Below are positions 1-64,000 of a DNA stretch of 64,000 bases, one piece after another. The stretch covers positions 3,333 to 67,332 of the forward strand of contig CAMBDS010000011.1 in NCBI GenBank assembly GCA_945865405.1, in the 5' to 3' direction. The translations under genes were made by a program, and so were the position numbers. The DNA is from Caldithrix abyssi DSM 13497 (GTDB lineage: Bacteria; Electryoneota; AABM5-125-24; Hatepunaeales; Hatepunaeaceae). The notes under the pieces were generated by a model. That model did not search any database. It had not been told where the DNA came from and saw only the letters and a list, made by a program, of their open reading frames with translations. Position 1 is the stretch's first letter. Every line of letters begins with the position of its first letter.

Positions 1-119
1 TTTTGACGGCAAATTGAGAGACTTAATCGTGATAGGATCGATGTAATTGTCGCGCTGTGGGAGGAGTTGGTCTGTCCAGTCTGCCCGAGGTAATCCGGTT
101 GCAGCGACTTGGGACTCAT
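1..119 (-). CDS. Possible N-terminus of a gene truncated by the window edge
   Basis: ATG at 119 on the minus strand with AGGA upstream; frame MSPKSLQPDYLGQ... stays open to position 1. No recognisable motif. Confidence 0.25.
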   Translation of the reverse strand, partial: MSPKSLQPDYLGQTGQTNSSHSATITSILSRLSLSICRQ

Positions 120-333
120 CAAGTTTGAAATAAATCCTACCTTCAGAATTTCTCTCAATAGCGATGGAATACTCGACAGCACTCAATGAGATGATCGTCA
201 AAACGAAAAGAGCGCCACACCGCCAAAATTGGCGCAGCAACTCTTTTTTTCTGAAAAGTTCGAATCCAGAATGATTTTTCAAGAGATCCTTCGTGCCGGG
301 AAATTCAAAAATACAGCAATTTCGAAGACAATT

Positions 334-2211
334 TTATCGCTCCGGGTATCGGTGGGTCGCTTCTCCGGATAGTTTAAGAAGATATCCCTTACCCGGCATC
401 AACCTGTCCATGTTGGAAAATCGATTTCGTGGCAGGTAAAATCTTCCGTTATCGTCTTTGACAATGACGAGGGAATCGACAACATCGGCAAATGCTCGTT
501 CGACGCTCATGCGAGCGTCTGGAAAGTAAGCAACGGCCTGCCAACCAGCCCGGAGGGGAATTTCACGATCAAATTCTATCTCTTCACCTTCTATGACAAA
601 TTCAGTATTTTCCGTCAATTGAAGAAGATAACCGCTATTAACATCCCAAAAGGGAATGTTATTAAATCCTCTGTCAGGTGCATAAAACCTCCCCGAAGCA
701 TCCTTCACGAAACGCAATCGATTATTTTCGACTAAAGGCGATACTATTTCAACCAAACTTGGACTTGGTGGAGTTACCCTGAATGAGATCAGATTCCAGC
801 CTTCCCGCAAGGAAAGCTGTTGCTCGACCAACGGTGGACCATCGACGCCGACATACCAGTCAGCTTGAATTCCGGCTTCTGTGATCTCGATATTACGAAC
901 AGCGACGCCGGTTTCTCCTCCAGTGTAACTGATTGACCCGGGGTGACTCTCAAGATCAAAAGTATGATTGTCGCTACTGCCTGGATATGGATCGCCAGTG
1001 TCACCGGGATTTTCGAATTGCTCGAGGTCGTAGTCGTTGTCAGCCTGTTCGAGGGCAATCAGATCGTGTTGATTGCCTTGATTTCCGGGGAAGAACGGGT
1101 GGTCGTTATTAGCCATAGCCTCATCGACATGGTAAATGAGAAGTCCCGCAGCAGGCAACTCACCGTCGAAGCCGGATTTATCCCTGTACTCGGCAAGGAA
1201 ATACTGTGGACCGGGGTTTTCCGGGTTCCAAAGCTTAAAAGCTCGCCCAGATGACTCAGCTGGCGGCAATGTTGCGCGACGATCAAATTCAAGCGACTCT
1301 AACTCAATCCAGCCCAATTTTTCTTTACACCACGAGTCAAACTGCACAGGCCGCCTTCCCCCATCACCCCAAGCACCGTATGACATTACTGACCAGTAAC
1401 CAAGTCCAGCCGACTCGCCACCAGTGTCGTAAAGGTCTGGCAAGCCAAAAAGTGCGTGACCAAGCTCATGTGAGAATACGCCGATATTCCCGTCTTCCGG
1501 GACAATCGTATAACCGTCGAATCGCACTCCATCGAGTTGCCCCAGTGCTTCGACATTCCAAGCGTGAGACCAGATTTGGTTGACGTCATTGGGATTCTGC
1601 TCTGCGCCACCTCCAGCATGGATAATGAAAGGGGCATCAACGATACCGTCGTCATCGTTGTCGAATTGACTAAAATCGGTATCTCCGTCTGCCGCTCGGA
1701 TAGCGTCTTCTGCTAATCTTTGAGCATTCCGGGGGTAGTTCCCCAACCCGTATTGCCGATTGGTGTAATAGGCATAAGTTTGAGGCGCACGGTACCAGCC
1801 GACAACCTCACCGGTGATAACAACCTGTTCGAAAGAGTTTTCAAAATAATAATCTCTCACACTGCCGGTTTGAAACTGATCTTCACTGAAGAGAATATTC
1901 TCGTAGTACTCACGTGAATGAGTCTCGTGATTGCCAAGATTATCGGCAAACTCGATCAAAATCACCGGTAATCTTAGCGTAACCTGATTTTCGTCATCCC
2001 TATGCAACTCATTGTTAGGATTGGCTAACCTAACTCCAGGTCGCTGGTCAAGCCCCCGCCCCAACGCATCATTGCGGACCTGATCGACAAGATCACGCTG
2101 GTCGCGATTCAGTGCGCGCCATGCTTCAGGTTGTGGTGGCATGGCCGTCGCAACGCCAACCAGTAATAGCTGGATCAATGCAATTGTAATTTTCAATTTT
2201 TCTCTTTTCAT
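334..2211 (-). CDS. Secreted M6 family (immune inhibitor A-like) zinc metalloprotease with two C-terminal GWNLIS-type repeats
   Basis: Signal peptide; PVILIEFAD, GSVRDYYFENS, IIHAGGGAE, IWSHAW, HELGHALFGLPDLYD zinc motif, WSVMSYGAW Met-turn, GLLIYHVDE. Confidence 0.9.
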   Translation of the reverse strand: MKREKLKITIALIQLLLVGVATAMPPQPEAWRALNRDQRDLVDQVRNDALGRGLDQRPGVRLANPNNELHRDDENQVTLRLPVILIEFADNLGNHETHSREYYENILFSEDQFQTGSVRDYYFENSFEQVVITGEVVGWYRAPQTYAYYTNRQYGLGNYPRNAQRLAEDAIRAADGDTDFSQFDNDDDGIVDAPFIIHAGGGAEQNPNDVNQIWSHAWNVEALGQLDGVRFDGYTIVPEDGNIGVFSHELGHALFGLPDLYDTGGESAGLGYWSVMSYGAWGDGGRRPVQFDSWCKEKLGWIELESLEFDRRATLPPAESSGRAFKLWNPENPGPQYFLAEYRDKSGFDGELPAAGLLIYHVDEAMANNDHPFFPGNQGNQHDLIALEQADNDYDLEQFENPGDTGDPYPGSSDNHTFDLESHPGSISYTGGETGVAVRNIEITEAGIQADWYVGVDGPPLVEQQLSLREGWNLISFRVTPPSPSLVEIVSPLVENNRLRFVKDASGRFYAPDRGFNNIPFWDVNSGYLLQLTENTEFVIEGEEIEFDREIPLRAGWQAVAYFPDARMSVERAFADVVDSLVIVKDDNGRFYLPRNRFSNMDRLMPGKGYLLKLSGEATHRYPER

Positions 2212-2219
2212 AATGTATA

Positions 2220-2248
2220 AATTTATTCAGAGGAAAGCCCTCTGTCAA
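2220..2248 (-). promoter_or_regulatory. Putative sigma70 promoter of the M6 protease gene, giving a near-leaderless transcript
   Basis: Minus strand TTGACA-17 nt-TAAATT, ending 8 nt before the ATG at 2211; no SD. Confidence 0.45.
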
Positions 2249-2284
2249 GTGCGCTTCATCACCAGCACTCATTTTTTTTACTTG

Positions 2285-2313
2285 GTAGTAAATTAAATTG
2301 TGATGCCTGTCAA
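2285..2313 (-). promoter_or_regulatory. Second putative sigma70 promoter of the M6 protease gene
   Basis: Minus strand TTGACA-17 nt-TACTAC. Confidence 0.35.
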
Positions 2314-2400
2314 ATAATCCATTTAGTAAAACTGATAAATTTGAACTCGTTGAAAGACAGGACACCAATAATCTCCCAACCAAACTCGCTGTCTAAATGA

Positions 2401-2429
2401 TTGACTTTTACCTTAAAGTAAATTATCTT
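2401..2429 (+). promoter_or_regulatory. Putative sigma70 promoter of the capD-ptp-wecB operon
   Basis: TTGACT-17 nt-TATCTT in the AT-rich divergent intergenic region. Confidence 0.5.
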
Positions 2430-2527
2430 TCACCAGCTTTATAATTGGATTCTAATATCCAAGTAGCAGTCAACTCTCGATAATCTCACGAAGTAATAAA
2501 CATTACGTTCCTCTCCGCACAAAATAG

Positions 2528-4483
2528 ATGATTTCCAAGCCAGACCTCTCGACTGAGCAGATTGCGTCCCTCACTCTGCTCTACACAACCAAGACGGCAA
2601 TTCAAGTCACTTTTGACGCCCTCGCTATTGCAGTTACATTCATCGGTGCCCTGCTCCTACGCCTCTCGTTCGATACATGGCTAAATCTATTGCCCGCGTC
2701 CATGACCTATCTCCCTATAACAGTTGTTGTTGGGATTGTAGTGTTCTGGTCAGTTGGGTTTTATCGCACCCTGTGGCGGTATGCAAGCGTTGACGCTGTT
2801 TGGCTTATTACAGGCGCTTCTTTTGCTGCGGTTGCAATTTCAGCATTGGTCATAAACCTTTTCGAACCCAACGTCTTTCCCTGGTCGATCTACATTATCG
2901 AGTGGATGGGACTTGCCCTGATCGTCGGCGGTGGTAGAATGACAATACGCTATGTCCGACGCCGTCCTGTTATGAATAAAAACCCCGAAAAAAAGCGAAT
3001 TCTGATTTACGGTGCCGGTGATGCTGGTGAGATGATTTCCAGAGACATCATGCACAATAAAGGGAGCGAGCTTTGGCCTGTCGGTTTTATTGATGACGAT
3101 CCTTTGAAGCACCGAAAATCGATGCATGGACTCCCGATATTTGGTGGAGTAGAGGTCGCAGGACAAGTTGTGCGAGAGAGTAAGGTTGACGAAATCGTCA
3201 TCGCCATGCCCTCCATGACTGGTCCACAAACACGACAGATACTTCACAGTTTGCACGAGCAGATCACTGAAAAAATCGAGATCAGAACGTTGCCGCCTAT
3301 TGCGGAACTTGTCAGTGGAAATGTATCGTTCAAGCAGATCAGAGACTTCGATGTAGTTGACTTGTTGAGGCGTGACCCGATCGAGCTTGACAGCAAACGA
3401 GTGGAGCGGATTCTTAAAGGAAAATGTGTATTAGTCAGCGGTGCTGGGGGGTCGATTGGAAGCGAAATTTGCCATCAGGTCGCTGAGGGCAAACCATCGA
3501 AGATGATCCTGTTCGATATCAGCGAGCCAAACTTATACACTATCTGTGAAAGAATTTCGGCAGACTTCCCCGACTTGCAACTTGTCCCGGTCGTAGGAGA
3601 TATTTCACATCGCTGGCTGGTTGACCGCGTGTTTAATGAGCACCATCCCAAGGTCGTCTTCCACGCTGCCGCCTATAAACATGTCCCTCTGATGGAGGAC
3701 AATCCTCTCTCGGCACTTTCTAATAACGTGATCGGCACAAGGGTGCTGGCGGCAGTATCATCGGAACATCGCGTCGAGCGCTTTGTGATGATCTCAACCG
3801 ATAAAGCTGTTCGCCCGACCAACATGATGGGAGCAACAAAGCGTCTCTGCGAAATGTTGGTCGAGTCGCAACCGCACCAGCCGGGAAGCGTCTATTGCGC
3901 AGTCAGGTTCGGTAACGTGATGGGCAGTTCAGGGTCAGTTATCCCGAAGTTTGAGAAACAGATACTTGCCGGTGGGCCGGTTACGGTTACGCATCCAGAT
4001 ATCACGCGCTACTTTATGCTGACATCAGAAGCGGTGCAGCTCGTCTTGCAGGCGGCGTCACTTGAAGGCGAGTATGCAACCTATTTCCTCGACATGGGCG
4101 AGCCGGTGAAAATCGCCGAGTTAGCACGGGACATGATCTCGTTGCACGGATTCACGCCGGACAAGGATATCGAAATTGTCTATACCGAACTGCGCCCCGG
4201 TGAGAAATTGTATGAAGAACTTTGCCACACAGGCGACGGAATTCCGACTAACATCAATAAGATCTGGATTGCCGATACGCCGTCGTTTAGCCGCGAGAAG
4301 TTCCTGCGAGAACTTGACGAACTGCTTGAGTCGTGCTACAGCCTGGACCGTAGAAACCTCTACTTAGGAGTAGCCCGACTTGTGCCAGATTTTCAACCGG
4401 CACTCAACTCACTCGAACAAAATGCGTTACAGATTGGTGGACAGTCTGACCGCCGGGTAACCATAACGCAACCACGCAAATAA
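2528..4483 (+). CDS. Membrane nucleoside-diphosphate sugar 4,6-dehydratase (CapD/PglF/WbpM family)
   Basis: N-terminal TM helices, IYGAGDAG, GAGGSIGSE, FHAAAYKHVP, STDKAVRP, RFGNVMGSSGSVIP. Confidence 0.93.
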   Translation: MISKPDLSTEQIASLTLLYTTKTAIQVTFDALAIAVTFIGALLLRLSFDTWLNLLPASMTYLPITVVVGIVVFWSVGFYRTLWRYASVDAVWLITGASFAAVAISALVINLFEPNVFPWSIYIIEWMGLALIVGGGRMTIRYVRRRPVMNKNPEKKRILIYGAGDAGEMISRDIMHNKGSELWPVGFIDDDPLKHRKSMHGLPIFGGVEVAGQVVRESKVDEIVIAMPSMTGPQTRQILHSLHEQITEKIEIRTLPPIAELVSGNVSFKQIRDFDVVDLLRRDPIELDSKRVERILKGKCVLVSGAGGSIGSEICHQVAEGKPSKMILFDISEPNLYTICERISADFPDLQLVPVVGDISHRWLVDRVFNEHHPKVVFHAAAYKHVPLMEDNPLSALSNNVIGTRVLAAVSSEHRVERFVMISTDKAVRPTNMMGATKRLCEMLVESQPHQPGSVYCAVRFGNVMGSSGSVIPKFEKQILAGGPVTVTHPDITRYFMLTSEAVQLVLQAASLEGEYATYFLDMGEPVKIAELARDMISLHGFTPDKDIEIVYTELRPGEKLYEELCHTGDGIPTNINKIWIADTPSFSREKFLRELDELLESCYSLDRRNLYLGVARLVPDFQPALNSLEQNALQIGGQSDRRVTITQPRK

Positions 4484-4506
4484 CCTGAATCGATAAATAA
4501 CCGACC

Positions 4507-5049
4507 GTGTTTTTTTTTCACCCCAAACCGCCTCCCCTTCGAAGCATCCTATTCGTCTGTACTGCCAACATCACTCGAAGCCCGGCCGCTGCCGGACTTT
4601 TTCGTCATTTAGCCACCATGTCAGGTGAGGATTGGGTAGTTGCATCAGCGGGGGTACGGGCAGTAAAGGGCGCTCTACCACTTCCCGCTGTCGAACGAGC
4701 CCTCGCTACACGAAAAATCTCGATCGGGTCTCATCGGTCACAACCGGTGACTAAGAAACTTATTACTAAATATCATTGGATCATGGTTATGGAGGGATAT
4801 CACCGCGATTCGATTATAAAACTTGATCCAACATTTGCTGACAAGACCTTCATTATTAGAAACTTTGGATTATCTACTCCGCTCGATTCGCCCGACTTTC
4901 CAGACCCAACATTCAGCAATAAAAAGGGCGAAGAGGCATTGGATGATTACTTTGAGTTCTTGAAATTACTTGAGATAGAGATTCCAAGAGTGTTCGAATT
5001 ACTTCGCGAGAGAGTGGTAAATTATGAGATGGGGCCGGAGAGCGAGTGA
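4507..5049 (+). CDS. Low-molecular-weight protein phosphatase family protein (Wzb/LMW-PTP-like)
   Basis: ILFVCTANITRS P-loop (CX5R), SAGV, HRSQPV, FPDP acid loop. Confidence 0.85.
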   Translation: MFFFHPKPPPLRSILFVCTANITRSPAAAGLFRHLATMSGEDWVVASAGVRAVKGALPLPAVERALATRKISIGSHRSQPVTKKLITKYHWIMVMEGYHRDSIIKLDPTFADKTFIIRNFGLSTPLDSPDFPDPTFSNKKGEEALDDYFEFLKLLEIEIPRVFELLRERVVNYEMGPESE

Positions 5050-6113
5050 AGAAAATCCTAACTGTACTTGGCGCTCGCCCGCAATTTATCAAGCATTGTC
5101 CCACCGGCAAAGCTATCCGTGACTGCGGAATGGAAGATATAGTCGTGCATACAGGTCAACATTACGACTATGAGATGTCGAAGCTCTTTTTCGACGAACT
5201 GCAGATCCCCGTACCAAACGTCAATCTTGGTATCGGATCCGGCTCGCAAGCCAATCAGACGGCTGCGATCATAATTGCATTGGAAGAGAGCATGATCGAA
5301 ATGAAGCCCGATTTGGTGCTTGTTCATGGCGATACAAACTCGACGCTTTCCGGCGCGCTTACGGCGGCAAAGCTTGGCATTCCCGTGGCGCACAATGAAG
5401 CCGGGATGAGGTCGTTTAATCGGTCGATGCCTGAAGAAATCAATCGAATCCTTACAGATCACTGTTCAACGCTACTCTTCTGTCCGACGCAACCATCCGC
5501 CGATCAGCTTTTAAGCGAAGGCATAAGAGATGGTGTCCTTGTCATTGGCGATGTTCAGTACGACCTCGCAAGAATCCACCGCGACAAGGCCTTGGCAAAT
5601 TCTAAAATTCTTCAAGAGCATTCACTCTTGGAGCGACACTATGTTCTGGTTACCCTACACAGACCCTATACGGTCGATGATCCGAAACGACTTGCTCAAC
5701 TCTTCAATGCATTCTCAGCTCTCGATGAGCAGATCGTGCTCCCACTGCATCCCCGAACCAAGGCACGACTTCATGAATTCAATCTGACGGTTCCAGAGAA
5801 CATTCTGATCATCCCCCCCGTCGGTTATCTCGACATGATGATGCTGGAGATGTCGGCGAGAATGATAATGACAGACAGTGGTGGGGTGCAGAAAGAGTCA
5901 TATTTTCACGGCATACCGTGTCTTACTCTTCGACCCGAAACTGAGTGGATAGAGACAGTTCAGGCGGGTTGGAACAGAGTGGTCGATACGGATGAGGCAA
6001 AGATATTGGATTCAGCACGGACGGAATGGTGGCGTGAGGATCGACCTTTGGTGTTTGGGGATGGGCATGCTGCAGAAAAGCTTGCCTTCGTAGTGAAAGA
6101 CTATCTGGGATAA
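5046..6113 (+). CDS. wecB: UDP-N-acetylglucosamine 2-epimerase (non-hydrolysing)
   Basis: GARPQFIK, HTGQHYD, VHGDTNST, EAGMRS, TDSGGVQKE, ETEW. Confidence 0.93.
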   Translation: MKKILTVLGARPQFIKHCPTGKAIRDCGMEDIVVHTGQHYDYEMSKLFFDELQIPVPNVNLGIGSGSQANQTAAIIIALEESMIEMKPDLVLVHGDTNSTLSGALTAAKLGIPVAHNEAGMRSFNRSMPEEINRILTDHCSTLLFCPTQPSADQLLSEGIRDGVLVIGDVQYDLARIHRDKALANSKILQEHSLLERHYVLVTLHRPYTVDDPKRLAQLFNAFSALDEQIVLPLHPRTKARLHEFNLTVPENILIIPPVGYLDMMMLEMSARMIMTDSGGVQKESYFHGIPCLTLRPETEWIETVQAGWNRVVDTDEAKILDSARTEWWREDRPLVFGDGHAAEKLAFVVKDYLG

Positions 6114-6133
6114 GGTCGAACTGTAGATCTCTT

Positions 6134-6171
6134 AATGAGCAAAGCTCGTCGGATGACGGGCTTTGCTCATT
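6134..6171. terminator. Hairpin between convergent wecB and pntB, likely a bidirectional terminator
   Basis: AATGAGCAAAGCTCGTC-GGAT-GACGGGCTTTGCTCATT, 17-bp stem with one G-U. Confidence 0.7.
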
Positions 6172-6193
6172 GTGACCTATAGCGAACGAAACT

Positions 6194-7654
6194 TTACGCC
6201 GCTTTGACAGCAGCAATAATCTCCATGATAGCTTTTTTGCCATCCGCAAAGAAGAGGACGGAGTTTGGTGCGACGAAAAGTGGGTTGGCAATACCTGCAA
6301 AACCTGGTGAAAGGCTTCGCTTGATGACGATGACATTGCGAGCCTTGTCAGCGTCGATAATCGGCATTCCGGCGATGGGGCTGTTTGGGTCTGTGCGGGC
6401 AATCGGATTGACTGTATCGTTGGCACCAATCACAACAGCGACGTCAACCTGAGGCATTGTCGGGTTGATGTCGTCCATTTCCACCATCTCATCGTACGGC
6501 ACGCTTGCTTCGGCAAGCAATACGTTCATGTGACCCGGCATACGACCTGCAACGGGATGGATGGCGTATTCGACGGTTGTCCCTTTCGCTTGCAACAGGT
6601 TTGCCAGATCACGCACCGCAAACTGAGCCTGTGCTACTGCCATACCGTAACCGGGAATGAAGACCACCCGTTGCGCACCTTCGAACATCATGGCGACGTC
6701 CTCAGCACTAACAGACTTGACTTTACCGCCGTAGATGTCATCAGCCTTGCCCGAATCCGTTGTCGCGCCAAAAGCTCCGAACAGAACGTTCGTAAAGGAG
6801 CGGTTCATCGCTTTGCACATAATGATCGAGAGGATCAATCCGGACGCACCATCCAAAGCACCAGCAACGATCAGGAGTTTGTTGTTAAGGACAAATCCCA
6901 TCAACGACGCCGAAAGACCTGCATAGGAGTTCAGCAACGCTATCACCGTAGGCATGTCGGCTCCACCAATCGGGAGGATTAGCAACACACCGAAGAGAAG
7001 ACTTAACGTGATAAAGATCGGGAACATCCACATGGCGCTCGGATCGATAATCAGGTAGATTCCAGCGACCACAGCCAAACCGAGAATCGTGAAGTTGATG
7101 AAGTTCTGGCCCTTATGGACCATTGGCTGGCTTGGAAGGATTTCCTGAAGCTTCCCGAACGCCATCAAACTACCGGTAAAAGTGAGGAAACCGAGTAGCA
7201 TTTCGAAAATCAACGCTATCATGTCGAAGGTTGTGATTTCAGGCGTGATCAGGAAATGCGCAGTTCCAACCAAAGCCGCCGCCAACGCGCCAAAGGCGTG
7301 TGACAACGCTGTTCGTTGCGGCACAGCAGTCATCGGCATGAAAACGGCAAGCGGAACACCGATAGCGGCACCAATTCCAAACGCGATGAAGATCCAGGTG
7401 TAGTTGACAATCTCAAAACTGACCAGTGTACCGACAATTGCCAGCAACATACCGAGTTCGCCAACCATCACGCCACGGCGCGCTGTTTTAGGATGGCTGA
7501 GCCATTTCAATGCCAAAATGAAGGCTATAGCAGCGACAATATAAGTGTAGTTGACGAACCACTGTTGCTCGCCTCCCTCGCCATGGGACGCCAAAGCAGT
7601 CCCGGCTGAGGCAAGTAGCGCAGCTATTCCAAAAAAGAGAACTCGACTCATCAA
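6194..7654 (-). CDS. pntB: NAD(P) transhydrogenase subunit beta
   Basis: Multi-TM N-terminus, IGGADMPTVIALLNSY, PGYGMAVAQAQ, IHPVAGRMPGHMNVLLAEA, GANDTVNP. Confidence 0.97.
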   Translation of the reverse strand: MMSRVLFFGIAALLASAGTALASHGEGGEQQWFVNYTYIVAAIAFILALKWLSHPKTARRGVMVGELGMLLAIVGTLVSFEIVNYTWIFIAFGIGAAIGVPLAVFMPMTAVPQRTALSHAFGALAAALVGTAHFLITPEITTFDMIALIFEMLLGFLTFTGSLMAFGKLQEILPSQPMVHKGQNFINFTILGLAVVAGIYLIIDPSAMWMFPIFITLSLLFGVLLILPIGGADMPTVIALLNSYAGLSASLMGFVLNNKLLIVAGALDGASGLILSIIMCKAMNRSFTNVLFGAFGATTDSGKADDIYGGKVKSVSAEDVAMMFEGAQRVVFIPGYGMAVAQAQFAVRDLANLLQAKGTTVEYAIHPVAGRMPGHMNVLLAEASVPYDEMVEMDDINPTMPQVDVAVVIGANDTVNPIARTDPNSPIAGMPIIDADKARNVIVIKRSLSPGFAGIANPLFVAPNSVLFFADGKKAIMEIIAAVKAA

Positions 7655-7974
7655 TGTCCTCCTTTGGAATCGGTCTTGTTTGACTTCGGTTCGGGCTTGA
7701 ACATTTTCAACATACGATCAGTGATCATGAACCCGCCAACGACGTTCGAAAATGCAGCAGCAACTGCTATTATACCAAGTATTTTGGCAACATTCGCGTA
7801 CTGACTTCCGGCCGGATAATCCTGACCGGCGATGATTATGGCCCCTACGACGGAAATAGCTGAAATCGCGTTGGTTAGCGACATCAGAGGTGTGTGCAGC
7901 AGATGCGATACCCGCCGGATCACTTCGATTCCAAGGAAAGTTGCCATTACGAATACGAAGATATTTACATCCAT
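7651..7974 (-). CDS. pntA: NAD(P) transhydrogenase subunit alpha, part 2 (membrane)
   Basis: LHTPLMSLTNAIS, NVVGGFMITDRMLKMF. Confidence 0.95.
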   Translation of the reverse strand: MDVNIFVFVMATFLGIEVIRRVSHLLHTPLMSLTNAISAISVVGAIIIAGQDYPAGSQYANVAKILGIIAVAAAFSNVVGGFMITDRMLKMFKPEPKSNKTDSKGGH

Positions 7975-7997
7975 TGTCTATTGATCTCCGGTGTTAT

Positions 7998-9167
7998 TCA
8001 ATTTGCTGATTGTGGGCTGCTTTTGCCGAGCAGTTCTTTGATGCGGGGATTCGTCACTTCGCCACCCGTTGCAACCAAAGTCTCGCGGACGATCTCATCT
8101 TCCATATTGATTTGCAAAGCCCCTGCTTTGTCAACGATCAATTTAATGAAGTTTGTGACGTTCTTAGAGTACATCTGGCTTGCGTGATATGGAGCGGTAG
8201 CAGGAAGGTTGGTCGGGCCGAGTATGGTAACGTTATGGACATGCACAATTTCGTCGGCTTTTGTTAGCTCGCAGTTTCCACCGCGTTCAGCTGCAAGATC
8301 AACTATGACCGATCCAGGGGCCATGTGCTTGACCATATCGGTGGTTACGAGCACTGGTGATTTCCTGCCAGGGATGGCAGCCGTAGTGATAACAACGTCG
8401 GACTCTGAGACGACCTTCGCCATCAACTCACGCTGGCGACGGTAGAATTCCTCGCCCATTTCTTTGGCATAGCCGCCGGTACCTTCAGCAGTCTCCAGCT
8501 CCATTTCTACAAACTTTGCACCGAGCGATTCGACCTGTTCCTTGACCGCCGGGCGGACATCGTAGCCCTTAACAACAGCACCTAATCGTCGTGCGGTTGC
8601 GATTGCCTGAAGTCCGGCAACGCCAGCTCCGATGACGAAGACTTTGGCTGGCGAAACAGTTCCAGCGGCTGTCATAAACATCGGGAACATTCGTGCGCAA
8701 TGGGATGCTGCGAGAAGAACTGCTTTGTAGCCTGCAACGGTTGCCATCGAAGAGAGGATGTCCATCGCCTGCCCGCGGGTGATGCGAGGGATCAGCTCTA
8801 GTGCCATCAGCGTTGCACCAGTTGTGGCGATCTGCTGTGTCGCGCCAGGTTCACCAAGCGGATCAGCTGAGCCGATTACAACCTGCCCGGCATGATAATG
8901 TGCCAGATCGCTTTTGCCGGCTTCGGCATTGGCTCCAAGGGTTCTAACGTATAATAAGATATCAGCACTTTTCAGTACTTCGGATCGGGAGGCAGCGATC
9001 TTTGCTCCTTTCGATTTGTAAGAATCGTCAATATGCCCGGCACGAACTCCGGCATCTGGCTCGACGACAACTTCCAAACCCATTTTGGCAAGAAGAGCCA
9101 CCCCATCGGGAATGAGAGCTACTCTCGATTCACCTGGAAAAGTCTCTTTCAAGACCCCAACTACCAT
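7998..9167 (-). CDS. pntA: NAD(P) transhydrogenase subunit alpha, part 1 (soluble dI)
   Basis: GESRVALIP, RITRGQAMDILSS, GAGVAGLQA, EGTGGYAKEM, VDLAAERGGNC; SD GGAG upstream. Confidence 0.96.
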   Translation of the reverse strand: MVVGVLKETFPGESRVALIPDGVALLAKMGLEVVVEPDAGVRAGHIDDSYKSKGAKIAASRSEVLKSADILLYVRTLGANAEAGKSDLAHYHAGQVVIGSADPLGEPGATQQIATTGATLMALELIPRITRGQAMDILSSMATVAGYKAVLLAASHCARMFPMFMTAAGTVSPAKVFVIGAGVAGLQAIATARRLGAVVKGYDVRPAVKEQVESLGAKFVEMELETAEGTGGYAKEMGEEFYRRQRELMAKVVSESDVVITTAAIPGRKSPVLVTTDMVKHMAPGSVIVDLAAERGGNCELTKADEIVHVHNVTILGPTNLPATAPYHASQMYSKNVTNFIKLIVDKAGALQINMEDEIVRETLVATGGEVTNPRIKELLGKSSPQSAN

Positions 9168-9385
9168 AGATTACTCCATAATAAAAAAACGCTTTTCGCG
9201 TCTGGTTATAATACGCAAAGTGTAAAATGCTATATGAGCCAATTCACACACGAATTTAATAAACTATTTGGAAAGGAAACATATTACAAGCTAAAAGAGA
9301 TGATATTTAGAATAAAAAGGTTGAGAATTATCTATTCTCCAATTCAACGTAAAAGTTGTATCAACAGTATTTCCATTTTAAACGC

Positions 9386-9414
9386 AAAAAGCCCGCCAAA
9401 AATCTGACGGGCTT
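9386..9414 (-). terminator. Rho-independent terminator after the DUF2231-like gene
   Basis: Stem AAGCCCGCCA...TGACGGGCTT with a U-tract on the minus strand. Confidence 0.6.
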
Positions 9415-9458
9415 ACGAAAGACGACCACTCTTATCGTCTAACCAGGAAAGTTGCTCA

Positions 9459-9932
9459 TTATAAACCAATCTCTTCGGGGGGCCGAATCTCGGGGTGATG
9501 AATCTCGCCGCCCTTCAAAGCGGCATACCCGGCCATCGAAGAACCTATGAATGCCCCGACAAGCAGAATCGCAATCAAGTAGATTGGCTTAAACTTCTCT
9601 GGGCGTTTCATTCTGAAATAAAGGGCGGCAAGGGCTATTAACGCGATAATGTTTAACGCAAGAGAGGTCGTTTTAGCGCGCTCTTCGTGCTCGGAAAGTG
9701 CCCGCATCGATATGCCAGGCTCACCTTCGACAGCTTCTTCAGCCCTTTCACCCGTTTGCACAGCGATGAATCCACCAATTGCGCCAAAGACCAGCAACAA
9801 GACAGCACCGATGAAAATCGCCTTTTCGTCCCGTTTCCAAAGAGCGAGAAGCAGTAACGGCATGGCAAGCACCGGTGCGAAAATCGGCAGGTGGTTTATC
9901 ATCAGATGTAGGTGGGCAGCATTCCAGACCAA
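9459..9932 (-). CDS. DUF2231-like membrane protein
   Basis: Four TM segments, HLMINHLPI, TGERAEE, HEERA, C-terminal GGEIHHPEIR. Confidence 0.7.
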   Translation of the reverse strand: MVWNAAHLHLMINHLPIFAPVLAMPLLLLALWKRDEKAIFIGAVLLLVFGAIGGFIAVQTGERAEEAVEGEPGISMRALSEHEERAKTTSLALNIIALIALAALYFRMKRPEKFKPIYLIAILLVGAFIGSSMAGYAALKGGEIHHPEIRPPEEIGL

Positions 9933-9967
9933 TTTATCTCCAAATTCAGTTACTTAGCGATGGAAGG

Positions 9968-10345
9968 TCACCGCGGTTGTGAATCGAACCGGATTGTATC
10001 CAGTCCGTCAATTTCTCCCGAAAACATTCGTGATCCGAGCAGAAACGAGGACGACTGCCGATCCTCTATCCAATAGAGTGCCAGCTTCGATTCGTAGTGC
10101 AAAGACCCATTGGGATGGTGACAACCGAGCCTCGAGAAATCGAGGCTATCAAATGTCATCCCACCACCACCCTTGACAACTGGACGGACATACCAGAGTT
10201 GAGCGCTTTCTACAAGCTGTTGCTTCTCTTCGGCTAAAGTCTGAGTCCGACCGTCGCCCGCATCGATACGGGCAAAACCGAACAGGACCGTTGCAAAGGC
10301 ACTTGCTGCGATTATAGAAAGTATGATCGAGTTACGACGCTCCAT
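9968..10345 (-). CDS. Hypothetical protein with N-terminal hydrophobic helix, possibly pilin-like
   Basis: Hydrophobic N-terminal helix, then AQLWYVRPVVKGGGGMTF motif. Confidence 0.55.
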   Translation of the reverse strand: MERRNSIILSIIAASAFATVLFGFARIDAGDGRTQTLAEEKQQLVESAQLWYVRPVVKGGGGMTFDSLDFSRLGCHHPNGSLHYESKLALYWIEDRQSSSFLLGSRMFSGEIDGLDTIRFDSQPR

Positions 10346-10424
10346 ACTCAAGACATTCCCGCGCTATCAGAATTATCGATCGTTCTGGTTATACGTAAAT
10401 TCTTCGCAGAATGATAATATGCGT

Positions 10425-11357
10425 TCAATCTGCTTCCTCGTCATCATTGTCGTCTACCGGATTATCGATGATAATCACCCGTTCGCGAATAGGCTTCAGC
10501 CAGGACTTTCTGTCGATATCTCTTGCGGCAAGGTATGCTACCCCCGATCCGTTTCCAGATCTTTGGAACGCGCCAACCTCCATATCACCGAAGTTGAAAG
10601 TCAATCCTGCCCAAAGTCGGGAGTCGTGGGCCAGAACGCCTTTGATTTCTGGAGAATAGCTGAAATGGCCGGTGATGCCGGGGACAACCTCAGCCTCCAC
10701 TCCGTAAGTATAGTCAATGTCGTCGAAATACTTTTGAGCCACTTGTCCAGGTAGCTCCTCGAATTGGCGCAATTTCGCGTCAAGTGTGAACGTTAAGCGA
10801 TCCGACGGCCTTGCCCAGGACCAGTCAATCACTTCCAATGGTCTAAGCGCAACCCCCAAATCCCAACCGATAGGCAATTTGGCACCATTCAATCGAGGGC
10901 GATTTATACCACGGGCAACAGCTCCCACAGAGAGGAACGACCAGGGACGCTCCATGATGCCTAAATCCCAGGTATTTTGGCGGTCGATTCCTGTTGTCCA
11001 ACTGTAGTTGAACCCATAGTAAAAGTCGTCTTCGCCAAAACCAAGCCCCCACGTGTACCGGCGGCGAGTGCCCCCCGGATCAGAACGAAGTGCTTCAGCT
11101 GCAAAGGCAAAGCCTTCCCCAGCGATAAAGCCCCAATCCTCGAAATGACCATCAGACTGGTAAGGTGCAAGAAAGTAGAAGGCTCCTCCGCCATCGACGC
11201 CAAGTCCGGCCGGATTGACAAGTAGCGCCAACGCATCGTCGGTGCTGGCAACTGAATTTTGTGGGAGAGTCAGCCACGAAGGATGAGTCTGAGCTTGAAC
11301 GCCTCCTGTAATCAGTTGGATGAAGGCAATACTCAGGATCGCGAAAGTCTTTTTCAT
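10425..11357 (-). CDS. Exported beta-strand-rich protein resembling the N-terminal domain of long-form SppA, with no peptidase domain
   Basis: Signal peptide from MKKTFA (11357), SVASTDDALALLVNPAGLG, alternating beta-strand pattern (WDLGIMERPWSFLSVGAV), acidic tail. Confidence 0.6.
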   Translation of the reverse strand: MKKTFAILSIAFIQLITGGVQAQTHPSWLTLPQNSVASTDDALALLVNPAGLGVDGGGAFYFLAPYQSDGHFEDWGFIAGEGFAFAAEALRSDPGGTRRRYTWGLGFGEDDFYYGFNYSWTTGIDRQNTWDLGIMERPWSFLSVGAVARGINRPRLNGAKLPIGWDLGVALRPLEVIDWSWARPSDRLTFTLDAKLRQFEELPGQVAQKYFDDIDYTYGVEAEVVPGITGHFSYSPEIKGVLAHDSRLWAGLTFNFGDMEVGAFQRSGNGSGVAYLAARDIDRKSWLKPIRERVIIIDNPVDDNDDEEAD

Positions 11358-11450
11358 TGATGTTCCTATTGAAATGTTCATCAAGTTAGACCTGACGACT
11401 TGCACTATTGTTACCAACAAAACGGAAAACTCAAACTGCAAGTCAAAAAC

Positions 11451-14400
11451 TTATCGCCCGACAATTACTCTGTCTGCGCCAACGAGTTCCGAAAGTCGCG
11501 TAATCATCTCAGGCGCGGCGCGTACCTTAAAGCGTGGCACTTTCATCTTCTTGCGGACGCCTCCGTTATATTCGAGATCGAAATAGATAGCGCAGTTGCC
11601 GGGATTATCTTCGAAGAGTTTTTCGAGTCGTTGAAGCAGTGGCTCGCTGACACGTTCGTTGGGTAACCTGAGCCAGACAGACTGTCCCCACTTTTCAGCA
11701 GCTTTTTCGATGTCGTTCACTTCATCGACCCGGAGTTTCGGATCCTCAGCTTCGTCACCGCGAGATATTTTCCCCGAAATGGCGACAAGTTTATCTACCT
11801 GTAGCATCGCCTCGTGTTGAGCGAATGCCTGCGGGAAGATCAAGCACTCGATTGGGCCAGTGAGATCCTCAAAATTGACAGTCGCCCAGCTGTCACCGTA
11901 TTTAGTAAGTTTCTTCGATACGGACGTGATTACGCCACAAACCTTGATCTGAGTTCCGTCGGAGAATTCATCCTTATCGGCGAGCTTGTGGGTGGAAAGT
12001 CCCTCAATCTCGCGGCTGAAGCGCTCAAGGGGGTGGCTTGAAATGTAATATCCAAGCACAGCCTTTTCACGCGAAAGTAACTCGGGCGTTGGCCATTCCT
12101 GTATGGTATGAATTTCCGGAGGCGAGAAAATAGGTGCATTCTGAGAATCACCACCTCCAAACAGTGAGTTCTGACCGCGGTCGCGCTCTTCCTGAATGGC
12201 TTGTGAGTAAGCCATCGCGCCACCAAGGGAGTTCAAAAGTGAAGCGCGATTGACGCCGAGCGAATCGAACGCTCCACCCTCGATCAGGCTCTCAAGTACC
12301 TTCTTGTTGACCGTTCTCGTATCGATTGAGGCGAGAAAATGGAAAAATGAAGAAAACTTCTCCACGGAGGCACGCGCTTCGACCAGAGAGTTGACAGCCG
12401 CATCACCGACATTTTTCACAGCCGTCAGACCAAACCGGATCCCCTTATCGGTCGCGACAAATGATGATTGGCTCTCGTTGATGTCAGGCGGGAGAATCTT
12501 CTCGCCCATTGCCCGGCACTCTGCCAACAGTTTCAGCACCTGATTGGCGTCACGTCGTCTGACAGTCATGCAAGCCGCCATGAAGTCAGCCGGGTGATAA
12601 ACCTTCAAATAAGAACACTGGTAAGCGATTAAGGCGTAGCCCGCAGAGTGTGCCTTGACAAAGCTGTACTTGGCGAACTCTTCACAAATATCGAAGATAC
12701 CTTCGGCAATTTTAGTGTCGATTGAGTTTACGACACACCCATCGATGAATTCCTTGCGGTATTTCAACATGATGTCCATCCTCTTCTTACCCATCGCCTT
12801 GCGCAAGTTGTCCGCCTTGCCGAGCGAAAATCCTGCCAAATCACAAGCGATCCGAATTACCTGCTCCTGATAAACAATCACACCGTATGTCTCTTTCAGG
12901 ATCGGCTCGAGCTTGGGGTGCGAGTATTCCACCTTTTTTCGTCCGTGCCGACAGGCGATAAACTCGTCGATCATCTGCATCGGGCCGGGACGATAGAGAG
13001 CATTCATAGCGATCAGGTCTTCAAGTCGCTCGGGCTTGAGCTTCATCAGGTTGTCGCGCATACCACCAGACTCAAATTGAAAGATGCCGGTCATCTTTCC
13101 TTCGCTAAAGAGTTGGAATATCCGCGGATCTTCAAGAGGGATATTGTTCAGGTCGATCTCAATTCCCTTAGGCAGGAGTGACTTAATGGTCAAATCCAAT
13201 TCCTGTAGCGTCTGCAAGCCGAGAAAGTCCATCTTCAACAGACCGAGACTATCCATCCACGTCATATCATATTGAGTATAAAGGTCGGTCTCTTCGCCAC
13301 TCGGCTTATAGACAGGCAGGTAATCGACAACTGGCCCCGGGCAGATGACGACTCCCGCAGCATGGACTGATGAGTGCCTGACAGCACCCTCGACGATTCT
13401 GGCGAGCTCGATCAGCTCTTTGTAGCGCGGGTCTGAGTCGATAAGAGCCTGAATTTCAGGCACTTCCTTGACAGCCTTTTCAAGGTTTATGTCACGGATC
13501 GCATCGGGGATAAGTTTCGCCATACGGTCTGCTTCGCCATACGACATCCCCATGGCCCGTGCGACGTCTCGAATCGCCGACTTGGCAGCCATTTTCCCGA
13601 ATGTCGTGATCCGGCAGACCGAGTCCGCGCCGTACTTCTCTCGAACATAGGATATCACCTCTTCGCGCCTGTCATCGGAAAAGTCGATATCGATATCAGG
13701 AGGTGAGACACGCTCTGGATTCAGGAATCGCTCGAAGATCAACCCATACTTGATCGGATCGAGGTTGGTGATTCCGAGGCAGTAGCTGACAATACACCCT
13801 GCCGCCGATCCACGACCAGGCCCGACAGGGATATCGCGATCCTTAGCCCAGCGAACAAAATCCCAAACGATCAGGAAGTAGTTTGAAAATCCTGTCTCTT
13901 TGATGACTGCAAGTTCATGGCGAAGTCGCTTCCACGCCTCCTCGGAGGGTTCGGTGCCATATCGCTTGAGAAATCCTTCGGTAGTCTTCTGCTCAAGGTA
14001 TTCATCGACATCGACTTCCGCCAAATTTTTCACTACCGATCCACTGTGGTCGGCTGTCTTCAAACTCACCGGAACCTCAAACACCGGATAGTGCCTAACG
14101 TCGAACGGAATCTCAAGATTGATTTTTTCAGCAATTTCAACCGTCATGTCGACAGCTTCGGGCATATCGCTAAAGAGTTTCCGCATCTCTGCTTCAGTCT
14201 TCAAGTAAAATTCCGGCGTCGCAAATCGAAGGCGGTTGGGGTCATCCCGCTTTGCTTGGGTGCCTACGCAGAGCAGAATATCGTGGGCTGATGCATGTTC
14301 GCGCTTAAGATAGTGTGCGTCGTTAGTGGCGACGACCTTCAGATCGAAATCGTTGGCAAACTGCGACAAAGCCGGTACGAGAATATCCTCCTCCTCCATG

Positions 14401-14930
14401 CCGTGCCTCATCAGCTCCATGTAGAAATCTTGCCCGAACAGGTCCTTGTACCACTTAATCAGCTCAACGGCTTCATCGTCTTTTCGGTCGAGGATTGCTT
14501 GAGGGATCGCTCCTTGCATGCAGCTTGAGAGGCAGATCAGTCCCTCGCTATGGGCAGCAAGCAACTCGCGGTCGATGCGCGGTTTGTAGTAAAATCCGGT
14601 GGTGAAGGCTTCCGAAACGAGATAGCTAAGGTTGCGGTAGCCGGTGTAGTTCTTGGCGAACAACACCTGATGGTAGCGGAGTTCCCCCGCCCTGCCCGGC
14701 TTCTTGATGTGACGCGACTCCGGGGCAAGGTATAGCTCACAGCCGATGATCGGCTTGATGCCTGCTTCGCGGGCTTTGGAGTAAAAGTCCAGCGCACCGA
14801 ACATGTTGCCATGGTCGGTCAGTCCGACTGCTGGCGAGCCTTGTTCTGTGGCAATTTTGACTAGCTCCGGGATGCGGCAGGCGCCGTCGAGGAGACTATA
14901 GTCGGAGTGATTGTGTAAGTGGACGAACAA
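11451..14930 (-). CDS. dnaE: DNA polymerase III alpha subunit
   Basis: HLHNHSDYSLLDG PHP domain, GPGRGSAAG, PDIDIDF, KMDFLGL, ALYRPGPM, OB-fold and C-terminal domain; no intein. Confidence 0.98.
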   Translation of the reverse strand: MFVHLHNHSDYSLLDGACRIPELVKIATEQGSPAVGLTDHGNMFGALDFYSKAREAGIKPIIGCELYLAPESRHIKKPGRAGELRYHQVLFAKNYTGYRNLSYLVSEAFTTGFYYKPRIDRELLAAHSEGLICLSSCMQGAIPQAILDRKDDEAVELIKWYKDLFGQDFYMELMRHGMEEEDILVPALSQFANDFDLKVVATNDAHYLKREHASAHDILLCVGTQAKRDDPNRLRFATPEFYLKTEAEMRKLFSDMPEAVDMTVEIAEKINLEIPFDVRHYPVFEVPVSLKTADHSGSVVKNLAEVDVDEYLEQKTTEGFLKRYGTEPSEEAWKRLRHELAVIKETGFSNYFLIVWDFVRWAKDRDIPVGPGRGSAAGCIVSYCLGITNLDPIKYGLIFERFLNPERVSPPDIDIDFSDDRREEVISYVREKYGADSVCRITTFGKMAAKSAIRDVARAMGMSYGEADRMAKLIPDAIRDINLEKAVKEVPEIQALIDSDPRYKELIELARIVEGAVRHSSVHAAGVVICPGPVVDYLPVYKPSGEETDLYTQYDMTWMDSLGLLKMDFLGLQTLQELDLTIKSLLPKGIEIDLNNIPLEDPRIFQLFSEGKMTGIFQFESGGMRDNLMKLKPERLEDLIAMNALYRPGPMQMIDEFIACRHGRKKVEYSHPKLEPILKETYGVIVYQEQVIRIACDLAGFSLGKADNLRKAMGKKRMDIMLKYRKEFIDGCVVNSIDTKIAEGIFDICEEFAKYSFVKAHSAGYALIAYQCSYLKVYHPADFMAACMTVRRRDANQVLKLLAECRAMGEKILPPDINESQSSFVATDKGIRFGLTAVKNVGDAAVNSLVEARASVEKFSSFFHFLASIDTRTVNKKVLESLIEGGAFDSLGVNRASLLNSLGGAMAYSQAIQEERDRGQNSLFGGGDSQNAPIFSPPEIHTIQEWPTPELLSREKAVLGYYISSHPLERFSREIEGLSTHKLADKDEFSDGTQIKVCGVITSVSKKLTKYGDSWATVNFEDLTGPIECLIFPQAFAQHEAMLQVDKLVAISGKISRGDEAEDPKLRVDEVNDIEKAAEKWGQSVWLRLPNERVSEPLLQRLEKLFEDNPGNCAIYFDLEYNGGVRKKMKVPRFKVRAAPEMITRLSELVGADRVIVGR

Positions 14931-14996
14931 AAGTTGAAAGTCTGAAAGTTAGAAGGTAAAAAAGCCTGGGAGGTATGAAGATTGACCGTTGCTGGG

Positions 14997-15736
14997 TTAC
15001 GGTTTCTGAATTTCCGCCATGAACCCGCCGATCAAGTTATCCCGTTCTCCTTTAATCATTCGAGCTGGCGCGACTGAAATGACCCCAGCGCGTTCCAGCA
15101 TCGATATCGGTATGCCGAGCCATCGACCAAGGAAAATCCCCAATTGCTTATTTTTAAAAGATCTGCGCAAATTGTTCCGAAATACGGTACTCGGTACGTC
15201 GGATGTGGCGAGTACTTTAAAGTACCGGGGATCGATAATTTCCGAAAAACAGGCGATCAGCTCTTCGCGGCGATACTCTTTAAAATGAAACGGATTACCG
15301 GAGTGGCCTCCGAAATAGTTGTTCGCGTTCGGTGTGGTTATGATTGCGCTTCCGCCAGGCCTTGGCATCGCCCAGACATACCGGATAAAATCGGCGGTTG
15401 CATTAGCTCGAAAACCTGAAAAGACCCGATAAAATCGAACGACGCATCGGGGAAAGGCTGTTTATTCGGATCGAAAACCTGAAAGTTCACGTTCGGAATT
15501 TTGTAATTCCTGTTGCATTCGGAAATCGCTTCCGAGCTGACGTCGATCCCCTCAATCTTACCAAAATGCTTTGCGAGCATTGCGGTGCCGTACCCGCTGC
15601 CGCATCCGTAGTCGAGTGCAGTTTTATCCGGCGAACCGTATATCGCAGCGACAAGGTTATAGATTCACTCAAACTCGTAGCGGTTCTTATCGGTCGGTAA
15701 CGTCCGCTCTTTGGAGCCGGCAACGGATTCACTCAC
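14997..15736 (-). pseudogene. Disrupted class I SAM-dependent methyltransferase
   Basis: From GTG at 15736 the frame reads SESVAGSKERTLP...YEFE*IYNL...LDYGCGSGYG...SFQVFE with an in-frame TGA at 15665-15667, then shifts frame near 15405 into DFIRYVWAMPRPGGSAIITTPN...NPFHFKEY. Confidence 0.75.
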
Positions 15737-15834
15737 ATTTTCTCCCTGACGATTTATCAAAATCGTCTAATCAATTCAACTCGAGACAACTTGCAAGCAA
15801 GCGGGGCATAGGCTAACCCTATTGTTGTATTCCC

Positions 15835-17211
15835 CTACTCGTAATGCTCTTTCCGGCAGTCCGGACAGATCCCGTGGCTGAACTGGGCATCGGTGCGTGT
15901 CGAAATGTAGTACTCAATCTGATGCCATTCACCCACCTTGTCCCGGATCTTCTTGCAATGAGAACAGACGGGCAACAATTCAGTTAGTGTCTTAATCTTG
16001 GAAAGCGCTTCCTTCAATTCGATCTCTATAAGTTTACGTTCTTCTACCTCTTGCGTTAACAACGCATGTTGCTCCAACAATAGCCCATGCTCCCGCTCCT
16101 TTTGCTCCATCTCATTTTTCAGCCGGAATTGCTCCATTGCGGCACGCTGTTCGCTCGTGAATAGCAATTGTTTGACTTCCAACAGATTGCGCATGTACTT
16201 GACCGCGCGTTCCCAATCCTCACACTCCTCGAAGAACCGGACATAAGCCGCATAAAGATCATTCAGTAACGATTGATCCGCGGTCTCCTCAGCAATTCCA
16301 CGCACTTTGTCGTAAAGCGGGAGCACCTGATTGTACTCTTTGCGAAACATGTGAATATCGCCGACATTCTTCAGGATATTTGCTATCGCGTGCTTATGAC
16401 CGAGCGAGGTTGCCAAGGGCAATGCCTCTTCATAGTAGGTCAACGCCTTTTCATAGTCGCCTAATCGCTGGTGTATCATACCGAAATTATTGAGCGCTGC
16501 CTGAATGCCAAAACGATTCTCTACCTTGATGTTCAATTCGTAGGCTTCTTGTGAGTATTGCATAGCTTTATCGTAGTCATGCTTGTAGAAGTAGCATCCG
16601 CAGAGATTGGTGCAGGCGTTTGCCTTCATCATCACATTTTCGGTTTCGGCAGCAAGTTTCAGAACCTCTTCGAATTGTTCAATTGCCGCCGGAAGGTCAA
16701 GCACAGACCTGTGCAATATCCCGAGGTTATTGTGGACATGACTGCGAAGACCTTTATCACCCGACTGGTAGGTCTCTTCCAGTGCCTCGTAGAACCATTG
16801 CGCCGCTTTGTCATTGATGGAAATTCCAGAATAGGCACTCGCAAGATTGATTTTAATCATGGTACGAATACGTTGATCAACCATTTCACCAAAGGTGCTC
16901 GAGCACTCGCGTAAAATGTTCAAAGCGTGGGTAAATTCAGCGCGTTCGAGATGGATGATCGCCAACATGTTGGCAAAACCACCCTTCTGATCGGCGCTAC
17001 CTTTGGCAAGAATCTCCTCGCGCCACTCTTCGATCAACAAATCTCTGTCGAGTGTCAAGCCGACCCGCATTATCCGGGAAATCAAATTCAGCGCACAGTC
17101 AATTCGCAGTTTTGTTTCATTTCTCCGAAAGATTCCATCATAAGCTTGTCTGGCAAATTCAAGAGATTCCTTGGGCGAATTTTGGGAAAGTCGCCTCGAT
17201 TCTGCCAACAA
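15835..17211 (-). CDS. TPR-repeat protein with coiled coil and C-terminal four-cysteine domain
   Basis: TPR motifs (HNNLGILH, LNNFGMIHQRLGDYEKALTYY); C-terminus LLPVCSHCKKIRD...FSHGICPDC. Start codon uncertain. Confidence 0.85.
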   Translation of the reverse strand: MLAESRRLSQNSPKESLEFARQAYDGIFRRNETKLRIDCALNLISRIMRVGLTLDRDLLIEEWREEILAKGSADQKGGFANMLAIIHLERAEFTHALNILRECSSTFGEMVDQRIRTMIKINLASAYSGISINDKAAQWFYEALEETYQSGDKGLRSHVHNNLGILHRSVLDLPAAIEQFEEVLKLAAETENVMMKANACTNLCGCYFYKHDYDKAMQYSQEAYELNIKVENRFGIQAALNNFGMIHQRLGDYEKALTYYEEALPLATSLGHKHAIANILKNVGDIHMFRKEYNQVLPLYDKVRGIAEETADQSLLNDLYAAYVRFFEECEDWERAVKYMRNLLEVKQLLFTSEQRAAMEQFRLKNEMEQKEREHGLLLEQHALLTQEVEERKLIEIELKEALSKIKTLTELLPVCSHCKKIRDKVGEWHQIEYYISTRTDAQFSHGICPDCRKEHYE

Positions 17212-17397
17212 CCGCTCAACCTCTATTATCTCAAGAGGTTGGGAATTGTTGACGATTACTTCGCGAGAAGCTGCCCCCCGTCGTTTCGGTGGAGCAAATT
17301 TGCTCTCTGTAGCCGTTTCGGTTTTTACGGATAAGTTTTTGATTTAAGTCCGCGCCCCTATTCAGTAACTGTTAGGAATCCTCTAATGGCAAATGCA

Positions 17398-18684
17398 CTA
17401 CGGCTCAACGCGATACATCATTCTTGGAAACGGAATCGTCTCCCTGACATGTTGCAATCCGCAAAGCCAACTTACCGTCCTTTCCAAACCAAGGCCGAAA
17501 CCGGAATGCGGCACCGAGCCATAGCGGCGAAGATCAAGATACCACTCGAAGGGCTGCTTCGGCAAGCCGTGCTCAGCAATTCGCTTTTCCAATTCCTCGA
17601 GGCTTGTCTCCCGCTCGCCGCCTCCGACGATTTCCCCGTAGCCGTCCGGAGCGATGCAATCGACTCCCTTGGCAAGTGCAGGGTTGACCTCATCCCGTTT
17701 CATATAGAACGCTTTTATCTCGTGAGGCCAACGATGGATCAGGATTGGCCTGTCAAACTGAGTGGCAACAGCCTCTTCGTCCGGTGCACCAAAATCGTCG
17801 CCATACTTGAACTCGGTCTTTCCAACAAGTCGCTTGGCAGCCTCATCGTAGGTAATTCGCGGGAAGGGCTTCTGGACACGCTCAAGCGATGTAACATCAC
17901 GTTCAAGGATCTTCAACTCCTCCTTTGCCGACTCAAGAACCTGCCCGACTACTTCGGTAAGGAAGTCCTCGATTAGATCCATGTTCTGGTCGAGATCGAT
18001 GAAAGCAACCTCTGGCTCAAGCATCCAGAATTCAGTCAAGTGCTTGCGGGTCTTCGACTTCTCAGCGCGGAACACAGGCCCAAAAACATAGACCTTCCCG
18101 AACGCCATCGCTCCAGCTTCACCGTAAAGTTGCCCTGACTGAGTCAGGAAAACTTTAGATCCGAAGTACTCAACGCCGAAAAGAGTCGTTGTTCCTTCGA
18201 CTGCGTTCGGCGTGAACATCGGGCTATCGAAGCCGATATAACCACGTGAATCGAAGTAGTTCCGCATCGCCCGAATTGTCTGATGCCTGACGCGAAGGAT
18301 CGCGTGTTGACGCTTGGAGCGCATCCAGAGGTGCCGGTGATCGAGCAGGAAGTCGGGGCCATGCTCTTTGGGCGAGATTGGGTAGTCTATCGCCTTTTGA
18401 ATCAGCTTGAGTGACTGGACGATCAGCTCGTAACCACCGGGCGCACGTTCGTCAGCATGAACGGTACCGGTTACGGTCAGGGATGACTCCTGAGTGATCT
18501 CTTTGGCGATGGCAAACTCTTCTTCGGTTACCTCCGCCTTGGAGACGACGCACTGCATAACAGCCGAGCCATCGCGGACGATCAAAAACGCCAGTTTGCC
18601 TGAGGATCGACTGTTGTAGATCCAGCCAGCGATCGATATTACTTGCCCGTCATGAAGGCGGGCGTCTGAAATTGATGTGTACAT
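17398..18684 (-). CDS. asnS: Asparagine--tRNA ligase
   Basis: GWIYNSRSSGK, LTQSGQLYGE, FRAEKSKTRKHLTEFWMLEPE, YGSVPHSGFGLGLER. Confidence 0.96.
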   Translation of the reverse strand: MYTSISDARLHDGQVISIAGWIYNSRSSGKLAFLIVRDGSAVMQCVVSKAEVTEEEFAIAKEITQESSLTVTGTVHADERAPGGYELIVQSLKLIQKAIDYPISPKEHGPDFLLDHRHLWMRSKRQHAILRVRHQTIRAMRNYFDSRGYIGFDSPMFTPNAVEGTTTLFGVEYFGSKVFLTQSGQLYGEAGAMAFGKVYVFGPVFRAEKSKTRKHLTEFWMLEPEVAFIDLDQNMDLIEDFLTEVVGQVLESAKEELKILERDVTSLERVQKPFPRITYDEAAKRLVGKTEFKYGDDFGAPDEEAVATQFDRPILIHRWPHEIKAFYMKRDEVNPALAKGVDCIAPDGYGEIVGGGERETSLEELEKRIAEHGLPKQPFEWYLDLRRYGSVPHSGFGLGLERTVSWLCGLQHVRETIPFPRMMYRVEP

Positions 18685-18829
18685 TTAGATGTATATAAAG
18701 TTTAATTGTCAGTTCGATCTTGATTTTGCGATTTAGATGCAGTTTTTGCGCCGGGAATTCATTTGAACATTTCTGCAAAACTTAAATAGCTATCAATTAC
18801 TCTAAATTATTGGTTTTCATTGCATAAGG

Positions 18830-19318
18830 TCAAATAGATCTTGATAACTCCCCCACCCAAACTTCAACCACGGCGTCCTCAGGACTGGCGGCGCGGTCGT
18901 CAAAGAGTTCGAAGTCGATGCCGTAGCTGCGCTTCAAGTCTCCTTGGTGCTCCTCCTGCCAGATCCGCTTCCAAATAGCCGGGATTGTGTCCCAGATTGC
19001 TCCTCGATCAGTCTCATAGGAGCGATACTCACCGGGCGGGACGACAAGCTTCACCATGCCAGCAGGGACATCCGCGTTGCCGGAAACCTTCACGCCGATC
19101 ATATAGCTGTAATCGCCCCGGCGACCGTCGTCATAGTCGTAGTAGAGCGCCAGCGTCGCCTCTTCGATCTGATTGGGGATTTTGGCGAATAGTGCGTCCC
19201 GGAACCAACGGTCCCAAAGCTTGGCAATAACGCTCTCACCCTCTAGCCCCATTTCCCGCATGTTGCTCGTGCGGGCTGTAATACCGATTACGGTGAAGCC
19301 CTCAAAGTGTTTTTTCAT
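18830..19318 (-). CDS. GyrI-like / AraC effector-binding domain protein
   Basis: Start MKKHFEG at 19318 overlaps the cstA stop (ATGA); [35 protein letters not shown]. Confidence 0.85.
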
Positions 19319-21099
19319 ACGGCGTTCCTCCACATCTTCCGCCATTTTCCCACAGACGCCACCAGAATCACCCAGACGCAAATCATCATGATCGCGGTTA
19401 GCGTCGCATCGACATAGCCGAGCGTCGGATTCGCGCCCGACCTTGCCATAGGCAAAAAGTTGTCGAAGATGTTCTTCCAACCCGCCGTCAAGGTCGTCGT
19501 CGTCACGAATACCATCGGAACGAGCGTTACCCAAATATACTGCTTTCTTCCTGTTTGCAATATGAGCGTCGTCCCTACGCAAAGTGCGATTCCGGCAAGT
19601 AATTGATTGGCCACGCCAAACATAGGCCAAATAGTGCTAATTGAGCCTGTAAAAATAAAGTATGACCACGCTGCGCAGACAAGGAAACTGGTGATGATCG
19701 TCCCCGGCAGCCAATCGTGTTCACCAAACTTGGAGTGAAAGCGCCCCGCCGTCTCCTGCACAAGAAACCGCGCCACTCGCGTGCCGGTGTCGATAGTCGT
19801 CAGTATGAAGAGAGCCTCAAACATGATGATGAAGTGATACCAATATGACATCAGCTTGCCCATGCCGGGGATCTTAGCGAAAATTTCAGCGATCCCAACA
19901 GCCAAAGACACTGCGCCACCGGGACGACCTTCGACGTTTTCACCGACCTCTTCGGAAAGGCGAGGCAAGTCAACCACTTCCATTCCAAGCGTTTGATACT
20001 TGGCTGGCGCCACATTGATCGCATAATAATCTGCCGGCTGAAGGCAGCTCGCCGCAATCATACAGGTAATGCCGATTAATCCCTCTATCAACATCGCCCC
20101 GTACCCAATTGGCCTGATATGCGACTCGAGACTAATCATCTTTGGCGTCGTCCCGGATCCGACCAGCGCATGAAACCCGCTAATCGCGCCACAGGCGATT
20201 GTGATAAAGACAAACGGGAAAAGTGACCCCGGAATGATTGGCCCGCCTCCGCCGACGAAGTTGCTGAACATCGGGGCTTTTAGCTCTGGATTGACAATCA
20301 TGATCCCTATTACGATCATCCCAATCGTGCCGATCTTCATGTAGGAACTGAGATAATCTCGCGGGCAAAGCAACATCCAAACCGGCAAAACCGAGGCGAT
20401 AAATCCATAGGCTGCCAGCGCTATCGTGATACCGTTTTTGTCCAGAACCAGCCAATGTCCTAAGGACGAGTGAGCCACCTCCCTGCCGAAAATCACCGCT
20501 AACAGTAGCCCGATAACCCCAATCACCGTCGCTTCACCGACAGCTCCGGGTCGGAACTTGTAGCTGTAAAGCCCCATAAAAAGCGCAAGCGGGATAGTAC
20601 ATCCGATTGTGAAGACCCCCCAGGCTGACTCCTTCAGTGCATTGACGACCGCCAAACCTAACCCTGCCAAAGCTATCACAACAACGAAAAGGATGGCGAT
20701 GCTCGCCATTACTCCGGCAACTGGCCCTATCTCACGTCGGGCAATTTCGGCAAGCGATATTCCCCCACGCCGGGTTGACCCCCAAAGTATGATGAAGTCG
20801 TGGACGGCTCCCGCCAACACGACGCCTATCAATATCCAAAGAAATCCGGGCATAAATCCAAATTGCGTTGCCAACACCGGCCCAATCAGAGGCCCCGCTC
20901 CTGTGATCGCGGCAAAGTGATGCCCGAAAAGAACCCACTTTTTCGTCGGGACGAAGTTCTGGCCGTCGTATCTAGTGTGAGCCGGTGTTCGAATGGAATC
21001 ATCCAACACCGCGACTTTGGTGGCGAGAAACGCGCTGTAGAACCTATATGCTATCGCCAGCACGCAGAGCGTGCCGATCATAATGGGAAGGGCGTTCAT
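19315..21099 (-). CDS. cstA: Carbon starvation protein A family peptide/pyruvate transporter
   Basis: [52 protein letters not shown]. Confidence 0.95.
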
Positions 21100-21104
21100 A
21101 CAAT

Positions 21105-21632
21105 TTAAGAGTTATTAGTTTGTAAAAAGGGAGCCTTACCTTTACTAACCCAATCGGGAGCCGAACCGACCTTTTGGCGAAGGATCAAGTTCATCTGTGC
21201 AGAGTGATGTTGAATGTGCCGGATGTTGTAGATGAACAGCTCGGCTATCCCAAGTCCCTTCCGTCGTGAAGGAGCCATCTGGTCTGTGGTGCTTTCGAGC
21301 AAAACGTGCGCCTTGCCGCGGCCAATAGCAAGGTAGGACAGAACCACATCTTTGTCATAGGGCAAGTCGGGAAGAAGTCCGCCCGAACCCATTTCACGCA
21401 AGTCGAGGGGCTCAGGCGGAGCGAACTCCACTTTCAGATCGGTCATGTAGAAATCGAGCCAGAAGGCCGTGTGCCAGGCCAGATACCAGAAACCGACGAT
21501 ACCTCGAGGATTCCATTCAGGCTTTTGCGAATTGCTCCAAACCTCTACCGGACATGCCCGGACAGCGTTCTCCATCGTTTCGATAGAGGCGCAGATTTGG
21601 CTCCAAAGGATCTTCTTAAGTTCAGTATCCAT
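21105..21632 (-). CDS. DinB family protein
   Basis: [15 protein letters not shown] and [19 protein letters not shown] His motifs. Confidence 0.85.
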
Positions 21633-21675
21633 GACAAGCCCCCTCAACCTTTCTCTAATACTGCGAAAATGAAGG

Positions 21676-22587
21676 TTAACTAATTCTTTGGTACTCTTGG
21701 TGCAATTCTTTCAAAGCTTCTCGTAATGAGGGCATCTCTGTTTTCAGATCCCGTCTCAACTTGCCATTCGTCATTGAGCAGTTCAGCGGACGCTTTTCGT
21801 CTGATTGAAAATCTGCGCTCGTTGTAGGCATTATTAGGTTAGGATTTAAGCCGAAAACTCGCGCCAGCTCCAGCCCAAACTCCAAGCGGCTGATCGAATC
21901 GTTGCCGCAAAGGTGATAAGTTCCGTTCAGGTCGCCTGTTGCAAGCTCAACTAAAGTGTTACACAAAACAGGCAGGTATATCTGGCTGCGGTATTCGTCG
22001 CTAAATAGTTGAATTTTATCGCCACGCTGTAAACTCTCGATCACCTGCTCGGTGAACCGCTTCCGATAGCGATTGATACCGTAAACCAGAGCAACTCTAC
22101 CCACAATGTAAATGCTGCATACCGACTTTACAACTTCCTCCGCTTCCAATTTGGTCTTGCCATACGTGCAAATCGGGTCGGGAAGGTCATCTTCTGAGTA
22201 ATTGCCTTTCCCACCATTGAACACAATATCGGTCGAGAGATAAACCAGTTTAGCGCCTACCTTTTCAGCGGCACGAGCTATGTTCTCAGTACCATGAACA
22301 TTGACTTCAATTGCCAGATCGGGGTTCCTTGCGCATGGAATAATTCCATTGAATGCTGCGCAATGGATAATTGTGGTGGGTGAATAGCGCGAAATCGCTT
22401 CGCAAACCTGCCCGGAATCGCGAACATCAAGTCTTAATATCTGACCCAAAACACTTTCTTCAGGTGCGTCCGTCGAGTGAATTGTTCCTATTGTCTCATT
22501 TTGAGATGAGCAAAATTTCGCAAGAGCCGATCCGATAAACCCACCAACTCCTGTAATTAAAACACGATGCACGTTTTGATTACTCAC
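21676..22587 (-). CDS. RmlD-like (dTDP-4-dehydrorhamnose reductase family) SDR oxidoreductase
   Basis: GVGGFIG, YLSTDIVFNG, YGKTKLEAE. Confidence 0.85.
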   Translation of the reverse strand: MSNQNVHRVLITGVGGFIGSALAKFCSSQNETIGTIHSTDAPEESVLGQILRLDVRDSGQVCEAISRYSPTTIIHCAAFNGIIPCARNPDLAIEVNVHGTENIARAAEKVGAKLVYLSTDIVFNGGKGNYSEDDLPDPICTYGKTKLEAEEVVKSVCSIYIVGRVALVYGINRYRKRFTEQVIESLQRGDKIQLFSDEYRSQIYLPVLCNTLVELATGDLNGTYHLCGNDSISRLEFGLELARVFGLNPNLIMPTTSADFQSDEKRPLNCSMTNGKLRRDLKTEMPSLREALKELHQEYQRIS

Positions 22588-23971
22588 GCTTCATCTCGAC
22601 CCCTACTACCATGCCCTTTGAGTGCATAAAGTGTTGTCTTTCCAATCTTTTTAATAATAATAATTGTGCTCCAGCTATAGAGATCGAAACACCGGGAAAG
22701 CTGAAGCGGGTTGACTTCACAAATAAAGCTGCTTTTAAAGTTGCAATTTTTTCATCGACCTCTCGAAGTTCATCGTTTAGTACAACAAGATTTTCTTTCA
22801 AATCGTTTTCCGCTGAATAGAGCGATCCATAAAGTCTTTGTCTTGATGCATCTACATTACCTACACCTAAATCTGATTCAACCATTTTCTTCAGGGCATT
22901 CTGAATTTTTGCCAGTTGTGACTCAACGCCTGCGATGAACTTCCGTTGGCCTTCCGCCTTTGATTCAAGATCTGATTCGAATGTCAAAGTAACTTCGGTT
23001 CGGGCTTGAGCCTCGTTTCCGAGAGTCTTGCATTCTACACTTAACTTAGCTGTTGTAGTGCCCCCCACAAGAACCCCGGCTCCACCATTTAGTTTGACGG
23101 ACTGCCCGGCGAATAGTCGAGCATTTGTAGCCTCATTAGCGATTATTATATCGCGACCTGCTTTAACCTGTTGATTATGAACATAACGGATTATGACGTC
23201 TTCAACAGCACTTATTGATCCTTTCCCCGCACCGATGAATCCCCCTCTAACTATGACGCTAATCCCAGATTCGATAGTTGCATCCTCGACAACTCCCTTT
23301 ACTTCGACAATACCAGTAGCAACTATCTTGAATCCACTCAGAACATCACCATGAACAATCACATCTCCATTAAAATCAATATTACCGGTTGTATAGTTTA
23401 AGTCGCCTTTAACTTGATATACTGTTACGACTTCAATCTGTTCGTGATGGGCCAGCCTGACATGACCATAAGCATCAGACATAAGAGCTTCGTCATTCCC
23501 GTCAACAAAACTGGTGTTTTTCCCACGATGAAGCTCTGCTTTCCGCCCGGATTTTGCCGGCAAAACATGGCCTTGAATATCAAAACCCGCTGTACCACTG
23601 ATAGGGGGAATGACGCGTGCCAACAGTTGTCCCGGTACGACTTTCTGCACCAAATTAACATTCATATAATCGACAGAGCCGTCATCCCGTATTTCAGGCG
23701 AAATAGTTGGGGTTGGATTGAAATTGTATTCTATTCTACCTCTTTTACCTGCAATTGGCTCCTTTCCTTCTGCAATCAGTACTTCTCGATTGAAGACCTG
23801 CTCCCCCACCATTTCTTCAACATTTTCTTGCAGTAATCCCGAATATACACCCGAAGTCTTTATGAATTCAAGAACTCGCTCTTTGGTAAATACATCGCCA
23901 ACCACCTCAGGAGATACTGTGAGATAAGCATGCATCAATGTGCGGTCTATTTTCAGACGAAGAATTGGCAA
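22580..23971 (-). CDS. FapA / DUF342 family protein
   Basis: DGSVDYMNVNLVQKV, GDLNYTTGNIDFNGDV, beta-helix repeats, C-terminal coiled coil and FPGV. Confidence 0.88.
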   Translation of the reverse strand: MPILRLKIDRTLMHAYLTVSPEVVGDVFTKERVLEFIKTSGVYSGLLQENVEEMVGEQVFNREVLIAEGKEPIAGKRGRIEYNFNPTPTISPEIRDDGSVDYMNVNLVQKVVPGQLLARVIPPISGTAGFDIQGHVLPAKSGRKAELHRGKNTSFVDGNDEALMSDAYGHVRLAHHEQIEVVTVYQVKGDLNYTTGNIDFNGDVIVHGDVLSGFKIVATGIVEVKGVVEDATIESGISVIVRGGFIGAGKGSISAVEDVIIRYVHNQQVKAGRDIIIANEATNARLFAGQSVKLNGGAGVLVGGTTTAKLSVECKTLGNEAQARTEVTLTFESDLESKAEGQRKFIAGVESQLAKIQNALKKMVESDLGVGNVDASRQRLYGSLYSAENDLKENLVVLNDELREVDEKIATLKAALFVKSTRFSFPGVSISIAGAQLLLLKRLERQHFMHSKGMVVGVEMKRE

Positions 23972-24040
23972 CTGCCATCCCTGGGAAAATTCGTTAGGTC
24001 ATTCTGTAATATAACCCCAATATTGCAAATTATAAAGCAA

Positions 24041-24073
24041 AAAGCGGCGTCTCTGATTTATCGAACGCCGCTT
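24041..24073 (-). terminator. Rho-independent terminator after acs
   Basis: AAGCGGCGT...ACGCCGCTT inverted repeat with a U-tract on the minus strand. Confidence 0.6.
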
Positions 24074-24116
24074 GAAGGTAACTCAAAAAGATTCTGCAAT
24101 TCACTGTCGCAACGAC

Positions 24117-26063
24117 TTAGTCCTCTTCATACTTCATCTTCAATTCTTCGACTACCGATGGATCCGCTAGCGTTGTGGTATCTCCCAGAACTTTGCCTGT
24201 GGCAATATCTCTTAGCAGTCTCCGCATGATCTTACCGGAGCGTGTCTTAGGCAGATCCGACGAGAAGATTATCTGCTCAGGCCTGGCAATATTACCAATC
24301 TTTTGGGCAACGTGCTCCTTCAGTTGAGCCGCAAGATCATTGGAAGCCTCGATCCCACCCTTCAAAGTGACAAATGCAATTGGCGCCTGCCCTTTAATCT
24401 CATGTTGGATGCCAACGACCGCTGCCTCAGCCACCATCTGATGATCGACAAGTGCTGACTCGACCTCCATGGTAGAAAGATTGTGCCCCGCCACCAGCAT
24501 CACGTCATCAACCCGTCCCAACAACCAGAGATACCCATCCTGATCAACCTTTACACCGTCAGCCGGAAAATAGGCGTGAGGCCATTTGGACCAGTATGTT
24601 TTGACGAATCTTTCGTGGTCGCCCCAGATCGTACGCGCCATCCCGGGCCAAGGCTTGGTGATGCCAAGAAAACCTCCACCCTCAACAATCTCGTTCCCTT
24701 GTTCATCGAAAACAGCCGCACTTATGCCTGGAAACGCTTTGGTCGCCGACCCCGGCTTGGTAGGGATCAATCCTGGAAGTGGCGCGATCATAATGTGCCC
24801 CGTCTCGGTCTGCCACCACGTATCGACTATCGGGCAGTTGTCGCCGCCAATATGCTCCTGATACCACATCCACGCTTCCGGATTGATAGGTTCCCCTACT
24901 GACCCGAGCAATCTCAAGCTGCTCAAATTGTGCATTTTGGGCCACTTGACACCCCACCGCATAAACGAGCGAATGGCGGTCGGCGCGGTGTAAAATATCG
25001 TCACTCCGTAGTCTTCGATCAATTTCCAAAAGCGGTTTTTGTCAGGCCAATCGGGAGCCCCTTCGTAAATAAGCTGTGTCACTCCGCAAGCCAACGGCCC
25101 ATATACAACGTAAGAATGACCGGTCACCCAGCCGATATCCGCAGTACACCAGAAAAGATCTTGCGGCTTCATGTCGAACACAAGCTTTGTCGTGGCATAA
25201 ACACCTGTTAAATAGCCGCCAATGGTGTGCAGGATACCTTTCGGTTTACCGGTGGTTCCCGATGTGTAGAGAGTGAAAAGAGGGTCTTCGGCATCCATAA
25301 TTTCCGGTTCGCAATCGGGAGCCGCTCCATCGACCAACCTGTGCCACCAATGATCGCGCCCTTCTGTGATATGAACGGGAAAATCTCCGCGTTTAAAAAC
25401 GATCACATCCCTTATCGTTGGACAACCTTCGAGTGCGATATCGGCATCGTGTTTGAGAGGAATAATCCGCCCTCTTCGCCAACCTCCATCTGCGGTTATC
25501 AAAAGCTTTGCGCCAGCATCATTGATCCGCTCGCGTAACGACTCCGGCGAGAACCCACCAAAAACAACCGAATGAACTGCTCCAATGCGCGCACATGCCA
25601 GCAACGCAATCGGCAACTCAGGAATCATTGGCATGTAGATGGCGACCCGGTCGCCCTTTTCGACGCCGAGTTTTTTTAGAGCATTTGCAAATTTGCAGAC
25701 AGCCCTGTACAACTCATAGTAAGTTAGTATCCTTCGGTCTCCCGGCTCACCCTCCCAGATGAAAGCCGCTTTGTGCCGTCTGTCGCTTGCGACGTGAACA
25801 TCTAGGCACGACTCGGTGATATTCAGTTTACCACCAACAAACCATTTGGCGTCGGGACGATTCCATTCGAGTATTTTGTCCCACTTTTTCCGCCAGACAA
25901 GCTGACTGGCAAAAGAGGCCCAAAATGCCTCTGGGTCATTTGCCGCCTTTTTGTAGATGTCAAAATCGTTGGCGTTAGCCTGGGCAGAAAACTGCTTGGA
26001 GGGTGGAAAGAGTCTCTCTTCACTGAGCAGAGTTTCAAGAGTTTTTGCTTTGGAATTTGGCAT
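24117..26063 (-). CDS. acs: Acetyl-CoA synthetase
   Basis: [45 protein letters not shown]. Confidence 0.97.
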
Positions 26064-26122
26064 TAGAAATGTTGAAAGTTGAATTGCTATTGAAATCAGG
26101 CAATACTAAATTCACTGAACTC

Positions 26123-27358
26123 CTACTTCAGGAAATTTAGAAATCCGGTGATAATCAGCGCATTAGTGAAATCTACGAAGAACGCGCCGACTATCGGGAC
26201 TATCAGGAAGGCTCGAGGCGCAGGGCCATGCTTTTCGGCAATCGCATGCATGCTCGCCATAGCGTTGGAGGTCGCACCCAAAGCAAACCCGATCAAACCC
26301 CCGGCCATAACTGCTGCATCGTAGTCCTTGCCCATGAAACGATAGACGAGATAGTAAGCGAATATCGCCATGAAAATGATTTGAACAATCAAGATAACCA
26401 GCATCGGCAAAGCCAGATCGAGAATATCCCATAGCTTCAAACCCATCAGTGCCATCGAGAGGAAAAGTGAGAGAAAGATGGTACTAAGGTCATCGACGAC
26501 GCGAGGCTCGATCTTAATCTTTGCAATCGGAAGCGTATTGCAGAAAATTCCAGCAATTACCATCGCCCCAATGTAGGCAGGCAGGGTGAAGTACTGACCA
26601 AGCCAGGTGCTAAGATGTCCGCCAATGAACATCGCAACCAAGATGATCGTAATAATCTTAAGTAATTTGAAGGCGCTTGGAGATTCGCCGACCGGTTCCG
26701 TATCGATATCGCCTTCGTAGGACGCCAGATCCTTCGCCATCTTGTCCGAACCTTTGCCGAACGAGTCCCTATTGTGAACAGGTTTATGTTTTTTTATCAG
26801 CGCCAGAACAATCGGTCCGGCAACCAATCCACCGGTCATCAAGCCAAAAGTCGAAGCCGCCACCCCCAACGGGACTCCTCCGACAAACCCGTAGGAATCT
26901 TCCATCAACTTTCCAAAAGCGGCACTCGTCCCCAACCCCCCAATCAACGAAATCGAACCACCCAGTAACCCAAGAAACGGATGTGTGCCAAGCGGATAGG
27001 TCAGCAGTACCCCAATGACGTTCTGGAATACAGCCAGCAACGTCGATAGCACCAAAAAGACGACAACCTGAATTCCGCCAATCTTGATTAGCTTCAAATT
27101 GGCTCCAAGTCCAATTGTAGTAAAGAACGCAATCATCATCGGTGATTGGAGTTTATTATCAAATTCAAAGTTCAGAATATTGTTCATCCTCAGCCCGAGC
27201 GCGATGAAAGCAAAAAGCAACCCCCCCACGACAGCGGATGGTATGCTATACTTTTCGAAGACCGGAAATTTCCGTTTGATACCGTGACCGATAAAGAGTA
27301 CAACCGCTGCCGCGGCGAGCGTTTGCACCATATCGAGCTTGATGATCGTCGGTCCCAT
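26123..27358 (-). CDS. gltS: Sodium/glutamate symporter
   Basis: IPSAVVGG, FFTTIGL, DYDAAVM, AFLIVPIVGAFFVD; start placed at ATG 27358 with SD GGAG. Confidence 0.92.
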   Translation of the reverse strand: MGPTIIKLDMVQTLAAAAVVLFIGHGIKRKFPVFEKYSIPSAVVGGLLFAFIALGLRMNNILNFEFDNKLQSPMMIAFFTTIGLGANLKLIKIGGIQVVVFLVLSTLLAVFQNVIGVLLTYPLGTHPFLGLLGGSISLIGGLGTSAAFGKLMEDSYGFVGGVPLGVAASTFGLMTGGLVAGPIVLALIKKHKPVHNRDSFGKGSDKMAKDLASYEGDIDTEPVGESPSAFKLLKIITIILVAMFIGGHLSTWLGQYFTLPAYIGAMVIAGIFCNTLPIAKIKIEPRVVDDLSTIFLSLFLSMALMGLKLWDILDLALPMLVILIVQIIFMAIFAYYLVYRFMGKDYDAAVMAGGLIGFALGATSNAMASMHAIAEKHGPAPRAFLIVPIVGAFFVDFTNALIITGFLNFLK

Positions 27359-27529
27359 AAACTCCAATTCCTTCCCGGGTTGTGGTTAAGGTTATCATGA
27401 GGTATTAAGGTATAAAAAGAAATGCAGTTCGGCAAGTGTCTGGTGGGCGAAAGCAGGTTAATTCGGGGTGCTATTCAAGAAAATCACATTAACGGATCGA
27501 TAAAAAGATTGTCGATCATCTCCGAGCTG

Positions 27530-28543
27530 TTAATCCTCCACCTTCAACCTTCTTCCCATCAGTTCCATTGTCGCTTTGAGCGGATCGGCATCCTCAAAAA
27601 GTATCCGATGAACCTGTTCGGTGATCGGCATTTCGACCCCCTCACGCTTCCCCAGAGCATACGCCGATGCCGTCGTTCTGACGCCTTCCGCCACCATATG
27701 CATCCCTCCGAGGACGTCTTTCAGCGACCGCCCCTGGCCGATCTGCTCGCCAACATAACGGTTTCTCGAATGACGGCTGCAACAGGTTGTTATCAGATCC
27801 CCCATCCCCGAAAGTCCGGCAAAGGTCACCGCTTTGCCGCCTAACTTCATTCCAAGTCGGCTGATCTCAGCGAGGCCTCTCGTCAGCAAAGCCCCTTTGG
27901 TGTTGTCCCCAAAACCCAATCCGTCGGCAAGTCCAGCCGCTATTGCTATAACGTTCTTGAGCGACCCGCCAAGTTCCACACCAACAACATCGTCGGAAGA
28001 ATAGACGCGAAATCGGTCTCCCGAAATAAGCCTCTGCACCCGATGCGCTGTTTCGATATCGATTGATGCCGCAACGACACTCGACGGTAAACCCATGACG
28101 ACTTCTTCGGCATGGCTCGGACCGGAGAGAGCTGTGAACATGTTCTGGTCGAACTTGTCCCCCCAGACATCACCCAATACTTCCGACATGCGCATCAGGC
28201 TCTCCTGCTCAACTCCTTTCGCTACCGAGATAACGACAACTCCTTTGCCGGGTCCGTCGACGATTCGTCCAGCAGTGCTGCGAAATCCATGAGTAGGAAT
28301 TGCCATGATGATGTAATCTACGCCGTCGATAGCTACCTTAATATCTCCTGTAATTCCGAGATTTGAGGGAAATGGATAGCCCGGAAGAAATTCCTTGTTC
28401 TCCCGATCCAATTCTATCAACATGACCGCATCAGATCGAAACTCCCACAACATAACGTCTTTGCCGCTCTTGGCAAGCATTAGCGCGAGCGTAGTCCCCC
28501 AACTTCCTGCTCCAAGAACCGCGACCTTTGCTTCAGTTGCCAT
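27530..28543 (-). CDS. gpsA: Glycerol-3-phosphate dehydrogenase [NAD(P)+]
   Basis: GAGSWGT, LSGPSHAEEV, LKNVIAIAAG, GDLITTC, SRN. Confidence 0.96.
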   Translation of the reverse strand: MATEAKVAVLGAGSWGTTLALMLAKSGKDVMLWEFRSDAVMLIELDRENKEFLPGYPFPSNLGITGDIKVAIDGVDYIIMAIPTHGFRSTAGRIVDGPGKGVVVISVAKGVEQESLMRMSEVLGDVWGDKFDQNMFTALSGPSHAEEVVMGLPSSVVAASIDIETAHRVQRLISGDRFRVYSSDDVVGVELGGSLKNVIAIAAGLADGLGFGDNTKGALLTRGLAEISRLGMKLGGKAVTFAGLSGMGDLITTCCSRHSRNRYVGEQIGQGRSLKDVLGGMHMVAEGVRTTASAYALGKREGVEMPITEQVHRILFEDADPLKATMELMGRRLKVED

Positions 28544-29156
28544 GAGATTGACTCCTTCCAATCTTAAGTTCTGTCCCAATCCATAACCTTTTCAGGTTTT
28601 CCAAATGTGTCAATATCAAGATAATCGGAACGAAACAGACCGCGAATAACTCGGCTCGCGTCACATTTCCTCCCCACCAAACGAGTAAAGGAAAACACCC
28701 CCCTGCTGAAAGCGACGCGACAGAAGAGTACTTGGTTGCCAGCGCCATAACTCCCCAAACCGATAGCGAAAGCACCGCCGCGAGCGGGTGAACGGCAAGT
28801 GCCACGCCGGCGATTGTTCCAACTCCTTTACCGCCTCGAAAGCCAGTGAAAGGTGACCAGATATGCCCCGCAACAGCAAAAAGCCCAAGGAACGACGGGT
28901 AATCACTCCATACATTCTCACCACCCAGCAACGGGAAATACTTCGCGGCGATGTATCCCTTCCCAAAATCTACCGCCACAACAGCCAACCCCCACTTCAA
29001 CCCAAAGATGCGCCAGACATTGACTGCCCCTGGATTGTGCGAGCCAAAATCACGCACGTCCCGACCAAGCAGGAACCTGCTTAGCAAGACTCCGGTCGGA
29101 AAACCTCCCAGTAAGTATGCCAATATCGCAACGAGAATCGCGCTCACAAAGGGCAC
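28533..29156 (-). CDS. plsY: Glycerol-3-phosphate 1-O-acyltransferase
   Basis: DVRDFGSHNPGAVN, DFGKG, GHIWS..FRGGKGV, HLENLKRL. Confidence 0.94.
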   Translation of the reverse strand: MPFVSAILVAILAYLLGGFPTGVLLSRFLLGRDVRDFGSHNPGAVNVWRIFGLKWGLAVVAVDFGKGYIAAKYFPLLGGENVWSDYPSFLGLFAVAGHIWSPFTGFRGGKGVGTIAGVALAVHPLAAVLSLSVWGVMALATKYSSVASLSAGGCFPLLVWWGGNVTRAELFAVCFVPIILILTHLENLKRLWIGTELKIGRSQSHGN

Positions 29157-29160
29157 TCTT

Positions 29161-30144
29161 TCAAGACGGAGTTACCCTTCCGATTATCTGCGGAACTCCC
29201 CACTCCCCCCAGGACGCGGCAGTTGCCATACTCGCATTCTCAAGGGTTAAAACAGCAACCAACCCGATCCCAAGGTTGAATGTCCGCCGCATGTCTTCCT
29301 CAGCGACATTTCCAGTGCGTCTGATCATGTCGAATATCGGCAATTCGGGCCAGACTCCCCAATCGAACTCTGCCTTCAAACCCTTGGGTATTATCCTTGA
29401 CGAGTTCCCTTCTATCCCACCACCGGTTATATGCGCCAAGCCTTTTACCGCAAATTCCGTCTTCAAACGGCGAATGACTTCGAGGTAACACCGGTGCTCG
29501 GCGAGCAATGCGTCGGCAACTGTAACGTCGGTTCCCGGAAGGTTAGCTCCGAAATCGATTCCCGCATCCTTGAAGATTCTCCGCACCAGCGAAAAGCCGT
29601 TTGTGTGCAACCCTACCGAAGGGAAGCCAACTAACAGGTCCCCTTCACATATCGACTTGCCATCGATGTACTTATCCTGATCGACAACGCCGACGATGCA
29701 ACCGACAAAATCAAGCTCCCCCTCTACATAAACCCCCGGCATCTCAGCTGTCTCCCCGCCGACAAGTGATACCCTCCACCGTTTGCAAGCCTCGACAGCC
29801 CCACCGATCACCCTGACGGCGGCATCGGGGTCGAGTTTCCCCATGGCGATGTAGTCGAGGAAGAAAAGCGGCTCTGCTCCGCAGACCGCGATGTCTCCAA
29901 TCGAGTGATGCACCATATCGCGGCCTATCACTTCCCAACGGCCTTGTGAAGCGGCGACAGCGGTTTTGGTGCCGACGCCGTCAATCGAAGAGACCAGCAT
30001 CGGCTTCTCGTAACCGGCGAAATTAACCGGAAAAGCCCCGCCGAAATGGCCGATCCCTTTTCCTGCCGCCCCCATAAGCTGTTTGATCCCGGAGACGACC
30101 TTCTCTCCGGCCTCAATGTTAACTCCTGCCGCCTGATAATTCAT
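29161..30144 (-). CDS. purM: Phosphoribosylformylglycinamidine cyclo-ligase
   Basis: YQAAGVN, DGVGTK, GGETAEMPG, GLHTNGFSL, HITGGG, TFNLGIG. Confidence 0.96.
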   Translation of the reverse strand: MNYQAAGVNIEAGEKVVSGIKQLMGAAGKGIGHFGGAFPVNFAGYEKPMLVSSIDGVGTKTAVAASQGRWEVIGRDMVHHSIGDIAVCGAEPLFFLDYIAMGKLDPDAAVRVIGGAVEACKRWRVSLVGGETAEMPGVYVEGELDFVGCIVGVVDQDKYIDGKSICEGDLLVGFPSVGLHTNGFSLVRRIFKDAGIDFGANLPGTDVTVADALLAEHRCYLEVIRRLKTEFAVKGLAHITGGGIEGNSSRIIPKGLKAEFDWGVWPELPIFDMIRRTGNVAEEDMRRTFNLGIGLVAVLTLENASMATAASWGEWGVPQIIGRVTPS

Positions 30145-30320
30145 ATTCTCGATGTATTCGATTTGGATTTGATGTGCAGTCTGCCAATTCTGCAACTAAT
30201 ATAATAAAGAAGCGGTTGCGAGGCTCGGAAAAGATCCAATTCGCGTCAAACTGACGAATGAAGTAGCCTCAGCGATTTGATAGATCGTTTTCAAAACAGT
30301 GTAGAAATTATCTTTGGTTC

Positions 30321-30356
30321 AAAAAACAGGAGTCAACGCTCTGCCGTTGACTCCTG
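30321..30356 (-). terminator. Rho-independent terminator after the PKD lipoprotein genes
   Basis: Perfect 12-bp inverted repeat CAGGAGTCAACG/CGTTGACTCCTG followed by T6 on the minus strand. Confidence 0.8.
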
Positions 30357-30386
30357 ATTATTAACTATCTATTCTGTGCAAACAAA

Positions 30387-31607
30387 CTATCGCCACTCGA
30401 ATCCGAACTCTATTTTGGAACCACCTTCCTCAACAATATACTCATCATTGTAGCCCTGCTCCAATTTTAAGCTGTTGATTCCGAAGAATATTCGCCCTAT
30501 CAGTCTTGTATTGGAGCCAAACAAATCCATTTCAAGAATTTCAATATAATATTGTTTGCTCCAGTTCTCGAAAGGGAAGTTGAATCCAGGGATATCTCCC
30601 CAATCAAGGGGAATTTGTTCCGGAAGAATATCTGCCTTGACGGTATTTGTAATGAAATGAAAGTCACCCGATGGATCGAATAGTACTAGCCACACATCAG
30701 GCCCGTTACCAAGATCCCACGGATTCCCCATCTGATCTGTAAACGGCAGTTCTATCACCTTAAATCTCACCAACGAAACATTTGGTGGGGTTATCGCAAG
30801 TATCTTGGTAATTGTATCTGACTTCGCCGTCCAACTATTTCGCACTGCCAGAGATATTGGATAATTACCGGGTCGATCGTAAGTCAATTGTACTTTCATA
30901 TCGGTGTCCATCCATGAATTGGCGACCTTCCAGGATGTTTGATTCGCGTTTATCGAGAGGTCATTCAGTGTAATGGTGGAATTTATGATGGTCTCTCCTG
31001 ACCAATCAAAATCTGCAACCGGATCGCCCCAGGCAACAGAGATTGTCCTCACTAAACTCCTTGACCGATGAGTAATCGAATTTGTACCGGTCAACTTCAC
31101 CTGATAATCACCACCCTTTTCAAAAACGTGAATCGGGTTAAGACTGTTTGACGTGTCACCATCTCCGAATTCCCAAAGGAATGCATCAGCATTTGTTGAT
31201 AAATTCGAGAATTGAATTACTGTCGGACTGACCGTTTCTCCACTCCATTTGAAATCGACTTCTGGTGGTGATCCTTCTATTGTAAGCGTTTGTCCAACTA
31301 AGTGTGACTCTCCAGTACTCGATTGAGTCGCTTTCAAGATCACCGTGCAAGAGATTGGTTCGAGGTAAAAATGTTGCGGACTTTTCTCAGCCGATGTCGT
31401 CCCGTCGCCAAAGTTCCAGTAAAATTGATCTGCATTTGTGGAAATGTTCTCGAAGATGATCGTGGCAGGAGCAATAACGTCACCCGACCAATTGAATGCG
31501 GCTTCGGGATCGGGTGAAGACGAGGCAGGATTTTCTTTGTCACAGCCTGATAATGTCATCAGGAGGAATAGAACTGATGTTAGTTGCCAAACAGGGAATC
31601 TTTGCAT
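30387..31607 (-). CDS. Lipoprotein with three PKD domains and a C-terminal C2-like domain
   Basis: Lipobox LSGC; repeats F.N.STNAD.F.W.FGDG; C-terminus WDLGNGPDVW. Confidence 0.82.
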   Translation of the reverse strand: MQRFPVWQLTSVLFLLMTLSGCDKENPASSSPDPEAAFNWSGDVIAPATIIFENISTNADQFYWNFGDGTTSAEKSPQHFYLEPISCTVILKATQSSTGESHLVGQTLTIEGSPPEVDFKWSGETVSPTVIQFSNLSTNADAFLWEFGDGDTSNSLNPIHVFEKGGDYQVKLTGTNSITHRSRSLVRTISVAWGDPVADFDWSGETIINSTITLNDLSINANQTSWKVANSWMDTDMKVQLTYDRPGNYPISLAVRNSWTAKSDTITKILAITPPNVSLVRFKVIELPFTDQMGNPWDLGNGPDVWLVLFDPSGDFHFITNTVKADILPEQIPLDWGDIPGFNFPFENWSKQYYIEILEMDLFGSNTRLIGRIFFGINSLKLEQGYNDEYIVEEGGSKIEFGFEWR

Positions 31608-31694
31608 TGGAGTACTCGTTCTGTATTGTGTTCAAATTTGCTTAGTCTTATCTTTTTCAACAAATCACCTGAAAGACAAGCGATTTCACCTGAA

Positions 31695-32444
31695 TCACTC
31701 CCACCTAATCACAATTCTCACTTCCGTCGAGTCGCCACGCATTGTGAAACTTCGCCTATACCCCCCCTGGTCTATCAAATCCCTTACTCTGAACGAAACA
31801 CTGCCGATCAACTCTTGGTATCGGGACGATGAACGATCATCGTCCTTGTCCATAAGATCAATCCGGTAGAGGAAATCCCACTCTCGAAGCAATTCTCCGG
31901 GATAGGCGTACTTCCAACTGATAGGCAATTGTTCGGGACGCAAATCCTCAGTGCGATATTGAAAAGACGAAGATTCGTAGGCACCGTTAGGCTTATATAC
32001 AATATAGTAAAGATCAGGTCCGGTCAGGTCGTCCCACGAAGAACCTCTCGGATTACGAAACGGGATCTGCCCGACTATCACGCTGTCCAGCAGGAAACGA
32101 CTCGGCATTATAGTGAGGGTACGGGTGAGGCTATCGACGCGACCTGTCGATTCATCGGATGCAATCAGCGTCACATTGTGGACGCCGGAACTCCCAAAAC
32201 TATAGACTGGATCGCTGGTAGGGGAGGTCAATCCGCCCGGAAAACGCCAAAGGAAGCGATCAGCGTTGGCGGATAAATTGTGGAAGGAAATGGCGGTAGG
32301 TCCGCGACCTTCATCGCTCCATGTGAAGTCGGCAACTGGTCGATCATTCTTGCGGGTGTCGGTAACTCCGCAACCGATCAAAGTGAAAACTACCAGTGCT
32401 AAAACAACTACATCCGAAGCTCTTGAAAACAAGTATCTTGACAT
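31695..32444 (-). CDS. Lipoprotein with one PKD domain and a C-terminal C2-like domain
   Basis: Lipobox LIGC; PVADFTW...FHNLSANADRFLWRF; C-terminus WDDLTGPDLYY...IDLMDKD. Confidence 0.8.
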   Translation of the reverse strand: MSRYLFSRASDVVVLALVVFTLIGCGVTDTRKNDRPVADFTWSDEGRGPTAISFHNLSANADRFLWRFPGGLTSPTSDPVYSFGSSGVHNVTLIASDESTGRVDSLTRTLTIMPSRFLLDSVIVGQIPFRNPRGSSWDDLTGPDLYYIVYKPNGAYESSSFQYRTEDLRPEQLPISWKYAYPGELLREWDFLYRIDLMDKDDDRSSSRYQELIGSVSFRVRDLIDQGGYRRSFTMRGDSTEVRIVIRWE

Positions 32445-32554
32445 AAAACCCTTCTCACAATCTGCTATTTATGAGGCAACTTGATCTTTTCACTTATAAC
32501 AAACAGATTTAGTTCCGATCAAATCCAAACCTACCTGTCTCGCGATAAGGCACT

Positions 32555-34636
32555 TTACTTTACAAACAGCATCTTTGTCGTCTGCACAAATTGCCCCGTC
32601 TCCATCCTCATAAAGTAGGTTCCAGGCGGAGCTTTCCACCCCGAGCTGCTCATCCCGTCCCATTGAACCTGATAGTCCCCCATCGGCTGAATTGCATTGA
32701 CAATAGTAACAACCTGACGCCCCATCTGGTCGAATATTTTCAATTTAACCTCCGATCCGGATGCTAAACCGTAACGGAATCGAGTGACCGAATTAAACGG
32801 ATTTGGGTAGTTCTGGCTCAGGAAAAACTCGCGTGGAGTCGTTGTCAGCGAAATAGACGTGGTCTCGATTCCCTCGGAGTTCCGATACTTCACATTATAT
32901 GTATAAACATTACCGTCGCCTAAATCGGGAGTATCCTGCCACGAATTCCTGTTGATCCACCCCGAATTGGTATTGGCGGTAATATTTTCAAAATAATAGC
33001 CAGCGAGCCCCACATTATCGTTCAACAGCGAATCGACCCGAAGGATGTTGACACCTTGATTGTCCAACCTGAGCGTGAAATTCGTCGGAGGGTTTGCCAA
33101 CGTCACTGCCTCTACCTGTCCACTAAAGTCTCCAACGTTCCCCGATTTATCGACGAAACGAACGTCGTAGCTATAGTGACTGTTCTCGAGTAATAGACTA
33201 TCGATTACCATAGTAGTTGCCACATACCTTCGCTTTAGAGTCGTCGAGCCGTTCTTTCTGATTTGCCACTGAAAAAGCCCGGATTCTGTTTCCGTAACAG
33301 TAATAGGTTTAGTGATTTCGATAGTTGATGAGGTTACTTCGCCAATGGTTGGCAAACCAACAAGTGCAGGAGCTGTCACGTCAAGGCTATTATCGAATAT
33401 CAACACCCTGCTGTTGCCGTTATCGGTCACTACAAATTGATCGTCAGTAAACGCTATATGGGCGAGGAACTCGTCAAAAGTGTTATTCAACAACTGTCCT
33501 GCAGAAGAAGGAATCCCAGTTTCGAAGTCTGGTTGCCCTATTACTAAATCGGCGGCTACGTTGTTCTCAGTCGGTATTGAATTATAGACCAGAATTCTGG
33601 CATTTAAGCCATCAACAACCAACAATTTACCGTCGTTATCGACAACGGCACAACGCGGGTGAAACAGGGTATTCGGCCCAATTGGACCGCCTTGATTGGG
33701 GCTATTGCTGAAAAAATCGGGTTGGCCAATTACTATATCAGCAGATGCATTATTAGAAGTAGGAATTTGGTTAAAAATCAACACTCGATGGTTAAGTCTA
33801 TCTGCTACAAATAGCTTTCCATTATAAGTACTTACATTTGGTCCTGTAGATAAATCCAGAGTGTTGGCCGCGGGAGCCCCTCCTCTATTATCCAGATTAT
33901 GGGTAAAATCAGCCTGACCAATCACAACGTCAGCAGCAACTCCGTTTGTTGTGGGGAGTTGATTGTAAATGAGTATGCGGTTGTTATCAGTATCGGAAAC
34001 GATAAGTTTACCTGAAGGAGCATCGTAGGTTATCCCCGTAGGTCCTGATGAAAGTGTGGTATCAGAGACACCAAAACTATCATTGACGCCAGCATCTCCA
34101 AACCAGTAGCTAGTCGTCATACTATCCTGACCAATAACTACATCAGCCGAATCGTTGCTAATAATAGGAAAATCATTATAAATTAAAACTCTGTGGCTAT
34201 CTCTGTCGAGAACAATCAGTTTTTCACCGGCATTCATAACTCCAGAGGGTCGAGCCAAGCTTCTGGCAGATGTGAAGTAATAGCCGTTAATTTTCTGGGT
34301 GAAATCGACTTGGCCGATCACAATCTCTGCGGGTGCGTTGTTGACTACTGGAATTGTGTTGTAAACAAGGACTCTCTCGTTCCGCCCATCAGCAATGAAC
34401 AGCCTGCCGTCAGCAATCCATGACTGTTCAGGCCACATCAGCGTATTGGCGTGTGGAGCCTCCCATGTTGAATCCCAAACTGCGCTGACCCCTTGATTCG
34501 GTTTCCATGAGCTGAAATTAGGTTGACCTATGACAACGCTGGCTCCCATATTCAGTTGGTAGGCGAATAGGGCAGTATGCGGTATTACAAGAAGAGCGGC
34601 GAGAAGTAATTTTCTATTATAAAAGATATTTATCAT
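32555..34636 (-). CDS. Secreted NHL-repeat beta-propeller protein with FN3-like domains and T9SS type A/FlgD-like C-terminal domain
   Basis: Signal peptide; repeats D..N.RVLIYN..P..N...AD.VIGQ.DF; C-terminus LSQNYPNPFN...WDG...GTYF...KMLFVK. Confidence 0.85.
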   Translation of the reverse strand: MINIFYNRKLLLAALLVIPHTALFAYQLNMGASVVIGQPNFSSWKPNQGVSAVWDSTWEAPHANTLMWPEQSWIADGRLFIADGRNERVLVYNTIPVVNNAPAEIVIGQVDFTQKINGYYFTSARSLARPSGVMNAGEKLIVLDRDSHRVLIYNDFPIISNDSADVVIGQDSMTTSYWFGDAGVNDSFGVSDTTLSSGPTGITYDAPSGKLIVSDTDNNRILIYNQLPTTNGVAADVVIGQADFTHNLDNRGGAPAANTLDLSTGPNVSTYNGKLFVADRLNHRVLIFNQIPTSNNASADIVIGQPDFFSNSPNQGGPIGPNTLFHPRCAVVDNDGKLLVVDGLNARILVYNSIPTENNVAADLVIGQPDFETGIPSSAGQLLNNTFDEFLAHIAFTDDQFVVTDNGNSRVLIFDNSLDVTAPALVGLPTIGEVTSSTIEITKPITVTETESGLFQWQIRKNGSTTLKRRYVATTMVIDSLLLENSHYSYDVRFVDKSGNVGDFSGQVEAVTLANPPTNFTLRLDNQGVNILRVDSLLNDNVGLAGYYFENITANTNSGWINRNSWQDTPDLGDGNVYTYNVKYRNSEGIETTSISLTTTPREFFLSQNYPNPFNSVTRFRYGLASGSEVKLKIFDQMGRQVVTIVNAIQPMGDYQVQWDGMSSSGWKAPPGTYFMRMETGQFVQTTKMLFVK

Positions 34637-34785
34637 AAAAATCGCAGAATGTATTACTACTTGGGTTTAAAGAAACTGGTTCTGATGGTATAAAAATATA
34701 AGTATTTCTCCAGACAACTCCAAACGAATTCATTGTCCAAAAGTTTAAATATCGCCTCGCAAAAAGCAAAATTACTATCTTACTA

Positions 34786-34817
34786 ATAAATAAAACCCTC
34801 CGGTTGCCCGAAGGGTT
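34786..34817 (-). terminator. Terminator downstream of tRNA-Leu
   Basis: Minus strand AACCCTTCGG-GCAA-CCGGAGGGTT followed by TTATTTATT. Confidence 0.75.
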
Positions 34818-34856
34818 CATTCCAAACTCAAAACTCTAAACCCAAACTTCCTATCG

Positions 34857-34940
34857 TGCCGAGGGTCGGAATCGAACCGACATGTACTTGCGTACGGTGG
34901 ATTTTGAGTCCACTGCGTCTACCAATTTCACCACCCCGGC
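34857..34940 (-). tRNA. tRNA-Leu (anticodon CAA), CCA not encoded
   Basis: Reverse complement GCCGGGGTGGTGAAATTGGTAGACGCAGTGGACTCAAAATCCACCGTACGCAAGTACATGTCGGTTCGATTCCGACCCTCGGCA folds as a cloverleaf with long variable arm and TTCGA T-loop. Confidence 0.96.
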
Positions 34941-35031
34941 AAAACCACCATACGTCAAAGGTATAACTTCATGCACCTTTACGCAAGCACTAAAGCCAAT
35001 TCCTTATGGAAGTAGCCGGAAAAATTGTCTT

Positions 35032-35274
35032 CTATTTCATGTGAACGTGATGCGACTCAGCAAACATTTTCATTAATGAATATTGAACTGCAAAGAGAAT
35101 CACCGAGCGTGTGAACAGACTTAACATCTGATATAGTGCCGAAATCTCCACTTCTGTACTACTGACTTTCAGATCTGCGCCAGTGTCGAAAAGTAACCAT
35201 AGAAAAATCACCTGAAAGAAAATATGAACAACACTTATTGCTATTCTAAGTTTTTTTCGTGCTTCTCGGCCCAT
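35032..35274 (-). CDS. Small hypothetical membrane protein
   Basis: SD GGAG before ATG, two hydrophobic segments, fills the gap between genes; AT-rich. Confidence 0.45.
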   Translation of the reverse strand: MGREARKKLRIAISVVHIFFQVIFLWLLFDTGADLKVSSTEVEISALYQMLSLFTRSVILFAVQYSLMKMFAESHHVHMK

Positions 35275-35324
35275 TGATTCTTCTCCGTATTCTTAAAATT
35301 AAAAACAATTCTGGATACCCCTTC

Positions 35325-38300
35325 TTATTTGATTAAGTGGAGTGAAATGCGGTGTTTTTGACCGCCTGAGGATATTGTTGCAATATACATGCCCGAGCAC
35401 AGTGCATCTGCTTCGATTGTTAATAAATGTTCTCCCGCACTAATTTCACCTGTCTCAGTGCGAAATAATACTCTTCCTTGCAAATCACTTAGCACAATAT
35501 TGACATTTCCAGCTATTGGCAACCGAACCGGCAGAAAAGTCCTGCCGTTGAAGGGATTGGGAAAATTCGACATTACTTCGAAGCTGTTTGGAATGGTCGT
35601 CTCTTCAGGTAAGGCTTCATTTGCCGGTTGACCAACTCCGGCTCTTATTACCCATTGTCCAACCCCGAACGGAATCCATCCTGTTGCGGTGGTGTAGTAT
35701 AGATTCTTTTCCCCGTCAGGGTGCGATGTATCGACGCCAAAGGCAGGCGCGCTTGGTGTTTCGGGAAGGTAATCGACCACTACCCAAAACGACCCACCAA
35801 GGTCAGGATCGAATTCAAATCGCGGCTGTTGACGACCGGGAAAGTAAAACCGTTGGAAGCCCTCCGTAGCCGATGACGTCACCCTGTAGTGAGCCCCTCC
35901 CTCCATCGGAAAACCGTTATCGTCAGGAGTACACCAGATTTCGAATGGTTGATTACCACGATGTAGTAGATCTATCCAGAAAGTTGAGATTTCTTCCTGA
36001 CCCGGTTCAATCGTAAACTTCGTAGCCAGCCTATTGTCTTCACCGTTAAAAGCGACTATGTAGAAGGCCTCTGCAGTCCCATCATCCATCCGCATCTCTG
36101 CAACGTCAGGATTGGCTCCTAGATAATTCCCCACTCCCGGGCAAATTGGTCCCTCGAAAATTCCGTCATCTTCCAGCACGTACCCTGATAATGAATACTC
36201 AAACCACCCACTCCAATCCCCTCCATTCCGCTCAAATTCCCTATCGACACACCGCTCCTGCCCCGGATCAACGCTCGTCAATAGCTCTCCATTCCGATAA
36301 ATATTAATTCCATCCCATCCCCTGATTGCGGCACTGTCAAGCCCCATTTCGGGGTCCTGCCAGATAAGAACCATCCCGGTTCTATCGCGACCAACCTGTA
36401 GATTCGTCGGAGCAATCGGCGGAACAGTTAGTGTTACTGGTAAATGTATCTGTCCAAACTGGCGGGGCTCGCTGACTATCGAAAACATATCCTGAGGCCA
36501 CCAACCGTGAAAAATCGGGTTGTCGTCATCATCTCTTTTCATGGCAAAGAGGCCGAGACCTATCACCTGCTCCGGTGAATAGACAGCAACTTCTTCATTC
36601 CCATGAAATCCAAGCGGGATCGACATCTCGACTTCGACGCCCGTCTCATGTTCACCGAAAGCCAGAGTCGGATTTTCAAACTGATAATACGGATCAGAAA
36701 TATAGGGCGCTCCTGTAATCGACCGATACCGCATATCCGGTCCGCCATTCCGCCAATATCCCCAGTAATTCCCCTCCGACCCGTCGCGCTTGGTAGTCCA
36801 CATTCCGTCACCGTCATCATCGATGTAAACGCCGAGTCCCATGTTGTTTTCAAGCTCTCGCATGTTTCTATATCTGACCGCCAAATAGAGTCTGTCGTCA
36901 GCATTACTGAAGCCGATCATCGCCTCCACTGTACCCGCTGAGTCGGGTTCGTCATAGCCAAACACATCTGAAATGTCCCGCATCTGAGCTCCTTCCCACT
37001 CGGCAGCATCGATTGTCCCATCAAGGCGGGGAATTCGTTCCAAAGGCTGCAAATCGGCGTCATATATCAAAAAGTCGTCATCGATAAATCCAGTCGCTTC
37101 GGCGGAGTATTCGCTTTCACCCTGTTCAAATACCGCAGTGATTCTGTAATAATAATTATGCTCTGGAAAGAGATTATCCCGATCAATGTAACTGTTCAGA
37201 TCCCCATCGACTGAAGCGAGTAGGCCATAAGGCCCTCCCGCAACTGGTGAGCGATAAATCCTTATCTCAGATGCATCGTCATCCATATCGTCGCGGACAG
37301 GCTCGCCTCCCTGCTCATGTGGCATATCCCAAGGAGTCATTCCGACTTGAGCCGGTTGATCTCCAACTGCAGAGAGTACCCTGTCTCCATTGCCAAATCT
37401 CGCCAATCGCTGCCCGTTATAAGCGTCCCATGCCAATGTTACCCTGTTTCGGCTCCCGTGTGAGGCACGCAGATTAGTCGGTGGATCACCTGCGACACTA
37501 TCGACGAGATTGAAGTTACAGTCGAAGGTCGTATCGTTCGGTACGACTTCAACTGACAACTCCTGATAGCCAACTCCGCGTTTGGAGGCAAACAATGTGA
37601 AATCGTTGCGCTCGGTAGTCTCGACTCTTACTACAAAATTTCCAGTTGCAGTTGTGACCGTACTATACGGATTGCCAAGCACGCCAATAGTCACACCCGG
37701 AACACCAGCTCCCTGCTGTCCGTCCCTCACCCTGCCCGAAACGAATCCGCCCAATAGCGAAAGTTCGACCAGATGCGCCTCACCACCGCGACCAAATACC
37801 CGGTTGTGAGTCGCTTTACCTCCCGCAATAACCCGGTTGCCACTGCCAGATATGCTGACTCCGGCGAGCGAACCGTTCGTCGTCAAAGTATAAAAGGGAG
37901 TGCGACTATGCCTTTCGTGTACCACCAAATCAGGGCGATCATGATTCAAATCTCCCCACGATACTGCAGCTACGATGGTGCCATCGTTATTGAACTGGAT
38001 TGCCGCGATTTCGTCGGCAAACCGGTCGGAAATCCAGAGTGGTTCTCCTTCTCCAAAAGCATCAAAAACAGCAAAACGACCTTCGTAGTGGTCGTCAAAA
38101 AAATCGAGTGTCCCAGCGCCTATCGTCGTCCCGTCCTTCGAGACAGCAACGCTTGTGATCCACGATGAGCTTGCTCCTCGGAAAGTGTAATGCCAAAGCT
38201 CTTCGTATCCCTGCTCAGCACGGGCAAAAACTCTCAACCTGCCAGAAAGTGAACCAGTAACAAGTATTCGTCCGTCACCAGAGACATATACGGCGGATTC

Positions 38301-39104
38301 TGTGTTGTAGGTCGGTTCCTCCCAAATTAATTCCCCTGAAGCAGCATCGACAACGTAGATCTGAAACTTGCCGTTCACCACCCCAACTCGACCATCAGCC
38401 GAAATTTGTGCGCCGTACCAGTTGAAAGCTTCTTGAGCATCGACTTCGAGCGTCCAGAGTCGTTGCCCGTTTGCAGTATTGAACCCCCATGCCCGGTTAA
38501 CCCGACCGTCAGGATCGTTTCCGGTGGCAATCAATCTTTGGCCGTCCGATGAAAGCGCTACCGGGCCGGGGTAATATCCCTCCATACCAAAACGGAAAAA
38601 TGGAACCCCTCGCCCATTCGAGCGAAACAACCAGACCGAATCGAGTGCCGCATAAGCAATAATTTCACCCGTTCGTGACAATGAAACCCACGAGCTACCT
38701 GATCCCACACGATAGGTGAACAGCGTATCTCCCCCAAAGGCATTCCTCACTTCGAGGCGTTCGTCATTCAGAGAATAACCTATGGCAACGATGTTTCCGT
38801 TTTCAGAGATGGCGACCTGTTCAGAGATTCCATTCTGGTCGGATGCTGTCCAGCGCAGACTACCTCGACCGAGGTCTCGATGTGGCGATTCCGAAGGATG
38901 TGTAGATGATGAGTGGAGTTGGAGTAGTCCCGCGCCTTCGGTCACAGTTTTAACATCACGACCATTTAGGGCGCGATATTCAAGTCGTTGTGCCAAAGAG
39001 GAAGAAGGTGAAATTTGAGGGGATGCAATTGCCTGGCATATCGTAAGTAACCCTGATAACAGGGCAAATAGCAGCGAACGGGAGGGAACCATCGTAGTCT
39101 TCAT
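35325..39104 (-). CDS. Large secreted protein: beta-propeller, carboxypeptidase-regulatory-like Ig, FN3, CBM9/DOMON-like and T9SS-type C-terminal domains
   Basis: Start placed at MKTTMV (39104), just after the DnaJ stop; VAISENG/VAVSKDG repeats; GFVSGRVRD; PPTNLRAS; PRLDGTIDAAEW; NFPNPFNG...SGMY...LHLIK. Confidence 0.82.
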   Translation of the reverse strand: MKTTMVPSRSLLFALLSGLLTICQAIASPQISPSSSLAQRLEYRALNGRDVKTVTEGAGLLQLHSSSTHPSESPHRDLGRGSLRWTASDQNGISEQVAISENGNIVAIGYSLNDERLEVRNAFGGDTLFTYRVGSGSSWVSLSRTGEIIAYAALDSVWLFRSNGRGVPFFRFGMEGYYPGPVALSSDGQRLIATGNDPDGRVNRAWGFNTANGQRLWTLEVDAQEAFNWYGAQISADGRVGVVNGKFQIYVVDAASGELIWEEPTYNTESAVYVSGDGRILVTGSLSGRLRVFARAEQGYEELWHYTFRGASSSWITSVAVSKDGTTIGAGTLDFFDDHYEGRFAVFDAFGEGEPLWISDRFADEIAAIQFNNDGTIVAAVSWGDLNHDRPDLVVHERHSRTPFYTLTTNGSLAGVSISGSGNRVIAGGKATHNRVFGRGGEAHLVELSLLGGFVSGRVRDGQQGAGVPGVTIGVLGNPYSTVTTATGNFVVRVETTERNDFTLFASKRGVGYQELSVEVVPNDTTFDCNFNLVDSVAGDPPTNLRASHGSRNRVTLAWDAYNGQRLARFGNGDRVLSAVGDQPAQVGMTPWDMPHEQGGEPVRDDMDDDASEIRIYRSPVAGGPYGLLASVDGDLNSYIDRDNLFPEHNYYYRITAVFEQGESEYSAEATGFIDDDFLIYDADLQPLERIPRLDGTIDAAEWEGAQMRDISDVFGYDEPDSAGTVEAMIGFSNADDRLYLAVRYRNMRELENNMGLGVYIDDDGDGMWTTKRDGSEGNYWGYWRNGGPDMRYRSITGAPYISDPYYQFENPTLAFGEHETGVEVEMSIPLGFHGNEEVAVYSPEQVIGLGLFAMKRDDDDNPIFHGWWPQDMFSIVSEPRQFGQIHLPVTLTVPPIAPTNLQVGRDRTGMVLIWQDPEMGLDSAAIRGWDGINIYRNGELLTSVDPGQERCVDREFERNGGDWSGWFEYSLSGYVLEDDGIFEGPICPGVGNYLGANPDVAEMRMDDGTAEAFYIVAFNGEDNRLATKFTIEPGQEEISTFWIDLLHRGNQPFEIWCTPDDNGFPMEGGAHYRVTSSATEGFQRFYFPGRQQPRFEFDPDLGGSFWVVVDYLPETPSAPAFGVDTSHPDGEKNLYYTTATGWIPFGVGQWVIRAGVGQPANEALPEETTIPNSFEVMSNFPNPFNGRTFLPVRLPIAGNVNIVLSDLQGRVLFRTETGEISAGEHLLTIEADALCSGMYIATISSGGQKHRISLHLIK

Positions 39105-39105
39105 C

Positions 39106-40041
39106 TCAATCTCCCTTGGGAATAAATCCATCTCCGTCAACCGGGGGGCGAAATCCCGGCAACGCCATAAGTTCATCCAAAAGCTGTCGTTCTTTACGTG
39201 AAAGTCGTTTCGGAACGCATAATTCAATCTTAAGATACAGGTCTCCCGCCTGAGAACTGCTAAAAGCAGGCAACCCCTTGCCCGAAATTTTTAATATCCG
39301 TCCATCTGCCATGCGCGGCGGAATCTCCACGGCAGTCGGTACACCGGGAGTTGGAACCACAATTTTTCCACCTTCGATGAACGTATCAAGCCCGATCAAG
39401 GCCCGATAATGGTAATCCCGATCCTTAACCTCTATGTAGCTGTCCGGCTTCAGCAAGATTTCCACGATCAGGTCACCAGAGATATTCCCCGGCGGAAGCC
39501 TATGCCCAAACGTCGCAAACCGTAGCTTACTTCCCGTCCGAACGCCTGGCGGGTAAGTTATTTCAACATTGGTAGTCTTCCGAACGATGCCGTTGGTATT
39601 GCAATGTGAGCAATTTTGATACTTGCTATCAAAGCCACTACCTTCGCATGCAATACAGGGGATTTTCCTCGGAATTTTAAGTTCCCGGTGGCCACCCCGA
39701 ACCGCCTCGCCAATCGTCAGATGCAACCTGACATGAATATCGCGATTAACCTCTCTCGCCGGTTCGCGATGAACCTCCTTCTCGGTACTTTGAGCAGGAG
39801 ATTTCGGTCGGTGGACACCTGCCGTCCGGTCATATCGTCCACGTGCTGCAGGATTGCTTAATATCCGGTAAGCATCGGCAACCTTTTTGAACAATTCTTC
39901 GGAAGTCGGATCTTCCGGATTGGTATCAGGATGGAATCGCTTGGCCATCCTCCTGTATGCGGAGCGAACCTCTTCCTCGGAAGCACCCGGTTCCAAGCCC
40001 AACGTTTCGTAAAGCGGTGGCACATTTGGCTTATTGGTCAC
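39106..40041 (-). CDS. DnaJ-family co-chaperone with a reduced zinc finger
   Basis: J-domain with HPD, only two CxxC motifs (CIACEGSG, CSHCNTNG), DnaJ C-terminal domain. Confidence 0.9.
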   Translation of the reverse strand: MTNKPNVPPLYETLGLEPGASEEEVRSAYRRMAKRFHPDTNPEDPTSEELFKKVADAYRILSNPAARGRYDRTAGVHRPKSPAQSTEKEVHREPAREVNRDIHVRLHLTIGEAVRGGHRELKIPRKIPCIACEGSGFDSKYQNCSHCNTNGIVRKTTNVEITYPPGVRTGSKLRFATFGHRLPPGNISGDLIVEILLKPDSYIEVKDRDYHYRALIGLDTFIEGGKIVVPTPGVPTAVEIPPRMADGRILKISGKGLPAFSSSQAGDLYLKIELCVPKRLSRKERQLLDELMALPGFRPPVDGDGFIPKGD

Positions 40042-40109
40042 CGCTACCCCGATTAGTGAAATAACCGTATAGACTCGACTCTAAACCAACTACACCTCTG
40101 CCAGTTCCG

Positions 40110-40520
40110 TTAGACGTTGTCGTCCCCGTGCGCAGGTGATGGGTCTGACTTCGGCTTTCCTTTGTTAATGCCGAACTTGCTAAGAATTCCCGGCACCGAC
40201 TCCAATATGGAGTCTAATGTCCCTTTCCCAGTAGAGACAAATCTGATGTCGCTACCGTCAAGGACAATAAAGCCCATCGGTGTGATGCTCGCCCCACCGC
40301 CACCACCACCACCCGATCCGCCGGCACTCTTGCCAGTGCCTTTGGCATCGCCACCCATTCCTTCGCCAGCTCCAGCGGCGAAGCCTATCGACACCTTCAC
40401 AACAGGTAGTAGCGTCAATTCTCCAGCCGTGACAGGTTGACCGACAACCGTCTCGGTGCTCGCCAATGTCTTCAGGCGACTTAAAATTGTGTCAAGAATT
40501 TCTTGGGCATTATTTGCCAT
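40110..40520 (-). CDS. GerW/YtfJ family protein
   Basis: TETVVGQPV, LLPVVKVSIGFAAGAG, GGGGGASITPMGFIV. Confidence 0.88.
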   Translation of the reverse strand: MANNAQEILDTILSRLKTLASTETVVGQPVTAGELTLLPVVKVSIGFAAGAGEGMGGDAKGTGKSAGGSGGGGGGGASITPMGFIVLDGSDIRFVSTGKGTLDSILESVPGILSKFGINKGKPKSDPSPAHGDDNV

Positions 40521-40540
40521 AATGTAATTTCGCGTCCTTT

Positions 40541-41236
40541 CTATTTGAGGTTAATTTCTTGTAACGGCCATGTGACTCTGCATATTCTCTCGTCCGCCTG
40601 GTACGAAATCGAAGCATTCCCCTGTTCGACAACCTGGTGAACGACCCAACTATGATACTCATTCCCCTCATATTGGGAAGGAAATTCAGTGGCAACAGAA
40701 GCTAAGTTAATATTATTAATTGACATAAAAATATTTTGCGCATCAAAACTTAATGCAACATCAAAAACCGGCTTTGTGCCTATCTGTCGATTCTTGACCT
40801 CGTCCTCAAAAGCCATCAACAGCAGATGAATAGCCGCCTGAACAAAAAGATCACTTTTGGCGGTAGTCGGCGTAATACTCGGGTACTTCAAGACCGCTTG
40901 CAAACCGGCACGGCGATATATTCGGCTAATCAACAAAATCGCATTTTTCAATATCTCATTCGTATCGGGCGCGTTGCGGTCATTAAATACTGAGATTACT
41001 TTTGAAATCGCTTTGGCGAAATTTACTCCCTCATCACAAATCTGAATCACCTGATCCAGATCTTTCTGAAGGTTCGGCCCGCCGTTAGTAATCATCAGCA
41101 GGTCGATCTGACCGATAACGCCGCCAAGCACGTTGTTCATCACGTGGGTTAGCCCTGCCGAGAGTCTGCCAAGTATCGCCTGTCTGTCCGAGCTTAGCAA
41201 AAGCTCAATACCGGCAGGAGAGGGTATATTATTCAT
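40541..41236 (-). CDS. Histidine-kinase-like protein with H-box but degenerate ATPase domain
   Basis: ILGRLSAGLTHVMNNVL H-box; no N, G1 or G2 boxes; no sensor domain. Confidence 0.65.
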   Translation of the reverse strand: MNNIPSPAGIELLLSSDRQAILGRLSAGLTHVMNNVLGGVIGQIDLLMITNGGPNLQKDLDQVIQICDEGVNFAKAISKVISVFNDRNAPDTNEILKNAILLISRIYRRAGLQAVLKYPSITPTTAKSDLFVQAAIHLLLMAFEDEVKNRQIGTKPVFDVALSFDAQNIFMSINNINLASVATEFPSQYEGNEYHSWVVHQVVEQGNASISYQADERICRVTWPLQEINLK

Positions 41237-41421
41237 TTGAATTAATTGAAATTGTTATTATTAACCCTATCTGATCCATCCGAAAGTTGAAAAGTAAACG
41301 TCTTCTTAAAATGTGTAATCTATGAAAACTAAATCAAGGCAGACTACAGCATCGATAAAATAACATTATTCTCTTACGAAGCGAGACAATATTGTCACAT
41401 TTTTATTGAAAATCTGCAGGA

Positions 41422-42501
41422 TTAATGCTTGGAATTGACGCTCATAATTAACCCCAAAGTCCCAAAAAAGATGTTTCCAATCCACGCAGCCACAACAGGC
41501 GACAGCATCCCCGTGTGTCCCATCACCCTTCCAACCTGCGCAAAGCCAAAATAGACAAAGCAGATCAACAATGCCAACGCAAAAGCCATCGCTGCCCCGC
41601 CTCGCCTGCGCACAGCAGCAACAGGTGCACCAAATAGTACGATGATCATCGCCGCAATGGGTGATGCTAATTTTATCTCAAGATCGACTTCCCATTTACG
41701 AGGGTCACCGCCCGACTGTTTCATCCGTTCGATAAACTGTTCAAGCTCTCTGTAATTCATCTCATCGGGTGCGGTCTGAATTTTCGCAAATGCGTCCGGC
41801 TCGATCCCCTTTTTCGCAAATTCTATTTCCGAATCTCGACGGATTCGCATCCATCCGTCCGCTTCGAACCTGCTGGTTGTCACCCCTCCCAAGTGCCACT
41901 TACCATCCCTCCAGACCATTTTCTCGGCCTCTATTCGCTCTGTCACCCTCCCTGAGTCGGTCGTTATGATCTGAATGCCGTTTGCTTCTCCTGAAATAGC
42001 ATTAAATCGCTCTACGAAAAGCTGTTTACCGCCTTCAAGATGGAAATACAACCTCCCCAGATTAGCGCGAGTCTCCCTTGGCAATTTCTTAACGTCATAG
42101 CGTTCAATGTCAAACCGTTCGCGATTGGCAACCGGGACGACCGTTTCACCAAGGTAGAGTGCCCCAATCGAGCAAACCGCGGCAACCAGCAAAAGTAAGA
42201 TAGAAGCACGTCTGAAGGGGATCCCGGACGCATACATTGCCGTCATTTCGTTCGATTGAGTCAGCCCTCCAATCGTGAAAAGCGTCGCCAGTAATGTAGC
42301 AATAGGGAGAGTCAAATAGATGATGTGCGGTATGAAAAGGTAGTAATATCGTAAGATCGTTTTAGGTGGAACGTTGTTATCGAGGAAAGTGTCAAGGTTA
42401 TCGACGTTGTTGATAACAAGAAATATAACAACCGCCGCCAACAACGAGGAAATTAGATGAAAAACGTAACGTGAAACGATATATCGGTCGAGTATTTTCA
42501 C
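41422..42501 (-). CDS. lptG: LPS export ABC transporter permease LptG
   Basis: MKILDRYI, SNEMTAMYASGI, PDEMNYREL, AAWIGN. Confidence 0.85.
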   Translation of the reverse strand: MKILDRYIVSRYVFHLISSLLAAVVIFLVINNVDNLDTFLDNNVPPKTILRYYYLFIPHIIYLTLPIATLLATLFTIGGLTQSNEMTAMYASGIPFRRASILLLLVAAVCSIGALYLGETVVPVANRERFDIERYDVKKLPRETRANLGRLYFHLEGGKQLFVERFNAISGEANGIQIITTDSGRVTERIEAEKMVWRDGKWHLGGVTTSRFEADGWMRIRRDSEIEFAKKGIEPDAFAKIQTAPDEMNYRELEQFIERMKQSGGDPRKWEVDLEIKLASPIAAMIIVLFGAPVAAVRRRGGAAMAFALALLICFVYFGFAQVGRVMGHTGMLSPVVAAWIGNIFFGTLGLIMSVNSKH

Positions 42502-42504
42502 AAA

Positions 42505-43701
42505 TTAACCTTGAACTACCGGTTTCGATTTGCCGAACCATCTGCCAAACATTGCGCCAATCCATTTGATGCCAGGTAGCGAGCTGTGGTTGCGGGCGTA
42601 GATCCAAAGTGCCACACCTATTCCGAGAAAAACAGCGTTTGGCAACCACATCGCAACACCCGGAGAGAGAATCTCGCGGTCGGCGAGGATTTCGCCTTGC
42701 GTGATGAATACATAGTAAACAAGAAAAGCGAGCAGAGAGATTCCACTTGAGACGCCAATACCACCTTTATGCGCAAGGATACCAAGAGGCGCGCCGATTA
42801 GCACAAAAACGATACATGCCGCCGGAATCGAGAGTTTCTTATGGACCTCCACCATCAGCGCGGCGATGCGACGCTTATCATACGGATCGTTTTTTGCCTT
42901 TAGATCGGCAACCTGCATCAGCATCGCCTGTGCACTCAATTCACGATCACCTCGGAAGCTCGATTCACCGCGCTTCAATATCATCCCAGGAGCTGCAATC
43001 CGGAACAACGCCGTATCAAATTTCGTCCGCTCATATCCACCTGCTTCGCGATTGGAGGGTCTATGGATCTCGCCGAAATGAAGTTTTAGCTGAAAGAGTT
43101 CTGTGTTCGGGTTAAACTGGAGCCTCCCTTCACGGGCAGTGATGACAGCTCGTTCCTGGGGATTCCGTTCATCGTAGATGGTGACGTCGGTCAGTCCCCC
43201 GGTTGATTGATCGACTTCATGCGCAAGCAATGCATAGTTCGGAATCGAAAAATTGAATATCCCCGGTTCAATGCTGAAGGTCGGCTTTTTTCGAGTAATA
43301 TCGCCCCAAAGCAGTCGTGAGCGATGGTTCATATCGGGCAATACATTGTTATTAAACCAGGCAACGAAAAGAGTCACAACTAATCCTGCCCAAAGCGACG
43401 GAACCATCAGCCTCGTCGGAGTTATCCCAGCCGCCCTTAGAGCCGTTATTTCCCCGTCACCAGACATCCTGCCAAACGCAGAAAGTGTCGCCACAAGAAC
43501 CGCCATTGGAACTGCGAGCGCCAGAATCCAAGCCACGTTATTGAAGAAATACTCGATGATGATTGCTGTTGGTAGTCCCTTGCCGGTAATCTTCCCTAAA
43601 ACTTGGTAGACGAGGTTTAGCGAAAAGATAAAAATGATCAGCGAAAGGCCAAAAAAGAAAGGCCCCACCTGTTCGCGCAAAATGTAGCGAGTCAGAATCA
43701 A
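42505..43701 (-). CDS. lptF: LPS export ABC transporter permease LptF
   Basis: ILTRYILRE, DGEITALRAAGI, EVHKKLSIP, AMWLPN. Confidence 0.85.
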   Translation of the reverse strand: MILTRYILREQVGPFFFGLSLIIFIFSLNLVYQVLGKITGKGLPTAIIIEYFFNNVAWILALAVPMAVLVATLSAFGRMSGDGEITALRAAGITPTRLMVPSLWAGLVVTLFVAWFNNNVLPDMNHRSRLLWGDITRKKPTFSIEPGIFNFSIPNYALLAHEVDQSTGGLTDVTIYDERNPQERAVITAREGRLQFNPNTELFQLKLHFGEIHRPSNREAGGYERTKFDTALFRIAAPGMILKRGESSFRGDRELSAQAMLMQVADLKAKNDPYDKRRIAALMVEVHKKLSIPAACIVFVLIGAPLGILAHKGGIGVSSGISLLAFLVYYVFITQGEILADREILSPGVAMWLPNAVFLGIGVALWIYARNHSSLPGIKWIGAMFGRWFGKSKPVVQG

Positions 43702-43746
43702 TGCGCGACCATTAGGAAGGGTCGATATCCGATAATATCGGGGTAA

Positions 43747-44373
43747 TCAAAGTACACTATGGATCTCATTATAACGAATAACATTCAATTCCATTTCCAG
43801 ATAATCGACTTCCACATTGGAATCAATACGACGAAAATGGTGGCGAAGCGAATCAAGGCGCTCATCGTTCTCAAAATCGAGGTGACGTTGGTAGGAGTGA
43901 GGGTGCCAGAATTGTTTCGTCGTTTGCCAGCCGACCGAAGTATAACAACGAATTCCAGGATGATTAAATGCCGCTACTTCAAGTCGAATACTCTTCATCC
44001 CCCACTCTCCAAAGTATGTATTGCAAACACATTCAAGAGATTCCTTGCAATACCCACGGTTACGTTGGTTGGCAGAAAATTGAATTCCCATCCACGATTC
44101 ACCAGTCTCGAAATTGGTCTCATAAAGTCCAACGTATCCAACTAGATCTTCGCCATCAAAGATCGACAGCTTTATGTTGAATAAACGAAGTGACTGTAGG
44201 TATCGGTGGTCTTTACCGTGGGAGTCATCGCGAGGCGGGTTGTAATGGTGATAAATCAGGTCTTCGAAGTCAGGCCATTGATTCTCTGCATCGAGGTCTT
44301 CACGCCGAAAAGTACGGAGAGTCAGACGTTCGGAACAAAGTTCGACATCAAGGGGAAAATGGGCTATAGACAA
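43747..44373 (-). CDS. GNAT (RimJ/RimL-like) acetyltransferase
   Basis: SERLTLRTF, QRNRGYCKE, FNHPGIRCYTSVGW. Confidence 0.8.
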   Translation of the reverse strand: MSIAHFPLDVELCSERLTLRTFRREDLDAENQWPDFEDLIYHHYNPPRDDSHGKDHRYLQSLRLFNIKLSIFDGEDLVGYVGLYETNFETGESWMGIQFSANQRNRGYCKESLECVCNTYFGEWGMKSIRLEVAAFNHPGIRCYTSVGWQTTKQFWHPHSYQRHLDFENDERLDSLRHHFRRIDSNVEVDYLEMELNVIRYNEIHSVL

Positions 44374-44430
44374 CTATCGATCTCCAATAGCGCAACACAT
44401 CTACTCAGCAACAATTTATATTTCCAATAC

Positions 44431-45684
44431 TTAAAAATAATCATTACACATTGGCTTCGGAAGTGAAAATAATTTGCTGATAAAGGCGATATCCCCTTCA
44501 CCTTCCAGCTTCACGAGACCGAGGTGCTTCGCTTCCGGTAGTTTCAGTGCCCCCCACCAGATAGAGGACATTACGGCAACATCACATTTCCATAAAATTC
44601 CGCCAGAGGTAGCCTTCGGGAATGATGCCTTGCCTGCTTCGAAATCTACGGTCAAAGGCTCTTCATTGACGGGATTTAGATCATCCATCAGTTCGAATGT
44701 GATTCTCCCGGTTCCTGGGCCAAGCCGCGCTGCAGTAAGAGTTCGACGCAAATTGATTATTCTTCCCATCAAACCGGACCCAACCCAAGCAGTTTCCGAG
44801 CCGAAATCCCAATTGTTTTTACCCCCCGACATCATCGGATCGGTGACGATATGTTCGAACGGCAGGTCGGTCTGGTCGCAAACAATCACCGCCCGTGCCT
44901 GATCGCTTTGAGCCGCAAGAAAACCGATCAGTCCCCTCAGTGCCGCATCAGTGAGCCAGACGAAATCGTGTACCTTCACATCGACAGCCGTCAAATGCTC
45001 AGCATATGGAAGTGGTCGATACTGAAAGACGAGATACCCCTCCGTTTCACCTTTTGCGTTGCGATAAGCATAACAGAGTTGTGATTTGAAAATCCGCTCG
45101 AACCATACAGGTTCCTCCCGCACAAGAAGACCGTTCATCTCAGAAGAAAATCGTTCATAACATGACATCACCCCGGTCTGGTCTTCGTATGTGCGCACTG
45201 GCTCAACATTGACCCTTTCCGGGTGACCAGGAAGAGTCCCCGGTGGAAAGCGGAACAGGTTGGTCTTCCCGATCACCCCCCAGCCCAGCTTGTGGTAAAA
45301 GCCATGACTGAATGGATAGAGCGAAGATAATGGCACATTATTCTGTTCCATGATCTGCACTGCGCGCAACATCATCCAGTAGGCGATTCTTTGCCGGCGA
45401 GCCTCAGGTGCCACCGCAACCATGCCGATACCGCCAACAGGAATCGCCGTTCGACCTCGTTGCATTCTGAAATTGTATAGCGCAAACATACCAACAAGCC
45501 GCCCCTTCCGTTCGCAGACCCAATGGTCTTCGAGTCGAAGCCGTGGGTCGTTACGAAAGTAGGAGATTCGCTCCTCCATCGTCATCATGATGCTGGGGAA
45601 GCTGGCGTGGTGAATCCGTGCCATCTCCGGCAGGTCTCCGTCTCTCGCCCGTCTAACTTGTAATTCAGCTGGTGTGGTTGCCAT
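44431..45684 (-). CDS. Eis-family tandem GNAT acetyltransferase with SCP2-like C-terminus
   Basis: GIGMVAVAPEARRQRIA, LYPFSHGFYHKLGW, MGRIIN; start placed at MATTP. Confidence 0.88.
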   Translation of the reverse strand: MATTPAELQVRRARDGDLPEMARIHHASFPSIMMTMEERISYFRNDPRLRLEDHWVCERKGRLVGMFALYNFRMQRGRTAIPVGGIGMVAVAPEARRQRIAYWMMLRAVQIMEQNNVPLSSLYPFSHGFYHKLGWGVIGKTNLFRFPPGTLPGHPERVNVEPVRTYEDQTGVMSCYERFSSEMNGLLVREEPVWFERIFKSQLCYAYRNAKGETEGYLVFQYRPLPYAEHLTAVDVKVHDFVWLTDAALRGLIGFLAAQSDQARAVIVCDQTDLPFEHIVTDPMMSGGKNNWDFGSETAWVGSGLMGRIINLRRTLTAARLGPGTGRITFELMDDLNPVNEEPLTVDFEAGKASFPKATSGGILWKCDVAVMSSIWWGALKLPEAKHLGLVKLEGEGDIAFISKLFSLPKPMCNDYF

Positions 45685-45737
45685 TCGCCCTAAATCAATT
45701 ATCCCTTGTAGTTCGGCTCTCAAGCCGAACCAACCTA

Positions 45738-45974
45738 CTAAAAATCGGCAGTCACAACTTCTGTCACGCCGGGAACCATCTCTTTCAGCCAACGCTCAAC
45801 GCCCATTTTAACGTGCTGAACTGACATACCGCAACCGTGACATGCTCCGGTTAAGGCAACCTCGACAACCCCGTCATCTGTGATATTCAGGAGACGTATG
45901 TCGCCTCCGTCCATCATGAACGAAGGGCGAATCTGCTCCAGTGCAATTTCAATCGAACGTCTATCTATTTCCAA
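45738..45974 (-). CDS. NifU/Nfu family Fe-S cluster carrier
   Basis: IRPSFMMDGGDI, LTGACHGC. Confidence 0.9.
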   Translation of the reverse strand: MEIDRRSIEIALEQIRPSFMMDGGDIRLLNITDDGVVEVALTGACHGCGMSVQHVKMGVERWLKEMVPGVTEVVTADF

Positions 45975-46035
45975 TTTGATCTTTCTGATTTACCCGCTGG
46001 ACCATCCGGCAGGACTATGATGTGATACGCAAAAT

Positions 46036-46989
46036 TCAATTCTTAATAATCTCCGAACGCTGAGTATTTCCGCTTGCTGCCAATAGTACCCCTCCCAACA
46101 CTCCTGACGCGCCGAGAACTGTCACAACTGTGATTGGTTCATCAAGCATCGCAGCTCCGATCCCCAGTGCAAACAACGGAACCAAATATATGAAAGCTCC
46201 GGCTCGTGAAACCGTCCACTTATCCAACGCCCAAAACCAGACAACGAACGAAAACACAGTGCAACCAACAGAGAGAAACATCAGCGCCCAGAAAAGTTCA
46301 CTCCCTCCAGCCACCAACTTTTCTATTACACCGGGGTTGTATGCTGGAAGGCTCATGACGGCTCCCAGAGTCATTAGCCAGCCGAGATTTTCAAGTGGAT
46401 CCCTTCCGCGCATCAACTTTTTTGAAATCGTCGTAAATCCACCCCAGCTTAGCACCGCTCCAAATGTGATCAATACGCCGAAAATCTTCTGAATTGTCGT
46501 CGCCGAAAGCCCGGATTCTGTCGGCGCATCCTGTCCAAGAGTAATAATCAGGAGTCCCGCAAACGCAACAGCTATTCCGCCCCACCTTCTGAGCGAGACC
46601 TTTTCATGTAGTATCAGTGCCGCAAAGACCACAATGAACGCCGGATTGAGCGAAATAACGAGGCTCGCCCAACCAGCCGGGATCAACGTCTCGCCGTAAT
46701 TCAAACACCCGTGATAACCCGGCACTGCAAGGAACGAAGCGACAACTGCCAGTACTTTTTCTTTTCGGTCAAGCCCTCTCCAGAACGATAGCCCACCCCT
46801 GCCGGTCCTTTTCCCCGCCCAAAGCCCTATCGGAAGCAACAACAACGCCGACGGGACAAACCTCGCCATCACCAATTCGAGAGGCGTCAGATACCTCAGC
46901 CCAATTTTGATCGCTATGAACGACCCGCCCCAAAGGAACATCACAAAAATCAAAGAACCGACGATCAGTGAGGGCGGCGTCGATCTCAA
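46036..46989 (-). CDS. EamA/DMT family transporter
   Basis: LWGGSFIAIK, ten TM segments, LHEKV, LDEPIT. Confidence 0.9.
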   Translation of the reverse strand: MRSTPPSLIVGSLIFVMFLWGGSFIAIKIGLRYLTPLELVMARFVPSALLLLPIGLWAGKRTGRGGLSFWRGLDRKEKVLAVVASFLAVPGYHGCLNYGETLIPAGWASLVISLNPAFIVVFAALILHEKVSLRRWGGIAVAFAGLLIITLGQDAPTESGLSATTIQKIFGVLITFGAVLSWGGFTTISKKLMRGRDPLENLGWLMTLGAVMSLPAYNPGVIEKLVAGGSELFWALMFLSVGCTVFSFVVWFWALDKWTVSRAGAFIYLVPLFALGIGAAMLDEPITVVTVLGASGVLGGVLLAASGNTQRSEIIKN

Positions 46990-47667
46990 TTAATGCTCGA
47001 CTTCCGTGATCCCCGGAACGGTCCAAAGTGCCGCCATCAACGGTCGAATATCGGCAGGTTCCTGCGACGCGGTAATTGTCACTTTCACTCCCATCGGAGC
47101 CGGCTCCAGCCGGAACGAATCAGCGCGGACACCTGCCCGTTCAAGAGCAACTTCGATCTGCTTTCGCAAATCGGCACTATCTTCTCTTGCCGACAATTTC
47201 AGTAGCAACGGCCTGTCAGCCTGCGACATACGTGAATCGAGTGCATGAAGCAGAGTCAACGTCAACAAAATCAACCCCGTCACCAGCAGCCCAAGCAACA
47301 GATACCCCGATCCAACGATCAGCCCTATCCCGGTCGCTACGAATATCCTCGTCGCTGTCGTCAGTGATGCATTGTCGTGCCTCCGCAGAATTGTGGCACT
47401 CGCCGCTAACATTCCAGCCGCAACGATCACCCACCCCGCAAGCCTTCCAGGATCGGTCACAGCCCCCTCACCTGCACCAAGATCAATCAGTTCCCCTACC
47501 ATCATAAAGATCGTAGCACTGAGGCAGATAAGGATCATATCTCGAAGTCCAACCGACCTCTTGACCCCGCTCCGTTCCATACCAAGAAGAGCACCGCACA
47601 GTATAGCTGTAAACAGTTCCATAAAAAAACGAGGGAGAAGTATCCCAAGGTAATTCATATTGTCCAT
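46990..47667 (-). CDS. MgtC/SapB family protein
   Basis: GALLGMER...VGLRD, DPGRLA, LTTAT, ACT-like C-terminus. Confidence 0.85.
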   Translation of the reverse strand: MDNMNYLGILLPRFFMELFTAILCGALLGMERSGVKRSVGLRDMILICLSATIFMMVGELIDLGAGEGAVTDPGRLAGWVIVAAGMLAASATILRRHDNASLTTATRIFVATGIGLIVGSGYLLLGLLVTGLILLTLTLLHALDSRMSQADRPLLLKLSAREDSADLRKQIEVALERAGVRADSFRLEPAPMGVKVTITASQEPADIRPLMAALWTVPGITEVEH

Positions 47668-48458
47668 CAATCCTCCAGATTGTTGCTATTCATAAGGCTT
47701 CCGCTCTTTCCCAATCCAAGACATCGACGCAACCCTATTTTGGTCATTCGATAAATCCTGATAAAGTCATGTCCCCATTTTGCCATCGTGAAAAGAATAC
47801 CTAAATGTTCACGTCCGTATAATTCCGGTGCTTCCGGCATGTCGTGCTCCATCAGCATCACGTCATACGCCTTTAGGTAATTCCCTTTCGACTTCATTGC
47901 ACGAACAGGGTCAATTGTTGCCAATCCATCGGTCGTTTTCAGGAAATTAGCCGGGTGTGGATCACGATGAACCCAATCTGCCTCGTGCATTTTATGTACA
48001 AAATTGACGATTTGATTGGCGTCAGACACAGTCGCCGCTTTTCCCTCCAGATACGGATAGACCAGCACGCTCTCCACCGCCATCCCCCACCTTCGCCTCT
48101 GCATCAGCAACACCGGCTGAGGCGTCAGAAGCCCCGCCTCATTCAATCCAATTGCATTGGCGCAGGCTATCTGACCAATAGTCGGAAAGGCGACAGAGGT
48201 CAGCTTGAACCACCACCAGGTCTTCTGCAAAATGAACTCTTTGATGACAAATCGACTGCCTTCCAACTCAATCAGCGACACTTTGCTTCGATGATCCTCT
48301 TTCAGTACCATCATTGGAATCGAGATTGCCTCTCTGACCAACTCTATCTTCAGTTGCCACTGAACCACTGGATTATTTTCACTTCCGTAAGCGACATACT
48401 CCCACCCCGACGATTTCCACTCACACCTCCCCGTCGATTCGGGCAGCACACTCGTCAC
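47667..48458 (-). CDS. Lipopolysaccharide kinase (WaaY/Kdo kinase-like)
   Basis: FVIKEF lysine, HRDPHPANF catalytic loop, TID. Confidence 0.75.
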
Positions 48459-48865
48459 TCGCCCATCACCTTCAAAATGACACGCTTGGGCCTCTTTCCG
48501 TCGAACTCAGCGTAATAGACCTGTTGCCAAGGCCCAAGGTCAAGATCACCTTTTGTAATCGGTAAAATGACCTCATGTCCAATCAGCAAATTCTTCAAAT
48601 GAGCATCTCCATTGGTTTCGCCAGTCCGGTGATGGCGGTAGTTCGCTTCCGGCGCGAGTCTTTCCAGCCACTCGTCGATATCGGCGATCAACCCACTCTC
48701 GGCATCGTTGACATAAACTCCCGCCGTAATGTGCATCGCCGACACCAACACCATCCCTTCGGCAATGCCCGACTCCAGAACCGCATCCCTGACCCAATCG
48801 GTTATAAGGATGTATTCTCGTTGCTTTGACGTATTGAACGTCCTATAACGGGTCAGACTCTTCAC
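48455..48865 (-). CDS. yjbQ: YjbQ (UPF0047) family protein
   Basis: [34 protein letters not shown]; GTG start at 48865. Confidence 0.9.
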
Positions 48866-49610
48866 CGGAAGCCTCCACAAAAAGCATCGCCTGCCCATCA
48901 GAAGGCTCAACCTGTCGCCTCACCAGTGCGAGAAAATAATCGCTATCGGTCAGATCGGTCAGAATTGCTGTTGGTCTATGAGGAATGAGATCAACGCGCT
49001 TGTATGTCCCCGTGCAAACAGCGACCGTCTCAGCCGCGATCCGCTTCCCGGACGTAATGTCGTTGGGAGTATCGCCAATCACCCAGTATGAACCGACTGG
49101 AAACGGCTGATCGTAGTGCCTTCGCGCCTTTTCCAAGCCCATTTTCAGCAACGTCGCTCTGTCAGATGAGTCCGACCCAAATCCCCCGACTGGAAAATGG
49201 TGGTCGAAGTTATGGCGGCGCAGTTTCATTCTTGCAGTCAGTTCGATGTTGCCCGTCCCAAGAGCAATGCAGATATCCGGCTCGGTAATCAGTCGTTCGA
49301 TCAACGCCCGCACACCGTTATGCAATCTCGGTCTGTCGCTCTGGAACAGTATCTCCTCAAGATGAGTCACGTACAGTTTCGAGAATCGGTCGAATTCCTG
49401 TTGGAGGTCCTCTATTGGCAGATTGTTGTTAGCAACCATCAACTGAAATATGTTGAGGTCGGTCTGTCCCCACGCGGCGATTCCCTTGGTCGTTCGCTCG
49501 ACTCCATAGAGTTCCATGGCTGCTCTTTCAAGAGCAATCCGCGTCACCCCGCCCGAATCGGCGAGAGTCCCGTCGATATCGAATATCAGCAGGATTGGGT
49601 TCTTTACCAC
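48843..49610 (-). CDS. HAD family hydrolase
   Basis: FDIDGTL, GTGN, IGDTPND. Confidence 0.9.
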
Positions 49611-49894
49611 CAGGTCGATTCCACGGTCTTGAACTCTCCAGTCGGTTCACCATCTTCATGCCACTTGATGTGAACTTTCTCGATGATGCTGTACCCGTTT
49701 CCCGCCTTAACTCGCTCAATAAATTTTTCGAGGATAGCCCGCGTGCCGATACCAATCGCCTTCACATCTCCATCGGCAAGATTTTCGACGATTCCATCGA
49801 CACCTAACTCTCGCGCCTCCTCACAAACAAATGCGCGAAACCCTATGCCCTGAACATGACCTTGTATAACGATATGTACAGAAACTATTTCCAA
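49604..49894 (-). CDS. acyP: Acylphosphatase
   Basis: GHVQGIGFR, VENLADGDV. Confidence 0.9.
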   Translation of the reverse strand: MEIVSVHIVIQGHVQGIGFRAFVCEEARELGVDGIVENLADGDVKAIGIGTRAILEKFIERVKAGNGYSIIEKVHIKWHEDGEPTGEFKTVESTWW

Positions 49895-49937
49895 TTCGCG
49901 ATTCTCCCTCTACCGCGACAGCGGATTGTAACTAAAC

Positions 49938-50150
49938 TTACCACTTTTCAGTACTTTTAATCAACCGGAACGATTTCGCCTCCGGAACAATCGGAGTAGG
50001 ATATTTTCGCGCCAGATATCCGGCAAAATAGGCAATAATGACTGCATACATGGCCTTGTTCTCCCAGATCGGAATCTGATGCTGTCCTGCCGTAGCAAGA
50101 CCCATAGCCAGTCCGATAAGGAGTCCCCCTAACAGTCGATATCGAAACAT
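49938..50150 (-). CDS. Small hypothetical membrane protein
   Basis: SD GGAGG, two TM segments, fits the intergenic gap. Confidence 0.6.
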   Translation of the reverse strand: MFRYRLLGGLLIGLAMGLATAGQHQIPIWENKAMYAVIIAYFAGYLARKYPTPIVPEAKSFRLIKSTEKW

Positions 50151-50182
50151 GTTGCCTCCAATAATTTATCCAAAACCTGAAA

Positions 50183-51607
50183 TCACTTTTCGATGTTCAG
50201 ATCAATCGTCGAAACGGTTCCGAAATCTTCCAACGGCCTATCCATTTTCTCACGGTTGCCGACCACCACCACTACCATCTGATCGGGGTGAATCAGCTCC
50301 TTTGCAGCTTTGAGTACCTCTTCGTAAGTCAGCTTCTGATAAGCCGCCAGATCCCTTTGCGGCGTATCAAGCGGAAGGCCGAGACACTTATGATAGACTG
50401 TCTGTGCCAGCACATCACCGGAAGATTCCGTGCGCCAGACGAAGCTGTTCACGTATGCATCCTTGGCTTGCTGAAACTCATCTTTGGAAGGGCCATCCTT
50501 AATGAAACTGGCAATCGTTTCGTTCAATATCGCCATCGTTCGACCTGACTGATCGAGCCTCGTCGAGGTCGAACCACGAAACGATCCTTCGACACCGTAA
50601 GCCGCGTCTATCGACGTTCCAACGCCATAGCTAAGCCCCGCATCGACGCGGATTTTTTTCATCAGGATCGATTGAAAGCCGCCACCGCCGAGCAGGTAAT
50701 TCATAATCTCTGCGGCATATCTTCGAGGATCTTCGTAGCGAATAGAACGGTGGCCTATCGAAATGAACGCTTGATTGATATCCTTATAAGCGTAATAGAC
50801 GCCTGGTTTTGGGGCAGGTCCTGCTTGCGGAAGCTTGACGACCGGCTTCTCGCCTCTCTTCATCGATCCGAATTCCTTCTCGGTCAACTTCTTAGCGTCG
50901 GCGGCTTTGATATCACCGGAAAATCCTATCACCGCTCCATCCGACCTGACGAACGACTTGTGGTAAGCCAACAGGTCATCCCTGGTGATCGAGTTTATCG
51001 TCGAAGTTGTCGGGTCCATTCCCCACGGGTGATTGGCATACATGATGGAGAAAAGCTCGCGGCGGGCGATGCCTCGCGGCTCATCGTTTCGTCGCCGAAT
51101 CCCTTCCAGTGACGAAGTTCTTCGCAGATCGATTTTCTCTTCCGGGTATGCTGGGTTGTTCAGCAGGTCGCTGGTCAGTGAGAGGAAAAGCGGCAAGTCA
51201 TCGGTAAGGCAATTGCCCCAGATACTGACATATTCGTCACCACCGTTAATGCCAATGTTCCCCGCCTTAAACTCGACCAGTTCGTTCAACGAATCTGCTG
51301 TAACACGTGTACTTCCACCGTTGCGTAAAACCCAGGCCGCAAAATCAGCGAGCCCAATCTTATCTTTCGAATTGGGAGAAGCTGGCAACTGGAGGTAGAA
51401 ATTGACCATCGGGACTTCGTGATCCTCAACGACTACTCCAGCAAGTCCATTGGCAATCGTAAACTCATCGAAGTGCGGCGCTTTCCATTCGATTGGCGGA
51501 ACAGGCACGTCTTCGTAAGTCTTGTAGCTTTTCGCTTCAAGCGATCCCGCAAGAATTATCGAAGAGACGGGCAGAAGGAGCTTTAAGCTTTTAGCATAGG
51601 TTTTCAC
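50183..51607 (-). CDS. M16B peptidase, non-catalytic subunit
   Basis: M16 fold without HxxEH; LGGGGFQS..IRVDAGLSY. Confidence 0.88.
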   Translation of the reverse strand: MKTYAKSLKLLLPVSSIILAGSLEAKSYKTYEDVPVPPIEWKAPHFDEFTIANGLAGVVVEDHEVPMVNFYLQLPASPNSKDKIGLADFAAWVLRNGGSTRVTADSLNELVEFKAGNIGINGGDEYVSIWGNCLTDDLPLFLSLTSDLLNNPAYPEEKIDLRRTSSLEGIRRRNDEPRGIARRELFSIMYANHPWGMDPTTSTINSITRDDLLAYHKSFVRSDGAVIGFSGDIKAADAKKLTEKEFGSMKRGEKPVVKLPQAGPAPKPGVYYAYKDINQAFISIGHRSIRYEDPRRYAAEIMNYLLGGGGFQSILMKKIRVDAGLSYGVGTSIDAAYGVEGSFRGSTSTRLDQSGRTMAILNETIASFIKDGPSKDEFQQAKDAYVNSFVWRTESSGDVLAQTVYHKCLGLPLDTPQRDLAAYQKLTYEEVLKAAKELIHPDQMVVVVVGNREKMDRPLEDFGTVSTIDLNIEK

Positions 51608-53349
51608 TTGGCGACTCCTTCAAGTTGTGGCGTTGCCGCCTGATCTACTGTCGGTTTAACCAACGTTGCTACCGTTCGATTTTCTTTGACCAGATACTTT
51701 TTCGCCACCCGCTGAATATCCTCAGGGGTAACCGCCATGTTCCGGTTATACTCAGTCACCACAGTCCGCCAGTCTCCAAATTTGACGAAGTGACCTGAAA
51801 GCGAAAATGCCATCCATCGATTGTCAGCCAGTCGTGTCAACTCGTTAATGCGACTTCTGTTTTTTGTTCGTTCCATTTCCCATTCGCTAACTAACTCACT
51901 CTTCAGCTTCTCAATCTCTTCATAAATAGCCGCTTCGACCTCCTCAGTCGTATGCGGAGCCTTTGGTGCCGCTTCGACAATGAACAGGTTCGGGTATCGG
52001 TCTGATGGCCCATCGAAAGCCGATGGAGCGCCTGCAGTCAAACCTTTCTCCTCAAATATCTTCCGGTAGAACCGCGTTGTTCTTCCACCCGAGAGTATCG
52101 ATTGCGCAAAGCTTAACGCGTAAGCATCCGGGTGAGGCGCAGTCGGAATATGGTACGCAATCAGCACCTTCGGCTCGGCATCCCTGACGACAGATGTCCG
52201 CTTTTCGCCGATCTGTCCAGGCTCAACGATTGTCACTGCTGGCGACGGTTGTCCAGCCTTCCAATTGGAAAAATACTGCTTGGCAAGCCGGAAGACCTCG
52301 TCGGTATCGACATCACCAACAATAGCGATCTGGCAATTGTTCGGAGTGTAGTATTGCCAGAAGAACGCCTCCATATCGGTCTTCAAAGTCGAGCGGATAT
52401 CCCCCAACCACCCGATCACTGGGCGGCCATAAGGATGGGCATCGAAAGCCGTCGCGATCATCTTGTACCAAAGAGCATTGTCGGGATCGTTCTCGTGATT
52501 GCGAAGCTCTTCCATCACCACTTCGCGCTCTGAGTAAAACTCCCTGAACACGGGGTTCTGGAAACGATCAGACTCCAGATACATATACAATTCAAGACAA
52601 TTCGACGGCAAACCGACCATATAGGTCGTCTGGTCTTCCGTCGTGAATGCGTTCATCGACGCACTACCACGAACGTCGTAAATCCCGTCTATAGGTTCCG
52701 ACTCGGTGATGTACTGCTTTGCCTCGAGCATTAAATCGGAGACCTTCGCTCTGCCTTCAAGAATCTCACGATAGGTAGTCCAGTGGTCATGTTTGCCTTC
52801 CTGAACCACCCATTCTGACGCCAACCAATCTGCAGGCAGGCCGTTGTGATTCTTCGGAAGAGAGTCGAGCAACGCCCGCCACAAAAGTCCCTCATTGCCT
52901 GCAGCTTTGTCAAGAATCTCTTGCGGGAGACCGGACCTGACCTTAAGTGCATACTCCTCAAACTTGTCGTAGCGCCATGCCTGGATAAGGTTCATGTCAT
53001 CCCGAACCTTACCAGCGACTTTTTCCATCTCCGCAATCAACGGGGCTTCGGCTTTGTAATTGGTTGTGCCAACCGTTTTCGATCCCTTAAACAACATGTG
53101 TTCAAGGAAATGCGCCAACCCTGACCGGTTTGGAAGCTCCTGAGCCGAGCCTACTCGAAACGTCGATAACGTGAAGAAAACAGGCGAATTGTGGCGTTCG
53201 GCGACCACAATCGTTAAACCGTTTTCAAGCTTCAATTCACGCACACGCTCTTCAATCGAAGGAGCTTTGGGCAGTGCCTGAAGTGCATACGGGGTCACCA
53301 AAAGAGCGATCAAAGCCGCCTTGATCCCGTTTCCAATGATACTTGTCAT
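51604..53349 (-). CDS. M16B peptidase, catalytic subunit
   Basis: GLAHFLEHMLFKGS, NAFTT, EREVVMEE, HPYGRPVIG; SD AAGGAG before MTSII. Confidence 0.92.
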   Translation of the reverse strand: MTSIIGNGIKAALIALLVTPYALQALPKAPSIEERVRELKLENGLTIVVAERHNSPVFFTLSTFRVGSAQELPNRSGLAHFLEHMLFKGSKTVGTTNYKAEAPLIAEMEKVAGKVRDDMNLIQAWRYDKFEEYALKVRSGLPQEILDKAAGNEGLLWRALLDSLPKNHNGLPADWLASEWVVQEGKHDHWTTYREILEGRAKVSDLMLEAKQYITESEPIDGIYDVRGSASMNAFTTEDQTTYMVGLPSNCLELYMYLESDRFQNPVFREFYSEREVVMEELRNHENDPDNALWYKMIATAFDAHPYGRPVIGWLGDIRSTLKTDMEAFFWQYYTPNNCQIAIVGDVDTDEVFRLAKQYFSNWKAGQPSPAVTIVEPGQIGEKRTSVVRDAEPKVLIAYHIPTAPHPDAYALSFAQSILSGGRTTRFYRKIFEEKGLTAGAPSAFDGPSDRYPNLFIVEAAPKAPHTTEEVEAAIYEEIEKLKSELVSEWEMERTKNRSRINELTRLADNRWMAFSLSGHFVKFGDWRTVVTEYNRNMAVTPEDIQRVAKKYLVKENRTVATLVKPTVDQAATPQLEGVAK

Positions 53350-53443
53350 CCAGCTCCTTTCAGAGAGTAATTCGTTATTCAAAATTCATAGCATGATTCC
53401 GCTGGCAGAAGCTCGTCTGCCAGAACAACGTATTTCAGTCGTA

Positions 53444-53872
53444 CTAAAGAGGCCGCCGCCCCGCCGCCCCCGCATCCAATTCGTGCCAAAAGTTAATCTC
53501 TTCTTCGCCATACATCCAACAAAGGTAAACTATTCTCCCCTCACGACGATGAAGAAAATCGACCAACCCCATGTCGAGATCCTTCAACTCCGCCCCGGAC
53601 CTGTTAATCTGATCCATCAATTCCGTGATCCTCCCGGCCGCATCCGAGACGAGCGCCATATCTTCGTGAGCTTCATGCGAATCGTGCTTTAAGTGTCCGT
53701 TCGTCTTGCTGAGTGGAGCCTTAGACTCGATGACCGTCACAACCGAATTTTTCAACGCATTGATCTCCATCAACATCTCGGCGAATATCGGTATCATCGC
53801 ATTCGCTTCCTCAAGTGTAAATATCCGCGGATCAGGAATTCGGTCCGGAGAATTGGGAAAATCGCTTTTCAT
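53444..53872 (-). CDS. DUF2203 family protein
   Basis: FTLEEAN, KDLDMGLVDF, YLCWMYGE..I.FWH..DAG.AGRRPL. Confidence 0.88.
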   Translation of the reverse strand: MKSDFPNSPDRIPDPRIFTLEEANAMIPIFAEMLMEINALKNSVVTVIESKAPLSKTNGHLKHDSHEAHEDMALVSDAAGRITELMDQINRSGAELKDLDMGLVDFLHRREGRIVYLCWMYGEEEINFWHELDAGAAGRRPL

Positions 53873-55971
53873 ATCAGGAGGCTTTTACCTTCCATTTCTT
53901 TCGGCTGTTGTAAGCCAAGTATTTTTAAAACTGTAGGTGCAATATCGGCAAGAATACCCGAATCACGAAGCATCACTTTTGCCCCATCCGGCGTAATCAC
54001 TACGAATGGCACCAGGTTCGTCGTATGTGATGTAAACGGCCCCCCGTTTTCATCAAACATCTGCTCGCAATTTCCGTGATCAGCGGTTATCAATGTAGTA
54101 AAACCATTGGCTATGCTCTTTTCGACAAGTTTCTCAACTAACGGTTCCAGCGCTTCCAGAGCATTAATCACCGCCTCAAGAGACCCGGTATGCCCCACCA
54201 TGTCCGGATTAGCAAAGTTGAGAAGAATAAAACTGTAATCTTCATCAAGCGCGTCCATCGCCCTGCTGGCAACCCCCTCGGCGCTCATCTCAGGTTGAAG
54301 GTCATAAGTGGCAACCTTTGGCGAAGCGACCATCGAACGAGTTTCGCCCTTCACTGGCGTCTCTTCACCACCGTTAAAGAAATAGGTGACGTGTGCGTAT
54401 TTCTCGGTCTCAGCGATTCTGAATTGAGTCATCCCACCGTCTGCAATTACATCTGCGAGGAGGTTTTCCATCGAATGAGGCATGAACGCAACAGGAAATT
54501 CGAACTTCTCATGATATCTGGTCATAGTCGTGTAGTTCGGATTAAGCGGTTTCACCTCAAACTCAGCGAAAGTCGGATCTGCAAGTGCCCGTGTTATTTC
54601 TCTCGCCCGATCTGCACGGAAATTGAAGAAAAACATCGAGTCACCGGGGTTCATCACCGCAACAGGAGCATCTCCCTCAAAAATCACCGAAGGTTCAATA
54701 AATTCGTCGGTAACATCCCTTCGGTAAGAGTCATTCACCGCCTCTTCAGCTGAGTCAAACCGTAGTCCCTCACCATAAACCATCGCCCGGTAGGCTTTTT
54801 CGATCCGCTCCCAACGTTTATCCCTGTCCATCGCCCAATAACGTCCCGTGACAGTCGCTATCTTACCAACCCCTATCTCGTCGATCTTCGCCTGCAAAGC
54901 TTCGATATGATCGATCCCCGATTGAGGCGGCGTATCGCGTCCATCCATAAAAGCATGGATGAATACCCGCGATACCCCTTCGCGCCTGGCAAGTTTCAAC
55001 AACGCAAAAAGATGATCCAATGAACTATGAACTCCTCCGTCCGAAACAAGCCCCAACAAATGTAACGCACGCTTATCCCCTGTCGCGTGCTTCATGCAAT
55101 CATTCAGCGGGGTATTCTCGAAAAATTCACCCATCTCTATAGCCTTGTCGATCCGGGTGATCTCCTGGAAAACGATCCGCCCAGCCCCTATGTTCAGATG
55201 CCCGACTTCGCTGTTGCCCATCTGACCATCCGGAAGCCCCACATCCCGTCCGGAAGCCGATAGCTTCGTCCACGGATACTTCTCAAGCAACCCATGCAGA
55301 AACGGCGTATTTGCCAGTTTCACACCGTTGCCAGTGGTATCGTCTCGAAGTCCGTAGCCGTCGAGAATGATCAGAAAAGCGCTCTTTTTATCCTGCATAA
55401 TTTCTATATTTTCGTTAGATAAGGGAATGAATGGCTGACTTTCGATTTTCTTGCGCTTTCGCCAATGACCTAAAAGTAACGCTGCCCCAATAAGCGCAAT
55501 CAGCAGCGGCAGATAATCGACAATATGCCGTACATCTCGCAAATATCGGTACCAGGATGGACTTGCTATTCCGTATCCGAACGCGAAGAGGAATATCCCG
55601 CCAAGCACCAGTGGCCAGCGTCCTTCCCCTTTGAAAGCCCATAACAACACAAACCCCAAACCGACCGCCCCAAAAAAGATCGGCCAGATTCGCCACATCG
55701 CAAAATTCGTCCACCCTTCAATCTGGGAGAGTATCGTCAGGCCCGTCACCAACAGGATTACCCCCGGCAGGATCGCGCTCTCCTCTCCGGTATCCCGTAT
55801 CGACCGCACCAGATAGACGACGCCAATCGAAATAGCCAACCCCGACCACGCCAGCCCCCAATTCTGTTGCAGCAGCAAAGCGATTCCTGCCCAGACCAGA
55901 ATCCAGCCGAAACATCCAAGATTACGGCTTGGTCTCCGGGAATTGGGCAATAGAGTTGACTCTGAACTCAA
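53869..55971 (-). CDS. gpmI: 2,3-bisphosphoglycerate-independent phosphoglycerate mutase, in frame with an N-terminal multi-TM (LiaF-like) domain
   Basis: GpmI from MQDKKS (55398): LIILDGYG, GNSEVGH, DGGVHS, AETEKYAHVT, NPDMVGH, ADHGN. The upstream 191 codons are hydrophobic (WRIWPIF) with no stop. Confidence 0.92.
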   Translation of the reverse strand: MSSESTLLPNSRRPSRNLGCFGWILVWAGIALLLQQNWGLAWSGLAISIGVVYLVRSIRDTGEESAILPGVILLVTGLTILSQIEGWTNFAMWRIWPIFFGAVGLGFVLLWAFKGEGRWPLVLGGIFLFAFGYGIASPSWYRYLRDVRHIVDYLPLLIALIGAALLLGHWRKRKKIESQPFIPLSNENIEIMQDKKSAFLIILDGYGLRDDTTGNGVKLANTPFLHGLLEKYPWTKLSASGRDVGLPDGQMGNSEVGHLNIGAGRIVFQEITRIDKAIEMGEFFENTPLNDCMKHATGDKRALHLLGLVSDGGVHSSLDHLFALLKLARREGVSRVFIHAFMDGRDTPPQSGIDHIEALQAKIDEIGVGKIATVTGRYWAMDRDKRWERIEKAYRAMVYGEGLRFDSAEEAVNDSYRRDVTDEFIEPSVIFEGDAPVAVMNPGDSMFFFNFRADRAREITRALADPTFAEFEVKPLNPNYTTMTRYHEKFEFPVAFMPHSMENLLADVIADGGMTQFRIAETEKYAHVTYFFNGGEETPVKGETRSMVASPKVATYDLQPEMSAEGVASRAMDALDEDYSFILLNFANPDMVGHTGSLEAVINALEALEPLVEKLVEKSIANGFTTLITADHGNCEQMFDENGGPFTSHTTNLVPFVVITPDGAKVMLRDSGILADIAPTVLKILGLQQPKEMEGKSLLI

Positions 55972-56012
55972 ATGTTAGTCATTGAAGCTAAGGAGACTGT
56001 CACCAAACAACC

Positions 56013-56234
56013 TCAAACTTTCATGTCCCACGGTCTTCGAGGTACCAAGACCCACGCCAGAAGATAGAGTATCAGCCCACTCCCGCCAAACAAGACCAGG
56101 ACGACAAGAATCAGTCGTAATATTACCGGATCGGTTGAAAAGTATTCCCCCAGCCCCCCGCAGACTCCAGCTATAACGCGGTCATCCGGCGACCGGTAAA
56201 GCCTTCGATAGTTGGATTTGGTTTCTGCTTCCAT
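56013..56234 (-). CDS. pspC: PspC domain protein
   Basis: RLYRSPDDRVIAGVCGGLGEYF..DP, LYLLAWVLVP. Confidence 0.92.
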   Translation of the reverse strand: MEAETKSNYRRLYRSPDDRVIAGVCGGLGEYFSTDPVILRLILVVLVLFGGSGLILYLLAWVLVPRRPWDMKV

Positions 56235-56366
56235 TGTGATTCCTTGATAGGTTAGGTGCAAATTTGAACGACACACTATAATATAGGGAGTTAAATTGTA
56301 TAGAAAAATAGGTTTGGATTTGTGGGCAGGGTTTGAGGATATTTGCTTCAGGAAATGAGTCTGCTT

Positions 56367-56951
56367 TCACTCAAGGAGTCCTTCACCACCTGCGAACCAA
56401 TTATCCAAGGTGCAATAGACTTTCGTCCCATACTTCACGACAAGAATGGTCTGCCTGTTCTGTGTTTGATAGGTAGTGATGAACGGATACAAACCTAAAT
56501 AGCTCTCACCTCGATAGATCTCTGCATTGACCGGAGTTATCGGCATAATCGCTATGCGGCCCTTCTTACCCGAAAAATATCCGCACTCCCATAGTTGCCA
56601 GAGGCTCTCCGATTTCGCGCTCGTTGTAACAATTATCATTCCTTGACATCGGTCCATGAGCCCCGAAAGTGCCTTCGCCTTCTCACGGCTGATTTTTTTG
56701 ATGCTCGATGAATGTTCCTTGTTCTGGTCCTCATGTGGATCTAGATAAATGGAATACCCAACATCTTCGAGTGTCAACGCCGCACCGATGATGAGTTCAG
56801 GTTCGAGATTTGAGATCGAAAGAAAGACGTCAAGTGCGCTGGCTTTCTTCTGTTTCAAAACCAACTCATCGAGAATTTCATTGACAGTCTTGTTCGACTT
56901 GCCGCTAAGTTTGGCACGAGACCGAATATCTGAAATGCTGAACGTCGCCAT
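56367..56951 (-). CDS. Stand-alone TIR-domain protein
   Basis: DVFLS, GYSIYLD, SLWQLWECGY (TIR catalytic Glu position), IAIMP, YLGLYP. Confidence 0.75.
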   Translation of the reverse strand: MATFSISDIRSRAKLSGKSNKTVNEILDELVLKQKKASALDVFLSISNLEPELIIGAALTLEDVGYSIYLDPHEDQNKEHSSSIKKISREKAKALSGLMDRCQGMIIVTTSAKSESLWQLWECGYFSGKKGRIAIMPITPVNAEIYRGESYLGLYPFITTYQTQNRQTILVVKYGTKVYCTLDNWFAGGEGLLE

Positions 56952-57086
56952 CGCTTTCTTCTGAATTCCTTAAAAAACCTTTTGTAAACGGCTCGATAAC
57001 CGTTTCTTTGCCATTTCTTCACTCATTATGGGATATTCGATCCTAAAGGGTAGAAAACTAATCCCTTGTCTAAGTAAATTGCCCCT

Positions 57087-59156
57087 ATGAGTACCCACCT
57101 CATCCGCAAAATCAACCACGCCCTTCCTTGGCTGCTCGGACTCGGAGCTCTGTTCCTATACGAGGCAACTCTCGCCCCCGGTCTGACATGGGGTGATTCC
57201 GGCGAGTTCATCACCACCGCCTACACTCTCGGTATAGGCCATCCTTACGGTCATCCTCTTTACTGGTTGGCTGGCAGGGTGATGATGATCTTCTTTCCTG
57301 GCGATCCCGTCATGGCGATGAACCACCTCAGTGCATTATCAGGTGCTCTCACCTGCCTATTCGTTGCCCTTATCGCTATCAATTTGCTGAAGCGTTCCGG
57401 AATGTCGAATATCGTTCTTCCTGTCTCTCTCACAACGATGATTTTTGCAACTGGCTCGGTCTTCTGGTCACAGGCTCTCTTCACCGAAGTCTACACCTTT
57501 CAGGCACTACTTTTTACAGTCGCTATCTACGCCTTCGACCGGTATTGTTTTTCAGATGCTGGCGTCAGCTACCTCTATTTGTCGGCTTACTTCTTCGGAG
57601 TAACCCTAACACTCGGCATGTACGTCGGAATTACACTCGTCGTCCCTTTGGCTCACGTCCTTTCCAACCCCGTCCATCGAAACAAAATCGTTGGAAAGTT
57701 ACCAATCGCGTTTTTCTGGCTGTTGATTGGGCTTACCCCCTGGCTGTACCTCTACTTCCGCAATCAGGTCGATCTCCCATTCACAATCAAATCGTTATCT
57801 TCATTTTCCGACTTCTTCGACTACCTCAGCCGCAAAGCCTATGACGATACTTTTGTCGCGGGCTTCGGGGCACTCGCCATTTCTCTTAAGCAAACCGCCA
57901 GGATCCTCTCCGAAAGCCTTGGCATTGTCGGTATTGTTGCGATCTCGCTTCTATTAATCAAGAGATTCCGCACTCGCGACGACCACCCCGCCTCAACTCG
58001 CGCCCTTGCCGCACTACTGACGACGCTGGCCTTTGCCCTGATGGTTCCTTTGACCCTATCCTTCCGCCAGATGATCGACATGGATGTTTATTTCATTCCG
58101 TGCTTGGTATTGTTAGTTCCCCCGCTCGCACTTGGTATTTCGTCGATCATTGGTAAATTTGGTAGCAGATATGCCGCACCTGTATTAATCGCCCTCACCA
58201 TAATTCCTGCTCTTCTAAAATACGATGCAATTTCGATGTCCGACAGCCGTCTTGCGACTCAATTTCAAGAATACCTCAACACCTCACTCCCCGCCGGATC
58301 GAAGGTCTGGCCGGTCTCCGATGAAGTTGCTCAAGTTCTCTTCTTTGATGTTTTTTGTGACGGCAATCCTGCGAGTATCGTCCTTTCTGCCCAAAACCTC
58401 CAAAAAGAAGATGGTGCGCTGGGCGGGCTCGGAACAGCTGCCTTAAGCGACTTCATCGAAATCGACGACAAGTTTATCGAACGCCCCACCCTCTTCGACC
58501 GAAGCGCCATTGCCGGACCTTTTATGTCGCTTCGCGGCGCAACTCCCGAAGCCAAACGTCTGGAGCACGAATTTGTTACTCGTTTCTCCCCTGATTCTCT
58601 CACCGTCACTGCGATACATCGCTACGACCGTATCTTTCTGGCTCAGACTTGGGGCAGGCGAGGCTTCTATTGGCTTAAAAAGAGCAACCTCCCTAACATC
58701 TCCCCCAGGTATTCACTGCAATGCGTTGATAGCTCCATCGTCTGCTACCGGCAAGCTTTCCTACTCGACAACTTCACCTTTGAAGGTGCTTCCCACGCTG
58801 GAAACCTCGGCATAGCCCTTGTCAAAAAAGGTGATCTCAACGAAGCCGACCGCCTCGCTTCCGACGCAATATCCCTAAACCCTCGTTCTGAGCCCCCGTG
58901 GCGAGCCCGTCTTTCCATAGCCTTAAAGGCAGAGAAATACGACGAAGCTCTCAATGCATTGCAAAACCTTTTGGAATACTCCCGCTATCCTGCCGAGATC
59001 TGGCTCGACCTTGCTACACTTTATTGCTTTAAGCTGAACGACCCCGCCAAAGCATCGACAGCTTACAACAACGGGATCAATCTCGGCGGAAACCGTCGGG
59101 CAAATATCGAGAAAGCACTCGCAAAATTACCGTCAAGTAGTACAGATGTCAGATAA
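57087..59156 (+). CDS. DUF2723 / TMEM260-like GT-C glycosyltransferase with C-terminal TPR
   Basis: TLAPGLTWGDSGEF...LGIGHPYGHPLY, FWSQA..TEVY, many TM segments, TPR tail. Confidence 0.88.
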   Translation: MSTHLIRKINHALPWLLGLGALFLYEATLAPGLTWGDSGEFITTAYTLGIGHPYGHPLYWLAGRVMMIFFPGDPVMAMNHLSALSGALTCLFVALIAINLLKRSGMSNIVLPVSLTTMIFATGSVFWSQALFTEVYTFQALLFTVAIYAFDRYCFSDAGVSYLYLSAYFFGVTLTLGMYVGITLVVPLAHVLSNPVHRNKIVGKLPIAFFWLLIGLTPWLYLYFRNQVDLPFTIKSLSSFSDFFDYLSRKAYDDTFVAGFGALAISLKQTARILSESLGIVGIVAISLLLIKRFRTRDDHPASTRALAALLTTLAFALMVPLTLSFRQMIDMDVYFIPCLVLLVPPLALGISSIIGKFGSRYAAPVLIALTIIPALLKYDAISMSDSRLATQFQEYLNTSLPAGSKVWPVSDEVAQVLFFDVFCDGNPASIVLSAQNLQKEDGALGGLGTAALSDFIEIDDKFIERPTLFDRSAIAGPFMSLRGATPEAKRLEHEFVTRFSPDSLTVTAIHRYDRIFLAQTWGRRGFYWLKKSNLPNISPRYSLQCVDSSIVCYRQAFLLDNFTFEGASHAGNLGIALVKKGDLNEADRLASDAISLNPRSEPPWRARLSIALKAEKYDEALNALQNLLEYSRYPAEIWLDLATLYCFKLNDPAKASTAYNNGINLGGNRRANIEKALAKLPSSSTDVR

Positions 59157-60840
59157 AGTAATCCAATATAGTAAGTGGAGTTTTCTAAAAGTCATTCTAC
59201 TCCTCACTGTCGTCGATCTTATTATAATGTTTATATTTACGGTAACACATGGTGAGGGAATTTTTCTTGGTAGTGTGCACGTGCCTATGCGACACACTCT
59301 CAGCGTATATACATTCTGGCTCGTTATCCTGATCCTTGCCTATTCGTTTTTATCTGGTCGCGAGCACCCATTTTTCAAGACCATTCGTACATCCAAGCTA
59401 TTACAAAGCTTGGGTATATATTATCTTAGATCCCCAAAATCTTTGTTTGTTTTTGTGCTTTGCTCAGCAGTATTCCTATACTCAATGATCGTTTTCTTCG
59501 GTGAGAAACTATCCGATGATTATATGATCCTGGGATGGATTAAAACTCTAAACATAAGTTCATTAAGTGACTGGAAAACAATTTGGCACAATTCCGGGTT
59601 TATTAGGCCCCTGCCGATACTTTGGTGGAAGCTGGACGAGTACTTATGGAACGACAACAATATCATGGTTTACTTTGAATCAGTCCTGCTCCACGTTTTT
59701 AATACTTTCCTTTTCTATGTGCTCCTCAAAAAGCTATCGATAGAAAGCAAATCGCGATTAGGTACTGCGCTGCTTTTCTTCATCTTTCCTATCGGGGCGT
59801 ACGCGATTGGTTGGCTTTCGGTTCGCTACGATCTAATGGCAACTTGCTTCGGTTTTATATTTTTAATCTCGTTTCTCAAGTGGAACGAGAATCGCAGGCA
59901 ACTGTTTGCTGTTTTTGCAATGCTGGCATTGTGCGGAGCCCTTCTCTCCAAAGAAAACGCGATTGTATTGCCGTTGTTAGCCATTGCAATCTTTCCACTG
60001 ACTGAACTCTATGCTACACAATCAATTGAGAATCGTAAAAGTTCATATAAGAAATTACTTTACAGTATCTTACCATATCTTGCTATCGTTTTAACCTATT
60101 TAGTAGGTAGATACACATTTTTCAGCGATCCCGGCGGCTATCGGATAGGCGGCGCATCTATTCATACGACGTTTATTCCTGAAGACCCGAGCAGTATGAT
60201 AATCGACCTGTTTCAAGGCATTTTTTCCCCTCTGAACCTCTTGTTTCTCAATTCACTACCTTTCTGGATTGGTTTGATCGAGCTTATCGGTTTGGTTGCT
60301 TTTATAACATTGACAGCAAAAGCTTTTTTAGAAACGGTTAGAAACGCGTCATCTTTGATTCTGTTGATATTATTGCCATTATTGCCAATAATAACGCATC
60401 TTGGGGTTGAGGGAGACTTCAAGGATGCACGTTTTTTATACATGTCATCGCCTTTCATAGCATTGATGATTGGAAAAAGCTTGGCGGATACCCGTCAGTT
60501 CATCGTTGTTCTGATCTCGGCAGTAATGCTGCTTGGAGTTAACGTTGCGGCACATATCGATACTTACGTTCTTGTTAATCTGCTTAACAGAAATGTCGAA
60601 CAACACCTTGCTAACGTGCCTGCCAGCTATAATTTCCGCATCACTAATCTGCCGTTATCTTCGAATGGAATTTACGTTTATGGGAACGGTTTCCCAGAGA
60701 GATTTAAGCTGGAGAAGGTTGAGGCTGGCGACACGACTAATTTTGAGGTACTTGACGTTCGTGAGTTAGCAACAGGCGGTGAAAAAAGAAGAAATTTTTC
60801 AACGCTCAAGCTCGAAGGAATTTATCGGAAGGCGGAATAG
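59146..60840 (+). CDS. Polytopic GT-C family (TMTC/PMT-like) glycosyltransferase
   Basis: LSDDY, FIRPL, LLHVFN, WLSVRYDL, LLSKENAIVLP, RFLY. Confidence 0.72.
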   Translation: MSDKVIQYSKWSFLKVILLLTVVDLIIMFIFTVTHGEGIFLGSVHVPMRHTLSVYTFWLVILILAYSFLSGREHPFFKTIRTSKLLQSLGIYYLRSPKSLFVFVLCSAVFLYSMIVFFGEKLSDDYMILGWIKTLNISSLSDWKTIWHNSGFIRPLPILWWKLDEYLWNDNNIMVYFESVLLHVFNTFLFYVLLKKLSIESKSRLGTALLFFIFPIGAYAIGWLSVRYDLMATCFGFIFLISFLKWNENRRQLFAVFAMLALCGALLSKENAIVLPLLAIAIFPLTELYATQSIENRKSSYKKLLYSILPYLAIVLTYLVGRYTFFSDPGGYRIGGASIHTTFIPEDPSSMIIDLFQGIFSPLNLLFLNSLPFWIGLIELIGLVAFITLTAKAFLETVRNASSLILLILLPLLPIITHLGVEGDFKDARFLYMSSPFIALMIGKSLADTRQFIVVLISAVMLLGVNVAAHIDTYVLVNLLNRNVEQHLANVPASYNFRITNLPLSSNGIYVYGNGFPERFKLEKVEAGDTTNFEVLDVRELATGGEKRRNFSTLKLEGIYRKAE

Positions 60841-60843
60841 TCA

Positions 60844-60936
60844 AAAATCGATCACTGAGTCACAGGGGGCTGGAAAGGCTTGTTGGATAGGGGCTATGGG
60901 CGTGATCGATTTGTGATTCAAGTAAAATCGATCACG
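60844..60936. repeat. Three copies of AAATCGATCAC (two direct, one inverted)
   Basis: Copies at 60845-60855 (+), 60902-60912 (-) and 60925-60935 (+); 60901-60912 and 60925-60936 form a perfect 12-bp inverted repeat. Confidence 0.7.
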
Positions 60937-60951
60937 GCGAAAAGAAGAAAT

Positions 60952-60975
60952 CCGGCTTCGGAGAAGCCGGGCTAC
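60952..60975 (-). repeat. REP-like palindrome (GTAG class)
   Basis: Minus strand GTAGC-CCGGCTTC-TCC-GAAGCCGG. Confidence 0.55.
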
Positions 60976-61057
60976 GCTACTGCTTTCTTTTGCATTTTAA
61001 TAAGAGATGCTCCATATTTTATGGCAACTTACCGTCTTAGCCATTAGGAATTCACGA

Positions 61058-64000
61058 ATGCGCATCGCTTCAACACTCGCCACCTTGGCACTGCTCGCAA
61101 CTTCAGCCTTCGCCGCCGCGCCCACCAACGACGCTTACACATTCACGCCGCAGAACGTGCTTGACATCGCAAGGTTGGCTTACGAGCCTTCGGCGGGGAT
61201 AGACTCCGTCGTGCTCTCTTCCGGACAGGTGATCCGCCAGTCGGGGCATTGCGGCACGCCGGTGCTTATGGCACTTGAGGAGGCTCTACGCACAACCGAC
61301 CTCTCGCCGGCAATGCGCCAGCAGATCGAGGAGCTTGGACGGGATGGGGCGGATGATTTGGATAGAACTTACAACACACGTAACTTCCGCATCCGCTTCA
61401 CCACCGACGAGGATGACGACGATTGCGTCTATATGCCAAATGATGTAGATCGCAACACCCCAGATGAGGACGGTAATCCAACTCCGTGGTATATCGTTGA
61501 ATTGGGGCAGGCTCTTGAACGTGCGTTATCCGCCTATTCGGACTTTCGTTTTCGTGAGCCAGACGCGGATGACCGAAGGGATATAGAAGTTTGGGATTTG
61601 GAGAACAATTGGTTTGACAGACTGTTGGGAAGACCAGCCGCATGGGGACGAACAGCTCACAATCATTCAATCGAAATCGACAACAATATGAGCCAGGAAC
61701 CTGGCAGCGACCTGACTGATCTGTTCATGAGGGATGTCGCAGCACACGAGTTGTTTCACAAAGTCCAATTTGAGTATTTCGATTACATCTTAAACTACCC
61801 GGTTGAAGGCGTTTTTTCCGAAGGTTGGTTTATGGAAGGAACCGCTGACTGGGGAACTGACATGGCGGATGATGATCTGAATGGCTACATACTGACTGCT
61901 AACCAATTACTTGATGATCCCGGTATAGATCTGCGGAATGCTGATTATACTGCCAGCCTATGGTGGAGATTTGTCTGCGAACAATTCGGCGGCGAGCGTG
62001 ATGAGCCAGGAGTTGGAGCTGATTTCATGCGAGCGGCCTTCGAAGCCATAGATGAAAACGGCGGTGATGGAGTCGAAATGATAGATGAAATTCTTCAAGC
62101 GGAAGGTAACGTAGATTTTGAAACTGCATTCGCCCGCTTCTTTGTAGCAAACTACGTTAAATCTCTGCCCAATCCAGCGCAAGAATATAATTACCTTGAA
62201 AAAGACGATTTTTTTTATCAGAATCATGAGGGTCTTCGCTATCACGAAGTGGCTATCCAGCACGAATATACTCTCGATCAGGATCATCCCGAATTCGACT
62301 ACCACTCAGACCGCAATCCCCTTCAGCCTTGGTCGGCGCAATATTTTGAAATCAATTTAGAGGAAGAAAACGCCTCTGTGAGGATCACTCTCTCCGGTGA
62401 TGAAGATGGCGAATTCATCTGGCAAGCTTTGGCGATTGATGGCAACGAAAACCTGATACAGATCTACCGGAGCGAAGAGACCGAAGCCGAATTCGAAATA
62501 AACGACGAGAATCTGGCCAAGGTCGTCGTCGTGGCGGGAGCGTATGGGGAAGGGGGAGGGTTTGAGGTGGAGGTGAGGACTGCCTCGCGAGATCTGTTCA
62601 CAAGGCATGAAATCGACCGCTTTGAGGACTGGAAAGGTGCTTGGTGGGGTGCGAGCACGGCTGATCTAGATCTTGATGGGGATGTCGATCTGTTAGTAGG
62701 AACATATAAGGAATTAAATGGAAGTAGAAGCGATATTTACTGGTATGAGAACACAGACGAGCATCAATTCAGGCGACATATCGTTGATGACGATCCAGCT
62801 GGCTTTGTTTTCGGTAAAGTCAATGCTACTGATTTAGACAGAGATGGTGATCTTGATCTGATAGTTGGAACACAGAGCCACAATGTTTGGTATGAAAATG
62901 ATGGAAGGCAACAATTTACTAGTCATATTATTAATGATATTGGGTCTGATTTCTCCGATATCATCGCCATTGACTTAGATAACGATGGTGACCTAGATCT
63001 TGCGGGTGGCCTCTGGTGTCAGAACGATGGACAGCAGAATTTTGATCGAATTATTGAGAATGTATTTGGATACCCAGTTGACATTGATAATGACGGTGAT
63101 TTGGATGGAGTCTCTGGCATGTCAATTTTTGAAAATAATGGAGAGATGGAATTCCAACGTATAGTTATCGACGACAACCCTGGCGGTCACAATTATGGAC
63201 ACCCCAAACCATTCGATTTGGACGAAGATGGCGATCTTGATTTTGTTGTGGGGACAGAAGCTCAAAATCTAAACCAAGTGCTATTTTATGAGAACGATGG
63301 TCGGCTAAATTTCGAACGGCATGTAATCGATAATAACCCAGGAGGGTATATCCGCGGCTGTATCAATGCTGCTGATATTGATGGAGACGGAGACCTGGAT
63401 TTGACTGTTGGCACGTATGAAGGTAACCAAGTTTTATGGTATGAAAACATCGCTCAGGGTCAATTCACTGAGCACCTGATTGAAAATCCTGGGGGTTGGG
63501 TTTGGGGAGGAGTTAGTATTGCCGACCTAGACGGTGATAATGACTTCGATTTGATTGCGGGTACAAATCGAAGTGGTGGCCTTTTTTGGTATGAAAATAA
63601 TTCAAGAGACCACCTCTTAGAGAGTCTCAAGTTGCTAAGGGGTGTTGATGCTCGCCCCTCCCCTATTTTCGCCTCCCTCGATCCCAACTTCTCCGCTTCA
63701 TTCTCCGTTCAAAATGTTGGCGGCGAACCGCTTCGAGACATAACCCTCGTTTCAACAGTCTCCAACGCTCAGGGCAATCGTCTCTTCGACCTTGAGGAAG
63801 TTCATTTCGATGCTGTTGAGCCGCGCGAATCGGTTGATTACGGGCCAATCGAAGGCACTCTGGAGACGCCCGGAACATATCTTATCCGTGCTCGCGCATT
63901 CGTAGGAGGCCACGAGGTTGAACTTGAAATCGATGACGAAGCGACTAACCCCGTCCGCGTCCGTGTCGAATATGGCCTCGTCCACTTCGAGCCTCCTGCC
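61058..64000 (+). CDS. Large secreted zincin metalloprotease with FG-GAP repeats and an Ig/CARDB-like domain, truncated at the window end
   Basis: Translated by hand (absent from the ORF track): MRIASTLATLALLATSAFA signal, HCGTP, VAAHELFHKVQ...WFMEGTADW, seven D.D.DGD.D-type repeats, FSVQNVGG; no stop before 64000. Confidence 0.88.
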   Translation, partial: MRIASTLATLALLATSAFAAAPTNDAYTFTPQNVLDIARLAYEPSAGIDSVVLSSGQVIRQSGHCGTPVLMALEEALRTTDLSPAMRQQIEELGRDGADDLDRTYNTRNFRIRFTTDEDDDDCVYMPNDVDRNTPDEDGNPTPWYIVELGQALERALSAYSDFRFREPDADDRRDIEVWDLENNWFDRLLGRPAAWGRTAHNHSIEIDNNMSQEPGSDLTDLFMRDVAAHELFHKVQFEYFDYILNYPVEGVFSEGWFMEGTADWGTDMADDDLNGYILTANQLLDDPGIDLRNADYTASLWWRFVCEQFGGERDEPGVGADFMRAAFEAIDENGGDGVEMIDEILQAEGNVDFETAFARFFVANYVKSLPNPAQEYNYLEKDDFFYQNHEGLRYHEVAIQHEYTLDQDHPEFDYHSDRNPLQPWSAQYFEINLEEENASVRITLSGDEDGEFIWQALAIDGNENLIQIYRSEETEAEFEINDENLAKVVVVAGAYGEGGGFEVEVRTASRDLFTRHEIDRFEDWKGAWWGASTADLDLDGDVDLLVGTYKELNGSRSDIYWYENTDEHQFRRHIVDDDPAGFVFGKVNATDLDRDGDLDLIVGTQSHNVWYENDGRQQFTSHIINDIGSDFSDIIAIDLDNDGDLDLAGGLWCQNDGQQNFDRIIENVFGYPVDIDNDGDLDGVSGMSIFENNGEMEFQRIVIDDNPGGHNYGHPKPFDLDEDGDLDFVVGTEAQNLNQVLFYENDGRLNFERHVIDNNPGGYIRGCINAADIDGDGDLDLTVGTYEGNQVLWYENIAQGQFTEHLIENPGGWVWGGVSIADLDGDNDFDLIAGTNRSGGLFWYENNSRDHLLESLKLLRGVDARPSPIFASLDPNFSASFSVQNVGGEPLRDITLVSTVSNAQGNRLFDLEEVHFDAVEPRESVDYGPIEGTLETPGTYLIRARAFVGGHEVELEIDDEATNPVRVRVEYGLVHFEPPA

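What the first reader, a model, noticed from the sequence alone, without database searches (positions are those of the whole stretch)
1996..63610. Recurring Arg-Asp motif at propeptide and domain junctions of three secreted proteins: a possible maturation signal
Seen: RD lies just before the M6 catalytic domain (ELHRDDENQ, 1996-2001); before the propeller (SPHRDLG, 38874-38879) and in an FN3 loop insertion (EPVRDDMDD, 37290-37295) of the large T9SS-type protein; and after the propeptide (LGRDGADD, 61340-61345) and on both sides of the FG-GAP block (ASRDLF 62585-62593, NSRDHL 63602-63610) of the zincin. Known: Arg-gingipains (family C25) process T9SS cargo after Arg in Porphyromonas. Inference: a dedicated Arg/Asp protease activates and splits modular exoproteins in this lineage. 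RD is a common dipeptide and these sites were picked by eye.
Basis: partly seen in the sequence, partly recalled or inferred. Interest (0 to 1): 0.7.

Follow-up and report, generated by a model that had tools for sequence, protein, structure and literature searches.

The report
Conserved Pro-x-Arg-Asp motif in secreted proteins
Plain Arg-Asp is not unusual here, but a longer motif, Pro-x-Arg-Asp, is strongly over-represented and conserved at exposed junctions of this bacterial family's secreted proteins and looks like a cutting site for a gingipain-like protease.

Summary
RD itself is not enriched: 23 seen against 16.2 expected in the three proteins, and 635 against 608 across all T9SS cargo.

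Four of the six sites are invariant in orthologues and lie just after hypervariable sequence. Two of those four carry a Pro two residues before the Arg. Genome-wide, P-x-R-D occurs 93 times in 171 T9SS cargo proteins against 28.1 expected. It shows no excess in other signal-peptide proteins or in cytoplasmic ones. Only P, R and D at exactly these positions are enriched.

Much of the raw excess comes from two paralogous groups. The N-terminal zone still holds 24 sites in 17 unrelated contexts against 5.0 expected.

The excess is seen in 3 of 3 sampled genomes of this Calditrichota family and in 0 of 3 genomes from other families.

RD also precedes the catalytic domain in 16 of 19 C25 paralogues. 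P-x-R-D lies on the prodomain inhibitory loop of the one clear gingipain-like protease with an intact catalytic dyad, in 12 of 15 family sequences.

The best reading is a lineage-specific maturation site cut after Arg. Cleavage itself has not been shown. The two RD sites flanking the zincin's FG-GAP block look like chance.

The parts
334..2211 (-). Secreted M6 (InhA-type) metalloprotease, 625 aa. It has a signal peptide, an N-terminal pro-segment, the catalytic domain at aa 83-361, and a C-terminal pair of GW..LISF repeats. No T9SS C-terminal domain was detected.
   Evidence: TIGR03296 scores 220 bits against a cut-off of 110.8, and PF05547 also matches. Translation.
1996..2001 (-). RD71 of the M6 protein (HRDDE). 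The family consensus is R-R-D-D. It lies about 5 residues before the first strand of the catalytic domain.
   Evidence: R-D is present in 11 of 11 family f1 homologues and 0 of 8 from other families. It is invariant in A1. The AF2 model gives pLDDT below 50 for aa 48-75 and puts the first strand at aa 77-88.
35325..39104 (-). Large T9SS cargo protein, with the likely start at M42 of the listed ORF. Order of parts: signal peptide, variable spacer, beta-propeller, CarboxypepD_reg-like domain, FN3-like domain, further domains, type A C-terminal domain.
   Evidence: TIGR04183 scores 36.4 bits against a cut-off of 23. Pfam matches. Translation.
38874..38885 (-). P-H-R-D (aa 115-118) at the border between the disordered spacer and the propeller.
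   Evidence: R-D is kept in 13 of 13 orthologues that cover the site, with hypervariable and length-variable sequence upstream. These are the first invariant columns of A2. In the AF2 model, residues 57-75 have pLDDT below 50, RD is at residues 76-77, and the propeller from residue 80 has pLDDT about 95.
37290..37301 (-). P-V-R-D (aa 643-646) in a variable loop insertion of the FN3-like domain.
   Evidence: RD is kept in 14 of 15 orthologues and P-x-R-D in 12 of 15. The flanks vary in sequence and length.
61058..64000 (+). HExxH zincin of the MXAN_6640 type, with an FG-GAP block. The gene runs past the window end: 1481 aa in all, ending in a T9SS C-terminal domain.
   Evidence: NF045524 gives E 7.7e-21 but scores below its cut-off; FG-GAP_3 gives E 3e-29. 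The full ORF was read. My own C-terminal-domain HMM classes it as cargo.
61340..61345 (+). RD112 of the zincin (LGRDGADD), about 14 residues before the first strand of the catalytic domain.
   Evidence: Kept in the only homologue found in the family, L050: LERDELEETYNTDNF against LGRDGADDLDRTYNTRNF. A single sequence is weak support.
62588..62593 (+). RD528 of the zincin (ASRDLF), before the FG-GAP block. Probably a chance dipeptide.
   Evidence: Not kept in L050. Absent at this border in 13 of 13 homologous FG-GAP blocks.
63605..63610 (+). RD867 of the zincin (NSRDHL), after the FG-GAP block. Probably a chance dipeptide.
   Evidence: Absent at this border in 13 of 13 homologous FG-GAP blocks, which mostly read L-D-P or N-P there.

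Best explanation
In this family of Calditrichota, cargo of the type IX secretion system carries a short linear motif, Pro-x-Arg-Asp, whose core is Arg-Asp.

The motif sits in exposed, otherwise variable stretches:
- at the end of the variable spacer that follows the signal peptide;
- between pro-segment and catalytic domain;
- in surface loops;
- in the linkers between the roughly 480-residue modules of giant proteins.

The most likely function is a maturation site. A secreted gingipain-type (C25) cysteine protease, itself T9SS cargo, would cut after the Arg. That would remove N-terminal spacers and propeptides and split modular proteins.

Shown: the motif, its specificity for T9SS cargo and for this lineage, its conservation, and its presence on the protease's own inhibitory loop.

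Inferred: that it is cut, that the cut falls between R and D, and which enzyme does it.
For: **1. Enrichment and specificity in this genome**
- P.RD occurs 93 times in 171 cargo proteins (C-terminal domain removed) against 28.1 expected. It ranks 10th of 33,641 gapped three-residue patterns. The maximum in 300 within-protein shuffles was 44.
- Other classes show no excess: 26/25.8 in signal-peptide proteins and 64/76.3 in the rest.
- Only D after P.R, only R before D, and only P at position -2 are enriched; spacings of 0, 2 and 3 give 32, 21 and 33 against 28 expected.

**2. Independent contexts**
- Residues 16-175 of cargo hold 24 sites in 24 of 165 proteins against 5.0 expected. These fall into 17 BLAST clusters. 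Controls are 7/6.0 and 16/19.0.

**3. Conservation in orthologues, set against variable flanks**
- Large protein: 13/13 and 14/15.
- M6 protein: 11/11.
- C13_20366: 15/15. C1_181854: 12/12.
- C20_8631: RD is present in 14/14 orthologues but shifts position within the linker, as a linear motif would. An internal P.RD in the same protein keeps its R in only 1/15.
- In 3 of 5 alignments, (P-x-)R-D gives the first columns at or above 90% identity after the signal peptide, or all but the first (T96 precedes R117 in the large protein).

**4. Exposure**
- AF2 places RD in low-confidence coil 3-5 residues before the first strand of the next domain.

**5. Lineage**
- Cargo of two further f1 genomes is enriched: G006 10/3.8 and G003 28/4.6.
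- Three genomes from other families are not: 0/2.3, 2/2.3 and 1/5.6.

**6. Candidate enzyme and precedent**
- C19_30907 has Propeptide_C25, Peptidase_C25 and a T9SS C-terminal domain, plus the YRGHGSET and SSAC dyad motifs.
- Its prodomain matches the Kgp prodomain 5mun at E 1.7e-9.
- Its loop FPTR136D aligns within one residue of RgpB Arg126 and the matching Kgp Lys.
- P-x-R-D is in that loop in 12 of 15 f1 sequences and 0 of 9 homologues from families f4, f5 and f7.
- RgpB is strictly Arg-specific. It autoprocesses at Arg126 and Arg229, and Arg126 sits in the S1 pocket like a substrate (PMC4357240 and PMC4138498, passages read).
- 16 of 19 C25 paralogues have R-D 6-16 residues before the first catalytic-domain strand. 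For C27_23079 this is within two residues of the RgpB Arg229|Tyr230 position, by gapless extrapolation of the alignment.
Against: - **No direct evidence of cleavage.** There are no proteomic data.
- **Paralogy.** Much of the raw excess is paralogous. The 93 sites collapse to 33 clusters when both flanks are compared, of sizes 36 and 12, two of 5, one of 3, four of 2, and 24 singletons, against 28 expected.
- **The giant-protein linker may be structural.** The motif there is embedded in a longer conserved element, EPE-RD-x3-R-x-L-R-x-V-D/N-G-x3-G-P-x-RD.
- **RgpB's P1 contacts are not conserved.** Asp163, Gln282 and Trp284 do not align to conserved residues in C19_30907 or its orthologues, so Arg specificity is not shown.
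- **Loop exceptions.** 3 of 15 f1 orthologues lack R-D in the loop (PHRIG, PAIDDG, PALDNT).
- **The loop-equals-substrate logic does not carry over.** Family f5 homologues have P-T-T-D in the loop, but P.TD is not enriched in f5 cargo (13/18.9).
- **The candidate enzyme lacks RD at its own junction.** So do PorU and C8_61725.
- **Most C25 paralogues lack the canonical His**, so they would need to be cut in trans.
- **Low-powered whole-pair check.** Against the same-genus genome, 6 of 9 P.RD sites were kept, compared with about 31% for all a.bc triplets. Most of the 8 protein pairs had been picked earlier.
Confidence: 0.5

Rival explanations
1. P-x-R-D is a real, selected linear motif but is not cut. 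It would serve as a docking or recognition element, for example for the many catalytically degenerate C25 paralogues, for T9SS attachment machinery, or for a periplasmic factor. Alternatively it would be a conserved hinge or cap at the start of domains.
For: - The genome has 19 C25 paralogues. Most keep the Cys but have Trp, Tyr or Phe where the catalytic His should be (YRGW and similar), and 5-6 lack the Cys too. These could bind without cutting.
- In giant proteins the motif lies inside a longer conserved linker.
- In RgpB the inhibitory-loop Arg binds S1 in a position unfavourable for cleavage (PMC4357240 passage).
Against: - The domains after the motif are unrelated: propeller, FN3-like, C25, BNR-like, CARDB-containing and M6. 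A shared structural cap is therefore unlikely.
- In C20_8631 orthologues the motif shifts position within the linker.
- The motif sits where known propeptide cleavage occurs in gingipains.
Confidence: 0.22
2. The motif is a cleavage site, but with a different enzyme or a different scissile bond. One option is a cut after Asp (P4-P1 = P-x-R-D), as in the clan CD relatives the caspases. Another is a cut by an Asp-N-type or other secreted protease rather than by C19_30907.
For: - Asp is the most conserved residue of the inhibitory loop across families: f1 x-R-D, f5/f7 T-T-D, V-D and K-D.
- The RgpB S1 Asp163 is not conserved.
- M6 junctions in family f5 read T-L-D, N-T-D and P-T-D where f1 reads R-R-D-D.
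Against: - 10 of 94 sites read R-D-P. That would put Pro at P1', which most endopeptidases disfavour (general knowledge, recalled).
- The C25 precedent is a basic P1 residue.
- No astacin was found, though that search's control was uninformative. Only one trypsin-fold gene was found. No C11 was found.
- P.TD is not enriched in f5 cargo.
Confidence: 0.15
3. The RD sites are chance dipeptides picked by eye.
For: - RD is not enriched anywhere as a dipeptide.
- Zincin RD528 and RD867 are not conserved.
- An internal P.RD (C20_8631 R514) is not conserved.
- About 28 P.RD sites are expected by composition alone.
Against: - Four of the six sites are invariant in orthologues beside variable sequence.
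- The enrichment of P.RD is specific to T9SS cargo, to each of its three positions, and to the lineage.
Confidence: 0.03

Closest known systems
Gingipain zymogen and polyprotein processing in Porphyromonas gingivalis (RgpB, RgpA, Kgp; family C25, T9SS cargo)
   Same: - A T9SS-secreted C25 protease with a homologous prodomain and a His/Cys dyad.
- A basic residue on the prodomain inhibitory loop and an Arg site just before the catalytic domain. RgpB uses Arg126 and Arg229 (PMC4357240 passages).
- Modular cargo that could be cut between domains. Polyprotein processing of RgpA, Kgp and HagA is recalled, not read here.
   Different: - The phylum is Calditrichota, not Bacteroidota.
- The site has an explicit consensus, with Pro at P3 and Asp at P1'. 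It is shared by dozens of unrelated cargo proteins.
- RgpB's S1 residues Asp163, Gln282 and Trp284 are not conserved.
- Most C25 paralogues here lack the catalytic His.
PorU, the T9SS C-terminal signal peptidase (C25-like)
   Same: An orthologue is present: C34_7877 scores 223 bits against 6za2. It processes T9SS cargo.
   Different: - PorU removes the C-terminal domain in a sequence-independent manner (abstract of PMC4804311, seen in a search listing).
- P-x-R-D lies at N-terminal and internal junctions and is sequence-defined.
- PorU itself has no RD before its catalytic domain.
Consensus-defined proprotein processing (furin/kexin R-X-K/R-R sites; caspase tetrapeptide sites in clan CD)
   Same: A short linear motif in exposed linkers marks where many unrelated secretory proteins are matured by one protease. 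This comparison is recalled, not tested.
   Different: The enzyme families, organisms and motif all differ. Cleavage is not shown here.

Membership tests
Gingipain-type C25 protease (candidate enzyme C19_30907) | Peptidase_C25 catalytic domain with the His (G-H-G) and Cys dyad | tested here: met
   - PF01364 scores 124 bits against a cut-off of 23.
- YRGHGSET and SSACLTGD align to RgpB His211 and Cys244.
- The dyad is kept in all 24 homologues aligned.
Gingipain-type C25 protease (candidate enzyme C19_30907) | N-terminal gingipain prodomain with an inhibitory loop | tested here: met
   - PF08126 scores 44 bits against a cut-off of 22.
- Kgp prodomain 5mun matches at E 1.7e-9. RgpB prodomain 4ief_A matches at E 0.37, with a consistent register.
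- The loop Arg lies one residue away from the Arg126 column.
Gingipain-type C25 protease (candidate enzyme C19_30907) | S1 pocket Asp163 (with Gln282 and Trp284) that gives Arg specificity | tested here: inconclusive
   - In the phmmer alignments Asp163 falls next to gaps, and Gln282 and Trp284 align to Thr.
- The candidate column is D, T, Q, H, E or V among f1 orthologues.
Gingipain-type C25 protease (candidate enzyme C19_30907) | Cleavage after Arg, both of itself and of other cargo | not testable with these tools
   This needs an enzyme assay or N-terminomics.
T9SS type A cargo | C-terminal sorting domain (TIGR04183 / PF18962) | tested here: met
   - Large protein: 36.4 bits against a cut-off of 23.
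- Zincin: the C-terminal domain lies beyond the window end and my own HMM classes it as cargo.
- Genome: at least 149 matches and 171 by my own HMM.
- Not met for the M6 protein.
M6 (immune inhibitor A) metalloprotease | M6 catalytic domain with HExxH | tested here: met
   TIGR03296 scores 220 bits against a cut-off of 110.8 over aa 83-361. HELGH is in the sequence.
Short linear motif / processing site | Enrichment over composition, specific to one protein class | tested here: met
   Observed/expected is 93/28.1 in cargo, 26/25.8 in signal-peptide proteins and 64/76.3 in the rest. The N-terminal zone gives 24/5.0 in 17 clusters.
Short linear motif / processing site | Conservation within disordered, variable sequence, with some tolerance in position | tested here: met
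   See for conservation. AF2 gives pLDDT below 50 upstream of the sites.

The most novel reading that the evidence does not exclude
P-x-R-D is a second, family-wide address label of the type IX secretion pathway in Calditrichota. On this reading it is an internal or N-terminal signal read by a gingipain-derived system. One active protease would cut it, and a radiation of 16 or more catalytically degenerate C25 pseudo-proteases would bind it. Together they would sort, tether or assemble cargo on the cell surface and turn giant polyproteins into sets of roughly 480-residue modules.
Probability: 0.15. Interest if true: 0.85.

Novelty: new variant of a known kind. Interest (0 to 1): 0.66.

Why it matters
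T9SS cargo is known to carry one shared signal, the C-terminal domain. Maturation after Arg by gingipains has been studied in Bacteroidota, chiefly in Porphyromonas.

Here a candidate processing motif with an explicit consensus is shared by dozens of unrelated cargo proteins in a different phylum. It comes with a named candidate enzyme. In this genome cargo makes up 171 of 2098 predicted genes and about 19% of proteome residues.

If the motif is cut, three things follow:
- mature N-termini and module boundaries could be predicted for the extracellular enzymes of these sediment protein-degraders;
- a substrate motif would be available for an uncharacterised C25 branch;
- the idea of secreted polyproteins would become testable.

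I found nothing in print on such a motif. The searches were 'Caldithrix' with 'type IX secretion' (0 papers), 'PxRD motif' and variants (0 papers), T9SS cargo propeptide cleavage motif (listing only), and Calditrichota with peptidase and secretion (2 unrelated papers). Subscription journals were not covered.

Tried and rejected
- **Global RD enrichment in secreted against cytoplasmic proteins.** None found.
- **RD in hydrophilic 15-residue windows.** Observed/expected was 130/93.2 in cargo only. This led to P-x-R-D and was then replaced by the motif analysis.
- **Co-variation of cargo with the f5 'PTTD' loop.** P.TD is not enriched in G019 cargo (13/18.9). The strong 'RDR' signal there (24/2.2) is part of a conserved domain before the C-terminal domain, not a linker.
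- **Symmetric 'conserved island' scan.** It found no RD sites, because RD sits at a border between variable and conserved sequence rather than between two variable flanks. I replaced it with a list of the first conserved columns.
- **C11 peptidase.** Not found (genome 90% complete).
- **Astacin.** Not found, but the control search rang nowhere, so this says nothing.
- **Trypsin fold.** One 508-aa ORF. It was not studied further.
- **Zincin orthologues.** There is no full orthologue in 15 family genomes and only one zincin-domain homologue, so the zincin sites are poorly tested.
- **Genome-wide orthologue test against the same-genus genome.** A small version on 8 protein pairs has low power and is not independent of the earlier picks.
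- **S1 pocket.** I could not assign it from sequence alignments.
Full report
**The objects**

The window is G000:C11:3333-67332 of a 2.76-Mb assembly in 43 contigs, 90% complete. The same-genus relative of one of its proteins sits in a public record titled 'uncultured Caldithrix sp.'. That places the genome in phylum Calditrichota.

The three proteins are:
- **A secreted M6 metalloprotease**, window 334-2211 on the minus strand. TIGR03296 scores 220 bits. No T9SS C-terminal domain was found.
- **A 1259-aa T9SS type A cargo protein**, 35325-39104 on the minus strand. It has a propeller, a CarboxypepD_reg-like domain and an FN3-like domain.
- **An HExxH zincin with an FG-GAP block**, starting at 61058 on the plus strand. 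It runs past the window end to 1481 aa and ends in a T9SS C-terminal domain.

**Observation check**

All six RD dipeptides are at the stated coordinates. They are 6 of 23 RD in the three proteins, against 16.2 expected.

I called 2098 genes with a codon-model ORF picker of my own, giving 90% coding density. An iterated C-terminal-domain HMM found 171 T9SS cargo proteins. The TIGR04183 genome search gave at least 149.

RD observed/expected is 635/608.0 in cargo, 560/560.3 in other proteins with a signal-peptide-like N-terminus, and 1617/1672.5 in the rest. As a dipeptide, RD is ordinary.

**Conservation of the six sites**

| Site | Result |
|---|---|
| M6 RD71 | R-D in 11 of 11 same-family (f1) homologues at 38-72% identity; 0 of 8 from other families of the phylum |
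| Large protein RD117 | 13 of 13 orthologues covering it; follows a hypervariable, length-variable spacer; these are the first invariant columns |
| Large protein RD645 | 14 of 15 orthologues, in a loop with variable flanks |
| Zincin RD112 | kept in the single homologue available |
| Zincin RD528 | not kept in that homologue; 0 of 13 homologous FG-GAP blocks |
| Zincin RD867 | 0 of 13 homologous FG-GAP blocks |

Other RDs of the large protein range from 0/13 conserved (RD90) to conserved inside well-conserved blocks such as RDISD.

**The longer motif**

In hydrophilic 15-residue windows, RD was 130/93.2 in cargo only. DR was 0.74, RE 0.63 and KD 0.55 of expectation. Listing the sites showed a Pro two residues before the Arg.

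- P.RD is 95/30.8 in cargo, 26/25.8 in signal-peptide proteins and 64/76.3 in the rest.
- With the C-terminal domain removed it is 93/28.1. It ranks 10th of 33,641 patterns, and 300 shuffles reached at most 44. It occurs in 47 of 171 proteins against 24.7±4.3 expected.
- Each position is specific. For P.R[x] only D is enriched, for P.[x]D only R (K is 1/7), and for [x].RD only P. Other Pro spacings give 32, 21 and 33 against 28 expected.

**Caveat on redundancy**

By BLAST of both 80-residue flanks, the 93 sites fall into 33 clusters:
- one of 36, the module linkers of giant proteins and their relatives;
- one of 12, the C25 junctions;
- several small clusters;
- 24 singletons.

The raw count therefore largely reflects conservation within two paralogous groups.

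The N-terminal zone gives a cleaner test. Residues 16-175 hold 24 sites in 24 of 165 cargo proteins against 5.0 expected, in 17 clusters. Controls are 7/6.0 and 16/19.0.

**Further orthologue tests**

I chose these proteins myself, mostly for their N-terminal sites, so they are not a random sample.
- C13_20366 R35: P.RD in 15 of 15 homologues.
- C1_181854 R52: RD in 12 of 12, with Pro in 11 of 12.
- C20_8631 R73: RD present in the linker in 14 of 14, but at shifting positions. Its internal P.RD at R514 keeps the R in only 1 of 15.
- C6_94673 R67: kept in its one orthologue.
- In 3 of 5 alignments, (P-x-)R-D gives the first columns at or above 90% identity after the signal peptide, or all but the first (T96 precedes R117 in the large protein).
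- A small reciprocal-best test against the same-genus genome kept 6 of 9 P.RD sites. All other a.bc triplets were kept at 2481 of 7881. Most of the 8 protein pairs overlapped earlier picks.

**Structure**

The AF2 model of the M6 protein is weak (mean pLDDT 61). It puts aa 48-75 below pLDDT 50, as coil, with the first catalytic strand at aa 77-88.

The AF2 model of the large protein's aa 42-560 is better (mean pLDDT 83, pTM 0.79). Residues 57-75 are below 50, RD is at 76-77, and the propeller from residue 80 scores about 95.

**Lineage**

I fetched about 400 kb from each of five other genomes and found cargo with my own HMM.

| Genome | Family | Cargo proteins | P.RD observed/expected |
|---|---|---|---|
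| G006 | f1 | 23 | 10/3.8 |
| G003 | f1 | 20 | 28/4.6 |
| G021 | f2 | 18 | 0/2.3 |
| G020 | f6 | 23 | 2/2.3 |
| G019 | f5 | 92 | 1/5.6 |

The G019 regions were chosen for their density of C-terminal domains. The f1 sites fall into the same classes as in G000: N-terminal sites, C25 junctions and module linkers. These genomes are related to one another, so this counts as one evolutionary event, not several.

**Candidate enzyme**

The genome has 19 PF01364 matches, all above the cut-off.
- One is the PorU orthologue, at 223 bits to 6za2.
- Only PorU and C19_30907 have the canonical G-H-G and Cys. C8_61725 is ambiguous.
- Most of the others have YRGW, YRGY or RAF in place of the His. Five or six also lack the Cys.

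Sixteen of the 19 have R-D 6-16 residues before the first catalytic strand, after a conserved h-x-N-P(P) motif. The three without it are PorU, C8_61725 and C19_30907. In C27_23079 the site lies within two residues of the RgpB Arg229|Tyr230 position. I got this by gapless extrapolation from the alignment. The chain numbering was checked against Cys473, His440 and Glu381 in PMC4138498.

C19_30907 has Propeptide_C25, Peptidase_C25, CarboxypepD_reg and Por_Secre_tail domains. Its prodomain matches Kgp's. Its loop F-P-T-R136-D aligns one residue away from RgpB Arg126, within the inhibitory loop Lys121-Tyr135.

Among 15 f1 sequences, 12 have P-x-R-D in that loop. Among 9 homologues from f4, f5 and f7, none does; six read P-T-T-D. 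Full-length orthologues were found in 15 of 15 f1 genomes.

From the papers I read passages only. They say:
- RgpB is exclusively Arg-specific.
- Asp163 forms a salt bridge with the P1 Arg.
- Arg126 mimics a substrate in the S1 pocket.
- Autoprocessing occurs at Arg126 and Arg229.

**What weakens the mechanism**

- RgpB's S1 residues are not conserved in C19_30907 or its orthologues.
- Three f1 orthologues lack R-D in the loop.
- The f5 loop sequence is not mirrored in f5 cargo.
- The giant-protein linker carries extra conserved residues.
- There are no protein-level data.
- Asp is the most conserved loop residue across families, which keeps a cut after Asp possible. Against that, 10 of 94 sites read R-D-P.

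**Verdict**

RD alone is noise, and two of the six sites are probably chance. P-x-R-D, or R-R-D-D in the M6 group, is a conserved motif of T9SS cargo specific to this family.

It most likely marks maturation sites cut after Arg by a gingipain-type protease. I put the reality of the motif at about 0.9, cleavage at about 0.55, and this particular enzyme at about 0.35-0.4.

Noticed in passing
window 334-840 (M6 aa 455-625); also in the zincin at G000:C11:67660-68133, beyond the window end: The C-terminal ~160 residues of the M6 protein hold two GW..LISF...KD..GRFY repeats. This domain is hugely expanded in the family: hundreds of matches in proteins of 300-2000 aa across f1 genomes. It is the only C-terminal domain of an M6 protein that has no T9SS tail, so it could be an alternative anchoring or sorting domain.
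   Followed up: partly
G000, 19 loci (L001-L008, L064-L071 and others): There are 19 C25-family genes in a 2.76-Mb genome. Most have Trp, Tyr or Phe in place of the catalytic His (YRGW) while keeping the Cys. A subgroup of 5-6 reads GHGEW where the Cys should be. This looks like a radiation of probable pseudo-gingipains carrying T9SS tails.
   Followed up: partly
G000:C7:71206-83763 (L072) and G000:C7:1-11904: Two giant cargo proteins of 4185 and 3967 aa are built of ~480-residue modules. Each linker reads EPE-RD-x3-R-x-L-R-x-V-D/N-G-x3-G-P-x-RD, with two RD about 18 residues apart.
   Followed up: partly
G000:C6:94673-96631 (L075), aa 250-652: A ~400-residue C-terminal module, including the T9SS tail, recurs in 22 G000 proteins. 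In G003 and G015 all 76 scored candidates matched. It carries no Pfam match apart from the tail.
   Followed up: no
whole genome G000: T9SS cargo makes up 171 of 2098 predicted genes and about 19% of all proteome residues (161,742 of 831,596 aa). That is an unusually heavy investment in secreted proteins.
   Followed up: partly
G019 loci L111-L130 (family f5): 24 of 92 cargo proteins share a ~100-residue domain just before the T9SS tail: LPNG..YGP.LGP.NL...DRDR.Q.VP..AP.G.Y.Y..Y.G.YP. The RDR inside it occurs 24 times against 2.2 expected.
   Followed up: partly
window 37320-37340 (large protein aa 630-634): A T-P-W tripeptide just upstream of the RD645 loop is conserved among orthologues between variable flanks.
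   Followed up: no
window 39106-40041, minus strand: The gene directly upstream of the large cargo protein encodes a DnaJ-like protein. It has a J-domain-like N-terminus (YETLGL...HPD) and a Cys-rich zinc-finger-like stretch. This was read by eye from the translation only.
   Followed up: no
M6 aa 24-28, window 2128-2142: An M-P-P-x-P motif right after the signal peptide is conserved in M6 homologues, with M24, P25 and P28 invariant in the 12 f1 sequences of A1. Its function is unknown.
   Followed up: no
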